A DNA stretch of 64,000 nucleotides. Origin: Chiloscyllium plagiosum (Eukaryota). Positions 1-64,000 of the stretch are shown here, piece by piece. Within the stretch, counting starts at the first letter, position 1; each line of letters begins with the position of its first letter. The stretch lies in the NCBI RefSeq assembly GCF_004010195.1, contig NC_057759.1, positions 6,861,853-6,925,852 on the forward strand, given 5' to 3'. The translations under genes and the position numbers were made by a program. The notes beneath the pieces are model-generated. The model did not search any database. It was given only the letters and a program-made list of their open reading frames with translations, and was not told the origin of the DNA.

Positions 1-271
1 GTTCAACAGAGTGTTACAAGGGGACATAAATTTAAGGTGAAGGGTGGAAGGTATAGGGGAGATGTCAGGGGTGGGTTCTTTACCCAGAGAGTGGTGGGGG
101 CATGGAATGCGCTGCCCGTGGGAGTGGTAGAGTCGGAATCATTGGCGACCTTTAAGCGGCATTTGGATAGGTACATGGATGGGTACTTAATCTAGGTTAG
201 AAGTTCGGCACAACATCGTGGGCCGAAGGGCCTGTTCTGTGCTGTATTGTTCTATATTCTATGTTCTATGT
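1..271 (+). mobile_element. CR1-type LINE 3' end
   Basis: Reads GHKFKVKGGRYRGDVRGGFFTQRVVGAWNALP (CR1 ORF2 C-terminus), then the 3' UTR GGGCCGAAGGGCCTGTT and a (GTTCTAT)n tail. Confidence 0.85.
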
Positions 272-504
272 TAACTTTGTTACCTTTGTAACCATATCTT
301 CGTCAACACCAGTGTTTCTCAATTGACTAACTATTTGTGATGGTTATTGATGTATCTAATCATTAATGTTTATGAAGTCAGATACAAAGGCACTCATTTT
401 ATTGTTGTACCACCTATTATTTGAATGTTACATTCTCCCTTCAACATTTATATTAAATTATCTGTCCTTTCAGGGATAGAGCTTTGTTTCCCCTGTTTAA
501 GAAA

Positions 505-1810
505 GAATACGGTAGCAGTGGAGGCTGCACAAACTAGATTACAATCGAGGATGTTTCCTGGGATGAAGATGATGACTTATCAAGTATGACTGACAGGTTA
601 GGCCTTTATTCCTTGGATATTAGAAGAATTGAACTTATTGAAACATGCAGGATACTGAGGGGTCTTGACGGGGTAGACATTGAGAAGACGTTTTCACTCG
701 TGGGTGAATCTCACACTGGAGACATCTATACAGAATAATGGCGCAAGTGTTTAAAACTGAGATGTCAAGATATCTGTTTTCCAAACTCCCTTCAGACCCA
801 GAACATCCTTGCTCAGATAAGGAGAACCAAACTGCTCACAATACTCCAGCTCTGGTCTGACCGAGGCCCCCTGTCCAATTGCAGCAAGACATTCATGCTC
901 CAGGAAGTGAATCCTCTCGCTATGAGTAATAGAACCATAAAGCCATGCAGTAAAGAAGCAGGTGCTTTGGTCCACCGTGTCTATGCTGATCTACACCAAA
1001 CCACACTGATCCCATTTGCTAGCAGTTGATTCATAGACTACGATGCCCTGATATTTTAAATGGTCGTTCCGATGCTTCTTCAAGGTTGCAAGAATACTTG
1101 CCTCCAACACCTTCTCTGTCAGCACTAGCCTTACATATACTATGCATGGGCGAAATAAAATATTCGCAGATTCCCTCTGAATACCTTGCTCCTCATTTTA
1201 CTTAAGCCCTCTGGTCTTAGGCATGTCTGCCATGTGTAGCACATTATCCTATTCTACTCTGCCGATTTCTCTGAATTCTGTAGGCCTCCAATAGACCCCT
1301 CCTTACCTCCCTGTATGCCAGAGAAAACAAACACAGCCTATCAAGTCACTACTGGTAACTGAGACGTTTGCACATTATCTTATTCTACTCTGCCGATTTC
1401 TCTGAATTCTGTAGGCCTCACATAGACCCCTCCTTACCTTCCTGTATGCCAGGGAAAACAAACACAGCCTATCAAGTCACTACTGGTAACTGAGACGTTG
1501 CATCCCGGCAACCACCTGATGAAACTCGTTTGCAGCCTCATCCGAACATCAAAAATCCAGACCAACGTACCATTTGCCCTCTTCACCAGCTGCTGTTCCC
1601 ACATGCTTCATTTCAATAATTGGTGCACAGGGACATCCAATTCTCATTGTAATTTCCCTTTCAAAATCGATTATTCAGATAATCTGCCTTCTTGGTTTTG
1701 CTGCAAAGGGGGATAGCCACACACTGTAAACACGATACTTCACCAACTATGTATTTGCCCACTCAAAAGACTTGTCGAAATCATACTGAGGCTTTTCTGC
1801 ATGTTCCTCA
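505..1810. mobile_element. Degenerate CR1 LINE fragments (+ about 505-780, - about 790-1810)
   Basis: Decayed similarity to the CR1 RT C-terminus and 3' UTR seen in younger copies in this window. Confidence 0.6.
1239..1500 (+). repeat. 131-bp tandem duplication (2 copies)
   Basis: GCACATTATC..GAGACGTT at 1239-1369 is repeated nearly identically at 1370-1500. Confidence 0.9.
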
Positions 1811-3506
1811 CAGCTCACCTTCAATTGTAACTAATCACAGTCGATCCAAATCCACTATCTAAACCTATTGCCAAATTGCTAAGCATCTGTATCCCTCTGC
1901 TCCCCACCTACACTTGCATCTGTCCAGATGCATCTTAAATGAATCCACCGTGCTTGCCTCGCCTACCTCTGCTGGCAATGCGATCCGGACACCCACCACC
2001 ATCTGCATAAACTACTTTCCTCGTGAATCTCCATTAAATGTTTCACCTCTCTACTTGAACGCGTGATGTCTCGTCATTGAATCCCTCATCCTGGGAAAAA
2101 GCTTACTTCTATCCACCCCGGCTATACACCTCATGATATTTTAGACCTCAATTAGATGCCCCCAATCTCTTTTTTTCGAATGAAAGCAATTGTAACCTAC
2201 TCAACCTCCCTTCATGGCTAGAATCTTCTATACCAGGCAATATCCTCTTAAACCTTCTCTGCACCCTCTCCAAAGCAACCACATCCTCTTTGTAATGTGG
2301 CCATCAGAACTGTACACAATCTTCTAAATGCGGCCCGAACCTGTCTTGTACAATTTAAACATAACCTGCCAGCTCTTATACTCAATACTCCGTCCGATGA
2401 AGGCAAGCCTACCATATGCCTTCTTGGCCATGCCATCCACCTGTGCAGCTACCTTCTGGGTACAATGTACCTGAACTCCCAGATCTCTCTGCTCATCAAC
2501 GTTTTCCAATGCTGTTACGTTTACAGTATGTTTCGCTCTAGAATTAGACTACCCAAAATGCACAACCTCACATTTGCCTCGATTGAGCTCCATCTGTCAC
2601 TTCTCCGCCCAACTCTCCATTGTATCTCTATTCTCCTTTAGTCTTTGACAGTCCCCTATGTTTTCTGCTACTCCACCAATCTTCGTGTCATCTGCAAACT
2701 TACTGATCAGACGAACAATGGCCTCTTCCAGATCATTTATATACATCAAAAATAACAGTGGCCTCAGCACTGATCCCTTTGGAACACCACCTTTCTCCAT
2801 TTTTAGAAACACTTTTCAACTACGACTCTCTGTCTCCTTTGACTCAACCAGTTTTTTTATCCACCGAGCTAGAACACACTGATCACCATGTTACTTCGCT
2901 TTCTCCGTTAGTATACGATGAGGAACTGTATCAAACGCCTAATAGAGTTCTTGCATATGACATATACAGCCCTTCCTTCATCTATCAACTTGTTCACTTC
3001 CTCAAAGAACTCTATTAAGTTGGTAAGGCACGATATCCACCGCACAAAACCATATTGCCTATCACTGATAAGCCCATTCTTTTCCAAATATAAATAGATT
3101 TTATCCTTCAGTATAGTGATGGAAAAGGGTAGATCAGATCTAAAAACTGAAGTTCTAAATTGGAGAAAGGCCAATTTTGACGGTATTAGACAAGAACTTT
3201 CGAAAGCTGATTGGGAGCAGATGTTCGCAGGTAAGGGGCGGCTGGAAAATGGGAAGCCTTCAGAAATGAGATAACGAGAATCAAGAGAAAGTATATTCCT
3301 ACCAGGGTGAAAGGAAAGGCTGGTAGGTATAGGGAATGCTGGATGACTAAAGAAATTGAGGGTTTGGTTCAGAAAAGAAGGAAGCATATGTAAGGTATAG
3401 ACAGGATAGATCAATCGAATCCTTAGAAGAGTATAAAGGAAGTAGGAGTATACTTAAGAGGGAAATCAGGAGGGCAAAAGGGGACATGAGATAGCTTTGG
3501 CAAATA

Positions 3507-3815
3507 GATTAAATTACTTACACTGTGGAAACAGGCCCTTCGGCCCATCAAGTCCATACCGACCCTCCAAAGAGCAACCCACCCAGACCCATTCCCCTAC
3601 ATTTACCCCTTCACCTAACACTACGGGCAATTTAGCATAGCCAATTCACCTAACCTGCACATTTTTGGACTGTGGGAGGAAACCGGAGCACCTGAAGGAA
3701 ACGCACCAGACACGTGGAGAATGTACAAACTCCAAACAGACAGTTCCATGAGGCAAGAATCAAACTCGGGTCTCTGGCGCTGTGAGGCAGCACTGCTAAC
3801 CACTGTGCCACCGTA
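3507..3815 (-). mobile_element. HE1-type V-SINE
   Basis: Reverse complement shows a tRNA-like head (TGGCACAGTGGTTAGCA, GAGTTTGATTC), the V-domain and a CR1-like 3' end; inserted in a CR1. Confidence 0.9.
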
Positions 3816-5127
3816 GAATTAAGGAGTATCCGAAGAGTTTTCTTTTTACAAATAAATTTAGGACAAAAGGGTAACTAGGGAGAGTATAGGGCCCCTCAAA
3901 GATCAGCAAGGCGGCCTTTCTGTGGAGCAGCGAAAAATGGGGGAGATACTAAATGAGTATTTTGCATCAGTATTTACTGTGGGAAAGAATATGGATGATG
4001 TAGACTATAAGGAAATAGATGGTGATATCTTGCAAAATGTCCATATTACAGAGGAGGAAGTGCTGGAAATCTTGAAACGTATAAGAGTGGATAAATCCCC
4101 AGTTAGAGAAGTGATTGTCGGGCCTCTTGCTGAGATATTTGTATCATCGATAGTCACAGGTGAGGTGCTGGACGATTGGAGGTTGGCTAACGTGGTGCCA
4201 GAAGGGTGGTAAGGACAAGCCAGGGAACTAAAGAACGGTGAGCCTGACCTCAGTGGTGGGCAAGTTGTTGGAGAGAGTCTGGAGGAACAGGATGTACATG
4301 CATTTGGAAAGGCAAGGACTGATTAGGGAGAGTCAACATGGTTTTGTGCGTGGGAAATCTTGTCTCAAAAAACTTGATTGAGTTTTTTGAAGAAGTAACA
4401 ATGAGGATTGATGAGGGCAGAGTGGTAGATGCGATCTATATGGACTTCAGTAAGGCGTTCGATAAGGTTCCCTAAGGGAGACTGATTAGCAAGGTTAGAT
4501 CGTATGGAATACAGTGAGAACTAGCCATTTATATACAGAACTAGCTCAAAGGTGGAAGATAGAGGGTGGTGGTGGAGGGTTGTTTTTCAGGCTGGAGGCC
4601 TGTGACCAGTGGAGTGCCACAAGGATCGGTGATTGATCCTCTACTATTCGTCATTTACATAAATGATTTGGTTGTGAGCATAAGAGGTATGGTTAGTAAG
4701 TTTGCAGATGACACCAAAATTGGAGGTGTACAGCGAAGAGGGTTCCCTCAGATTACAACAGGATCTGGACCAGATGGGCCAAAAGGGTGAGAAGTGGCAG
4801 ATGGACTTTAATTCAGATAAATGCGAGGTGCTGCATTTTGGGAAAGCAAATCTTAGCAGGACTTATACACTTAATGATAACGTCCTAGGGAGTGTTGCTG
4901 AACAAAGAGACCTTGGAGTGCAGGTTCATAGCTCCTTGAAAGTGGAGTCGCAGTAAATACAATAGTGAAGAAGTCGTTTGGTATGCTTTCCTTTATTGGT
5001 CAGCATATTGTGAACAGGAGTTGGGAGGTCATGTTGCGGCTGTACAGGACATTGGTTAGGCCACTGCTGGAATATTGCGTGCAATTCTGGCCTCCTTCCT
5101 ATCGGAATGATGTCGTGAAACTCGAAA

Positions 5128-5336
5128 AGGCTGAAAAAAGTGTTGCTGGAAAAGCGCAGCAGGTCAGGCAGCATCCAAAGAGAAGGAGAATCGACGTTTC
5201 AGGCAAAAGCGCTTCTTCAGACTTATGCCCGAAACCTCGATTCTCCTGCTCCTTGGATACTGCCTAACCTGCTGCGCTTTTCGAGCAACACATTTTTCAG
5301 CTCTGATCTCCAGCATCTGCTGTCCTCACTTTCTCC
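5128..5336. mobile_element. Palindromic Penelope-derived mini-element (family 1)
   Basis: Inverted arms 5131-5220 and 5222-5300 plus a one-sided tail; TSD TGAAACTCGAAA at 5116-5127 and 5337-5348. The arm sequence matches the terminus of the RT-bearing element at 56813-57980. Confidence 0.85.
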
Positions 5337-7253
5337 TGAAACTCGAAAGGGTTCAGAAAAGATTTACAAGGATGTTGCCAGGGTTGGAGGATTTGACCTA
5401 TAGTGAGAGGCTGAACAGGCTGGGGCTGTTTTCCCTGGAGTGTCGGAGGCTGAGGGGCGACCTTGTAGAGGTTTACCAAATTTTGAGGGGCATGGATGGG
5501 GTAATTAACCAAAGTCTGTTCCCTGGGGTGGGGGAGTCCAGAACTAGAGTGCATAGGTTTAGGGTGAGAGGGGAAAGATATAAAAGAGACCTACGGGGCA
5601 ACTTTTTCACACGGAGGGTGGTACATTTATGGAATGAGCTGCCAGGTGACATGGTGGCGGCTGGTATAACTGCAACATTTAAAATCATTTGGATGGGTAT
5701 ATAAATAGGAAAGGTTTGGAGGGACATAGGCCAGGTACTGGCACGTGGGACTAGATTGCAATGGGATATCTGGTCGGCATGAACGAGTTGGACCGAAGGG
5801 GCTGTTTCCATGCTTTACATCTCTATGACTCTATGAGTTTTTCCAGCAACTTTCCCACCAGTGACGTCAGGCTCATTGGTCTGTAGTTACCTGGAATATC
5901 CCTACTACCCTTCTTGTACAGGAGGCAACATGAACAACCCTCCAGTTCTCTGGTACTTGACTTGTGTTTAAGAATGCTGCAAAGATATCTGTCAAGGCCC
6001 GAGGTATTTCCTCTTCCGCCTCTGTCAGCAACCTGTGATAGAACCCATCCGGTCCGTGAGATTTGTCCACCTTTTATATCCTTTAGCCTACCCAACATAT
6101 CATCTCTCCTTATGCCAACGTGATCCAGAGCAAACAAGCTTCCATCTCTAATGTCATCATTCACCATGTCCCTCTCCACAGTGACCATTGATGCAAAGTA
6201 ATTATTCAGAATCTCACCCATTTTCTCAGGTTCGACACACAATCTTCCTTCTTTATCATTTCGCGGATCAACCCTTTTTGTTTTTATCCCTTACTTCTTA
6301 AATATCAGGAAACAATCTTGGGATTCTCCTTAATTCTGCTTGTGAAGTTATTTCATGACCACTTTTAGCCAGATTGATTCCTCGTTTAAAATATATCCTA
6401 TTCCCCCGATATTCCTCCATTGCCCATTGCGTTCTTAACTGCCTGGACCTTCTGTACGCTCCATTTTCCTCTTGGCTAGTCGCACGAATTCTCCTGTAAA
6501 CCACGGTTCATGAATCTGGCCGTTCATGTCCCTTATTTTCAAAAGGACATGCCTTTCCTGCACTACCTTCAAACAATCTTCGAATGCCTCCCACATATCA
6601 AATGTATACTTCACTACAAATAGATGCTCCCAATCCACATTTCCCAGCTCCTGCACAGTTTTGATACAATTGGCCTTGGCCCAGCTTAGTCCTCTCCCAT
6701 TAGGACCACTCTCATCTTTGTCCACGAGTATTGTAAAACTTAGAGTTGTGATCACGATTCCCAAACAAACCCAGTACTGCATCTTCTACCACCTGGCCTG
6801 GCTCATTCCCCAACACAGGTCCCTTTCTTAGTCGGACTATTGACATACTACTCCGGAAAACTTTCCTGGATCCTCCTTACAAATTCTGCCCCTGCCAGAC
6901 CTCTGACACGAAGTGTATCCCAGTCAATGTTGGGAAAATTAAAATCTCCCATCACCGCCGCTCTGTTGCCTCCACATCTTTCTATAATCTGTTCACCTAT
7001 TTCTTCTTTTATCTCACACGCACTGTTGCGAGGCCTGTTGTACAGCCCCAACAATGCAACTGCACCCTTCTTATTTCTCAGCTATACCCATAATGCCTCA
7101 CTGCTCAAGTCCGCCATCGTGCCCTCCTTTAGCACTGTTGTGACATCAATCCTGACCAGCAATGCAACTCATCCCCCCTTTTACTTCCCTCCCTGTCCTA
7201 TCTGAATTATCTATATATTGGAACATGTAGTTGGCAAACATGCCCTTCCTTCA

Positions 7254-7461
7254 GAGCTGAAAAATGTGTTGCTGGAAAAGCGCAACAGGTCAGGCAGCAT
7301 CCAAGGAGCAGGAGAATCGACGTTTCGGGCATAATCCCTTCTTCAGGGCAGCCCTCTCTCCTGTTCCTTGGATGCTGCCTGACCTGCTGCGCTTTTCCAG
7401 CAACACATTTTCAGCTCTGATCTCCAGCATCTGTAGTCCTCACTTTCCCCTAGTTGATTTT
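7254..7461. mobile_element. Palindromic Penelope-derived mini-element (family 1)
   Basis: Same arms as 5128-5336; TSD ATGCCCTTCC(T/A)TCA at 7240-7253 and 7462-7475. Confidence 0.85.
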
Positions 7462-7769
7462 ATGCCCTTCCATCACCAAAGTCTCTATCATAGCAATAAC
7501 GTCATAGTCCCAGATACAAATCCAAGCCCAAAGTTCAACTGGCTTACACACTGCACTCCTTGCATTAAAGTATATCCACGTCAACTGTTCTCTGCCTACT
7601 CTTTCCCTTGATAATGCTGGCTTCATGATCCTTACGTTCTCTACTATCCACTTTACTATGTAATAGTCCTCTGTTCTGGTTCCCAACCCCCTGTCACATA
7701 TTACTGAAGATTGCTGCTCCAATACTTGCTGCTCCTCTGACGAAGGTGACAGTGCAGTTAAGTCACTGG

Positions 7770-9175
7770 CATCTACCCGACAATGTAGAAAATTACCCAC
7801 ACATGTCTTGTTTCCAAAATGCAAGACAAATCCAACCGGCCAATTACAGCCCCATCGGTCTGCTCTCGATCATCAGGGAAGGGTTGGAAGGTATCACCAA
7901 TCGGGCTGCGAAGAAGCACATGCTCAGCAATAACCTGCTCAGTGATGCTCAGTTTGTGTTCCACCCACGCCACTAAGCTCCTGGCCTCAACACAGCTTTA
8001 ATTAAAACATAGAGAAAAGAGCTGAATTCCAGAGGGAAGGTGAGAGTGACAGCCCTTAAATATAAGGCAGCATCAAGATTCCCGAGTAAAACAGGCATCA
8101 GTAGGTATCGTGGGTAAATTGTCTCCGTGTGGAGTCATACCTGACACATTGGAAGATGGTCGTAATTGTTAAAGGTCAGTCATCTCAGTTCCAGGAGATC
8201 TCTGCAGAGCAGTTCCCCGTGGCAATGTCCTAGGCCTAACTACTTTCGCTGCTTCATCAATGACCTTGCCTCCATCAGAAGGTCAGAAACGTTCACTGAT
8301 GATTGCATAATCTTCAGCACCATTTGTGACTCCTCAGATTCTGAAGCAGTCCATGTTCAAATGCAACAAGAAATGAATAATAATGAGGCTTGCACAGATA
8401 AGTGGGCAAGTTTAATTCACGCCACACAAATGCTAGGTTATGACCATCACCTATAAGAAACAATCTAACCAACGCCCCTTGCCATTCAATGTTGTTATGT
8501 TTACAGAATACCCCATTGTCAAAATCTTGAGAGTTATCATTGACCATAAACTTGAATGGATTTAAAGGATAAACACAGTGGCTATAGGACATAGCAAACG
8601 GCCAGGAATCCTATGGCAAGTAACTCACCAACTAACCTCCCAAAGCTTGTCCCCCATCTACAAGTCAGTAGTTCGATGGATATGCCCACTTGCCTGAAGG
8701 AGTGTAGAAGCAACAAGACTCGAAAAGCTTTACACTATCCAAGGACAAAGAAGCACGCTTCATTTGTACTACATACACAAGCATCCACTCCCTCCACCAC
8801 CAACGCTCAGTAGCAGAAGTTTGTGTCATTTGCAATATTCACTGCAGAAATTTACCAAAGATCCTGATACAGCACCTTCCAAACCCACAAACACATTCAT
8901 TTAGAAGAACAATAACAGGAGCTCCAAAGGAGCACCACCACCTTCAATTCCTCTTCAAGGCTCTCACGATCCTGACTTTGAATACAACAGCGTTTCTTGA
9001 CTGTTGTTTGGTTTCAATCTTGGAGTTCTCTCCCTCAGGGCATTGTGGGTCAGCCCACAGTAGATTGATTGCAATGGTCAAGAAGGCAGTTCATCACCAT
9101 CTTCTCAAGGGCAACTAGGATGGGCAATAAACGCTGGGCCAACCAGCGATGCCCATGTCCCAGAAAGAATTAAAT
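7770..9175 (+). mobile_element. CR1/L2-clade LINE (second family), 3' part
   Basis: QPANYSPIGLLSIIREGLEGITNRAAKKHMLSNNLLSDAQF and FINDL..FTDDC; 3' end GGGCAACTAGGATGGGCAATAAACGCTGGGCC..GATGCCCATGTCCC. Confidence 0.8.
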
Positions 9176-9699
9176 GTGTTGTATATCTGTTGTCAATCGC
9201 TGAGTTCCTATTGCGTATCTCTCACTAATCGCTGAATTCCAATTATGCATTTTTCTCAAATCACTGAGCTTGCGTGTCTCTCTGCCGGTCACTGAGCTTC
9301 AACTGCTGTATCCATGACCAATCACTAAGTTTAACTATGCATCTATCACAAATTACTTACCCTGACTCTGTATCAGTATCCAAAGACTGAGCTCTTATTG
9401 TCTGTCTGGCACCAGTCACTGAGCGACGACGGTTCATTTATGACTAATCACTGAATTCCAACTGTGCAACTATACCAACCACTGCGCTCTGATTGTGTGT
9501 CTGAAATCAATCAGCAATCAGTGAGTTCCAATTATCTGTCAATATTTACTGAGTTCCACCTGTGCATGTGTCACCAATCGCTGAGGTGACTGCGTAATTG
9601 TGACCAGTTATTGAGCTTCAACTGTGCGTCTCTCACCAATCACTGTTCTCTGACTGTGTAACAGTCACTGATGAAAAAGCTCTGACTGTGTATCTATGA

Positions 9700-10156
9700 C
9701 AGAACACCAGATTACCTGCTGTGAGGCAGCAGTGGTTAGCACTGCTGCCTCACAGCGCCAGAGACCCGGGTTCAATTTCCGACTCAGGCGACTGACTGTG
9801 TGGAGTTTGCACATTCTCCCCGTGTCTGCGTGGGTTTCCTCCGGGTGCTCCGGTTTCCTCCCACAGTCCAAAGATGTGCAGGGTCAGGTGAATTGGCCAT
9901 GCTAAATTGCCCGTAGTGTTAGGTTAAAGGGGTAATTGTAGGGGTATGGGTGGGTTGTGCTTCGGCCGGTCGGTGTGGACTTGTTGGGCCGAAGGGCCTG
10001 TTTCCACACTGTAAGTAATCTAATTATCGCCCAACAGGTTTATTCAGAAGTACAAGCTTTGGGAGCACTGTTTCTTCGTCAGGTTTGCGACTAGAACCTG
10101 GTGTTCTGTGGTTTTTAATTTTGTCCAAACCAGTCCACCACTGCACCTCCACATCA
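9700..10156. mobile_element. Penelope-derived mini-element (family 2), split by a SINE
   Basis: CAGAACACCAGATTA..TCGCCCAACAGGTTTATT..CTTCGTCAGG followed by the inverted GACTAGAACCTGGTGTTCTGTG..CTCCACATCAT; similar to 24501-24630. Confidence 0.6.
9716..10023 (+). mobile_element. HE1-type V-SINE with an inverted 5' end
   Basis: B-box-like GGTTCAATTTCC, V-domain GTGTGGAGTTTGCACATTCTCCCCGTGTCTGCGTGGG and a GTAAGTAATCTAA tail. Confidence 0.93.
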
Positions 10157-11499
10157 TGTGTATGTATCACTTATTATTGATGCATGATTATGAATGTGTC
10201 CACCACTGAGTTCTGACTGCGTATCTATCACCAGTTATTGATCACCATCATATCTACCACCTGTCACTGGGTTACAACTCAATGAGTTGTCACAAATCAA
10301 TGAGCTCTGACTGTGCATGTGTCACCAATCACTAGAGCTCCAGCTATGAGTCTATCACCTGATCTGTGACTCTTTGTCACCAATCACTGAGTTCTGAATG
10401 TTCAACAATCAGCAGTCATAGATGTCCAATTGTGATTATGTCATCACCACTGCGCTCCAATCAATGAGGTCCAATGGCACTGAGCTCTGTATCTGGCAAC
10501 AATCAATGAACTTTAATGTGCATCTGGTACCAATCATTGAGATCCAACTATCTTCATTTCCTCTTAGCCAATGAGTTTCTGTTATCAAACTCCCAATGAT
10601 GGTTCAGTGTTCTCTTTTTGTTCAACTCCTGTCCATTTATGTCATGAATTCACCCTTCACAACATATTGCATTACATCCCACTGTTTACCTCTATCCATC
10701 ACTAAAAATCACGTGTGATCATTTCATCAATGAACTTTCATTATTATGAGCGCCCCATTTGTTAACTTGATCCAATCAACACCTCCACTTACTCCAAAGC
10801 TTTCTAACATTTTTCAAAATCTCAAAATTCAGTATTGTTTCAACATCAGCATTTTCTTTGTCGCCTTCTTCATTGTTATTTAATTGTTGAACTGACTGAA
10901 CTCCAATTGCCCAATTCTCTTCAGACTAAATTTCTTCTGGCTAACTATGATCCCAGTCTCAGTCTCTGCTTCATTCAATCTCTTCTTATGTTCTGTTCCT
11001 AGGACCAAAAAAAGATATTCCCTTTTGCACCTTTCACCAAATAGAAGCAGCTGGTCCAAAAACATCAGCAGTTCAAATCCCTCTATGTCAATTAGTAAAC
11101 TGTATGCTCCCAACAATCATCACCAACATTGCATCCATCTGTCCCCCATTCTTTCACAGTAAATAAATTCCAATTATCCAATGTCTTCCTGATCTCAATC
11201 TTTGCTTCTTTCCCTGTCATCGCATGGTCCATTCCCAGCACCTATGAAGGAATCTCACTGACAAACCTGTGGCCATATCTATGTCCCATCCTTCACTCAT
11301 GAAATAATTTGGCCATGTTCAAACATCCCCATTTTAATCTATTGATGTCGTGGTGTCCAATTATTCCTCACTCAATAATTTGCCAGATACCATTGTAAAT
11401 TCAGATGAGAAAGTCAAATTGAATTGTTTCTGTTGCTGATGATTCTGATGAACGTTTTGCTAAAACTATACAAGTAAGATCACATCTGACATACTGGAA

Positions 11500-12140
11500 G
11501 GGGTTGGGTCCTTCATTAAAGGAAAGCTATACTGATATTGGAGCCAGTCCAGAGAAGAATCAGTATACTGATAACAAGTATGGAGTGATCTGTCTCAAGA
11601 CGCAAATTTGAATTGATTGTGCCTGGACACATTGGATTTTAGAAGAATGCGATTGAAACATTCAAAATTCGGGAAGGGATGACAATGTAAATGCCGAAAG
11701 GATGTTACCTCCTGTGAGAAAGTCTCAGTACAGAGGGCGTTATCCCATAATAAAAGGTGGCTCATTTAAAATAGCAATGAGGAGGATTGTTTTTTCTCTC
11801 AGAAAGTAGTGAATTTGTGGAATCATTTGCCACAGAGAGCTGTCAAAGCTGGTTCAATAAGAATATTGACGACGAGAATAGACATTTTTAATCAGTAATG
11901 GAATTAATAGTCATGTCGAAAAGACAGAAAAGCGTAATTTTGGTATAGCGTTTCAGTCATAAACGCATTGAATTACAGAGCTGAATCAATGGAACATTTT
12001 CACTTGCTTGAATAGGTGCAGGTCCAATCACACTGCAGGACAAAGCTGATCGTTTGATTAGCATCAAATTCTCAAACATTGGCTTAGTCCACGACAAGTG
12101 CCCAGTAGCAGCAGTGTGTACTATCTAAAAGATGTGCTAC
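11500..12140 (+). mobile_element. Old CR1 and CR1/L2 3' fragments
   Basis: Decayed match to the CR1 C-terminus (TTTCTCTCAGAAAGTAGTGAATTTGTGGAATCATTTGCCACAGAG) and to CAGTAGCAGCAGTGTGTACTATCTA. Confidence 0.6.
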
Positions 12141-12944
12141 TCTTAATTACACACACACTCTCTGAATCAAGTACACACACAATTTGACGCGAAGTTCCTA
12201 CTCACATACCGCCCACTCCAATGACAGCCAAGGAATGGTAAAAAATCTCCTGCACGAGAAAGAGTGTCAAATCTCCCATTCTCAGAGAGAGCCAGCAGCC
12301 TGTGTTGGAGCTGAAGGCACTGAACCACTGAGAAAGACTGACCTAGTATATACTCAGGAGTATCCCCCAGTGAAACAGATAGCTCAGGGAACCTGGTATC
12401 AGCTGCACTCTGTGCAGTTTGCATAGGCACCTTCACATCCTGGTCTCGTGGGAGAGCTTAATTAACATACAACTATGTGAGACTCTCAATCATGTTGCAA
12501 TAAGAAGACGTGACAGAGGGATATTGTAGACAATACTACATATATAAAGTGTTCCATATTTTCTCATTTTTTTTCCTGGTTAAATTTATGGCAAATTATA
12601 TGGTCTGCATATTGAATGTGATAGCAAAACGAAAGGAGAAGGTTTATTTTTTCAGTTCTTTGACAAACTTCAGGCTTGCTATACAAGCAATACAACTAGA
12701 ACTTAAGACCAAGAAAGAATAGAAACAAGAAGCAGTCATTCAACCTCTCAAGCTTGTCACACCAGTCCATATGTTTGATCATTCAACTCACTCCCTTGAT
12801 CCCACTTTGGAATCATATCCCTCCATCTACTCAGCTCTTAAAAAATAAGTATTTCCTGAAAACATCAATATCCTTTTCTTATTTTCTTATTTATTCTCTC
12901 TTTTGTTGTTTTTTTTTGTTCTCTCAATATGTCTTGTACTGAGC

Positions 12945-13703
12945 TCAAACAGCATCGGCAACAATGAGACCCTAGGGTGAACCAGGGCGGGCCCAATGGT
13001 GGACCTCGAGTGAGCTCAGTGCTGACCTTGTGTAGGCCCAACAGGGTGAAGATGAAGCCCAACAAACACCTCAATCAAGCCCAATGTGGAGAAGAGTGAG
13101 CTCAGCGAGGACCTCGAGTGAACCCTTCCTGACTTTTCCTGGGCGAGCACTTGACATGATATTGCAATCGCCACCTGGCGCACTGGCAAGGCAACGTCCA
13201 TTAGATTGGCTCAGCAGTGAGCTAGTGCCCACGGATAAGTGACTTCATTGTTGGATTGGTCTGGCGGTAGCAATAGTGAAGCATTGGTGGAAGGGCATCA
13301 CAGTGAAATCAATGGGGTCTGCTCAGTGGCAAGAGATGAAACTCTGGTACTGCTTGATCCACTGCAGTAGCAGCAATGCAGTTATGGAGGAGTATCGGCC
13401 CAATGGCTAATGTTGACACCAGAGGATCAGCGACTTAAAAAATTGGTTAGATCTGGTGTAGAAATGGTGAACTGATAGAAGAAGGATGGCGGGAGAGACA
13501 TCGTTAATCATGATTAGCTAGCTCAGAACTATCGGACTTTCTTCAAGGTACTCATCCTTTTGTTTTCTTTGTCTCATCCAAAATGGAATCGAATCATAGC
13601 AACGTGTGAAAGGTTTTCATTGGATTTTATTGTGTTCTAACTGAAAAGTACGCATGACAATAAATAAACAAATAATTAAATAAATAAATTCATTCATTCA
13701 TTC
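12945..13703 (+). mobile_element. Unclassified non-LTR-like repeat with an AATAAA/(ATTC)n tail
   Basis: GC-richer body than the flanks, with an internal repeat GGACCTCGAGTGA; ends CATGACAATAAATAAA..(ATTC)4. Confidence 0.4.
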
Positions 13704-15902
13704 TTTATGTTTGTTTCTTATTTTTGCAGTGGGAGTGAGAAGATCTACAGACTTACATCAGACATCTCACAATCAAGAGCCAACAGTTACAAAGCACCTA
13801 GTCAATTTAAGGGATTTCACATCCATAAATCTCAGCTGTGATACATATCTGGTCATCACTGTGTTCTTCTTTGAATTCCACATGAGCTTAAAGTAATAAT
13901 TGTAAGGCCTTCTCTTCTTTGTTTCTCGTTTCCTTTTTTTAACCACTCTCTATGAAATCTTGATTGGTTTGTAGAGTTCCAATTAGCTTTCACCATTTAA
14001 TAAATTGCTTTCTTGTGTCAACAGTCGTGTTAGGGATTATTCTGTCTAAATGATCTTTTGCTCTCGTCGCCATTATTTTTTATAGGTGTAGCAGGGTGAA
14101 AAGTGAACAGGCATCAAAGATTGACAAACTTCATCCAGAATGTGCACTTTCATAGAATCAAACCCAGGCCCCATAAAGCAGTCTATTAGAAATAATTTTA
14201 AAAAAGTACTTCCACGCAAGTTGAATGAAAATCATTGTGGCAATCTTCCTTGCCTACTTTTAACAGATTAAACTTTGCATAAATCACCATCTCTGTTGTG
14301 CAGTTCCAGACTGAATCCACATACCTGCACTTAGTCGTGAATTGTCCTAGATACATAATACACATGGAAATGCCTCATATTCCGCAAAGCCCTTCACAAT
14401 CTGTCAATAAGAAGGCTTATTGTGTTCTGTTGTACAATTGTCCACTCTTCCCGAGAAAAATTCTGCTCAGGAAATTTCATGGACAGCTTGGATTTAAAAT
14501 TGGGACTTTGAAAATATGGTGCCCTCAGATTCCAATGTAGTAAATAAAATGCCCATTAGACACGAACAAAATTAAGGATTTTATGTAGAATTCGATGTTA
14601 TTGGCCTGAATACTTCATGCCCTGCATTATGTCAGCCTATAAATGGCATTTTACTGTATTTCTGTTATTTATAGCCAAGGTTGTATATTAACAAGTTTCG
14701 TTTCGTTGTCCATTTGAAAGTTGTTACAGCAAACTAGGTCGTATGTTCCTGCAGGGTGTAAAGGGAAATCGCAATAGATACATCTTGTACTCATCTGAGG
14801 AACTCATTAAAACACCAAGTAAAAGAAAATCGACACTTAGTCTGAATATGAAGTGAGTGCTGATATTTTGAGACATTGCCGTAGGGAATGTACAAGTAAA
14901 TGATGACAGAGAGTTAACTGTCAGCTTTGTTTAAATTTTAAATAAGACAGATTGACCAAGACTTACTTAAACTGAGCAAGGAACCTTATGCTGCTGCATT
15001 TTAATAGATTACGGTATGTTTAAGAGAGGAAATTATTTAAAATTATAAGGGATGAATATCTACCACCAGATGTAGAAGTATGAATGCATTAGATAACTGG
15101 AACATTGTTTGGCATGTATGCTCAAGTCATCTCGGCTTTCAGTTCATGTGCTATACTATGTTACAGTATTTCTAGTATCACACAACTATTAGAAATTATC
15201 AAGATTATCCCGAGATCAAATATTATCATGGCGACCACTATCTACCACATTTACGTACAACTGTTCTCGCTCTCCCTCATTCCACGTATTAGCTTATGCA
15301 CGAAGTGCAGAAACATCTATTCCCTTCACTAAAAAAGAGCGTCTCCGTCTGCAACATTATATTTGAGAGAGAATTCCCTAGGATCAATACTTGTCTCCTC
15401 AGCGCAGTTCAAAATGGCCTATCTCATTATTATAAGATTCTGATTCCTCACTTTAGATGCCATGAATCCATCACATCCTCAGCCATGGCCAAAATTATCC
15501 TTCCTTCCAGACCACAGATTATTTCAGAATTGTAAACATTTAAATGAAATCCCCTTGCATCTTTCTAAAACTTGCTTAAATACAGGTTTTGGTGTCCCAA
15601 TCTCTCCTCATATGACTGACCTGCCACTGAGGGGAATCAATCCGCTGAATATTCACTCTATTTCCATTATAATAATTACGTCTGAGAGTTTTATATGACA
15701 CACACGTGATACATCTTCCTTGAAATTGAGTGTGATTGAACATTGCACACTTTTGTTACAAAACTCACCACTGTCAGTGGAGAAAGAATTAATCTGATCA
15801 TCAATAAATCATTTGCTAAATACATTTTATTTAATTGTTTCAATCAACAGATGTATTCAATATTCCACCCAGCATGCTAAATTATTAGAAGAAGATACTT
15901 AC

Positions 15903-15947
15903 TCAGGCGAACACGGCAATAATTTCAGGAGATGCAAACAAAAGTCT
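15903..15947 (-). other. Candidate 45-nt exon
   Basis: Long polypyrimidine tract, then ..CTGCAG acceptor and GTAAGT donor on the minus strand; stop-free only in phase 2 (DFCLHLLKLLPCSP). Confidence 0.4.
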
Positions 15948-17442
15948 CTGCAGTTTTGCAAAAAAAAAAGAGAAGAAAAAAGGAGGATTTGAGAGACAAA
16001 CTCTGAAGAGATTTTACCATGGAGCATCAACTTATTGCACGGATAGACATTGTAATGCTTGGTCTCTCCTAAATTGCTCGATTTTCCCGAAAACTGTTCC
16101 AGTTTTATTCGGTGACTGTTACTCCGAGTTCCAACGCATTAAAATTCTGGAGATCGTCATCAAATATGCCTCACATCAAACTATCTTTTTCAAACACCTT
16201 AGTATTCCAGAGTGCACACATCCAGGCTCAGTTATATTTTCTTATTGCTAAGTTCAATTTGCTAACGATATAGGCATGTCCTGATTTGCTACAATTCAAG
16301 ACTTGTTTTCACGACCCATTATAGAACACAAGCAATGCATTAGTTATTACTATGTTGCAGTAATTATTACTTCAAGATCTAACATCTATAAATAGTAACA
16401 AGTAAATTTTTAAATCCCAAGACACAGCTGATTGAACGAAGGGGCACTGAATTGGATTGGAAAGAGGAACTGGACGTTTTGTCCAAAAGAGACAGAAATC
16501 TGGATATTAATTTTGCAAAAACTAGTGCACAAACCAAAAGCATCTTCTTTTTGTTAATGAATAGACGAATTACAACGTACATTAAGATGAAATAAAAATC
16601 AAATATCAATGATTCATTGGAATGTTTGCTATCATCACAGTGAGAATTGTCAATCGGGTAAATTCAGACTCTCAATATTGGCACCAAACCATCAAAATTC
16701 ATATGCAGGTTGCAAATTACCAGAACGGCATAACCATTGAGATTGGGGAAGGGGTGAATAGAATACCTTGAGAGCATGCCCCCGGGAGGAAATAAAAGAT
16801 AGGCAAAGAGTCTGCTGGTGACAAACCAAGGGAGAAAAATGCTTGGTAGGGTGCGAACATAAGAGTTGAAATAAGATTGGCCACTCTAATAGCAGCCTGA
16901 ACAAGACAAGACTAAGTGCCTTGCTGTAGGCAACAAAGACGAAGATGATATTCACGTTCTTAAATTATTCAAATCAATATAAAATGCCAAAACCTGGAAG
17001 GGCCGTAATATGCATTGTTCCTTCAATGTGTTCTTTCTGGAGTTCAATAGCAGGCGTGAGACCAAAAAAAAGGTTGTTGGGAACACAGTGGTCTGTTGAC
17101 GTAGCAGACGAGTGGACGCACTTCTTTTTACAGGTAACTGTAACTGTTCTGAAAAATGGTCGCACTGTCTACATTTCATTTCCCTGATGTCGTTGAGACC
17201 ACCTCGTGAGCAGCGAAAACAGTGGGCGAGATTGAGTGCAACAGTGGCAGGTTCAGATTAGGGCCAGGTTTTTTCTCAGACAGATGCACGTATACTGCAG
17301 CTTCACATGGAAGATGTGTCTGGAATCTTGGCTACTGAGGAGACAAGATGTCGACGGAAGATGCTGCGCATTCTGTAGGTGCATGGAAAGCTATTGTAGG
17401 GTATGGATAGTTGTTGGAATTCGAAGAGAAGTGGACCATGGT

Positions 17443-18383
17443 TTTCAAAGCTTGTGAGAAGATTTGTAGCTCGGGTGCTCGTTGTTGTCGTTCTGTTCGC
17501 CGAGCTGGGAGTTTGTGTTGCAGACGTTTGGTCCCCTGTCTAGGTGACATCCTCAGTGCTTGAGAACCTCCTGTGAAGCGCTTCTGTGATGTTTCCTCCG
17601 GCATTTATAGTGATTTGTACTGCTGCTTCCGGTTGTCAGTTCCAGCTATCCACTGCAGTGGTCGGTGTATTGGGTCCAGGTCGATGTGCTTATTGATTGA
17701 ATTTGTGGATGAATGCCATGCCTCTAGGAATTCCCTGGCTGTTCTCTGTTTGGATTATCCTATAATAGTAGTGTTGTCCCAGTCGAACTCATGTTGCTTA
17801 TCATCTGAGTGTGTGGCTACTGAGGATAGCTGGTCATGTTGTTTCGTGGTTAGTTGGTGTTCATGGATGCGGATCATTAGCTGCCTTCCTGTTTGTCCTA
17901 TGTAGTGTTTTGTGCAAAACCAATGTAGTGTACAAAATCCCATGCAAGGACTGCACAAAACACTACATAGGACAAACAGGAAGACAGCTAATGATCCGCA
18001 TCCATGAACACCAACTAGCCACGAAACGACACGACCAGCTATCTTTAATAGCCACACACTCAGATGACAAGCAACATGAGTTCGACTCAGACAACACTAC
18101 TATTATAGGACAAGCCAAACGGAGAACAGCCAGGGAATTCCTAGAGGCATGGCATTCATCCACAGATTCAATCAATAAGCACATCGACCTGGACCCAATA
18201 AACCGACCGCTGCAGCGGACAGCTGGAACTGACAACCGGAAGCGGGATTCAAATCACTATAAATGCCGGAGGAAACATCACAGAAGCGCTTCACAGGAGG
18301 CTCCCAAGCACTGAGGATGTCACCCAGACAGGGGACGAAACGTCTGCAACACAAATTCCCAGCTTGGCGAACAGAAACACAAC
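17443..18383. mobile_element. Penelope-like (Poseidon-type) inverted-repeat insertion carrying the GIY-YIG region (family 3)
   Basis: Arms 17443-17916 (-) and 17917-18383 (+). The + arm encodes KTNVVYKIPCKDCTKHYIGQTGRQLMIRIHEH..REFLEAWHS..IN. 13-bp TSD AGTGGACCATGGT at 17430-17442 and 18384-18396. Confidence 0.93.
18308..18347 (+). ncRNA. Minimal hammerhead ribozyme motif (PLE-associated)
   Basis: GCA-CTGAGGA-TGTCACCCAGACAGGGGAC-GAAA-CGTC-TGC: conserved core, 3-bp helix I (GCA/TGC), palindromic ACGT helix III and a GUC cleavage triplet. Confidence 0.75.
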
Positions 18384-19254
18384 AGTGGACCATGGTGTCT
18401 GAGATGAAATGGTCTCCTTGGAATGCTGGCATGCGAGAAAGACGAAAATGGTTATGCAGTGGCATCCCGCGGGAGGTGGTGGGCATAGCAACTTTTTCTC
18501 CTTCGTATACAGATGTGCTGAAAGTGAGGAGCAGGGAACACGATCATTGTAGCGGGAGGTGAAGGAAGATGTGAGGGCAAATACATGGGTAAAGGCTCGG
18601 AGATAGCTCAGTTGCCTGTCGTCGTGTTAGCTGGAGTGACAAAAAAAATCACGTTTCTGAGCCACACCTAGACAAGGTAGCATCTTCAAAGCAGATGCAA
18701 TGGAGATGGAGAAATGGAATGGAATGTTGCCCTTAGACGAAACCAAGTGTGAGGTTGTAAAGCTCAGGACGTTGTGCCATTCAATGTGTTAGTAATCATA
18801 TTCCTGGTCAGCCTATTCTTGGTACAGAAACAGAGATCATAAGAAAGAAAACTGAGGCTTTCGAGATTAACGAGGTGATCGTGATCATGGTGGAAATTAA
18901 CAACTTGTTTTCTGCAATTCCACACGACAGAGGGAAGTGGAACAAGTCATCCAATTGATGTACTGGAGGAAGAGATTTGGGGAGGCACCCAAGTAGAATT
19001 AGAAGGAGGAATCTTCCACAAAATAGACAAAACAAAATTGGACAGAGCTGGCATCAATTCTGGTGCTCAGCCAAACCATTGAATTGAAGAAAGTTTCGCA
19101 AGTTAGAATAGAGCTTATTAAAGGTGAGGACAAAAGCGGCAGGATGGAGGAAGATGCTGACCAGTGGGTTTGGGTCAGGTCTTCTCGTATTTTTAGTTTT
19201 CTACTTTAATATCTTTGGAACATAGACTTTATAATTAATCAATTATAACTAAAT

Positions 19255-21490
19255 TAGGAGCAACAGGGCTATCAAGCAAAGACTGGAGTGCATTAGATAT
19301 TAATGAGACCATTTGTGTGGAGAGCCAGAAGATGTGGGTGCGGTCTCAAATGATTATTTTACAATTGTATTCACAAATGAGAAAAAAGAAGCATTGTAGT
19401 TGGAGCTTTAAGTTGGGATAATGGGATTATAGAACATGTAAAGATTGATAAGATGTAAATATTAAATATTTTAGTGAACACGATGTTGCATAAATCTCCA
19501 GAACCTGATCAGATGCATCCCACTGATAGGGAGAGCAGGTAAGAAGATTCCTGGGGCTCTGACCGACATATTTAGTATGTTGTAGGGCACGTTTGAATTG
19601 CCAGATGACTTCAGGACAACTAACGTGTTTTCTTTATTCAGGAATGGCAGCAGGAATAAAACATGTAATTTCGGACGTCTAGGAAACGTGTTTTAAAAAT
19701 TCTGAGGGATGAGGTTAATGAACAATAGGAATTGTAGAAATTGATCAGAGATATTCAGCAATGATTTGTTCGATAGTAATTCTGTCTGAAAAATTTAATA
19801 GAACTTTTTTTTGAAAAGGTGTCTAGATATATTAATGAAGACAGTGCAGTTGATGTGGTTTATATGGATTTCAGTAAAGCCTTTGACAAGATCACAAATA
19901 GAAGGCTGTTTTAAAGGCTAAAGATCAGTGGGATTCGTTTGGATACGTTTTAGATCCAAAGTTGGTTTGCAAACAGGAGATAAAAAGTGACGTTAGAGGG
20001 TTATTTTTGTTTATTGAAGCTATTGAACAGTGGTGAACAATAGGGATCATTGCTGGAATTTTACTGTTTGTTATGCATATTATGCATATTTTGGACGCGA
20101 CCAAAAATGTGATTAGTAATTTGCAGGTGACAAGAAAATTGTTGATTCTTTTGATAGAGAGCAGAATTGTCTCATGCTACAGTTTTGATATTGATCAGAC
20201 GGTAAATTGGACAGAACGATGGCAGATGACATTTAATCCCGATTACTGTGCACTCATATACGTTGGGAATTCACACAGGGAAAGATATGCACATTGATTG
20301 ATAGGTCTGTAGGATGTACTGAGAAATGGATATTTGTGTTCAAGTTCATAGATCCTGCGGGTGCTTGGGTGAACAGGGCACTGAGGAAGGAAAATGGAAG
20401 GCATATGTTTATTAGCTAGTCATAGAATAAACAATTGATGAAATCCTGTTACAGCTTTATAAAACATTGCTTAGATCACAGACAGAATGTTATGAGCAAT
20501 TTTGGTCGCCATCCAATCATGAATGCATTAGAAAGGGTGCAAATGAGACTCGCCAGGTTGTCAAGGGTGGAAAGCTGCAGTTGTAAGGAGTGGCTGGATT
20601 GATTAGGTTGGTGTTCCTTGAAGCAGGTGAGACTTGTGAAGATGCTGTCATCTTAACAAGGTTACATTATCTTTGGGATTATTTCAAGAGTGGGCGTAAA
20701 ATCAGATGTCGAAATGTTTCAGAAAGAGGCTAGATTAACAATGCCAGGGGAACGGCCAGTTTTCCCAGTTCAGGTTTATTCTAATTTTGTTTTAGTTGCA
20801 ACAATATTCTGATGCATTCCAGAATATTTATGGAATGTTGTGGGAATTGTAACAGCTTCTTCCTTAAGTTGCCTTAACGAGTCAGTTGGGTTTGCAAATG
20901 GTTAAGTTATTCTAAATTCTGTTTTATTTTCTTTGTATTTCAATTGTCGTGCTTAAATCAATTCTGTTTTGCTGCAAGTTCAGTGCTTTGAGCAGCTGCA
21001 TCACTCCACATATCCACTTCACAGTTACCTTTTATATAATAAAACGATTGGGTCAAGATTACCCGTTTAAAATACTTTCAGGCACCTTGGCCTAATTCAT
21101 AACAAGCTGAGCAGGTGTCTGACTGAAGTATACTAAATGACGTGGTGCATAGGCAAGATGGATCGTGAGAATCTTTTGTTCTGAACAGGCGTTCCTAAGA
21201 TTAGATAGTATAATTTTAAAATGAGGAGTTATTGTTATAGAGGGCATCTGAGTAAGTAAAAAACACATTCATACAGTGGTTAAAAATATAGAAAGTGCTG
21301 CCTGAGAGAGAATTGGAAGAAGGCACTCTTGTAATATTTGAGAAGCATTTGGACTGGCACTTCGAATGCCAGAGCATAGCAGAGTATTAAACAAGTGGGA
21401 TTTGTACAGTTCGGCGATTTTTTTGGTTGGCAATTATATGATAGACTGAAGGACCTATTCCTGTGACTCATGACACCATGACTCTATAAA
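19255..21490 (+). mobile_element. Degenerate CR1 LINE (RT to 3' tail), interrupted by a solo LTR
   Basis: GATGTGGTTTATATGGATTTCAGTAAAGCCTTTGACAAG (DVVYMDFSKAFDK); tail GACTCATGACACCATGACTCTA. Confidence 0.8.
20646..21104 (+). mobile_element. Probable solo LTR
   Basis: TGTCA...CATAACA termini; the 3' end TGGCCTAATTCATAACA resembles the end of the solo LTR at 48221; it interrupts the CR1 sequence. Confidence 0.55.
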
Positions 21491-21832
21491 TAGACCATTA
21501 CACTGAATATCCTGCATGCTGTTATTAAAATAAGAGAATTGTCTCACGATATTATGACAATTGTATCGAGACGGTTTAGAGTTTGTCGCATTCATTTGTA
21601 TTCAGGATAAACTGGATATTTTTTCCAAATTGGTGAAGTGAGGCAGAAAATTAAACAATGTGAAATTGTGATACTGCATGTCTCCTCGATCTAACGGAAG
21701 AAATGGACTCTTTCTCAACTCTGAAACTGCGACTGATCGCTTTAAAAATAATCATAGTCATTTCGGGAATCTGAATGAGAGATAAATGGAGAGTGCGTGG
21801 AAAATGAAGACGTCTCCACTGCTGACACTCAC

Positions 21833-21850
21833 AAACTGAAAGGGTAATAT
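21833..21850 (-). other. Candidate 18-nt micro-exon
   Basis: ctcacttacAG|ATATTACCCTTTCAGTTT|GTGAGT; frame-preserving, phase 1-1 reading xITLSV. Confidence 0.3.
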
Positions 21851-24500
21851 CTGTAAGTGAGACAGCTAAACATGCATTATTCTTGCTCAAAACTGAGAAA
21901 AATGAAAACTTTCGAATAAGTAAAAATGTGGCATTTAAATGTGGATTAAAAACATTCAGGACGTCTTAATGGATAACCGGGCAATCATAGATCAGTCCTT
22001 TCACCACCTGGTTTGCATTTGTAAACTGTTCCATTACTTATGAACAGTCATTGATAATTTATGTTTGACTGCCAATTCGTAATGATGCTTTATCTATTCA
22101 CGTTTCTGACTTAATTTGTGCACTGCTTTAACGAATAACATGCAGAATGACTATTCAGACATCATTTCGGCTACAGATTTTAAATTTTGAATTATATTCA
22201 TTATTATGCTACTATCGAAATTTTCAAAATCTCATGTATAGATTGAATGCATTTATCTTTAAAAATTCTTATTTAAAATTTTACCATGGATTTATGGTAA
22301 TTACATGAGTTAATGGAGGAATTCGCACAAAAGTAGCAAACAGCCAATCAGTACTAAAACAGTCTTTATGTCCTACGTAAACTGTACATAGTTAGGAATT
22401 GACACCCACTGAACAGTTTATCAAACTGATCAGGGAGAGGATTGAGCAAAATATCCCAAATTAAAGAGCGTACCAAGAGCTCTAATGAGGCAGATGCTGT
22501 GAAAACTGTCAGTGGAAGGAAAACTACTGATTTGGGTTTGGGTGTGGAGGACTGAATATATGTGTTTGTGTGCCTTGTGCAAATCATGTATGCCTCTGCT
22601 TTGTCATTGTTCAAACGTGATTCGAGAATCCAAACGTGATTGATAGTTGAATACTTTGCTTTATTTAGGCCTATTCTTTGAGACAATAACACCTAACTGG
22701 ACTGTTATGTTGGACAGGAATTCGGATAACATTCAAAAAACAGATTTGACTTCAATGAAAGCATTATTTGAAGGCTGTCTCCACAAATATGCGCAGAAAC
22801 AAACGCCAAAACTTGTCAGGCATGTTGTCAAATGCAGAACATTACACAATTTATTAGATACAGATAACTATTATTGCAATCAAGGCAATGCAAAATAATG
22901 TATTCTATGTCAACCTCGAAGTTAACATTCTAAAATGGTTACCTTTGCTAACACAATCTCATGTCTCATACGTTGCATAATATATCAGAAATTATCAGAC
23001 AGTTCCCGTTCCAGTATTTCAATGCAGCACAATCATTGATTTAAATCATGTCTATATGAACTATTATGTACGTTATCAGTTTTATCATCATGCCCTAATA
23101 CATCACATCTTGCCAGACTCTTTGCTGGCCTGCCTGTATCTAGCACAAAACATGCCCTCTATGCAACATGGATTTTAAAGCGAACATAAAATTGACAAAA
23201 GAAAATGTCAGAAAACCATCCGACACAAATATCAAACAACCTAAACTATTTGTTAAGTTACATAGAATCATTATTCTATATCAAAATTATGGAAGATATC
23301 AAAAAACTAAAAGCATTGAGTTGGTTTGAGAGGACGAAGAAGATTGATGAAGGTAGAGAGATAGACTTTGTCTTTTCGGCTTTAGCAAAGCTTTTGCCAT
23401 GGTTCTACGTGGTTGACTGTTTAGCAATATTAGATCGCGTAGGATTCAGGGGGAGCTAACCATTTGGATATACAATTGGCTTGGAGATAGGAGACAGAGA
23501 GTGGTGAGAAGAGAGATTGTTTATCTGACTGGACGTCTGTGACAAGTGATGCGCCACAAGAGTCTCAGCTGGGTCCATTTTTTTGTCATTTATATAAATG
23601 CTTTGGATGTGAATATCGAGGTATGATTAGAAAGTTTGCAGATTAATCCAAAATTTGTGATACAGTGGAGAGAGATGAAGGTTACCTCAGAGCAGAATTG
23701 GATCTTGATCAGATAGGCAAATGGGCAGTGGAGTAGCAGATGGAGATTACTTTCGAAATAGAGTCATAAAGTGATAAAGTCATAGAGTCATAGATTCCTC
23801 AAGCACAGAGACAGGGCCTTCGGTCTAAACTGGTTCATGCTTATCAAACTGTCCACCCACGCAACCCCGTTTTCCTTGGCCCATATTATTCTAACCATTG
23901 CCTATCCGTGCATGTGCCTTTTAAACTGTGTTAATTTACCCACCTGAACCACTTCCATTGACAGTTAATTCCATATTTGTACGACCCTCTGTGTAAAAAG
24001 TTGCCTCTCAGGTTTCTTTTTATTCTTTTCCACTCTAAACTTAAACTGATGTCCTCTAGTCTTTGATTCCCTAACCCCGGGGAAAATAAAACTGTTTGCA
24101 TTCACTCTATCCATACCTCCCATGATCTTATACAGTTGTATAAGATTAACCCTCAGTCTTCTAAGCTCTAACTAAAATAAGAGGCAATACAAATCAGGGC
24201 AGCACTTACAGAATTAATGGTATCGTCCTTGGGAGTGTTGCCAAACAGAGAGCCCTTGGCCTGTAGTTTTATGCATCTTTGAAACTGGACTTGAAAATAC
24301 ACATGGCAGACAGCAAGGTGATTGATATGTTTGCCCTTATTAATCACTTTATTGAGCATAGGTGATTGCGGATCACGTTGTGGCAGTGTATGACATTGGT
24401 TTGGCCACTTTTAGAATAATGCTTTCACATCTCTTTACTGTCAGAAAGATTCTACAGAACTTGAAATGGTTCAGAAAGATTTAAACGAATGCTGCCAGAG

Positions 24501-24857
24501 ATGATTTGGAGATGCCGGTGTTGGACTGGGGTGTACAAAGTTAAAAATCACACAACACCAGGTTATAGTCCAACAGGTTTAATTGGAAGCACACTAGCTT
24601 TCGGAGCGACGCTCCTTCATCAGGTGATTGTGGAGGGCTCGATCGTAACACAGAATTTATAGCAAAAATTTGCAGTGTGATGTAACTGAAATTATACGTT
24701 GAAAAATTGATTGTCTGTTTAGCCTTTCATCTGTTAGAATACAGTGATAGTTTCACTTCTTTCATGTGTAAATCACAACACCATTTTTTTTTAAAAGTGG
24801 CATTCTCGGGTTAGCTGTTAACAATGGTGATAGCTAGACAATATGTTGAAGGTATTA
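24501..24857 (-). mobile_element. Penelope-like element 3' terminus (family 2)
   Basis: Terminal sequence shared with 9700-10156 and 51436-51540; contains an intact hammerhead core; inserted in a CR1. Confidence 0.65.
24592..24626 (-). ncRNA. Minimal hammerhead ribozyme motif
   Basis: Reverse complement CAC-CTGATGA-A-GGAGC-GTC-GCTCC-GAAA-GCTA-GTG: perfect 5-bp helix II, 3-bp helix I (CAC/GTG) and palindromic AGCT helix III. Confidence 0.8.
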
Positions 24858-24865
24858 GTGTGTGT

Positions 24866-24909
<44 letters not shown>
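24858..24909 (+). repeat. (TG)n microsatellite
   Basis: About 25 TG units with one interruption. Confidence 0.97.
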
Positions 24910-24910
<1 letters not shown>

Positions 24911-26504
24911 AGTGATGTACACTTTCACCTAAGGGGAGAGGCTGGAAATATACTGGGGCCTTTTTCCCTGCAGCATCACAGGCTAAAAGAGGTTCTTATA
25001 CAGGTTTACAAAATCATGAAGGGCGTGAAGAGAATGAGTACCTAAAATCTTTATTTTCCAAGGTATGGGAGTCTAAACTACACAGCATAGGGTTAAGGTG
25101 TAAGTTGAAAAGATTTAAAAGGGAAGAAAGGGGCAATATTTTCCTGCCGAGCGTGGCAGTTTATGGATGAGCTGCCAGAGGAAGTGGTGCAGGCTGGTTC
25201 AATTAATGCATTTTAAAGACATCTCAATGAGTCGACGAATACGATGGGTTTGGAGAGATATGGGTCAAGCGCTGACAAATATGTCTGGGTTAATTTGGAA
25301 TATCTGGTCAGTATAGACGAGATGGACTGAAGGGTTTGTTTCCAATTTAATTATATATTTCCTAAATCAGGGTGATCAGAACTGCACACAGTACTCGAGA
25401 AGCAGTCTCACCCAAACTCCGGTACAAACTTAACATGTCGTCTCAATTTCTATATTCAAAGATAAGATCGACAAAAAACAGCATGCGAAACGGCTTCTCT
25501 ACCACCCTGTCTCCGTGTGACACACATTTAAAAGAATTATGTATCTGAACCTCCAGATCTCTCTGTTCTACAACACTACCCATGGCCTTGCCATGAATTA
25601 CACTTCTTGCAAGTTAATTGACAGACATGGACAGAGACTTTGTCTGTTTGGAATGGTGACCGAGTAGGGATCATGATTGCGTACGCCAGGTAATTCATCT
25701 GGAACTTTGTAAAATTTTAGCATGCTTGCCTCACTAGTAAGTATGCTCAGCATAAGAGTTGGTATGCAATTTTGGAGCTGTACAAATTGGAAATCTGGAA
25801 ATCTGGCCCAATTTGGAAATCTGTGAGCAATTCTCTAACCCTTCTATATAACGAATATTCAATTTTGGGGGCTGTTGAAAAGATTTACATGGATGTGACA
25901 GGCGCTGGGGAAATTGAACGACTGGAGAGGCTGAATAGGTGGCTTTTATCCTGGAGAGTCAGAATCTGAGGGGTAACTTTACAGAGGTTTATAATTTCAC
26001 GAGGGGCATTCATAGTGTGAATAGCTGAGGAGTTTTTATTCCTCGGGTGGAGAAATCTAGTAAGAGGCAACAGGTTTAAGTTGAGAGGGGAAAGACTGAG
26101 AAAGGACCTCAGAACAATTTTTTTTCATGTTGAGGTTATAGTGTGTATGGAACTGGAGGAGCTAATGTAGGAAATGTATAACATGGGAAAGACATCTGCA
26201 AGAGTCCATGAGTACGGAAGGTTTAGGGAGATTCTGTATATAACAAATGCTGGCAAATGGGATTATGTTGACCAGTGTGGATTAATTGGACAGAACGGTT
26301 TGTTTCCCAGCTGTACTACACTATGGCTATATAAAATGCAACTGTTTAACTGGAATTTATGACTTCAATAAGTGTATGTAACAAAAGTTATCAGTTGAGA
26401 ACTGTAGAATGATGAATCTCTCTCACACTCCTTTGTATAATGTCAAATTGATGGACGTGTTCTATGTTTTATTATCAAGCAGCAATCTCTTCATCGTATC
26501 TTAC

Positions 26505-26533
26505 GACGCAATACAATCAATCAGAATCATCAC
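26505..26533 (-). other. Candidate 29-nt exon downstream of the intact Ig exon
   Basis: ttctcttttgacAG|GTGATGATTCTGATTGA..GTC|GTAAGA; if spliced to the Ig exon it reads RDDSD-stop. Confidence 0.3.
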
Positions 26534-27841
26534 CTGTCAAAAGAGAAAGTTAAATTTGTCAGCAAGGCTTATCAAGCATGTGTTCGTTTCTCTATGACGT
26601 TTGGATTAATTTACTAGATTATCTAGCTGCATTTTATTACAAACGTCTTCGCAGCTCACAAGATATATTTGCACTCTGCACATTGTTATTTTTCATCCAA
26701 TGCGTTTGTTTAGAATTGTGATATTTGTTCGTGAACATGTATCTGTCTTTATTATTCAATTCTTTTGTTTTGAGGTTATTAACATAGCGGAAGAATTGAA
26801 ATAATGCTGGATATTGAAAAGAGAGTGTTATTGGACTTATTTTGAAATTACAACACTTTTCTTCCACTTATCAGCAAAAAAAAGTCACAAATAGGAAGTC
26901 GCCAATTCTGCCATAATGAAACTATTGTGCATGCATCTACTTCCGTTGATATTTCTGTTATCATTGTATAAGTGAACGCTTTATATTATAAATTCCATGA
27001 CATTTAGCACCAGGGCTCGCTAATTTTTTTTTTCATTGCATTTTTTACACCAAATATCAATGATCGGAAACAGAAGCATGCTATTGTTATTTTAATAATT
27101 TTACAATTGCGGCATTAATTACTAATACCATTTCAATACAGAACATCCTAAACTTTATAAAGTTTCGAGTTTCTTCTTCCGAATATTACAGTTTCATTCT
27201 TGGTTCAGACATAAACTTTAAAAAAAATCATGTGCATTCTCTACTAAATTAAGAAAATGTAGAGGATAAATCGCAATCTAATCACTTTTTTGTGAATAAT
27301 GACAAAAAGGATTAGATGACTAAATTTAATTCTCTACAAGATATATCACTGAATGTGACTTAAGGTAGTGACATCTTAGCAGTTTTTAGCTGCTTTATTA
27401 ATTGTTTGAGTAATCGCCTTTTTTGAAATGCTGCATTATTTGATTCATTAATGAGTTAGTTAATTTGGTTATCGTTGATTAAAGGTTATTTGATTTATTG
27501 ATTCGTACAGTGGTTGATTTTTTTTTGGCTCATTCACAAATGTATTCAGTACATCATCAATTGATGCATGGATTCATAGCCATAATCAGTGGTTTTATGT
27601 TCAATCAATCAATCAATCAATCATTCTTCTCTTGAAGCTTGCATTATTTCTGCATTCTTAATTATTACACCTGTCGGCAATTTACCGAAATAGAATATCA
27701 AAATTATTTTTGGTTTTACATCTGTATTCCATTGCTATGCCAGTATAAATCAAAAAATACAGCGTCTGGTATCTGCTAAATTTGAAACAGAAACAGTTCC
27801 TGTTGTGCCGAATAAAGAGTGGTTCTGTGAATCTTACTAAC

Positions 27842-28138
27842 GTTTAAAAGTTATCAAAATGGGATCACTACGAGACGAGTTTAGCAACCGTCCATATAGA
27901 TATGCTTCATACAGGCAGGTGTACGTTTCTCTTTCCATCTGCCCGACGTTCTTCAACTCGAAGGTCGCAGAATTGCGAAATACATGAATAGCCTGAATAT
28001 CCATATAATTTGCTTCCACGATCCTCGATAAATAGAATACAATTCCGCTGAATTTCCAAGGGGCAGTGCAGTTCAAAATGATTCCTCCATTCTTACCAAT
28101 AGGAAGAAAATTTTCTGATATGATTGGTTTCGGTAGAT
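27842..28138 (-). CDS. Intact Ig-superfamily C2-type domain exon (LILR/IGSF1/A1BG-like receptor)
   Basis: 297 nt, phase 1-1, acceptor ttcttcttacAG and donor GTTAGT. Translates DLPKPIISENFLPIGKNGGIILNCTAPWKFSGIVFYLSRIVEANYMDIQAIHVFRNSATFELKNVGQMERETYTCLYEAYLYGRLLNSSRSDPILITFK, with two Ig cysteines, FYL, ATF, YxCxY and SxxSDP. Confidence 0.85.
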
Positions 28139-28353
28139 CTGTAAGAAGAAAACAGAAATCAAGTAATGGCAATTAAATACAAGTGAAATAAATTCAATTT
28201 TGATATATTACGGACGTGGACACTGCTATATGACATGAAATAAAAGTCGTATTTGCAGCATATATGGAAGCCGGTAATGTATTAAATTCGAGAGGAAGTT
28301 GGTTATACTGTCAAGAGGATTTCTTCATTTTAACTGAAATCTACTGCATTCAC

Positions 28354-28402
28354 CTGCAAACTGTGAAATGATTCTCGGAGCACTAGAATTAATAGGATGG
28401 AT
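28354..28402 (-). CDS. Candidate small (leader or linker) exon upstream of the Ig exon
   Basis: ttttgctattttttcAG|49 nt|GTGAAT; IHPINSSAPRIISQFA ends in phase 1, in frame with the Ig exon across a ~215-nt intron. Confidence 0.5.
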
Positions 28403-29019
28403 CTGAAAAAATAGCAAAAGAAGTTTTATGATATGGGAATGTGGTTTTGTTTCCAGCTTTAGGTACACCATTGTGATATAATTTGAAAAGCTTAAACAAT
28501 TAAATATTCGACTGTCAATCAAAATCTGTTTTCTGAATTCTCATAAAACACTTCTGAGATCTACAAATGGAATATTGCTTCCATTTCAAGGAATTATACC
28601 GCAGAGGTCAAAGCTAAGTCTTGGGGTTTAATTGGGTAGCAAATCCAAGTTGTTCAAAGTTGAGATTTGCATAATGTTTGAACCATTCTATCATTCACTA
28701 ACGCATTCACGGTGAGACCAGTATTCCATATGAGGCTAAGAATACTGGGAATGCCGTGAATGCAATAAGTTCATTCATGTGCGAAGAAAATTACGCAGAA
28801 GGGTCAAGGACGATAAGAAAATAAACTCTTTTTTTGGAAGATATCGATTTAAGGCAAAATCTTTACTTTATTTTTGATTGTGTGAAAAATCAGCTTTTGA
28901 GTTCAGCTCAATATTTTTCGCTTTCCAAAGCACACATTCGAAATCCATTACTGCAGAGAAACTGTCAGCAGTTGAGCATGGAAGTAATTTCATCGTACAC
29001 TAATATTGCTGGACCAAAT

Positions 29020-30725
29020 GTTATCATACGGAAACAGACAGCCAAACCAATCAGCCTTTCTATCTTTGTCTTTTTAGCACAATAAAATAAAATTATTGAA
29101 GACCCCCCGTATAGCAGCTACAATAATTCGAAAGCATAATTTTGTATAACCAAATCATAGTCTACGAATAGTTATTTTCTGTAGTTTAATCCGTGACATA
29201 ACTACTTATTAAGTACATAATATCTTTAGCACGGACAAAAATTAAAAAAAAAACAACGGGGTAAGCTGATTAACCCCTGCTCTTAAACCTGTAATTTTTT
29301 TTCAGAACCATTCAAATAAAAGGACACGTGGACAATCAAGCACGGTAAAGGGACACATGAAGGAAAGTAGAAAACTGCAGAGATTAGTTAAATGTTCTTC
29401 ATTATGAATTCCATGGCAACTTTACTTTCGAAAATATTGATCAGGATCACTTTCTCCGTTCGCCCAGGCAGAATTATCAATACTTCTAACTGAGTTTCCT
29501 ATTCTTTTGGCTTCCTGGTGCTGGTACATTAGATTAGGCAGGGTGCTTTCAAATGATTAAATTTTCTCTGTGGAAAGAAAATCTGCTAATCTCCCTTTGT
29601 TTTAACAAAACAAAGTTCACATAACTCTGGATTCCTTTGGAATATGGAGCAAACTCTCAGCATCTCCTCTGCAAAATCTCCTACAAACTCTTTGTTAGAT
29701 GTTTCAACGTGTTATATGTTTTGCAGAACCAGAATTAATACAGTGACAATTTTTTAAAAAATGATAAATTGTGATATATGTGGTAATCCTGTCGGTTTAC
29801 GAATAATAGAAGTTTTAGGGTCGAAGTGCACAAATTTTTAGCAATAGCAAGAATTTCTATGACATAATTTGGAAAGCGTGACCTGTCGAACATTGAATTA
29901 AAATTAAAAGAATGTTTTGCTTTTAAGTTTTGATTTAATATTGTTCCTTCTCAGCAGGACACATTGGTAAAGAGACATTGTCAATAATTGAATATGGGGA
30001 TAGTTTCACAGGATACCACTACTGTTACATCAAATATTAAAATACAGAGACAGGCAGCCAAACTAAATAAGCCATCTCTATCTTTGTCTTCGCAGCGCAG
30101 CAAAATTAAACAATGAAGACCACCAAATCGTCACTCCAATGATACTACACCGTAATTTAGAATAACTAAATGCCAGAAGCTGTGAATAATTATTTGTAAT
30201 CTAATCTAATCTAATCTACCTTTGTCTTCGCAGCGCAGCAAAATTAAACAATTGAAGACCACCAAATCGTCACTCCAATGATACTACACCGTAATTTAGA
30301 ATAACTAAATGCCAGAAGCTGTGAATAATTATTTATCCGATAACGCTTTTCTGTCTAAACCATGATACTTATCAATTCATTAGTTGCAGGAGATCTTTAA
30401 CAGAGAGAAAATTACGCAAAGTTAAAGTTATCAGCATCTCTGCTTTAAATCCGAAAAAATATTTTTTGACCCATTAACAGAAAATTCACGCAGAGAAACA
30501 ACTGCATGAATGGATTAAAACCTGGCCAGATTAGAACATTACCCTACACAATGCATTGCTTCATAGGTATAAATTTGCATTCCAAAATTGCCTTGCTTTC
30601 CAAAACCTTGATCAGGTTTCTCTTCTCAGTTCAACCAGGCAAAGACAGAAATACTTCTCAATTCATTTCCAACTCTTAGAGCTCATGTGGACTGGTTTAT
30701 CAGATTAGGCAGAGAGCTTTCATGT
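29020..30725. repeat. Old diverged direct duplication (about 29020-29555 vs about 30040-30725)
   Basis: Shared blocks CAGCCAAAC..CTATCTTTGTCTT..TGAAGACC, TTGATCAGG..CCAGGCA..AATACTTCT and AGATTAGGCAG..GCTTTCA. Confidence 0.75.
30082..30334 (+). repeat. ~114-bp near-perfect duplication flanking a 24-nt (TAATC)n tail
   Basis: 30082-30195 matches 30220-30334 (1 indel); the spacer is GTAATCTAATCTAATCTAATCTAC. Confidence 0.9.
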
Positions 30726-31164
30726 CTTCTTCCTGTTTGAGCAGTTCTCCACAACCATATCTCAGAATACAAAGACCAATGATTCAACTTCAAATTCTGT
30801 TGCCAATCTCATATACTGAAGTTTCAAATTCATTCAATTGCATTGAACATTTGGTTTCGTTCAGACTTTCCAGACACAATTCCCAGATACAGAAATTATT
30901 CATAGCTACCTTCTGTAACAGTTTGAGCACAATGTTCTTCCAGAGCGTTGTATGTCTGGTATTGGCTTTCAGACCATGACTTACAAACAAACTTTCTTTA
31001 TTGGATGTTTTTCCTTAATTTACAAGACAAATCCTCTCAAAGTTCACCAGTTATTTCCAACTCATAATTCAAACACGAAAAAGAATACAAATAAATTAAT
31101 GACAATTCAGCCAGGGCGCATAACAGAAGCCCACATCAACATTACGAACTAATCAATGAAATTG

Positions 31165-31265
31165 ACCTTCATTCCTGATGAAGGGTTTTTGCCCGAACGT
31201 CGATTTTGCCTGTCCTCGGATGCTGCCTGAATTGCTGTGCTCTTCCAGCACCACTGATCCAGAAT
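31165..31265 (+). mobile_element. Penelope terminal fragment with a degenerate hammerhead
   Basis: TTC-CTGATGA-AGGGTTTTTGCCC-GAA-CGTC-GA (one core A missing) followed by GGATGCTGCCTGA..TTCCAGCA. Confidence 0.7.
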
Positions 31266-31377
31266 TCAATTTTAATAGTCAGTTATCCAAATTGCCCTAC
31301 TCGAAATTGTGACAACCGAAAATTCACTGATTTATGAAAAAAGACTCTGTGTTTTAACAGACGTTGGATGTTTATAT

Positions 31378-31577
31378 TGATTAGATTACTTACAGTGTGG
31401 AAACAGGTCCTTCGGTCCAGCAAGTCCACACCGACTCACAACCGACCCAGACCTTTACCCCTTCACCGAACATGGGGAGAATATACAAACTTCACACACA
31501 AAGTCGCCTAGGAATTGATTCCGGGTTGCTGGCGCTGTCAAGCAGCAGTGCTAACCATTGTGCCACCATGCCACCCA
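31378..31577 (-). mobile_element. HE1-type SINE, internally deleted
   Basis: Tail TTAGATTACTTACAGTGTGGAAACAGG and head GCAGCAGTGCTAACCATTGTGCCACC are present; the middle is missing. Confidence 0.85.
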
Positions 31578-32271
31578 AAGACTTTGGTCAGTTTACGAAG
31601 AAACTTGCAATGTTCTCCTTCAAGGAAATTTTATGAGAGGTCATTTCTTGTATATTACTGTCAAACGTATGAGCTTCAGCAACTGACTGTCAGGGTGGAA
31701 TGGAGTTTATTATTGTTATCTCCTCCAGTACATATGCGGCAGTTGATTAATCAAAGATGACATCTCCGGTGTGTCAAAGTCAAAAGAGGACGAAAATTTC
31801 TTTGGAATGGTGTAGAAACTCATAGCATAAGTTCCAATTGTTCGTTTCTAAAGTGAAGAGTTCATGTTGGACATAGGGATCCAATGGAAGGGAATTTATT
31901 CTCTCGCTGAGGTAACACATTTACACGATGTTGAGCCATATACTTACTGTGAAAAACCAGGGGCCTTGAAAAACTTAATACTTCCGGCTTGTTTTGGCTT
32001 AAAGTACGAGAGTTAATGAATATTGACTTGTCGGCCAACTAATGCCAATTTGCAATCTGGCAACAAGTTGATCTGATCTTAGAAATTTGAAATAATTTTG
32101 TCAGTGTAGACTTATATGAGATGAAAGCATCTTTCCATCAATGTTAGTAATCTGTCAAAAACAGCCACTGTTCTAATCAGTTAATGCAGGAGATCAATTG
32201 AATCATGAACTGTCAATAATAGACTGATCTTGGAGAAAGTAAATAAACCATCCTTCTTCGCTGTCACTCAC

Positions 32272-32556
32272 CTATTACAGTAGCATTCATATTCTCACTT
32301 AGCTGGGATTGTAACCATCTTCCAATGACGAAAGTTTCATATTGGCATTGATACAATCCCGTGAACCACACCTGACTGATGGGAAAAGTGCCAGTGTTGT
32401 TCACTGCGATGATTTGGTCAGCGGATAATATTTGAATTCCTTCCCAAATTTAAAGCATTTGTCACGACAATCAGCAAGAGCATTACACGTAATGGTGACT
32501 GATTCTCCCATGGCATTCAATCCAGTTGACTGATCAAGAGAAATTGTTGGCTTCAT
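32272..32556 (-). pseudogene. Ig C2-type pseudo-exon
   Basis: KPTISLDQSTGLNAMGESVTITCNALADCRDKCFKF-(1-nt frameshift)-QILSADQIIAVNNTGTFPISQVWFTGLYQCQYETFVIGRWLQSQLSENMNATVI|GTGAGT; the acceptor was lost at the duplication junction. Confidence 0.85.
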
Positions 32557-33323
32557 TTTGTTTGTTTACTAAACAAATTGTAATGTTGTCCTTCAAGGAA
32601 ATTTTATGAGAGGGCAGTTGCTGTTTATTTCTGTCAAAAGTATGAGCTTTAGCAGCTCACTGTCTGGGTGGAATGAAATTCATTACTATTATCTCTCCTA
32701 TTAAATATGCAGCAGTTTATTAATCAAGTGACATCTCCGGTGTTATCGCTGTGTCATAAGTAAAAAGAGGACGATAGTTACTTTGGAATGGTGTAGGAAC
32801 TCAACATAAATTCTGATTGTTCACTTCTGAATTGGAGAGTTCATGTTGGTCTCTTGCTGAGGTATCACATTTACACGATATTTGGCTATTATTAATTAAG
32901 ACAACTGAATGATATTCAGGCTGTAACACCAAAGATTTGCTGAGTGGCCTCTCCTGTCCTCTATAACATTATATTCTAAAATGCTCAATTCAGTGAACAC
33001 TCGGAAGAGCAGGAGCCATATACCTATTGTGAATAATCACTGACTTGAAAAAAAATGTATTTCTTCTGTATATTTTGGCTTAACAACATTTGAGCTAACA
33101 TATATTGACTTGGTGGCCAACTAATGCCAAGTTGCAATCAGGCAATAGTTGTGTCTGGGTGGACGTGCATGAGATGAAAGCATTTTAACATCAGTGTTAG
33201 TAATCTGTCCACATCAGCCACTCTTCTATCAAGCAATGCAGTCGAACAATTGAATCATGAACTGTCAATAATAGCCTGATTCTGGAGAAAGCACATAAAT
33301 GCTCATTCTTTGCTGTCACTCAC

Positions 33324-33927
33324 CTATTACAGTAACATTCACATTCTCGCTCAGCTGGGATTCTAACCATCTTCCATTGACAAAAGTTTCATATTGGCAT
33401 GGATACAATCCCGTCAATTTAGATTAGATTAGATTAGATTACAGTGTGGAAACAGGCCCTTCGGCCCAACGATTCCACACCGACCTGTCGAAGCGGAACC
33501 GACCCATACCCCTACATTTACCCCTTACCTAACATTACGGGCAATTTAGCATGGCCAATTCACCTGACCTGCACATCTTTGGACTGTGGGAGGAAACCGC
33601 AGCACCCGGAGGAAACACACGCAGACACGGGGAGAACGTACAGACTCCACACAGTCAGTCGCCTGAGGCGTGAATTGAACCAGGGTCTCAGGCGCTGTGA
33701 GGCAGCAGTGCCACCGTGCCGCCCACAACTTCACCTGAGTAACGGGAAAATGCCACTGTTTTTCACTGCGATGAGTTGGTCAGCGGATAATATTTGACTC
33801 CCTTTCAAAAATTTTAAATTTTTGTCACCATAATCAGCAAGAGCATTACATGTAATAGTGACTGATTCTCCTATGGCATACAATCCAGTTGACTGGTCAA
33901 GAGAAATTGTCGGCTTCAGTAGAGGCT
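33324..33927 (-). pseudogene. Ig C2-type pseudo-exon disrupted by a SINE and a 1-nt deletion
   Basis: ctgctgcAG|PLLKPTISLDQSTGLYAIGESVTITCNALADYGDKNLKFLKGSQILSADQLIAVKNSG-(fs)-FPVTQVKL-[SINE]-TGLYPCQYETFVNGRWLESQLSENVNVTVI|GTGAGT. Confidence 0.88.
33421..33725 (-). mobile_element. HE1-type V-SINE inside an Ig exon
   Basis: Full head to (TAATC)n tail; flanked by CAATTT/CAACTT, a near-TSD. Confidence 0.93.
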
Positions 33928-35050
33928 CTGCAGCAGAACAGGTAAAATCAAGATTTAGAAATAAGTATTTTGTGGGTTTTTTTCGTCTACACTAGAATTG
34001 TTACTGAAATCCGTATTCACCAATACTGAAGAAATTTGTTTACTTCAGATGTTTTCTTATCTATGTCGCACCTGTCAGCAGTATGCGCCAATTGCATAAT
34101 GCAACTAATAATCAATCAGGTGATTTTCTTGTAACGTTTCATTGGTGCAATTGGAAATTTAAGGCTATGGGAAAATACGAATTGAGATTGCAATCACAAG
34201 TTCAGATTTCAGACCAAAAAGAAAAAGAAATATTCTTGCTCATATGTAGACAGCATATGAAATGAACTTGTTCAAAGATTCCTATTTCAAACGTAATTGA
34301 AAATGAAAGCTTGTGACCTATTTCAAAGACAAAATAATTGAAAGAATTATCTTGGTCTCATCCAAGTAACTCCCTTTGAGAATATTTAGCCACCATACCA
34401 TCTACCCTGGTCACTTTGACAACTGTCAACAATGAAGATCTGTGTCTGATATTCAGCACTGACTCAGCGTTACATTAACAGTGAAAGTTTATTCGATTCC
34501 TCACTGTCATGCCAGTATTGGCTTTAGTTATTAAATTACTAATCCTGTATTGAGACTTAATAAGCAACATGAGAATTAAAAAAAAACTGTGGATACTTCC
34601 AGTCTAAAACAATGGCATAAATTGATGGTGAAACACGATCGCCTAGTTGCATCTGTGGAGATTAAGCAAGAGTCAATGTTTCGGGTTCAGTAGGCCTTCT
34701 TCAGAAACCAGTTCTCCATCAATTTTTGCTTGTCTTTGCAACAGTAGCATTTATTCGTATGTCTTCACTTCAAATCTAAAGGATTCCCATCTGATTAATC
34801 GGGCAACTAAAAGATACCATTCCATGTTGTTAGAGATGTTCTTATGACTAAACTATTTTACTCCTTCCAAGGCTAATATCTGATCCTTAACACAGCATCC
34901 AAGAATTGTTAACTAGAACTGCCGTTGGGATAGGGTAACGGTGTAAAAGTATTTCCCCTCTCTTTTGAGTTGTGTCCTCTATACCTGTATAAGTTGTCAT
35001 AAGGATCCGAGTTAAGAATCATCTCCATTAATCATTAACTTGCAATGCAA

Positions 35051-35368
35051 TTAGATTAGATTAGATTACTTACAGTGTGGAAACAGGCCCTTCGGCCCAA
35101 CAAGTCCACACCGACCAGCCGAAGCGCAACCCACCCATACCCCTACATCTACCCCTTACCTAACACTACTGGCAATTTAGCATGGCCAATTCACCTGACC
35201 TGCACATCTTTGGACTGTGGGAGGAAACCGGAGCACCCGGAGGAAACCCACGCAGACACGGGGAGAATGTGCAAACTCCACACAGTCAGTCGCCTGAGGC
35301 AGGAATTGATCGCGGGTCTCTGGCGGTGTGAGGCAGCAGTGTTAACCACTGTGCCACCGTGCCGCCCA
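35051..35368 (-). mobile_element. HE1-type V-SINE, full length
   Basis: GGGCGGCACGGTGGCACAGTGGTTAAC head, V-domain and (TAATC)n tail. Confidence 0.95.
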
Positions 35369-35550
35369 CAAATGTCAACAGTTGCATTCAAGGTAATTAT
35401 TAATTAGTTTGCCAGAACTTCAATGTCAGATTGGAAAAAAACAACCTCTCAGTCAGAATAGAATACTTCAACTCTGAAACAAGAGCTGGATTCGGTTTTT
35501 TTAAACGTACTGACTGTGTTTGCGATAAAATGTTATTCCCCTTCACTCAT

Positions 35551-35830
35551 CCTCTGTAGTGATAGGTCAAGTTTCACTGAGTTTGGACATTAACTGCTTT
35601 CCATTTACAGAGCTTGCGTATTTGCATTCGTACAGCTCTTCCTAGCTCATGCTGACGCCTGTGTATATTCCAATGTTATCTTTTTCGATAAATTGAGGAG
35701 CGTTCTGTCGTTGATTGTACTTGTAAAAGTAGATTTCATCATGGTTGCCTTTACTAATTTTGCACGTAATGGTCACCATTTCTCTTGATAGATATACTCG
35801 GGATATACTCTTGATAGATATACTCAGTGG
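35551..35830 (-). pseudogene. Ig C2-type pseudo-exon (more diverged paralog)
   Basis: VYLSREMVTITCKISKGNHDEIYFYKYNQRQNAPQFIEKDNIGIYTGVSMS*EELYECKYASSVNGKQLMSKLSET*PITTE; two stops, donor mutated to ATGAGT, and an 18-bp internal duplication at 35782-35825. Confidence 0.8.
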
Positions 35831-37227
35831 ATCAGTGGGAAATTAAATGCAATAATAGAGACACAGAAAGTGATCTGTGAACGTTGTAATAGATGTTTAA
35901 AGATGGTAACTAAACAAAGTTTGTGTTGTTTTCAAGGGAAGTTGTGCAATGGTCATTGAAACTCTCCAAACGGAAAATACAAGCTTGCATTTGGAAAGTG
36001 CTATGGATCAGAGCAAGCCGCTTCAAAATATATCAAGGAGTAAGCCGAGATTTTAAATTTTAACTTAATTGCAAGCAAGTCAAAGACGCTGTGTTCCACA
36101 AGTAATGCGATTGGTCCAGCATTGGGCTTTATATAAAATAAATGTTATTCTTAAAACACAGCTAACATACAAATAAAACGCAGAAGAATACGTTTAGCTC
36201 TGTCGAAATACTGTTAAAATTATTCAACCACGATTAGTAAACCGTTCCAACATAGCAGCAACCCATATACAAACATTTGGCAGAGGCAAATTCAGAAAAC
36301 AAGTTTTTCTCACTTGCTGCCTCTCTTCCAATCCAGGAGAAGTTAACACTGAAAGAACGATCTCGCAGGAGAGAGACAGCTCAAGCTTTTTTTCTCTGGA
36401 GCAGAGAAAGAGAGCTGTGCCCAGCAGCTTCTACACCCAATTCCATATCATTCTTCTACCACCAAACCTCCATAGTCCTTCATTAAAGTCGGCTAACGTA
36501 TTGGCAGCTACATTCTGCGTTCCTTCCACGTTTATAATTTTCAAATTCAATTGCTTTAGCAATGGTGTCCATCTAAATAGTCTGCTGTTTTTTTTCTCCT
36601 AGGATTTCAAAGGGTTATGATCAGTTTTTATAATTGTCTGACATATTTTACTTGCAATACCAATGTTGAAATATTGCAACGCCACAATCAAACTCAACGT
36701 CTTTTTTTTTAATGGTTGAACATTCCTTTTGATGGATGTTCAGCATTTGAGAGAAATTGCCAAAAGCTTTGTTTTCTATCATCTCGTTGACTTCTTATAA
36801 GGGTATAGCACTAACACCCACATCACTCGCATTGATACCCACTTTAAAAAGCTCTGCATTATTACGTATTGCTAACACCATAGCAATTATCAACACAGAT
36901 TTCAGGGTGGCAAATGCCTTCTGTCACTTTTCCGTCCATTGAAAGTTTTTCCACTACTTCAACACGTCATTCAGTGGAGAATCCACACTGAAATATGACT
37001 TGGGTTTTTGTAAAATTTCTCCTAACCAGATTTAATACTAAGTCTGCCTCCCGAAGTTGGTTGAACAATTCTATTGGATGTTCAGAATGTTCCCTGCCCA
37101 TGAGACTAGAAATTAGTCAGGAGAATGTGTATACCATATAATTCAGTGATCCCAAAATTATCTTATTAGTTAGATTTTCTGATGTGGCTGCCATATTTCT
37201 CATACCAAATGGCATTAAATTGAACTG

Positions 37228-37605
37228 CTGAGGGTGACCTTATAAAGATTTACAAAATTTGAGGTACATGGATAGGATAAATAGACAAAGTCTTTTGCCT
37301 AGGGTTGAGGAGTCCAGAACTAAAGGGCATTGGCTTAGGTTGAGAAGGGAAAGATATAAAAGGGACCTAAAGGGCAACATTTTCATGCAGAGAGTGGTAC
37401 GTGTATGAATGAGCTGCCAGAGGATGTGGTGGAGGCTGGTACAATTGCAACATGTAAGAGGCATTTGGACGGGTATAGGAAGGGTTTGGAGGGATATGGG
37501 CTGTGTGCTGGCAGGTGGGACTAGATTGGGCTGAGATATCTGGTCGGTATAGACAGGTTGGACCGAAGGGTCTGTTTCTATGCTGTACATCTCTATGACT
37601 CTATG
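37228..37605 (+). mobile_element. CR1 3' end inserted in the RT of element A
   Basis: CTGAGGGTGACCTTATAAAGATT.. through to a CTCTATGACTCTATG tail. Confidence 0.88.
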
Positions 37606-38891
37606 TAAAGTCATTCAGTTTCATGAAAGCCCAAAGTATCTTAGTTCCTTTGAATAAAGGGACGTACCTCTACCCTCTAAGCAAGTTCAGCATGGAAATG
37701 TAAGTTGCTTGTCAAATCTTCTGAATATGGACTTCGGCTACGTGAAATAGGGTACCAATTGGATTTCATAATTGCATAATAGCCCACACACAATCGTTGG
37801 GGGCCACATGGTTTTTGCACCATCGCTATGAATAAGCTGCATTTGCTGTAGCTCCTTTTGATTATGTTGTTACTGAGCATGTGTTCAATTTCTTTTTGAA
37901 ACTGTGGCAATTTCAGTTGGTTGTTTCTTTGTGGATGTTGATTAATCAGAAGAGAATTTCCTCTCTATGCATTATCTGCAATCAGTTAAGTACTTCCCAG
38001 CTTATTTCCATATATCTGTCTGCGTGATTATAGTAACTTCATAAGGTCATTTCGATTTTTCACTGGAAGGTAACCCAATAATTTATCACAATGTTTGAGA
38101 ACTTCATTTATGTTCAATTTAACTTGAGAAATTTCAAATTCGTAATCATCTGGATTTGAGTCTTCAAACTGAATTGTAAATAGGAACACATTCTCCCTTG
38201 GCTTTCCTGGCCTATGAAAATGCCATTTGCATATTCACACGACAGACTTCGTGAGTTTTCCTACCATGTAGGGTTCTCATTAAATAATTCATCTCACTTA
38301 ATTTCATTTCGAATTGCAAAGGCCCAATAATCTTTGCTTTTAAAGGTTCGTCTACATAGCATAGGAATGTTAACACTGTATGTCCATTAGTGGAACTTCA
38401 CATTTTTGATTGCTTGTTTGCTTTCTGTTTGATCACGTTCTGGGGTACTTTATAAAGCTGTTTAGCCAACTCACCCATCTCTCTAACATTTGACACACAG
38501 TCCAAAAATATAGTCTCTTAACTCTGGATCAGCAATTTGTCCTCAATTAAATTAAGAGGCCCTCTCACCTGATGTCTGCAAACTAATCCAAACGGACTGT
38601 CTTGAATTGATTCATTATGTGAATCACTAATTATATAAAAAAAGTATGCATTGCATTATTTTACACCAATGTTTTGGAGGCTGTTGATAATAGGCCCTCA
38701 ACATGGTCTTTAATATCTGATGCTACCGTTCCAATGCTTGCTGTAATTCTGGATAGTATGCATTTGATTTAAATAGTATTACACTGAAGCTATCCATAAC
38801 TTCCATGAATAATTTGATGTAAAAATTTATTCAATTGAATCTCTGTCGGTGGTCCTCATTGAATTTGTAAAAATGACGTGCCTCCATCAAA

Positions 38892-39181
38892 GGCGGCACT
38901 GCTGCATCACAGCGCCAGAGACCCGGGTTCAATTCCCTACTCAGGCGACTGACTGTGTGGAGTTTGCACGTTCTCCCCGTGTCTGCGTGGGTTTCCTCCG
39001 GGTGCTCCGGTTTCCTCCCACAGTCCAAAGATGTGCAGGTCAGGTGAATTGGCCATGCTAAATTGCCCGTAGTGTTAGGTAAGGGGTAAATGTAGGGGTA
39101 TGGGTGGGTTGCGCTTCAGCGGGGCGTTGTGGACTTGTTGGGCCGAAGGGCCTTTTTCCACACTGTAAGTAATCTAATCTA
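38892..39181 (+). mobile_element. HE1-type V-SINE
   Basis: B-box GGTTCAATTCCC, V-domain and a GTAAGTAATCTAATCT tail. Confidence 0.93.
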
Positions 39182-40959
39182 AAACTTTTAGCCACAGTGT
39201 TGTGTAATGGAATGGCTTATAATAGACACTGCATAATTGTCAACAAATACTGATTTGCAATTTTTGTTTTAGAGTGGCCACGATGCAATCAATTAAGACT
39301 CTTGCAAAAAAAGATTCTCAAATGCTGGGGTACTTATTAAGGGTGCGGAGGTTTCCTTATTTCTTGACATATCTGGTAAAATTCAAACACTTCTCAACAT
39401 GTCTGGGCCAATAAAAATATTTTGCTAGTTTGGGTGAATTTTTTCTTACTCCCACATTAACTCCTCCTGATAACTCATGCGACCCAGAACACATCTTTTC
39501 TGTAAACCACTGGTAATACAACTTGATGAACTTTTGCCCATTTTCTTCCAGCAATATATGTGTAGGACCCCATTTCTCGTCAGAACTTCCTTTTCAAGAT
39601 TGGATGCACTCTGATTCTTCCTCTGTGTACACCTTTTGATGCAACGACTTTATTTGTCGTCTTTCAGTTGTAATTCAGGTCACATCTCGGAAATAAAAAA
39701 GAAATCTACCTTATCCTTCATCCTGTTCTCGTTTTCTTAATCATTGTATCAAACAGTTTATGAGAATTAAGCGTCAACTTCCTTGTCTTTTACTCTGACA
39801 TCTCTTCCTGTTTCAAATTACACGTTGTGACTATGCTTCGACCCAGACAGAAATAAATCCCAGGATATACTTCTGGAATACCGCAGTTTAAAAAAAAAAT
39901 CCACTGAAGTTTCAATCAGAGGAATCATCAGTCTAACCTGTGATCCAGCTGTATCATTACCAAAGCTGAACCGTACGTTCAAAACAAATGATTTCTCTGT
40001 TACTCTTGTCACAAAACTGGTCTGTTTTTATTTTGAAAAGCTGTTGGTTTTCTCAAGAGTACTGTGTTGTTGATTCTTTTCCGAGCGGTTGCAAAAGACT
40101 CCAGGTTCCAAAACGGCTGGGTTTGGTATAGAGATAAAAGGGTATTGATAGGCCTCTTTGTTTATACTTGAACAGATGAGACTTTAGCCCAAAGCTTTTA
40201 TTTTTAGAAGTGACTTCATAATGAAAGGGGAGCGGCCAGTCTGGAAACTGGAGTTAAGTTAGAGTCAGTTCAGGTGTGGAGCGGTGTGGAAACAGGCTGC
40301 TGAACTCTCTCTCCATCTGTCCTTCCAACATAGACCTGTAAGGTTTTGTTTCTTTTTTTTTGCTCTCTGCTTAAGTGGTTTGTTTATTTTGTTACGACAC
40401 GGGGTAAATTCTCCAGCTTAATTTAAAACCAGCAACACAGAAAAGATTGATCCCGTGCAGTAATCTGTGAAAATTCGATATCCAATAATTAGTTAAAGTA
40501 AAAGGTAAAGACTATATACTTAAAGTATACCAGAGAATAACTATTTACAGTACCCAATCTTTTACCTTCGCTTCCATAATACTAATCCGATAAAATTCCC
40601 GACTATGATTTACAATATAAAACATCTGATCTCAAAACCAGGCACCTTTTATTCTTCTCTGTATTTCGGTCTTCTTTTTTTCTTCTATAGGATTCTTTTT
40701 CGCAGGTTACGGAGCGATAAAGGCACGTTTAAGGTACATATTTTTCAGGCAGTCATTTTAAATGCTGATAGTTTGTCGGTTCTCCTCTCAGCTGTTCAAT
40801 TTTACTCTGTCTTATAATCCCAAAGCATCGGATTGTAGATTGACTTTGAAGATTGTCAATATACCAATTTCAAACTGGTTTGAAATTTGGTACTTTTGGG
40901 GTATAATTTAAATTAATTGGCCGAATTCAAATCTCTTCTGTCATTTCCAGGCAACCCTC

Positions 40960-41183
40960 AAATACCCCTTCACCTAACACTACGGGCAATTTAGCATGGC
41001 CAATTCACCTGACCTGCACATCTTTGAACTGTGGGAGGAAACTGGAGCACCCGGAGGAAACCCACGCAGACACGGGGAGAATGTGCAAACTCCACACAGA
41101 GAGTCGCCTGATGCGGGAATTGAACCCGGGTCTCTGGCGCTGTGAGGCAGCAGTGCTAACCACTGTGGCACCGTGCCACCCCC
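40960..41183 (-). mobile_element. HE1-type SINE, 3'-truncated
   Basis: Head and V-domain are present; it sits at the inner edge of the left LTR of element B. Confidence 0.9.
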
Positions 41184-42827
41184 GTGTAGCTATATATATC
41201 TATATATTTAACATTAAATAAAAACAAAGCTCATATAAACTCTGTCATTTAAATCCGGTGATACCGCATCTATGATTACATTCTTTCGACCTGCAACATG
41301 TATGATTTTTACATTAAACGTCTGTAACACAAGAATCCAACTAAATAGTCTCTTATTCTTGTGTTTAAAGTCTTCTAAGAATGTAAGCAGATTGTGATCC
41401 ATATACGTAACTGTCTCCGATTGTTCATGACATACGCATTAAAATGTTTTAAGGCCAGTACCAATCTCTATAGTTCCTTTTCGACTGTGGAGGATTTCCT
41501 CTGATGGATGTTGATCTTCTTCGAAAAATAACTAACTGACAGTTCAATCACATCCTCATCTTCCTGTAGGTGTACAGCTCCAACGCCAATGTCACTAGCA
41601 TCAATCGCGACTTTAAAATGTTTTGAGAAGTTTGGTGAAACTAAACCTGGTTTGATGGTTAACATGGCTTTCAAATAGTGGAATGCCTCCTGGCATGTTT
41701 CTGGCCACCGAAGCGTTGTGTTCTTCTTCAGCAAATTGGTCAACGGTACCACTACACTGCTAAAGATTGAAGCAAATTTCCCAAAAAAATCATTGAGTCA
41801 TAAGAATCGAAGCACAGCTTCCTTCGTGGTCGGTCGTGGAAATTCCTATGGCCTTCATCTTTTCAATCTCTGCGGTCAAAATTCCATGAATGATGTTATG
41901 TCCCAAGAACATAACTACTGCTTTCGTGAATTCCTTTTTTTCTCAAGTTTATTACCAGTTTTGCTTCTCGTAGTCGGTCAAATAGCTCTGCCAACTGTAC
42001 CATGTGATATTTCCAGGGCTTACAAAAGATCACTACATCGTCCAAATAGTCGGCACAGTTTGATAACCCAGACGCAACTCTGTTCATATGTCTTGGGAAT
42101 GTGGTAGATGTGTTCATCAATACAAAAGGGCGTCATTGAAACTCATATAGCACATTTGGGGTCACAGCCACAGAAATATCTTTCACTGTTTCTGATAAAG
42201 TTATCAGACAGTAACCACGCATTAAATCCAACTTTCTGATGTAACTGGCTTGTCTGACTTTCTCAATGCAGGCCTCCAATCCAGCAATTGGATATGAGTC
42301 CGACTTTGTAACGGTGTTGGCCTTCTGATAATTCACGTAGAATCATTGAATCTCATTTGTTTTAGGAAATAAGAGTATTGGCGAACTCGACAAGCCATGT
42401 CTGGCTTTGAAAGGATAAAGCCGATAGGGGTGTTGTTTGGTTGGAGCAGTTTTACTTATGTCGACTTCATGTTTAATAGCATTAATCCTCCTTGTCTGAT
42501 TCTTACTTATGTCCTTATACAGCAGTAATAAAATCTTTCAACCGCATTTTATGTTCTTGAGACACATAGCTGACGAACCTACCCCACTCCTCAAAGACTT
42601 CTTCATTTATTAATGTATTTTGAGACACTTCAAAATGCACATAATCTGTATTTGATTCCTCACTCTGTGGTCAGCAACTAACACCTTTTTCTTCAGTTCT
42701 TTCTCTCTGGCATAATACGGTTTCAACATGTTCACATGTCATACCTTACATATTTATTTTTCGATCTGGCATCTTTATTAGATCGTTCACCTGACTCAAC
42801 TTTTTCTCAATTTGATAGGGACCACTA

Positions 42828-45800
42828 AGTCATGGAGATGTACAGCACGGAAACAGACCCTTCATTCCAACTCGACTATGCCGACCAGATATCCCAACCT
42901 AATCTAATCCCATGTTCCAGCACCTGGTCCACATCCCTCCAAACCCTTCCTATTCATATACCCATCCAGATGCATTTTAAATTTAACTTCGTGTGGCAGT
43001 TAACTTCACACATGCAACATCCTCAGCGTGTAAACGTTGCCTCTTAGGTCTCTTTTACACCTTTCCTCTCTAACCTTAAACCTATGCCCTCCAGTTCTGG
43101 TTTCGCCCACATCTGGGAAAAGACATTGGCTATATCCTCTATCCATGCCCCTCATGATTTTCTAAACCTTAATAAGGTCACCCCTTAGCATCCGACGCTC
43201 CAGAGGAAACAGCCCTTGCCTATTCAACCTCCCCCTGTAGCTGAAAACCTCCAACCCTGGCAACATCCTTGTAAATCTTTTCTGAACCCTTTCAACTTTC
43301 ACAACATCTTTCCAATAGGAAGGAGACCAGAATTGCGCGCAATATTCTAAAGGTGGCCGAACCAATGTCCATTACAGCCGCAACATAACCTCCCAACTCC
43401 TGTGCTCAATACTCTAACCACTAAAGGAAAGTATAGTAAATGCCTTCTTCGCTATCGTATTCTACTTCAAGGAGTTCTGCACAATGACTCCAATGTCTCT
43501 TTGCTCAGCAACGCTCCCTACGACCTTACCATTAAGTGTATAGGTCCAGCAAAATTTTCTTTCCCAAAAAGAAAAACCTCACATTTGTTTGAATTAAACT
43601 CCATCTGCCACTCCTCAGCCCATTGATGCATCTGATCAAGATTGTTATGATCCGAGGTAACCACCTTCGCTGTCCACTACACTGCCAATTATAGTGTCAC
43701 CTGCAAATTATTAACATTACTAGTGGACCCAGCAGGGATCCTTGTGGCACTCCACTGGTCACAGGCCTCTAACCTGAAAAACAACCCTCCACCACTATCC
43801 TCTGACCACAACCTTTGTACCAGTTTTGTATTCAAATGGCTAGTTCTCCCCGTATTGCTTGAGAACTAACCTTGCTAACCAATCTCCCATGGAGAACCTT
43901 GTCGAACGCCTTACTGAAGTCCACATATATCAGGTCTACCACTGTGCCCTCATCAATCCTCTTTGTTACTTCTTGAAAAAAAAACTCAATCTCGTTTGTG
44001 AGACATGATTTCCCGCGCACAAAGCCATGTTGACGATCCTTAATCAGTCGTTATCTTTCCAAAAATATGTACACTCTGCCCCTCAGGATTCCCTCCAACA
44101 ACTTTCCCATTATTGACGTCAGGCTCACTGGACTCTAGTTCCCTGGCTTGTCATTGTCACCTTCCTGAAATAGAGGTACCACGTTTGCCAACCTCCAGGC
44201 TTCTGGTATCTCACATGATATAAGTATCTCAACAAAGAGGCTCAGCAATCACTTCTCTAGTTTCCTACAACATTCTCGGGCACACCTGATGAATTGCTGC
44301 GAATTGCGTTTTATGCGTTTCGAGGCATCCAGCACTTCCTCCTCTGTAATATGGACATTACTGAAAATATTATCATATATTATCCTCCATTCTATGTAGA
44401 GTCGTAGAGTCATAGAAATGTGCAGCACAGAAACAGACACTTCAGTCCAGACCAACCATGCAGACCAGATAACCCAAACCAATCTAGTTCCACCTGCCAG
44501 CACCCGGCCCATATCTCTCCAAACCCTTACTATTTATACATCCAACCAAATGCCTTTTAAATTTCGCAATTGTACTAGGCTCCACCACTTTCTCTGGCAG
44601 CTCATTTCATGCACGTAGCACCCTCTCCGTGAAAACCTTGCTACCCAGTTCTCTTTTATATATTTTCCATCTCACCCTAGCTCTATGCCCTGTAGTTCTG
44701 GACTCCCCCACCCCAGGGAGCATATCTTGTCTATTTATCGTATCCATGCCCCTCATGATTTAATAAACCTCTCTGAGGTCACCCCTCAGTCTCCGACGCT
44801 CCAGAGAAAACAGTCCCAGTCTGGTCAGCCCCTCCCTATAGTTCAAATCCTCCAACCCTGGCAACGTCATTGTAATTTTTTTCTGAACCCTTTCAAGTTT
44901 CACAAAATCTTTCCGATAACAAGGAGGGCAGAATTGCACGCATTTTACTTTACTATTTATTGTGGAAAAGGACATGGAAGACATAGAATGCAGGGAAGTA
45001 GATGGTGACATCTTGAAAAAATGTCCACGTTACAGAGGAGGAAGTGCTGGATGTCTTGAAACGCTTAAAAGTGGATAAATCCCTAGGACTTGATCAGGTG
45101 TACCCTAGAACTACTGTCCTTCTTCACAGTAAACACTGATACAAAATACTCATTTAGTATCTCCCCCATCTCCTGAGGCTCCACACAAAGTCCATCTTTG
45201 CTGATCTTTGAGGGGCTCCATTCTTTCCCTATTTACCCTTTTGTCCTTAATTCATTTGGAAAAAAACTTAACTCGATTTGCCAAAGTTATCTCATGTCGC
45301 CTTTTTGCCTTCCTGAGTTACCTCTTAAGTTTACTCCTACTGCCTTTATACTCTTCTAAGGATTCACTCGATCTATCCAGTCTATGCCTGATATATGCTT
45401 TCTTCTTTTTCTTATCCAAACCCTCAATTACTTTCGTCATGCAGCATTTTATGTAGCTACCAGCCTTTCCGTTCAGTGTAACTGGCAGATATTGTCTCTG
45501 GACTCTCGTTGTCACATTTCTGAAGGCTTGCTATTTTCCAGCCTTTCATTTACTTGCGAACATCTGTCCCCAACAGCCTTTGAAAGTTATTGCCTAATGC
45601 CGTCAAAATTGGCCTTAGCCCAATCTTGAACTTCACATTTTGCATCTCGTCCATCTTTTTCCATCACTATTTCAAAACTAATAGAATTATGACCGCCGGC
45701 CCCAAATGGCTCCCCCACTGACACATCAGTCGCCTCCTTTGTCTTATATCCTAAGAGTAGGTCAAGTTTTGCACCTTCTCCTGTAGGTACACCCACATAC

Positions 45801-46900
45801 TGAATCAGAAAACTTTCTTGTACATGCTGAACAAATTCCTTTCCATCTATATCCTTAACACTATGGCAATCCCAGTATATGTTTGGAAAGTTGAAATAAC
45901 CAACCATAACTCCCCTATTATTCTTATAGATAACTGAAATCTCCTTACAAATTTGTTTCTCAATTTCTCTCTGACTATTAGGGGTCTATAATACAGTCCG
46001 ATTAAGTAATCATCCCTTTCTTATTTCTCAGTTCTAACCAAATAACTTCCCTGGATATATTTCTGAGAATATCATCCCTCAGTATAACTGTAATGCTGTC
46101 CCTTAACAAAAACGTCACTCCCCTCTTCTCTTGCCTCCGTTTCTGTCCTTCCTGTTGCATTGGTATCCTGGAACATTAAGCTGTCAGTCCTGTACATCCT
46201 TGAGCCATGTTTCTGTAATTGTTATGTTATTCCAATTCCATGTTCCTAACCATGTCTTGAGTTGACCTGCCTTCCTTGTTGGCCCCTTGCGTTGAAATCG
46301 TTTATCATCCTACCCTGTTTTCTGATTTGTCCCTACTTGCCCTGTGAGTTTGACTCGCTCCGTTACTCAACTCTGCCAGTCTCAGATTAGTCTCTTTACT
46401 CAATATCTCCGTGGGTCCCGCACCCCTCAATTTACTAGTTTAAATCCTCCCGAGCTCTAGAAAATCTCCCTGCCAGTATATTTCTCCCCTTCCAATTTAG
46501 GTGCAATCCGTCCTTCTTTTACATATTACTTCTGCCCCAGAATAGATTCCAATGATCCAAAGAATGTGAATCTTTTTCTCATACACCAGCTCCTCATCCA
46601 TGCATTCATCTGCTCTATCCTTCTATTCCTACCCTCACTAGTTCATAGCGCCGAGAGTAATCCAGATATTACAACTCTTGAGGAACTTTTTTTTAAATTC
46701 CTACCTAACTCTCTGTATTCTCCCTTCAGAATCTCAACCTTTTCCCTTCCTATGTCGTTGGTTCCAATGTGTACAATGACCTCCTAGTGGGCCCTCTCCC
46801 CTTTTAGAACATTCTTCCCCTTCTCTGAGACAGCCTTGAAGCAACACACTATTCTGATTTTTCGCTGCCGGCTACAGAAACACGTGTCTGTACTTATGAC
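42828..46900 (-). mobile_element. Near full-length CR1 LINE (ORF1 esterase + ORF2 APE/RT), degenerate
   Basis: The ORF1 region at ~46480-46790 reads EVIVHIGTNDIGREKVEILKGEYRELG..RVVISGLL (SGNH-esterase-like). APE region MVGYFNFPNIYW..KLDLLLG; RT LIYVDFSKAFDKV; 3' UTR at ~42830. Confidence 0.88.
44397..45110. mobile_element. Second CR1 copy with an inverted 5' segment, nested in the CR1
   Basis: Minus-strand 3' end at 44397-44941 is joined to a plus-strand ORF2 piece at ~44950-45110 (VHVTEEEVLDVLKRLKVDKSLGLDQVYPR). Confidence 0.75.
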
Positions 46901-46907
46901 TTCAGTT

Positions 46908-46939
46908 TCCTGAAGAAGGGCTTATTCCTGAAACGTCGA
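46908..46939 (+). ncRNA. Degenerate minimal hammerhead motif in a Penelope terminal fragment
   Basis: TC-CTGAAGA-AGGGCTTATTCCT-GAAA-CGTC-GA; helix II is partly decayed. Confidence 0.55.
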
Positions 46940-47205
46940 TTCTCCTTCTCCTCGATTCGGCCCAACAAGTCCACACTGACCCGCCGAAGCACAACCCAAT
47001 ATGAGAATCATCTTCGAATCCAAGTACCTCTTTAGCATTTTTAAGAACCATTTCTCTCACTTTTAATTTACCCAACCACATGTCACCGAAAGTAAATACC
47101 TCACCTAGGTGTAATTTAATGATCCAGGCCATGAGCCTGCAAGTGTTGAAATCTGCTGGGATTTCTTGTACCCCGAAACCTATTTAAATCTGTCTAAACC
47201 AGTTC

Positions 47206-47227
47206 AAATCACGGACCCGAGACCCCA
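47206..47227 (-). promoter_or_regulatory. Primer-binding site of element B, tRNA-Pro-like
   Basis: TGGGGTCTCGGGTCCGTGATTT begins 3 nt after the 5' LTR and resembles the tRNA-Pro PBS TGGGGGCTCGTCCGGGAT. Confidence 0.65.
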
Positions 47228-48871
47228 GTCTATTACGACACTGGGTGAACTATCTTGCTTAATTTAAAACCAGCAACAGGGAAAAGATTGATACCTTGCA
47301 GTAATCTGTGAAATCTTGATAGGCCAGTAACTACTTAATGTAAAAATTAACAACTTTGCAATTAAAGTATTAGAGAGAATAATTAACTAGCAACTATTTA
47401 CAATTCCTTACTCTGACCTAATCCTTCCCTTCCCTTCTATAATACTCGTCCGATAAAACTTCCGGTTACAATTTACAACACAAAACTTCTTATCTCAAAA
47501 GCAGGCAGCTTTCATTCTCCTCTATATTTCAGTCTTCTTTTCTTCTTCTCGGAGATTCTGCTTCATACGTTACTGATTGATAAAATTACGTTTCTGACAG
47601 CTACTTTTGACGCAGCCTTTTTACATGCTGGCAGCTTTAGCAGTTCTCCTCTCAAAAGTTCAATTTATAGTTTGGTCTTATACCTCCAAAGTATCGGAGT
47701 GTGTCATTGGCGTTAAAGATTGTCAATATATTATATTCAAACCGGATTGTCTTTCGATATTTTTCGGAGTATAATTTAAACTGATTGGCTTAATTCGAAT
47801 CCGTTTTGTCGTTTCCAGGCAACTAGCTACCCTATCTACCCCAGTAGCTGGAAAACCTGTTACATTGTATGCTATTGGGAACATTTGATGCTGTCAGGTA
47901 GAATTTGCTAGCTTTTAACTTTCTTAAAGGATGCAGCACACCCACATCTTCATAGCAATTGGGACAATTGTGTATATTCGGAACAGGATAATCAAGTCTA
48001 GTTTGGGATAGAATGAGTTATCTAGGTATTTTATATGATGTTCTTTGTGCTTTGTTCCATAATTTTGTGAATAAACTTTTATCTGTTTTAAAACCTGACA
48101 GTCAACCAAGTTACTTTACTCTGAGTAATATTCACTGTACACTTACCGAAACAAATAGCAAACTTACGGACTGGCCTGCCTGCTTCAGAATATTTTGCGT
48201 AGTCTGGTCTCGTCCGTAATACTCTTGCTACCACTTCACCACTTTTCACTTGACTGTCCAATCTAACCTTATGAATTGGAACACTATTCTTCTCACAATT
48301 AATTCTACCTGTTCATTTCGATCAAAACTTCTTCTAAATTGCACATCTCGTTTCTCATTTGCATTTGAATCTCATAATATCTTAATTTTTATATCTATTC
48401 TTCCTGGTACTGATGCACATGAATACACTTTGCCCGTGCAAATAAATTATTTGAAGAGAATTAGTACCTTCTTACCTACAAACCCCTTACCAGACTGTTC
48501 AACCTTTTGAATCTGTTTTGCTTCAACTGTGCATTCCTTTACCAAATTAATAAACACCAACGGCTTTTCCTGTTTTACCACATCCAATTTCCCAGCGTTT
48601 TTTAAAACCGCTGTGACTTCATGTGTTCTATACCATTACCGTGAAAACACCGGATGTTTTCACATTTCTGTTGCCCCTCATAGGATTCCTTTTCAAACTG
48701 TGGCAAACTATCTTCACGATCTCATTTTTCTTTAACTTCTGCTTTTTCCAATTTGTATCCAGAACAGATTGAAATTGATGCTAGAAGTCAAATTTTGATT
48801 TATGAACTATCTCTTAATCATCTGCTGTTTCTGCTGCTAATATTCTAGTTTTGTCTGTCTGGTCTTCCACA

Positions 48872-51430
48872 TAGAAACACAGAAACATAGGAAATATGAG
48901 CAGAATGAGGCCATTTGGCTCGCCAAGCCTGTTTCATCATTCATCACAATCATGGCTGATTGTCCAACTCAATCGCCTAATCATACCTTTTCTGCATAAA
49001 CTTTGATCACATTAACGCCAAGTGCTATATCTGGTGTCTTAAATGTATTAAATCTTTTAGAATCAAATATTTCCTGTTGCAATGAATTCCACAAGCTCAC
49101 CATCCTTTAGGTGGAGAAATGACTCGTCACATATGTTCTGAATGGTTCACCCCAAGTCCACAGACTGTGACTCCTTGCTCTCGACAAACCCATCATCGAG
49201 AAAATCCTCCTGCGTCCAACCTACCTGTCTGCTCCTGTTAGACTTTTAAAAGTCTGGGTGTAAGTTTTTCTCGTTGAGCTGGAAGGTTCATTTTTAGACA
49301 TTTCAACACCATGTCAAGTAACATCTTCAGTGAGCCCGGCTTCGTCCAGTGGCTCATTGAAGATGTTACTAGTATGGTGATGAAACGTCTGAAAATGGAA
49401 CTTTCAGCTCAGCGAGCAAACCTACACCCAGAACCTCAACCTGAGTTACAAATTTTCTGAAAACTCGCTTTTAAAAGTCTCTATGTGATCTCCTCTCATT
49501 TATAGAATCACTGAGATGCACAGCACGGAAACAGACCCTTTAGAACTATTCGTTCATGCTGACCAGATTTCCTAATCTAATCTAATCTCGCTCCATTTTC
49601 CAGCATTTGACCCATATCTCTCTAAATTCTTCCCATACATATATCCATTCAGATGCCTTTTCATTGTTGTAATTGTATCAATCTCCACCACTTCCTCTCA
49701 CCGCTCATTCCATACACACACCACCTTCTGCATGAAAATGTTGTTCCTTTGGTCCCTTTTAAATGTTTTCCCTCCCACCCTCTAGTTTGGACTCCCCTAC
49801 GACAGGGAAAAGACGTTGTCTATTTAATTTAGCAATGTCGTTCATGATTTTACATAACCATTGTGAGGTCACCCCTTATCCTCCGATTCTCCGTGGAAAA
49901 TAACCTCAACCTATTCAGCCTCTCCTGAAATATCAAATCCTTTAAACTTGGCAGCATTCTTTTAAGCCTTTTCTGAACCCTTTCAGGTATCACAACATCC
50001 TTCCAATAGGAAGGTACCAGAATTGCACACAATATTCCAAAAGTGTCCTAACCAATTTCCTGTGCAGCCGTAACATGACCTCTCAACCCCTGTAGTCAAT
50101 GCTCTCATCATTAATGGAAAACATATCAAACGCCTTCTTCACTATTCTATCTTGCTGCTCGTTTACTTTTAAGAAACAAAGATTCTGCACTCCAAGGTCT
50201 CTTTGTTCAGCAGTTGTCTGAACTCCCGTGAAATGAATCGTAACTTAGTCCATCTTTCTTCATGTGTTAGACCCACCAGCCCTGCTATCAGCACAGTAAT
50301 CCTTCACTTCACTTCCCGGAGAACAGGAGCTTTCTTCTACAGAACAGCAGATGAAAACTGTACACAGCATTCTTGGTGTGGACTCACCAAGGCCATGTAT
50401 AACTACAATAACACATTCCTTTTCCTTAACTCGAAACCTCTTGCAATGAAGGTGAACATATTATGTGCCTTCTTTACCGTTGCTGCACCTGTATGTTTAC
50501 CTTCAGCAATAGATGCACGCTTCCTTCTCCTAATTTACAGCCATTCCGGTAGTAAACTGTCTTCTTGTGCTTTGCTTCCAAAGTGAATAGCCTCACATTT
50601 ATACAAATTGTACTGCATCTGTCATTCATTTGCCCACTCACCCAACCTGTCCAGATTATGCTGAACGATTTCTGCACCCTTGTCACAGTTCACCCTCCCA
50701 TCCAACTTCGTAACATCTGCAAACTTTGAGATGCTATATTCTGTTCCCTCATCTAAGTCATTATTATATGTTGTGAATAGCTGTGATCCTAGCAACGATC
50801 CCTGTGAACACCACTAATCACCAATTGCCGATTCGAAAAGGACCCATTGTTTCGTACTCTTTGTTCCCTCTCTGTCGACCTCAATCTCAATCCATTTTAA
50901 TATATTTTCCTCAATCCCATGTGCTGTAATCTTGCACAATAATTTCTTACGTTGGACTGTGTCAAATGTTTTCTGGAGGCTAAACATACAATATCGAGTG
51001 AATTCCCCCTTGGCAACTCCAGTAGTTGCATCTGCAATGGTTCATTGACAAAAGTACATCAGTGACACAAATGAGTCAAACAAATAAATTTTTGAACTCC
51101 TCCAAAAAGTCTTTTTTGTTCTGGTGTGGGGGAGTCCAGAACTACAGGGCGTAGGTTTAGTGTGAGAGGGGAAAGATGTAAAAGAGACCGAAGGGGCAAC
51201 ATTTTCACGCACGGAATGGTACATGTTTGGAATGACCTACCAGAGCATTTCGTGGAGGCTAGTACAATTGCAACATTTAAAAGGCATCTGGATGGGTGTA
51301 TGAGTAGGATGGATTTGGAGGGATATGGGTCGTGTGCTGACAGGTGGAACTAGATTGGGTTGGGATATCTGCTCGGCATGGACATGTTGAACTGAAGACT
51401 ATGTTTCCATGCTGTACACCTCTATGCCTC
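48872..51430. mobile_element. Nested CR1 fragments (- 48872-51040 including a second copy 49500-50210; + 3' end 51105-51430)
   Basis: CR1 3' UTRs and tails; RT motif reverse complement ACATCTGCAAACTTTGAG (SKFADV); C-terminal ORFs ERVQKRLKRMLP and NIFTHGMVHVWNDLP. Confidence 0.8.
49256..49467. mobile_element. Palindromic Penelope-derived mini-element (family 3-related)
   Basis: Inverted arms around a spacer near 49335-49350, each with a decayed hammerhead (CTGAAGA..GAAATGTC on -, TTGAAGA..GAAACGTC on +); one-sided tail; 13-bp TSD CTTTTAAAAGTCT at 49243-49255 and 49468-49480. Confidence 0.85.
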
Positions 51431-51435
51431 CATTA

Positions 51436-51540
51436 CCAGATTATAGTTCAACAAGTTTATTTGAAACTTGTTGGACTATAATCTGGGATTGTGTGATTTT
51501 TAATTTCTTCCACCACATTCCAACACTGGCACTTCCACTT
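51436..51540. mobile_element. Very short palindromic Penelope remnant (family 2)
   Basis: CCAGATTATAGTTCAACAAGTTT..AAACTTGTTGGACTATAATCTGG hairpin, followed by the family-2 tail. Confidence 0.6.
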
Positions 51541-53880
51541 CTTAACTGAAGTGAGTCTTCTCGAACAAAATACTGTTTAGATGTGGAGTAAACTGCATAA
51601 AAGCGGAGCTGAATTCGTGACAAGACAATATGCCAACTGGTTAAGCTTTTGGAAATAGAGTGGCAGTGTGCTTGCTGACAGCATGAGAGTGAAAGCATCA
51701 CACATTTTGAGGCATGAGCAAGCAAGTCAGGCTATAAACATAAACATTTCTGACCTTGGTAAGGAGGACAGCACGCCTTAGAAATATAAACACTGATTAA
51801 AATCCGAGGACACACCTGCAAAGTATTTGAACAAGTTCACCCTTGTGAGGAACATTTTTGTCAGTGAAGGGAAGAAGGCCGCTTTATCTTTGCCAATAGT
51901 GAACTATGTCAAAATAAGGACTTTTTTGGACTTCCAATAATCGATCTTCAGGTATGCAGCAGTATTAGAAGAAATAACACCAAAAATGAGCTAGAGTCAC
52001 AGCGAATTGAATTGTGTTTCGATAAATAAAATAATAGTCTGGTTTATTTATTAGATATTTCTTGTTTGTTGAAGAAAATGTCGATACAAACCGCCATCAA
52101 GCATCTCCACTAGAAACGAGGGAAATACTAGAAAAAGAAAACAATATATGATTAAATTATATATGTGATTAAACCATCGGTTTGAGATCAGAGAGAATGC
52201 ATAATATTCTTTCAAGAAATTTGCTATCATTGCTGGGTAATCGTCAATTGCCATTCAGAAACTTGTAGCATGCAACCTTCCTGGACAACTATTGTTAAGT
52301 GTGATGCAGCGATGCCAGAAGGAAAGAAAAGGGAATATTTTAAGGATTTTGACTCAGTTACACTGAAAAAAACATTCGATATTTTCCCAAGTACCGATGA
52401 TGTGTGTCTTGGACTCTACATTCAAGTGTTGCTCTTTTAAAATACTTATTCTCCTTGTTTTCTAACTGGCAGTCACCACCTGTATGGAGGACCCAGGAAA
52501 GAGGATGAGCAAAGAAGTTTATTTTCCCTTATACGACAAGATGTCATAATTGTGCATTAAAAATGTGGTTATTTACTACAAAGGTTAGGAGTAGATTATT
52601 CTCTTATAATTCTGTGAGTCTTTGGGAATGCTTTGTCACCGAGATGGGTAGATGAATCATTCCAGATTAAGCGTAACATTACAGTGTTACTGATATAAAC
52701 TCCTTGAAATCTGCCCATTGCACTTTACATCTGTAACCGTACCGATGTCCAGGGAATATGGTCACTACGAACTTCTAAAGTGCAACTAATGGTGTTTGCG
52801 TCACTCGACATTATAAACCAGCTGTCCAGATGCATTAACACCACATAGTTTCATGCACGGGCAGTGCATATTAGATTGTAGCCATGAACATTTTTGAGTT
52901 TTGCAGTGATCACAGCAGTTTGTAGAATTGGAATGATGACCAATACGCCTGGTAAAACAGATAAAATACCTGAAGAAGAAACCTGTGGGAAAGAAAATTA
53001 TTTGACAATCGAAAATTATAAGGTACCTTTTCTTAAATTGGACTAGGTGAAACTGAGCTGATTTGGCAAAGAACTTTTCCACAGTCCTCTCAATAATCGA
53101 TCTTGAGACGTTCATTATTAACGAAAATCCGAAACGACGTTAAGTCAAAGAAATAGTAAATGCATTTGGATTAAGAATAATCAGTCAGGGTCGAGAAATA
53201 GATGTCATATTTTATTTTTTCGTATGAAAAGGTTCAGCAGATGGCTGGGATATATAATGAATGAAGGCACACAATGTGATCATTCATAGTAACACCATCC
53301 ACAGATTGTACTTATAGAATATAGAAAGCATGCCATTGCTTTCCATCCATGCTTTTTGGATTGCCCTTGGATAGGCCATCATGAGCCATGTTCTTAAATC
53401 ACTGACGTCCATAAAGCTAAGGGTCGCCAATAGTGCTATTCTTGAGTGAGTGATATCTTGAAATAGCAACTCTGAAGGAGATCCAAAATACTGGTACTTT
53501 AGAAAGGCGTGTGACTGGAGACCATATTCAAGTTGTTATGATCAGTGTATCTGCAGTCTCAAAAATATAATCACTGGTCTAGATGATTAAGAATTAAAGG
53601 TTAAATGCTAATTTATAATAGCAATTAACAATGGATGGAAAATAGGTGAAAAACAGGCTTCGTGTAAAATCATCTTGTTTGCCTCTCAATTAACTGCTAT
53701 GACTTTGCTTGTGATTGGGAACAGATGTTTGTGCAAAGACATTGTACATCTTTTTCACGGATTAATTTTTTTCAAAATTATTTTCAGAGATCGCAGTGCA
53801 GCACATAATATCAGATTCAGAAAAAAATTAACATTGTAAACATTTCTAGCTCAACGGGACATTTCATCATGCGATTTTAG

Positions 53881-54000
53881 CAAGAACGGGCGAGGGACAT
53901 TTTGCACAATCTGCAACGGATTTCTGGACTGGTGCTGTCGAAACTGAGCGAGATATTCAAGTGCCAACTGTCATCCCGGAACACCGGATGGGAGTGGGCG
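53881..54000 (+). CDS. Candidate 120-nt exon of unknown gene
   Basis: gattttAG|120 nt|GTGAGA; a GC/CpG-richer island in AT-rich flanks; open in phase 0 and phase 1 (xRTGEGHFAQSATDFWTGAVETERDIQVPTVIPEHRMGVG). Confidence 0.4.
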
Positions 54001-54569
54001 GTGAGACTCCCTTCTGTAATATGTCTAAGGTAGTTTAAGCTAACCGATTCAATCATGAGTTTCCATATATCTGAATTAGATATTTGCTTTAAGTCAAAGT
54101 GCACGTGTATTCTTGTATTCATTTTAATTAAACCTTAAAGAGTTTGTGAGACACTTTCAACCTAACAATAAAACATCCGCTGTTCTTGTCCTTCTAGAAA
54201 GTCTTTACACTATGTACAGAGTTCGCTTCGAGTAAATATGGAGTTCTTTCCGCTTGTTGAGGATTCACATTTAATGACATAGCAAACTCGATGGGCAGAA
54301 TTGCCGACTTCTGCTTCGACAACTTGTTTTTTTCATGGAATTATGGAATAGTACAGACAGCGTTTAATCACCTTTTTCATGCTTCTGCATCTCATTATGT
54401 GTCATCAATTTGCTTTTGAAACTGATACCCACGTTTCACTGCCATAGACTCAGACTTTTACAAACTATATTATTGATTTAAATAGAGGCATATACATTAA
54501 TTTGCTGAAATCTAATGGTAAACCAAACTAGTTAGAAAGACAAAAGTTGGGTGGGAAAAAAGGTTCTAA

Positions 54570-56812
54570 AACAATAGAATTTCTGGAGATACCTGAATGG
54601 ATGCCAACGTGACAGACGGTGAAAAATGCAGGGAAGTTGTCAAAGTACCCATTTCATTCCTGAGAAGGAAAATTAGATTACCATTTAAAATTGTGAAATT
54701 TGCAAGGGTTAAATTTGAAAGAGTCTTGTGGTTTGTCAGAGGTGCAGCAAAGTACGTTTGCTAAGAACATCGCAGCAAACAATTAGCGAGACAAATGGGA
54801 CATCTATGTTTATTGACAGGGATCTCAAGAATAGGACAAAAGAAGTCTGTTTAAGATGAAGAGGCTTCTTAATGAGGACACATCGGGGTATTAAGTGCAT
54901 TATTTTGTCTTTAATGGAATTGACTTGTTTGGAGTATAGCATATGTTCATACACTATTGCTTTTTATGGGCGAGGTTAAACCTATTGGGACTCATTAGCA
55001 TTTAGAAGAATGAGGTGTGACTTCACTCAAACATAATGGATTCTTCAGGGGCGTGACAGTTAAATAATGAAAGGCTGTTCCACACGTGGTCGGAGTCTCC
55101 GACCAGTGGGCATAATCTTAGGGTATCAAGTTAAGACTGTGTGGATGAGGAATATCATATCTCAGAGCATCGTAAATCTTTGGAACTCCTTGCTACAAAG
55201 AGCTGTGGGGGCGAAGCCTTATTTATTTTTAAGGCTGTGATAGATCTTTGGTCAGTAGGGCAATCAAAGGTTACGGCAAAAGGGCAGGAAATTGGATGTG
55301 AGAAATGTTGGATCAGCCATGATAGAATACATTTCAGAAGCAAGCTCAAGAGGCAGAACTGCTTCTAATTCTAATATTATTTGGATGTCAGATTGACTGG
55401 TTAGGAGAAGTTTGTTAAATTGGATTAATACCCCATGGAATTTAGAAGAATTAGAAGTGATCTCATTTATATATGAAGGGGCACAGACAATATGACTACT
55501 GATGCTTTATTATGTTGATTACAGAATCCATAATTTGGGTATAGAGTCTCGGCATAAGGAACTGATCTTTTTTTTACTTAAATCACTTCAATCAAAATGT
55601 TAGGAATCTTGCAAACTTTCAACTACAAATAACTGTAAATGCTCTGAAGCAATATGTAACATGCTCTGGATGAATCTATAAAACGTGTTGCTTTAAAATA
55701 GCTCAATGCGCATCACATGGAATTGCATCCGAAGCAAAAGTTGCAGGTATCATAGTAAGTTTTCTAAACTTAATTTAACAGAAGTGAGTTGCGTCAAACA
55801 GTGCGGTTTTGGAGTGGAATGAAATGCCTAAAATGGACATCTTTACTATTTGCAAGATGGAGAACAAACGTGTTGACCTTCCAGGAGCTGAGTGTTAAAG
55901 TGGGAAATGTTTTGATAAGAGTATTAACATCACAATTTTGAGGCATGAATAAAGCCTCTGAGATTTAAAGGTTAATGTTTCTGACCTTTATATTGTAGAG
56001 AGTAGACATGAAAAATCTGGACACCAGACAAAACGAAGAAATTCATGAAACAGCTTTAGTGAGGTTGCAGAGGAGATTTACAAGGATGCTGCCTGAATTG
56101 GAGGGCTTCCCTTATGAAGGGAAGTTGAGTGAACTTAGGCTATTCACACAAGAGAGAATAATTTTAGATTAGGTTCTTTACAGTATGGAAACAGTCCCTT
56201 TGGCACAACAAGTCAACACTGACCCTCTGAAGACTAACCTACCTAGCCCCATATATGCCCTTGACTAATGCAGCTAACACTATGGGCAAATTAGCATGGC
56301 AAATTCACCTGGCCTGCACATCATTGCGTTGTGGGAGGAAACCCACACACACAAAAAGGGAGAATGTGTAAATCCACACGGATGGTCACCTGAGGTGGGA
56401 ACTCAGGTCCATATTGCTGTGAGGTCGGAGTATAACCACTGACTCACCGTATCACCCCAGTGACCTGATGGAAGTGTACAAGGTAATAAGGTGAATATAC
56501 AGATAAGATAGCCAGAGATGTTTCCCCCTGCCAGAAATGGCTGTCACGTGGGGTCATACTTTTAAGCTGATTGGAGAATGGTATTGGGAGATGTCAGAGT
56601 TAGTTTGTCTTTGCAGAGAGTGGTGGATGGTTGGAATGCAGTGCCAGCACTGTAGTATAGACAAAGACATTAGGAACATTTAAGCGACTGCTGTACAAGC
56701 ACATGGACGAAAGTAAATGTTGGGGTGTTAAGGTTAGGTTGATCTTAGATTAAAATAGATGCTCGGCGCAGTAACGTGGGCTGACGGGCCTATACTGTCC
56801 TGTAATGTTCTA
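54570..56812 (+). mobile_element. Degenerate CR1 3' fragments
   Basis: Repeated TTTAGAAGAATGAG..TGA motif, GCAGAGGAGATTTACAAGGATGCTGCCTG and a 3' UTR ending TGTAATGTTCTA. Confidence 0.7.
56162..56460 (-). mobile_element. Older HE1-type SINE
   Basis: Diverged head, V-domain and tail; inserted in a CR1. Confidence 0.8.
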
Positions 56813-56910
56813 GGAGGAAAAAGTGAGGTCTGCAGATGCTGGAGATCAGAGCTGAAAATGTGTTGCTGGAACAGCGCAGCAGGTCAGGCAGCATCCAGGG
56901 AACAGGAGAA

Positions 56911-56942
56911 TCGACGTTTCGGGCATAAGCCCTTCTTCAGGA
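56911..56942 (-). ncRNA. Minimal hammerhead ribozyme motif
   Basis: Reverse complement TC-CTGAAGA-A-GGGC-TTAT-GCCC-GAAA-CGTC-GA: intact core, 4-bp helix II and ACGT palindrome. Confidence 0.75.
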
Positions 56943-57009
56943 ATGAGGAAAGTGTGTCCAGCAGGCTAAGATAAAAGGTAGGGAGGAGGGACTTGGGGGA
57001 GGGGCGTTG

Positions 57010-57720
57010 NNNNNNNNNNNNNNNNNNNNNNNNNNNNNNNNNNNNNNNNNNNNNNNNNNNNNNNNNNNNNNNNNNNNNNNNNNNNNNNNNNNNNNNNNNN
57101 NNNNNNNNNNNNNNNNNNNNNNNNNNNNNNNNNNNNNNNNNNNNNNNNNNNNNNNNNNNNNNNNNNNNNNNNNNNNNNNNNNNNNNNNNNNNNNNNNNNN
57201 NNNNNNNNNNNNNNNNNNNNNNNNNNNNNNNNNNNNNNNNNNNNNNNNNNNNNNNNNNNNNNNNNNNNNNNNNNNNNNNNNNNNNNNNNNNNNNNNNNNN
57301 NNNNNNNNNNNNNNNNNNNNNNNNNNNNNNNNNNNNNNNNNNNNNNNNNNNNNNNNNNNNNNNNNNNNNNNNNNNNNNNNNNNNNNNNNNNNNNNNNNNN
57401 NNNNNNNNNNNNNNNNNNNNNNNNNNNNNNNNNNNNNNNNNNNNNNNNNNNNNNNNNNNNNNNNNNNNNNNNNNNNNNNNNNNNNNNNNNNNNNNNNNNN
57501 NNNNNNNNNNNNNNNNNNNNNNNNNNNNNNNNNNNNNNNNNNNNNNNNNNNNNNNNNNNNNNNNNNNNNNNNNNNNNNNNNNNNNNNNNNNNNNNNNNNN
57601 NNNNNNNNNNNNNNNNNNNNNNNNNNNNNNNNNNNNNNNNNNNNNNNNNNNNNNNNNNNNNNNNNNNNNNNNNNNNNNNNNNNNNNNNNNNNNNNNNNNN
57701 NNNNNNNNNNNNNNNNNNNN
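57010..57720. other. Assembly gap (N run)
   Basis: 711 N bases. Confidence 1.
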
Positions 57721-58830
57721 CGAAGGAATTGTGAGAATGGGATGGCGTTTTTACAGGGGGCAGGGTGGGAGGAGGTGTAGTCCAGGTAGCTGTGGGAGTC
57801 GGTCGGTTTGTAGTAGATGTCCGTGTTGATTCGGTCGCCTGAGATAGAAATAGAAAGGTCGAAGAAGGGGAGGGAGGAATCTGAGACTGTCCAGGTGAAT
57901 TTAAGGTCGGGGTGGATGGTGTTGGTGAAGTGGATGAACTGTTCAACCTCCTCGTGGGGATGAACTGTTCAACCGCCTCATGTAATGTTCTATGTTGTTT
58001 ATCTAGAGCAAATATCAAGCAAACAGTGATTAAAGTACATTGTGTCTATTTATATATTTATTATTTTTGAAATGAGTATGTAATTCCACCTTGAATAAAA
58101 TAAATTAAACAACATCTAAAAAAAACGCTGCTGTAAACGAACAGAAGGATTTGGTATATACTCAATTACGTACACAATTACAAGACAATTAATCCAATTT
58201 TAAAAAATCTTTTAGCGTTCAGTTTAACATGACCTCATAACTCAATAACGAAATGTCCTAAATTACGATCAATTTTACACACATTTTGAGAGAATTTAAG
58301 ATTGTTAGTAAAGCCATGGATATTTGGTTTTATAAGATCTGGCCTTAAAAAAAAGGTGCATCAAAGGAGAGGATACTTTTAAAGTCGTTATTATTTCCTG
58401 TTCACAATTATAAAGCCCTTTGTCAAAGGAAATCAACAAATATCCTTTGAAATTTACCTAAGTGACGTATGTTATTAAGTTATTTTGCAGAACATTGCCC
58501 ATACTGTGAGCAGAACCATAACTCTTTTCACTGGTGATAGAAAGGCATTGAGAACAATACCTCTTCATTAAGTCAACATTAAGCCCAGCACATGACCCTC
58601 GACTGCCAACCCCTCGAATGAGGAAAATCTGAGATTCCTGTTCATATCTGTCTACTTGGCCACGATTACGATTGACTACGATTAACAGACCCCATCAGGG
58701 AATCCATATTCAATGAGATCCACCTGACCAACTCCGTTCTAATCACTACAACTGCAAGTCCGTTTGTTTTTTTTTTCAATTTCATTGATGTGACACGGTC
58801 ATTGTTGGCTGACCAATATTTATTGCCATA

Positions 58831-59190
58831 GGCGAAAGTGAAGATGCAGATGCTGGAGATCAGAGTCAAGATTAGAGTGGTGCTGGAAAAGTACAGCCGT
58901 TCAGTCAGCATCCAAGAAGCAGGAAAATCGACATTTTGGGCAGGAGCCCTTCAACGGGAATGAAGCTGGGAGACTCCGGGGGGAAAGATAAATGGGAGGG
59001 GGTGGGGTTAGGTAGAAGCTAGCTAAGGCTGCAATAGGTGGATGGAGGTGGGGATGAACGTGATAACTTGGATAGGCGAGAGGAGTAGATAGGTAGGAAG
59101 GAAGTTTGGCAGGTAGGGCAGGTCATGAGGATAGTGCTGAGCTGGCAGGTTGGAGATGGGGTAAGCGATGGAGGGGAAATAAGGAAACTG
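58831..59190 (-). mobile_element. Older Penelope 3' terminal fragment (family 1-related)
   Basis: AAAGTGAAGATGCAGATGCTGGAGATCAGAG..GCTGGAAAAG..AATCGACATTTTGGGCAGGAGCCCTTCAACGG (decayed hammerhead) plus a purine-rich UTR. Confidence 0.7.
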
Positions 59191-59194
59191 GTGT

Positions 59195-59760
59195 GTCTGG
59201 CTCGTAGAAGTGTAGAAAGTATTTGCACATTCAGCTATTGACAGAGCATATTGCTGCACTGATGAAAGAACTCGAGGACCTTAGGCTCATCCAAGAGAAC
59301 AAGTCATGATTTCCTAGTCTTGGGAATCTATGCGGTACTGTAGCCTTCAGCGACAGTACAATCTGCAACCTCATGGCCTAGCATTCCGCTAGCTCAATCG
59401 TTACCATTAAACCAGATAATCAAGCCTGGCTCATCGACAGTGCAGGAAGGCATACCAGGGCAGAACCAGGAAATCTAAAAAATGTTTAAACCTGGCCAAG
59501 TTACCAAACAGGACGCTTTGCATAGCAACAGCACGATCATTGAGCCATGCCACAAGAAACGGATCTTTGGAGGAAGATGATCCATAAATATAGTCATTCT
59601 CCATGATGGAAGAGCCCAACATATCAGTGCAAAAGGTGAGTCAAATGCATTTGTAACAATCGTCAACCAAAACATCGAAGTGGATGATCCATTTCAGCCT
59701 GTTCCAGTTATTGGAGCAATATAGATAACAGTTGTCAGCAAATTTGATTCACTCCAAGTA
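59195..59760 (+). mobile_element. Degenerate CR1/L2-clade LINE fragment
   Basis: Decayed ORF2-like sequence (CATGATGGAAGAGCCCAACATATCAGTGCAAAAG..GAAGTGGATGATCCAT). Confidence 0.55.
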
Positions 59761-59846
59761 ATATAACCTGTTCAAAGTTTGTGCTAAGATTTGTAGCTCG
59801 GGTGCTCGTTGTTGTGGTTCTGTTCGCAGAGCTGGAAGTTTTTGTT

Positions 59847-59886
59847 GCAAACGTTTCATCCCCTGGCTAGGCGACATCATCAGTGC
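59847..59886 (-). ncRNA. Minimal hammerhead motif (left arm)
   Basis: Reverse complement GCA-CTGATGA-TGTCGCCTAGCCAGGGGAT-GAAA-CGTT-TGC. Confidence 0.65.
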
Positions 59887-60376
59887 TTGGGAGCCTCCTG
59901 CGAAGCGCTCCTTTGATGTTTCCTCCGGTGTTTATAGTGGTCTGTCCCTGCCGCTTCCGGTTGTCAGTTTCAGCTGTCCGCTGTAGTGGTTGGTATATTG
60001 GGTCCAGGTCGATGTGTTTGTTGATGGAGTTTGTGGATGAATACCATGCCTCTAGGAATTCCCTGGCTGTCCTCTGTCTGGCTTGCCCTATGATAGTAGT
60101 GTTGTCCCAGTCAAATTCACACACACGCAGACAACAAGCAACATAAATTCGACTGGGACAACACTACTATAATAGGGCAAGCCAGACAGAGAACAGCCAG
60201 GGAATTCCTAGAGGCATGGCATTCATCCACAAACTCCATCAACAAACACATCGACCTGGACCCAATATACCAACCACTACAGCGGACAGCTGAAACTGAC
60301 AACCGGAAGCGGCAGGGACAGACCACTACAAACACCGGAGGAAACATCAAAGAAGCGCTTCGCAGGAGGCTCCCAA

Positions 60377-60416
60377 GCACTGATGATGTCGCCTAGCCAG
60401 GGGACGAAACGTTTGC
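60377..60416 (+). ncRNA. Minimal hammerhead motif (right arm)
   Basis: GCA-CTGATGA-TGTCGCCTAGCCAGGGGAC-GAAA-CGTT-TGC; GUU cleavage triplet. Confidence 0.72.
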
Positions 60417-60465
60417 AACAAAAACTTCCAGCTCGGCGAACAGAACCACAACAATATAACCTGTT

Positions 60466-60745
60466 GTGGGGAAACCTTTCGTTAGAACACGTTCATGCTG
60501 ACCAAATATCACATATAAACCAAGTCCGTTTTGATGTATATGGTCTACATCGCTTTAAACCCTTCGAATTCATACATCCATCTAAATGCCATTTAAACGT
60601 TGAAACTGTATCAGCTTACAACACTTACTTTGGCAGCTCATGCCATTCACACACCGCCCTCTGCGTGAAAAGAAGTTGTCCATTAGGTCCCTTTTAAGTC
60701 TTCCCATCTCAAACCTTAGTTTTGGACTTTCCCACCCCTCTCATG
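60466..60745 (-). mobile_element. CR1 3' end fragment
   Basis: Reverse complement of the CR1 C-terminus and 3' UTR (CCCTCTGCGTGAAAAGAAGTTGTCCATTAGGTCCCTTTTA). Confidence 0.7.
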
Positions 60746-61899
60746 AAAATTGCAAACTGAAAAGATATAGTAATGAAACCTCTATAGGGTTAGGATGGTT
60801 GAGAACAGTGTATTTAATAAACAATAAGCAACATGAATGCGAAATCTTCAAATAAAAAAAAAACAAATAGAGAAAATAAAGGTTAGTAACAGAATGATTT
60901 GATTACATCAGAAGCACTTTCCTTCAAAGAAACAAAAGTTTAAACATTGCCAGTACTAGGCGAAGGTGAGAACAGTAGATAAGTTTAAAATAAGCATGTT
61001 GACTTTAAAATTGTGCTGGTGGATTGCAGGGCAGTTTATTTCATAAATACATTCTGAATTGGAAGCGTTTTTCCTTGATTAAATATTATTATTGTTGCTG
61101 TCATCATTTGAGTCTGGAGGGTTTTTATTTTAATTTCATGGAATTATATTGAAGTGAATTAACATATGTACTTATTTCCTCAAACTTGGGGCACTTGGGA
61201 AATTACAACTGAAAGATACATAAAATCAGGTTATGTTGAGTTTTAAAAATTTAATAGGTCCACCTGTCAGAGAGGCAGACAGACAGACATATGTGATCAT
61301 TTTCCTTATTCTGTCGGTATTCTGAGGCCAAACAAACCTTATAAATTCATATGGGCCGGGCAGAGGTGATGATAATAGATTGTTAAGAAAGATATTTCTG
61401 TGAAGGCAAACTTGAAACAATGATTATATTAATGATCACTGGAAAATTGCGACGACACAGCAGGTTTTCAGACAAGGATATGAATCTTATTCAATTTGAT
61501 ACAGCGGATAAATTGAAGTAAATTGGAATCATTTCACTTAGGATGAAGAGTTTACCGGGAGATATACCAAAATTAAGCTCTTGTGAATAATGTTAGCCAG
61601 TTCATTTTGGCAAGATATATTACTTCCTTGATCTATCTAAGCTGAGATATTTCAAGGGGAAAATGACCCTTCTGTTGTAGTTATAATAAGTGACTTCAGT
61701 TATACACAGTTGATGGTGAAGTTATGAAGTTGATCATATCCTAGACCGAACCGATAAGTTGATTAATCTATTACCTCCTTTCCATTATTACATCAGAGGA
61801 ATATTCACAAATGAAATTACAGAGGCTTAAGCTGAAAAGTAGCAAGAAAAATACACATCACCAGAGTACCTCTTTCACAAACATAACCCGTTTCCAACA

Positions 61900-64000
61900 A
61901 TAGAGAACTTACCCCTTTGTCCCTTGTTCAATTGTGTGACGATCACTGAATTCCCTCCTGTCATCATCCTGGAGTTACAATGAATCAGAAAGCGAACCAA
62001 CATCGCCATATAATTACTATGGCTTCACGTTTAAGTTTGAGAGTAGGAATTCCTCTCGAGTAACGCAAATCCTTCCTCCCAAGCTATATCCACCATCAAC
62101 AAAAAAAAAACATGAATTGATGCATTGGAATACTTCCCACTTACATGGATGACTGTAACTCCAGCAAATTAAAGAAACTGGACACTGCCCAACTTGTGTG
62201 ATGGTACCACATTCACTAAACGTCTCATCTCAGTGGTAGTGAAACTAGTGCATAAACCTTGCATGGAAAACAATAATCTCCATTCAGAGAAGTGAAATTT
62301 TATCACGAATTGTTCCTTTGACAGAGGAAGATCTTACCTTACTAACTTGGTTGCATTTTTCTAAGAGATGACCTAGTGTGTAGATGACGGTAATGCAGTA
62401 CATATAGTTTAGATGAATTACTGCAAAACCTTTGAGATCATCCCACATAGGAGGCTGATAAAGAAGGTAAATATCTATGGCCTTCGGGTAACTTGGGAAA
62501 TTGGAATGCTGCTTGTGTGACTGAAGGCAAGTGTCCAATGGTGTACAACAGGGATCAGTTCTGCGTCACTTATTGTTCATGGTATACATATATGAACAAT
62601 GCATGTCAGTATGTCTGTGATGGGGTTAGGATGGCGGTTACGAAAGATACGTAAATTTGTGGATTATATTAAGTTTTTTTATTGACAGTGAGGAACATTG
62701 TCTTGGTGAAACAAACAGATTAATCAGATGGGCAAATCAGTAGCCGATAGAACTTTCCCCTAATGTTTATGAGGTGATGCAGTGTGTCAGAAATAACAAC
62801 ACAAGAAAGACACTAGGGAGCTCAGAGAAACAGAGGGATCTTGGAATGTTTGTCCGTAAATCTCCAGGTGGCAGGCAGATTAATAGGATAATTAAGAAGG
62901 CATACACGATGCTTGTCTTCTTCAATTTAGGCACAAATTGTAAGAGCAGGGAGTTTGTGTTGGAGATTAACTCAGCTACAGCTGAAGTATTATGTCCACC
63001 TCTTCACTGCACGATAAGAAAGACATGACTGCACTGGACGGGATGCAGATGAGTTTCAGCAGAGTTGCCTGGAATGAAACAGGTTAGTCATGAAAGCATG
63101 CGAGATAAGGTCGGGTTGTATTATTTGGAGCAGAGAAGTGTTATAATTATAATTATCAGATACAATTATCAAATGTTTGGACAGGGTTAGTAGAAGACAG
63201 TTATTCCCCTTACTTGCATGGTCAATAATGAGGGGGCACAAACTTAAGATGAAAGGAAGATTGATTTGACGGAATTTGTGTTTTTTTTTATTTTCACCCA
63301 TGATTCAATGATGTTATCCTCCCTCACAGTGTCACAGAATTACAACACGTGGACTCCAGTTGTTCAAATAAACAGCTCACCACCACCTTCCCAAAGTGGC
63401 AATGAACGATGGGGAAAGCAATGCTGGTCCAAACAAAGGCACTCACATTGCGGGATTGAATCGAAAATGAATAAGTGGACAATATTCAGCACGATTTACA
63501 CCTGCTCAGGCATTGAAAGAAATTCCTCCCGAAAACGAGGAAGGTCTGTACAAAGTTCAATATTGGGCTGATAAATGCCAGACAATGACCAGGCAAACGC
63601 TAACAATTGTCTGTTGGGATTAGCATCACTGAACCACTGATAATCAACATTCTGAAGATTACCATATCTCACTAACAGTACTGGTAAAGCTAAATAATAT
63701 CAGAGCATGTGAGAGGCGAGCATCCTGCAGCGGTTTTCTTGCCTCCTGACTCCACAAATCTTTCCACCATCGACAAGACACAAGTCAAGAGTATGACAAT
63801 ATTATCAATTCTTGCCTTGGTTATTGCAAATTAAAGTATGTAAACACGATGCAGGAGAAAACAGTTCACTTATTCAAGGCGCATCCACAAACATTAATTT
63901 CCCCCACTCCCGATGCACATTACGAGTAATGTGTACATTCTCCAAGATAGTACTAAAGTACACCAATGCTCCTTTCGCAGAAACTACCAAACGTGCAATC
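61900..64000 (+). mobile_element. Degenerate CR1 (about 62285-63300) and CR1/L2-clade fragments
   Basis: GGTGTACAACAGGGATCAGTTCTG (GVQQGSVL), EKQRDLGMFV, and similarity of 63480-64000 to the 8300-8900 element. Confidence 0.65.

Follow-up and report, generated by a model that had tools for sequence, protein, structure and literature searches.

Seven short palindromic inserts, E1 to E7, lie in a 64,000-nucleotide stretch of DNA from the shark Chiloscyllium plagiosum (the window). All seven consist of two outward-facing, head-to-head copies of the 3' end of an element of the Penelope type (PLE), as a preliminary description of at least seven such inserts had proposed. Both copies are truncated on their 5' side to about 30-470 nt, leaving the palindrome alone. 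A tail is confined to exactly one arm in every insert (P<=0.008 under independent tail choice per arm); it lies at the right end of E1, E2, E3, E5 and E6 and at the left end of E4 and E7. The tails measure 32-49 nt (about 35-50 nt in the earlier estimate) and vary also within family A, from 32 nt in E1 to 44 nt in E2 (Table 1). The tail is a common design across the families, not a constant length. The two arms of an insert differ by 3-15% and share the letters of their own subfamily, E4 with E4 and E7 with E7. Tailless and tailed arms are at most 14 nt apart in total length in four of the seven inserts (E2, 94/105; E3, 73/71; E4, 468/473; E7, 333/347). The three sequence families recognized earlier were found again, but E5 additionally forms a separate subfamily, C', related to E4 and E7. 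The palindrome earlier placed at 9700-10156 (E3) is real, although about 310 of its 457 bp belong to a later SINE and E3 proper is about 145 bp long. Inverted pLTRs (pseudo-LTRs) with a one-sided tail and a target-site duplication (TSD) have already been published for PLEs (PMC3846280, PMC8557442). The shark inserts are real, but for the most part they are ordinary PLE products.

Table 1. Positions in the window of the palindromic inserts E1-E7, their flanking duplications and the single-arm copy F1.
Feature	Position	Strand	Remarks
E1 left TSD copy, 12 bp	5116..5127	+	second copy 5337-5348; inside CR1-like LINE
E1 tailless arm, family A	5128..5220	-	extends to 5' edge of decayed hammerhead (F1 position 56940)
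E1 tailed arm, family A	5221..5336	+	starts within hammerhead stem II (F1 56929); 32-nt tail
E2 left TSD copy, 14 bp	7240..7253	+	1 mismatch; second copy 7462-7475
E2 tailless arm, family A	7254..7347	-	intact minimal hammerhead 7319-7346; then 9-nt linker 7348-7356
E2 tailed arm	7357..7461	+	starts 3 nt past predicted hammerhead cut (F1 56909); 44-nt tail
E3 tailless arm, family B	9700..10085	-	9700-9714 and 10028-10085, SINE-interrupted; decayed hammerhead
Later SINE in E3, not PLE	9715..10027	+	own short 5' inversion 9718-9756; 85-95% to other window copies
E3 tailed arm	10086..10156	+	48-nt tail; weak TSD 9687-9699 / 10157-10169
E4 left TSD copy, 13 bp	17430..17442	+	second copy 18384-18396
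E4 tailed arm, family C	17443..17915	-	41-nt tail 17443-17483; GIY-YIG coding remnant
E4 tailless arm	17916..18383	+	open GIY-YIG frame 17910-18311; hammerhead 18311-18344; holds single-copy centre
E5 left TSD copy, 13 bp	49243..49255	+	second copy 49468-49480
E5 tailless arm, subfamily C'	49256..49336	-	decayed hammerhead
E5 tailed arm	49337..49467	+	38-nt tail; only insert with tailed arm further 5' (14 nt)
E6, family B	51431..51540		tailless arm 51431-51463 (-); tailed arm 51464-51540 (+); 49-nt tail; left edge 51431/6
F1, single-arm family-A copy	56813..57980	-	tail 56815-56848; hammerhead 56913-56940; initiator-like A 56944; N gap 57011-57721 (711 bases); RT thumb remnant 57723-57959; TSD 56801-56812 / 57981-57992
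E7 left TSD copy, 13 bp	59760..59772	+	second copy 60453-60465
E7 tailed arm, family C	59773..60119	-	38-nt tail; hammerhead 59850-59883
E7 tailless arm	60120..60452	+	hammerhead 60380-60413; holds 24-nt single-copy centre

Five of the seven inserts are bounded by clear TSDs of 12-14 bp, the number claimed at the outset. The two copies agree at 12 of 12 positions in E1, 13 of 14 in E2 and 13 of 13 in E4, E5 and E7; those of F1 agree at 12 of 12. The clear TSDs score 12-13, and none of 300 random position pairs reached 12 (the best scored 11). The E3 duplication, with 11 of 13 matches in a decayed repeat flank, scores 9, a value equalled by three of the 300 random pairs, and none was found at the edges of E6. 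The E1 12-mer occurs singly in three further CR1-like copies of the window (43290-43301, 44891-44902 and 49981-49992). These sites are empty, and therefore the E1 TSD is a true duplication.

The arms tie the inserts to elements that encode an RT and a GIY-YIG endonuclease. In family C, the open frame of E4 shares 88-93% identity with three proteins of Chiloscyllium punctatum (P0002-P0004), one of which, P0003, has an RT running into the same endonuclease end; the Pfam GIY-YIG match of the E4 frame is weak (E=0.05, under the cut-off). In family A, the RT piece of F1 is 83-86% identical to P0030/P0031, and relatives have a GIY-YIG-type end; the link between this piece and the F1 3' end spans the N gap and is based on the scaffold and the shared TSD. 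The longest family-B copy in the window, 24501-24870, has a hammerhead and a tail and no recognisable ORF in six frames, and the PLE membership of this family (E3, E6) rests on architecture. The RT pieces of families A and C are 29% identical. A cysteine-rich linker between RT and endonuclease is present in the family-A relatives P0038 and P0044 and absent from P0003. Family A may belong to the Neptune clade and family C to the Penelope/Poseidon clades; the names follow in part a passage in PMC8557442.

The connection of the arms to RT/GIY-YIG ORFs of carpet-shark PLEs makes the inserts retro-products and not MITEs, which bears out what had been said of the MITE-like forms of about 200 bp. That size and the inverted arms are what DNA-transposon MITEs, or hairpins made by assembly, would also present. 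However, the inverted repeats do not reach both ends, one of which carries the unpaired tail in all seven inserts, and in place of a uniform interior and a transposase partner there are variable junctions and RT/GIY-YIG partners. Such an origin is refuted by the ORF link together with the 12-14 bp TSDs and is exceedingly improbable. An assembly artefact is an unlikely source of the palindromes: the arms of each insert have diverged, and opposite-strand family-A joints occur in contigs of three independent runs.

The hammerhead cores attributed to the inserts were overstated. A strict minimal-hammerhead descriptor matches four of the 14 arms (E2 left, E4 right and both E7 arms), and seven places in the window, in families A, B and C, compared to a shuffle mean of 0.06. 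In the other ten arms the core is decayed (E1 left, E3 left, E4 left, both E5 arms) or absent (E1 right, E2 right, E3 right, both E6 arms). An Rfam search of the window gave no hammerhead family, only sub-threshold miRNA matches; six of the seven weak matches are miRNA models falling on these palindromes. Among the loose ends listed for family-A read contigs there is no peak at the predicted hammerhead cut (56913/56912), and the 130-nt family-A unit folds no better than shuffles (z=-0.64). In Poseidon of Anolis carolinensis (PAc), hammerhead mutants leave insertion unaffected (PMC11167929). The hammerhead rides along with the pLTR as a passenger.

The two arms do not end at the same point. The tailless arm reaches further 5' in six inserts, by 10 nt in E1, 32 in E2, about 50 in E3 (derived from its piece lengths), 37 in E4, 5 in E6 and 24 in E7, and the E5 offset is -14. 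The single-copy centre lies on the tailless arm in the same six of seven inserts (P=0.06, not significant alone), a position by which priming at both nicks is favoured. The E6 offset is small and that of E5 has the opposite direction; later cutting of a complete hairpin by the endonuclease, at the base of the tail, would be another way to obtain a long tailless arm. Two of the three differences between the E2 arms are family-level variants, and this one insert may join two source RNAs. A two-template origin of E4 was considered and set aside, as its difference cluster near the ORF end is indistinguishable from mutation.

The preliminary description had proposed that identical centre junctions would indicate a self-propagating family and unique ones independent events. 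In F1 coordinates the junction is 56940/56929 in E1 and 56941/56909 in E2; those of E4 and E7 differ as well. Public sequencing runs were surveyed for family A, in assembled contigs, which collapse hairpins, and gave 15 listed joints and 62 or more beyond the listing. Eight of the listed joints connect opposite strands and all eight are different, each with 1-7 contigs per run compared to 66,820-106,551 family-A contigs. One joint, 56871/56942, recurs in three runs from two organisms at a depth of 207-378. None of the 15 was found in 3,607 raw reads. Family A also has some same-strand back-jumps (56943 to 56849). The window arms and two back-jump joints place the tailless end at 56848-56851; loose ends at 56855-56860, tried as an alternative position, are mostly subfamily linker variants. 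For the window inserts and the family-A contigs the outcome is independent events, but one family-A junction end is not random and piles up just 5' of the hammerhead.

In all four runs, depth drops 5.0-6.8-fold across 56918-56957. Loose ends are commonest at 56943-56945, where their flanks are mixed (agreement 0.31-0.40). The A of a match to YYANWYY stands at 56944; this pattern occurs at 1.3% of window positions, and the initiator-like A is kept in the subfamily copies 58825-59230 and 31167-31255. Judging from the motif and the pile-up, this A, 4 nt before the hammerhead core, is probably the RNA start; no RNA 5' ends of family A were seen in a poly(A) single-cell library. With this stop, family-A arms grow to no more than about 95 and 130 nt, which limits the palindrome to about 200-225 bp, and a MITE-like size thus results without a self-propagating mini-element. 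E4 and E7 pass through the equivalent region without stopping. Six junctions from 56943/4 to 56909-56913, at depths of 95-669, may represent a recurrent class near the hammerhead cut, a same-strand jump or a k-mer effect. They were left aside as evidence of hammerhead cleavage, because ten of the 12 junctions in that list have offsets of 30-35 nt, near the assembly word size.

It is fairly probable that each insert represents one insertion event by an autonomous PLE and that the palindrome was built at the target, by dual priming, early stop and joining, and not copied from an earlier palindrome. The GIY-YIG endonuclease would nick both strands 12-14 bp apart, the spacing of the observed TSDs. 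Both 3' ends would then prime RNA-templated cDNA, one at the far end of the tail and the other at an internal site at the tail base. The cDNAs would stop early and their 3' ends would be joined, with the overlap of 0-3 nt or the short linker seen in the inserts. Most family-A cDNAs would run off at a constant 5' end lying 4 nt ahead of the hammerhead core, where the pile-up is seen and the putative start lies. The hammerhead would be carried along, dispensable for making the palindrome. In vitro, both strands are cut and extended by PAc, its tail is the stretch between two RT starts, and a dimer is predicted (PMC11167929). No difference in start site between the strands was seen for PAc, which leaves the use of one of each per shark insert unexplained. 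Of the proposal that the tail asymmetry records a shared two-step priming, two priming events at two RT starts stand as the most likely origin; the idea had already been published.

The main alternative is self-priming, in which one strand folds and is copied back into a hairpin, and the endonuclease trims the tail base on one side at integration. Head-to-head PLE inversions were read as self-priming on an antisense template (PMC3846280), and the tail was ascribed to endonuclease-mediated resolution (PMC8557442). The offsets between the arms are small (-14 to about +50 nt) even where arms are 330-470 nt long, as a hairpin loop would give, and E5 fits the plain version. This version fails in the other six inserts, however, because an arm copied back from a tailless one would have no template for its tail; with the loop on the tailless arm an extra trimming step is needed. 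Moreover, the tail has been mapped to RT start sites (PMC11167929), and the E2 arms differ at two family-level variant sites, which is not expected if one arm was copied from the other. Fold-back is therefore considered unlikely, though less so than the following possibility.

Some of the palindromes of about 200 bp could belong to a self-propagating non-autonomous family, whose palindromic RNA is re-inserted whole by PLE proteins. E1 and E2 are nearly the same size (209 and 208 bp), the joint 56871/56942 recurs, the junctions from 56944 cluster at 56909-56913, and non-autonomous retrozymes derived from pLTRs have been described (10.64898/2026.07.22.740005). On the other hand, E1 and E2 differ in junction and tail length, their size is accounted for by the 5' stop, and even the strongest joints are rare among the family-A contigs and missing from the raw reads. 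The retrozymes of that source, as far as described, come as tandem repeats or single units and do not form head-to-head pairs. Such propagation is distinctly improbable. Dual priming at the target is preferred to both alternatives.

A more specific form of dual priming is speculative and rather doubtful. The PLE protein may act as an asymmetric dimer with one subunit per nick, one starting from the tail end and the other internally, each able to carry its own RNA. The cDNAs would grow in step and join end to end, and most events would be short run-off products ('strong-stop'-like) from start sites about 95-130 nt inside the transcript 5' end. Hints are the single tail in all inserts, the similar arm totals in four of seven and the mixed variants of E2.

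The closest published systems are Pen2/Pen2a of Adineta vaga (PMC3846280), the PLEs in the overview of Craig et al. 2021 (PMC8557442) and Penelope of Drosophila virilis (PMC2377424), which share with the shark inserts 5' truncation, a TSD enclosing the unit and inverted 3' ends set head-to-head; their tail, an optional feature, measures 30-40 nt and is confined to one end. The TSDs are 12-14 bp in the shark and 8-10 bp in the rotifer, and shark tails reach 49 nt. Compared to published PLEs with inverted pLTRs, the shark arms are 30-470 nt with only the palindrome left, and the elements are present in very many copies (tens of thousands of family-A contigs per run). PAc (Frangieh et al. 2024, PMC11167929) has in common the tail bounded by two RT starts and an ATG in hammerhead stem II; the family-A ATG is at 56926 with the tail end 112 nt into the frame, and the main PAc start is at +111-118. 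Palindromes among the products, an assignment of one start site to each arm and a constant 5' stop are not described in the main text of that account. The minimal hammerheads of metazoan PLEs (Cervera and De la Pena 2014, PMC4209133) have the same core with almost no stem III. There, paired motifs on opposite strands are separated by 100-700 bp, and truncated PLEs account for many solo motifs; in the parts consulted, sharks were not included and junctions, tails and TSDs were not analysed. Non-LTR retrozymes (10.64898/2026.07.22.740005) are likewise short, hammerhead-bearing, pLTR-related and non-coding, but they are proposed to be mobile on their own, solo or in tandem, whereas the shark inserts are head-to-head one-off products. 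No head-to-tail hammerhead tandem array, a retrozyme feature, is present in the window. In twin priming of L1, both target nicks prime cDNA and an inversion within the TSD results. L1 joins different stretches of one RNA, whereas in the shark inserts a single 3' stretch is copied in both arms, with the tail as the difference between them.

Exact family-A patterns had no match in metagenome or viral contigs, and two matches in large bacterial contigs were treated as chance. A protein-based locus search found nothing in viral or genome contigs. In metagenomes it gave distant loci, and 30 of the best 80 of 205 have an inverted repeat. One of them, L034, the only such locus among the best 80 of 205, is flanked by a perfect 12-bp TSD and is extended on one side by 40 nt; its hammerhead-like motif was seen by eye and with a loose pattern and missed by the strict descriptor. 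L076 was discarded because it is AT-rich and of low complexity. The remaining TSD candidates, of 10 bp or less and mostly AT-rich, could be chance matches. In L014, L047 and L048 the arms are separated by 0.8-1.6 kb; small offsets are thus not universal in PLEs. A literature search found no account of these shark palindromes or of a constant 5' stop ahead of a PLE hammerhead, a weak negative as most subscription papers and Repbase/Dfam were outside the scope.

What goes beyond the published pattern is the centre on the tailless arm in six of seven inserts, the family-A 5' stop, the variable junctions and a possible two-RNA insert. For the origin of inverted pLTRs in PLEs, self-priming has been proposed (PMC3846280), and PMC11167929 speaks of 'steps yet to be validated'. 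Inserts of this kind can pass for MITEs or, as the Rfam matches illustrate, for microRNA hairpins, a warning for annotation. A genome rich in short TSD-bounded palindromes offers material for separating dual priming from fold-back, through three simple counts: the arm on which the centre lies, the frequency of palindromes with two tails or none, and the occurrence of arms from different source copies. If the asymmetric-dimer reading were true, the shark palindromes would document, across the genome, the unsolved second-strand step of PLE insertion.

The DNA around the inserts is repeat-rich and vertebrate, with CR1-like LINEs, one SINE family and ends of Penelope-like elements (PLEs). All seven palindromic PLE-derived inserts (E1 to E7) named in a preliminary description of the window are real. 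Their arms were oriented by the coding frame in E4 and E7 and, for families A and B, by the hammerhead core. Every insert has an antisense 3' end on its left and a sense 3' end on its right. The element 3' ends thus point away from each other, and the points of 5' truncation join at the centre, the single-copy middle. One arm per insert carries a tail. The five target-site duplications (TSDs) claimed as clear, of 12-14 bp, agree with our alignments (E1, E2, E4, E5 and E7), and none of 300 random pairs matches them; the E1 12-mer is single in three other CR1-like copies of the window. A strict hammerhead core is present in four of the 14 arms, but the other ten do not bear out the description. 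The proposed three families are found, except that E5 forms a subfamily related to E4 and E7. Self-comparison of the window found no symmetric PLE palindrome.

Inserts and other features of the window (positions within the window; F1 is a single-arm copy)
Feature	Position	Family	Tail (nt)	TSD match	Remarks
E1	5128-5336	A	32	12/12	209 bp
E2	7254-7461	A	44	13/14	208 bp
E3	9700-10156	B	48	11/13, weak	two thirds is a later SINE
E4	17443-18383	C	41	13/13	
E5	49256-49467	related to C	38	13/13	
E6	51431/6-51540	B	49	none found	
E7	59773-60452	C	38	13/13	
F1	56813-57980 (-)	A		12/12	contains 711-base gap
Repeat at F1 5' end	57930-57980	A			direct repeat of 15 bases of F1's own RT sequence
Single arm	24501-24909 (-)	B	present	none found	370 bp (24501-24870); no ORF found; intact minimal hammerhead 24595-24623; (GT)26 run at end
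Single arm	31167-31255	A or related			stops at F1 56946
Single arm	46907-46952	A or related			stops at F1 56943
Single arm	58825-59230	A or related			
Decayed PLE-like end	34570-34790	fourth			hammerhead motif 34678-34704 (-)
SINE in E3	9715-10027				39-bp palindrome 9718-9756 at start; 5' end inverted and duplicated
CR1-like fragments	44273-45110				nested, inverted; several strand switches
Tandem duplication	1239-1499				near-perfect; 131 bp x2, 96%
Tandem duplication	30077-30334				near-perfect; 139 bp x1.9, 98%
Older duplication blocks	28955-30722, 31583-33918				69-87% identity; no match to common repeats
Inverted repeat	28703-28763				24 bp, 13-nt centre; no hammerhead; by eye not a PLE end

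Other SINE copies of the window lack the inverted and duplicated 5' end. The tandem duplications are either recent duplications or assembly overlaps, and the decayed PLE-like end is possibly an old palindrome, although its self-alignment is weak.

Against three Chiloscyllium punctatum proteins the reading frame of E4 shows 88-93% identity, and against those of other carpet sharks 64-73%, which identifies the host as a bamboo shark or a near relative. Family C is the 3' end of an element encoding reverse transcriptase (RT) and a GIY-YIG endonuclease. Family A is linked to RT through F1, whose RT piece is 83-86% identical to the C. punctatum proteins P0030 and P0031; relatives of these two proteins carry a GIY-YIG-type domain at their end. 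The RT pieces of the two families are just 29% identical and, judged by linker cysteines, probably belong to the Poseidon and Neptune clades. Family B has a hammerhead and a tail, and no ORF link was found for it within the window. DNA-transposon MITEs were rejected because of the asymmetric ends, the long TSDs and the ORF link; the MITE-like inserts are retro-products, as had been proposed. Three annotated shark host proteins (P0002, P0010 and P0018: a MAP3K7, a 5'-nucleotidase-domain and a CUE-domain isoform) end in family-C endonuclease sequence, either as exonised PLE pieces or as gene-model artefacts. A short record labelled Proteus mirabilis (P0081, 474-bp contig), 97% identical to part of the F1 RT piece, is probably shark DNA inside a bacterial assembly.

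The F1 3' end (56790-57010; 568xx and 569xx positions are F1 coordinates) was used as reference at 82% likeness, and 66,820, 70,188 and 106,551 contigs from three runs and 3,607 raw reads from one RNA run were placed on it. All four runs have two prominent ends: one, at 56815, is that of the tail; the other, at 56943-56945, is a 5' end beyond which the flanks are mixed (agreement 0.31-0.40). Depth, which for contigs is not copy number, falls 6.4-, 5.0-, 6.8- and 5.2-fold from 56918-25 to 56950-57; tail depth is 0.57-0.67 of core depth, a ratio affected by subfamily variants. An initiator-like YYANWYY match has its A at 56944, 4 nt ahead of the hammerhead core and 18 nt ahead of an ATG in stem II. 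The 5' stop is not the hammerhead cleavage site, because the predicted cut (56913/56912) lies 31 nt further 3'. The stop is ~95 nt from the tailless end (56848-56851) and ~130 nt from the tail end, and a family-A pair can therefore be no longer than about 225 bp, a limit that E1 and E2 approach. Two single arms stop at the 5' edge of this family-wide pile-up. The 15-base repeat at the F1 5' end resembles the outcome of a template slip as cDNA synthesis was ending.

Junctions differ between inserts: 56940 to 56929 in E1, 56941 to 56909 in E2, across a 9-nt linker, and differing sites in E4 and E7. Eight of the 15 listed family-A joints change strand, all with different coordinate pairs and 1-7 contigs per run each, in data that leave 62 joints unlisted and some uncounted and in which contigs collapse hairpins; none of the 15 is present in the raw reads. 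Small self-propagating palindrome lineages are possible, and six rows of the junction table (56943/4 to 56909-56913) may represent a class that recurs, but the data favour independent events with one preferred end.

The preliminary description held that tail asymmetry records two-step priming. In copy-back the centre-bearing arm is the template and must therefore hold all that the copy holds. In six of seven inserts it is the tailless arm that holds the centre (offsets +10, +32, ~+50, +37, +5 and +24; E5, -14), so the tailed arm is not a plain copy of the tailless arm, which argues against plain fold-back. Two RNA-templated cDNAs, primed at two nicks from two start sites, would give the observed structure directly. 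Such priming agrees with PMC11167929, where both strands are cut and extended, two RT starts bound the tail, insertion is unaffected by hammerhead mutants and a dimer is predicted.

The centre count alone is weak (P=0.06), however, and fold-back followed by endonuclease trimming is possible (PMC3846280 and PMC8557442). One start of each kind occurs in all seven inserts (P<=0.008 under independent choice), and the two arms of an insert, even where they are 330-470 nt long, end no more than about 50 nt apart. Two of the three differences between the E2 arms are at family-level variants: 56902, at 44-62% of depth, and an extra A behind 56854, in 94 of 1,466 reads, linked in the five family-A arms (E1, E2 and F1) that cover both. 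From this single case E2 may join two templates; mutation or gene conversion could also explain the differences.

Among 80 metagenome loci that match the endonuclease distantly, one (L034, 1752-2156, on a non-shark contig) has the shark-like design, with a perfect 12-bp TSD, a 40-nt tail on the left arm and a hammerhead-like motif on the tailless arm; three of the 80 have kilobase spacers between arms. Inverted pseudo-LTRs with a one-sided tail and TSD are already described in PMC3846280, PMC8557442 and PMC2377424, and hammerhead pairs on opposite strands, 100-700 bp apart, in PMC4209133. The test based on the centre lying in the tailless arm and the size cap set by run-off were not found in print, a weak negative given gapped literature coverage, and are modest additions to knowledge; the shark palindromes are a very abundant addition to an architecture already known.

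Follow-up and report, generated by a model that had tools for sequence, protein, structure and literature searches.

Four exons of a probably decaying multi-Ig receptor gene in the shark Chiloscyllium plagiosum

Probably a single gene on its way to pseudogene

The stretch of DNA analysed here, called the window, covers 64,000 nucleotides of contig NC_057759.1 of Chiloscyllium plagiosum. It contains four related immunoglobulin (Ig) exons on the minus strand, and we estimate at about 70% the probability that these are the final four exons for the outer domains of one shark multi-Ig receptor gene that is becoming a pseudogene. Our verdict is that the locus is turning into a pseudogene and belongs to a family that has been annotated but not studied: RefSeq already has automatic models of it in at least 12 shark and ray species, inhibitory-type as well as activating-type, and no description of the shark family was found in literature searches, most subscription papers being outside their reach. 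The features are the following.

35551..35832, minus strand: E1, outer-type (type 2) C2 Ig exon, dead; 38% identical to relative P0018, E 3e-18
33324..33927, minus strand: E2, outer-type Ig exon, broken; 46% identical to P0018, E 4e-21
33419..33728, minus strand: SINE within E2; its divergence from three further copies in the window is 7-8%
32272..32555, minus strand: E3, duplicate of E2, 89% identical
31583..33918, minus strand: E2/E3 intragenic tandem duplication, exon plus following intron
27842..28138, minus strand: E4, membrane-proximal-type (type 4) C2 Ig exon resembling those of the leukocyte receptor complex (LRC); P0001, C23-C74

The positions of the four exons given in the first-pass annotation were confirmed. 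Their common motif, Y-x-C-x-Y...G[RK]...S-x-x-S, was recovered as well: a six-frame search of the window gave four occurrences, one in every exon, and none of 40 shuffles contained it. When a profile was built from the domains of relatives alone, it found the four exons, the best piece of each with E ≤2e-10, and nothing beyond them below E 1 in the window. Each Ig domain at the locus is encoded by one phase-1/1 exon, which is usual for most IgSF genes and makes a weak criterion for LRC membership.

Among 40 relatives with a classified domain, we counted 15 junctions from an outer to an E4-type domain, and 0 reversed; a transmembrane (TM) segment follows the last domain in 12 of the models with such a junction, three of them isoforms of P0052. 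In the window the order is E1, E2, E3, E4, that is, outer domains first and the E4-type domain after them. Because this is the order of the shark and ray relatives, E1 to E4 can be read as the end of one ectodomain. A quick tree (132 rows, 98 columns, without mammalian LILR, FcRL or LITR reference rows) placed E4 in a 16-row clade of terminal domains of shark and ray proteins (SH-aLRT 97), and E1-E3 in the outer-domain clade (support 91).

E1-E4 are therefore likely the decaying remains of one gene, and not a gene cluster. The first proposal had been several LRC-like receptor genes in tandem, of which one would be alive and three dead. The four related exons do lie within 8 kb, and the family forms clusters elsewhere, with four named sawfish models whose host contigs are all of one size (5.27 Mb) and seven Scyliorhinus torazame members whose host contigs are all of one size (87.9 Mb). 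However, the types of the exons and the order in which they follow one another are those of one gene, the search for leader, TM or tail exons between the four was negative, and the E2/E3 duplication is intragenic, with a unit of just 1.0-1.4 kb. Moreover, in run X4, the one run whose contig spans the stretch, E4 is covered at 80% likeness by a single contig, and a second copy at ≥80% was not found there. The cluster reading of the four exons is already largely refuted, and we consider it very improbable; "birth and death" fits for exons within one gene.

Lesions and duplication in the outer exons

The lesions reported earlier all hold: a frameshift in E3, a SINE plus a frameshift in E2, two stops and a dead donor in E1. 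The E1 stops are at 35642-35644 and 35567-35569, and its donor has changed from GT to AT; we can add that its acceptor reads TG in place of the expected AG. A short tandem repeat lies at the start of E1. Both splice sites of E2 are good, and 1 base is lost near 33750. E3 has a good donor and a 1-base loss near 32449, to which we add that it is without an acceptor, its first ~10 bases being intron sequence instead.

The unit 33918-32556 was copied as 32555-31583. Between E2 and E3, the exons have diverged by 11% and the introns by 19% (p 0.005), with a pN/pS of 0.57 that does not reach significance (p 0.14). That E3 was dead from birth is made less likely by this smaller difference between exons than between introns; gene conversion, or an acceptor lost afterwards, is the better explanation. 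An older duplication, 28955-29551 / 29971-30722, is without Ig signal by profile, and higher contig depth suggests that it is a repeat.

Search for leader, membrane and tail exons

We agree with the earlier statement that no TM or ITIM exon was found in the window. Over 28 kb to each side of the four exons, TM and leader scans that have low power for decayed or short exons turned up no exon for a leader, a membrane segment or a tail. Leader and TM exons may lie beyond the window, given the length that introns can reach in sharks. One TM-like match (39524-39571, E 0.03) was rejected, as it falls inside the remains of a Gypsy-type pol region. Small candidate exons picked by eye (28354-28402, acceptor 26533, 21832-21849, acceptor ~21770) had no match to a leader, TM or tail of the family and are unproven. 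Rfam gave nothing in 27000-37000, and no other host gene was recognised in the window.

The fourth exon, open in the assembly and apparently broken in other samples

E4 had been called intact, and this is true of the present assembly, where 98 codons are open between an AG acceptor and a GT donor, in phase 1/1. It appears not to be true of three other samples, in a comparison that covered the region of E4. Contigs in 3/3 of the samples covering E4 have a net 10-base loss inside the exon, inferred from lengths and depth, its own row not being among the 12 of 32 indel rows listed. The contig of sample X5 has 251 letters over 261 places, that of X7 285 over 295, and in X4, X5 and X7 the depth of bin 27873-28030, within which the loss was placed, is 148/158 of the contig depth. 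A 10-base loss anywhere in this bin leads to a stop within codons 58-91. We take the "intact" exon to be, in all probability, an allele that is dying; three samples are few, however, and rare alleles drop out of contigs. No RNA data set was listed as containing 27400-28600. The X5 and X7 contigs run unspliced across both borders of E4 and so behave as DNA, which ruled them out as RNA evidence. Single-cell run X13 had 0 reads on 25345-30070 in ~6% of the run, which is no measure of expression.

Signs of decay were also found in the E4 sequence of the assembly. Its end branch in the quick tree is 1.01, against a median of 0.38 (dead E1 has 1.08), and against its 10 closest relatives it reaches 83 bits, where these relatives themselves reach 109-142 in leave-one-out scoring. 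E4 matches neither Pfam Ig_2 nor Ig_3, each of which matches 22/23 relatives in the alignment, and at four consensus positions it has residues absent from all 23 relatives. The best identity for E4 is 43%, with no close orthologue found; no member of a 90%-clustered protein collection had enough words in common with it, and other word-based searches were also empty. No carpet shark is among the named relatives (names were looked up for 30 of 119 matches), so that part of the branch length and of the low score may reflect lineage distance.

These data have to be weighed against a live, shortened gene. Splicing would then pass over the dead outer exons, and the open E4 allele would either be joined to a leader and a TM exon far away or read through its donor to a stop and be secreted. 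In both cases the 10-base loss would be a functional/null polymorphism, as known in KIR and LILR genes. In favour of a live gene are the uninterrupted frame of E4 and its two splice sites in this assembly (under neutral drift, 24% would survive with these features at 4% divergence, and 5% at 8%), the retention of both cysteines and all invariant columns, and the predicted fold of the domain (pLDDT 84). Of the 8 SNP sites listed in E4, 5 are synonymous, where 22-30% would be expected (p 0.016-0.058); this suggests recent constraint and counts against the pseudogene reading. Short models with one E4-type domain and a TM segment, P0059 and P0063, exist in the family, although they may be incomplete. 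Finally, a leader-like open stretch (28354-28471) lies 215 bases upstream of E4 and ends with a phase-1 donor, but its hydrophobic core comes from a pyrimidine tract, and the stretch is unlike family leaders. The frameshifting loss in every sample covering E4, the four residues absent from relatives, and the lack of any TM match within 27.8 kb downstream of E4 all weigh against a live gene, which we regard as unlikely.

Under the reading of one decaying gene, an exon-plus-intron unit would have been duplicated, E2 giving E3, and both copies would have been constrained for a while. The outer exons would then have died by separate lesions, and E4, presumably constrained longest, would now have a common null allele.

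Affinity of the two domain types

The claim of an LRC-type C2 domain in a cartilaginous fish stands for E4, but the LRC marks do not reach E1-E3. Among the hallmarks put forward, F-x-L, A-x-F and SxxSDP are seen in alignments of the E4 type with LILRB2 and PIR-B; E1-E3 have F/Y-x-F/Y-x-K instead of F-x-L. The E4-type family profile ranks PIR-B and LILRs first, with six PIR-B/LILR chains at the top (single domains ≤36.5 bits), and CEA, titin and NCAM have no single passing stretch. The structure prediction check agreed, the E4 model ranking OSCAR first. FcR/FcRL chains are not among the best 50 rows of this model search, which does not exclude them. A single-sequence PDB search and fold of E4 were uninformative.

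For the outer type the result is different. Its profile gives summed scores of 62 for FCRL5 and 59 for PIR-B, and per domain 12.5 bits for FCRL5 and 14.3 for PIR-B; judged from sequence, the E1-E3 type is as close to FcRL/FcR as to LILR, and the E2 fragment taken by itself does not help to place it. For whole relatives, FCRL5 comes first by summed score (99 bits).

Could the LRC likeness be convergence in an unrelated IgSF adhesion family of the CEACAM, CD22, PECAM or NCAM type? Some relatives are automatically named CEACAM5-like, PECAM-like or CD166-like, PECAM-1 ties with OSCAR by Z for the E4 model (12.4 vs 12.5), and the fork joining shark domains with tetrapod LRC rows has a support of just 45 in the quick tree. 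The profile ranking given above argues against it, and so do the paired inhibitory and Arg-TM forms of the relatives: among 22 examined, ITIM-like motifs are present in 8, and an Arg...Glu TM without NxxR in 3. In addition, phmmer matches include tetrapod NxxR-type receptors. We hold an adhesion family to be extremely improbable.

In intact relatives, as their models show, the gene codes for a type I surface receptor: a leader is followed by outer C2 domains in variable number, a single E4-type domain beside the membrane and a TM helix, together with either a tail that has two ITIM-like motifs or a TM arginine. Such a receptor would work as a paired leukocyte receptor of the LILR/FcRL/LITR type.

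Significance

A 2014 study (PMC4016189) reported no C2-only LRC homologues and no FcRL in sharks. According to a 2019 study (PMC6557307), the time of origin of the LRC family is unclear, and automatic LRC-type names in non-mammals mislead. The locus itself, most likely a dying gene, matters little, its contribution being limited to one case of exon duplication and decay with a common null allele. The family matters more: if a proper tree and synteny confirm it, its inhibitory-type and activating-type members in sharks and rays would place LRC/FcRL-type paired receptors at the base of jawed vertebrates. A bolder proposal, which we find rather doubtful, is that the paired shark and ray family predates the LRC-FcRL split, and that the locus is evolving in the manner of KIR, shedding outer domains towards a one-domain or secreted form with functional and null alleles. 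Its first part is based on the LRC-like membrane-proximal domain combined with outer domains midway between FcRL and LILR.

Comparison with known systems

The closest systems are chondrichthyan models, whose names are automatic RefSeq/UniRef names. XP_067837063.1 (Heptranchias, "IGSF1-like"), XP_041036010.1 (Carcharodon, "LILRA6"), XP_078069591.1 and XP_078059674.1 (Mustelus, "FcRL5"), XP_078414810.1 (Cetorhinus) and XP_072345310.1 (Scyliorhinus) have both domain types in the same order, with 38-46% identity per domain to those of the locus (E 1e-17 to 1e-21). Most have TM and tail exons, whereas in the window none was found and three exons are dead; also unlike them, the fourth exon appears to be polymorphic for a frameshift.

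Mammalian LRC receptors (PIR-B, LILRB1/B2/B3/A6, OSCAR, KIR, FCAR, NKp46) and chicken CHIR-AB1 are the best matches of the E4-type profile or model. Mammalian LRC genes and the shark locus have one phase-1/1 exon per domain, and the shark relatives occur in two-ITIM and Arg-TM forms, as mammalian LRC receptors do. An acidic residue lies near the end of the shark Arg-TMs, as for LRC TM segments (PMC6557307). Identity to mammalian LRC and CHIR-AB1 is only ~20-26%, the shark Arg-TMs are without DYT and NxxR motifs, and in the quick tree no supported grouping joins the shark domains with tetrapod LRC rows.

The only Pfam match of E4 is PF17737, the Ig domain of HIDE1 (C19orf38), with E 0.0036 and 18 bits, below the cut-off of 23.2; 22/24 alignment rows match it. 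Frog HIDE1 domains form a clade of their own. FCRL5 comes out on top by summed score for the relatives and the outer profile, but the E4 type has no passing stretch in FCRL5. Lastly, teleost LITRs, compared here by their published description, are paired receptors with a distant relationship to FcR/FcRL as well as to LRC (PMC4810170), and show the same double likeness as the shark family.

Four Ig exons on the minus strand

The first-pass annotation had described four related Ig exons with a common C-terminal motif, one of them intact and three inactivated by different lesions. Both the exons and the diversity of lesions were confirmed. The motif was counted 4 times across the window and in none of 40 shuffles; it is present in 221 of 705 domains of relatives.

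Exons and their lesions
35832-35551, minus strand: E1, two stops; dead donor, reading AT; TG at the expected acceptor position
33927-33324, minus strand: E2, frameshift by a 1-base loss, and a SINE insertion (7-8% different from three other copies)
32555-32272, minus strand: E3, frameshift by a 1-base loss; lacks an acceptor
28138-27842, minus strand: E4, AG acceptor, GT donor, phase 1 at both ends, 98 open codons

Two GTAAGA donor-like sites on the minus strand rival the true donor of E4: that at 28096 is 42 bases into the exon and in phase, and that at 27837 is 4 bases downstream of the true donor and out of phase.

Domain types and order in relatives

A phmmer search of 1.84 billion proteins with E4 gave 119 matches, 30 of which were looked up. 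The 20 chosen as closest all belong to sharks and rays, under automatic names such as IGSF1-like, FcRL5, LILRA6, CEACAM5-like or uncharacterized. Of the other 10, taken mostly as likely outsiders, three are again from cartilaginous fish; the rest belong to a lizard, two turtles, two frogs and a grouper, apart from one unnamed protein. Carpet sharks are not among the 30. The domain type matched by E1-E3 (38-46% identity), here called outer, differs from that matched by E4 (up to 43%) in the same proteins. Among 40 proteins with a classified domain, 49/56 outer-type domains are not last and 26/37 E4-type domains are last; an E4-type domain directly follows an outer one at 15 junctions, and the reverse order was found at none. 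The best relative, XP_067837063.1 from Heptranchias (automatically named IGSF1-like), combines five outer domains with one of E4 type and a TM. A quick tree (132 domains, drawn from 25 chosen proteins together with E1-E4) assigns E4 to a 16-member clade of terminal domains (SH-aLRT 97); E1-E3 group with the outer domains (SH-aLRT 91).

From domain types, order and tree placement, we infer that the four exons are the end of one ectodomain. The tandem cluster of receptor genes initially proposed is at odds with this order, and four separate genes, for which neither the junctions nor the window (no leader, TM or tail exon found) speaks, are very improbable. We give a probability of about 0.7 to the four exons being one decaying gene.

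The same domain types were seen in a 25-domain sawfish protein (P0002), a shark DMBT1-like protein (P0003), a three-domain frog HIDE1 (P0031) and a turtle "FcRL5" array (P0104), so that the domain family reaches well beyond sharks.

As to history, E2 and E3 would stem from duplication of a 1.0-1.4 kb exon-plus-intron unit. Their exons differ less (11%) than their introns (19%, p 0.005), so that both copies were probably in use for a time, after which the outer exons E1-E3 would have died through separate lesions. Outer domains number 1 to 6 per protein in classified relatives, and such duplications may be the route by which this number varies.

State of E4

Contigs of three sequencing samples other than the assembly (X4, X5, X7) were compared with 25345-30070 at 80% likeness. 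X4 covers the whole stretch in a single piece, as an allele would, showing 32 differing letters and 28 gap letters, and is represented by one contig at the SNP sites of E4. The X5 contig fits 251 letters to 261 places and the X7 contig 285 to 295, with 10 gap letters in either. In bin 27873-28030, wholly within E4, mean depth is 148/158 of contig depth in all three (9.18/9.8, 8.43/8.99 and 14.7/15.7). Lengths and depth, or depth alone for X4, thus point to a common net loss of 10 bases inside E4, the corresponding row lying outside the 12 of 32 indel rows listed. Wherever in this bin it lay, such a loss would bring a stop within codons 58-91; as the allele of the assembly can be aligned to relatives with hardly a gap, the loss would be the derived state. 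E4 can therefore be called intact for its open frame and splice sites in the assembly, and probably not in these samples.

E4 also looks worn: its end branch in the quick tree (1.01) is similar to that of dead E1 (1.08), its score is lowest among the 10 closest relatives (83 vs 109-142 bits) and mid-range in a wider set of 23 (85 vs 69-128 bits), and four consensus positions carry residues unseen in these 23.

Null alleles exist for KIR2DS4 and LILRA3, and a gene still alive in shortened form, carrying a null allele, is the reading to which we give a smaller, still appreciable chance. SNPs in E4 lean synonymous (5/8 listed sites, p 0.016-0.058, 30 SNP rows of the stretch being unlisted), and an exon under neutral drift would keep its open frame and both splice sites in 24% of cases when divergence reaches 4%, and in 5% of cases at 8%. 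Both points disfavour a long death of E4; the probable 10-base loss and the wear count against a live gene. The best reading of these sequences is that E4 outlasted E1-E3 in the decaying gene and is now dying.

In X4, 5 listed SNPs fall in the 297 bases of E4, against roughly 27 over the 4.4 kb outside it, the exon being apparently more variable than its flanks.

Rest of the window

A search of the window for further Ig, leader, TM or tail exons found none beyond E1-E4, in line with the earlier remark that no TM or ITIM exon was found there. A single TM-like match was rejected, as it falls within a retrotransposon. The rest of the window we take to be repetitive, made up of SINEs, parts of LINEs and a decayed element of Gypsy type.

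Other features
about 36300-42800, minus strand: decayed remains, presumably of a Gypsy-type LTR retrotransposon (RT, RNase H and integrase-like parts), seemingly from two or more copies
26533-26470 and ~21770-21740, minus strand: good-looking acceptors with phase-1 short tails to a stop, possible terminal exons
21849-21832, minus strand: 18-base stretch with both splice sites, possible terminal exon
17444-18384 and 59771-60454: two copies of an element built as long inverted repeats, with arms of 292-309 bases that are 94-97% complementary and separated by 28-35 bases
28955-29551 and 29971-30722: old ~70% duplication without Ig signal
~56990-57750: run of N marking an assembly gap, 21 kb upstream of E1

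The Gypsy-type pieces lie directly upstream of E1, where more exons of the gene would be expected. One of the short tails is followed by AATAAA and one has two tyrosines; none of the three small candidates matches the receptor family. At 28354-28471 (minus strand), an open stretch from an ATG has a short hydrophobic core and ends at a phase-1 GT donor 215 bases above E4. It may instead be a 49-base exon whose acceptor is at 28403, and it has no resemblance to the relatives' leaders. A recent 139-base tandem doubling (30077-30334) lies inside one copy of the old duplication.

Relation to known receptor families

The first-pass annotation had placed the exons in a LILR/LRC-type family, an interpretation only partly supported. 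With a profile of E4 and 23 relatives, PIR-B ranks first (143 bits; best domains 36.5), before LILRB2, LILRB1, LILRA6 and LILRB3; FCRL5 is next, with 99 bits summed and no single stretch passing. An AlphaFold model from the E4 alignment is an Ig sandwich (pLDDT 84), for which Foldseek gives OSCAR as best match (E 3e-4, TM 0.71), and ESM Atlas lists KIR3DX1, IGSF1-like, A1BG and FCRL2 clusters at 0.91-0.93. A second structural comparison ends in a tie: OSCAR (Z 12.5, rmsd 2.5, 87 aligned), PECAM-1 (Z 12.4, 1.9, 91), LILRB1, IL-7R alpha, CHIR-AB1 and KIRs all lie within about 1 Z of one another. This tie, and a support of 45 for the fork linking the shark domains to tetrapod LRC rows, would leave room for exons of an unrelated family; given PIR-B and LILRs atop the profile, we consider this the least probable origin.

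A purely LRC reading is weakened by the whole relatives and the outer domains: two whole relatives put FCRL5 first by a wide margin (99 vs 39-63 bits), and with a 9-row outer-domain profile FCRL5 (62 bits over 9 domains) ties with PIR-B (59 over 6), Fc-epsilon-RI and Fc-gamma-RI being close behind the LILRs. The outer and E4-type shark domains are clearly related to each other (hhalign 99.6%). LRC membership in the strict sense would go beyond this evidence.

Passages of PMC4016189 report that neither FcRL nor C2-only LRC homologues were found in shark genomes. In the sections seen of PMC6557307, from which sharks are absent, the origin of the LRC family is called unclear, automatic names misleading and exon shuffling frequent, and a TM with an Arg and a C-terminal acidic residue is described; an excerpt of PMC4810170 relates LITRs to both FcR/FcRL and LRC, and passages of PMC4701786 had no bearing on the family. 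No description of the shark and ray family was found in the literature covered, mostly outside subscription journals; supplements may list shark members. The family is already annotated but unstudied, and this locus adds one more member.

A TM is present in the models of 19 of the 22 relatives examined; ITIM-like motifs occur in 8, and in 3 the TM carries an Arg early and a Glu late. These two forms suggest that the family works like a paired system of the LILR/FcRL/LITR type. The activating-type TMs of three shark proteins (P0022, P0024, P0051) have the Arg near the start and the Glu 18 residues later, a spacing close to the 17 of an NxxR-type protein (P0102), and they lack both NxxR and DYT.
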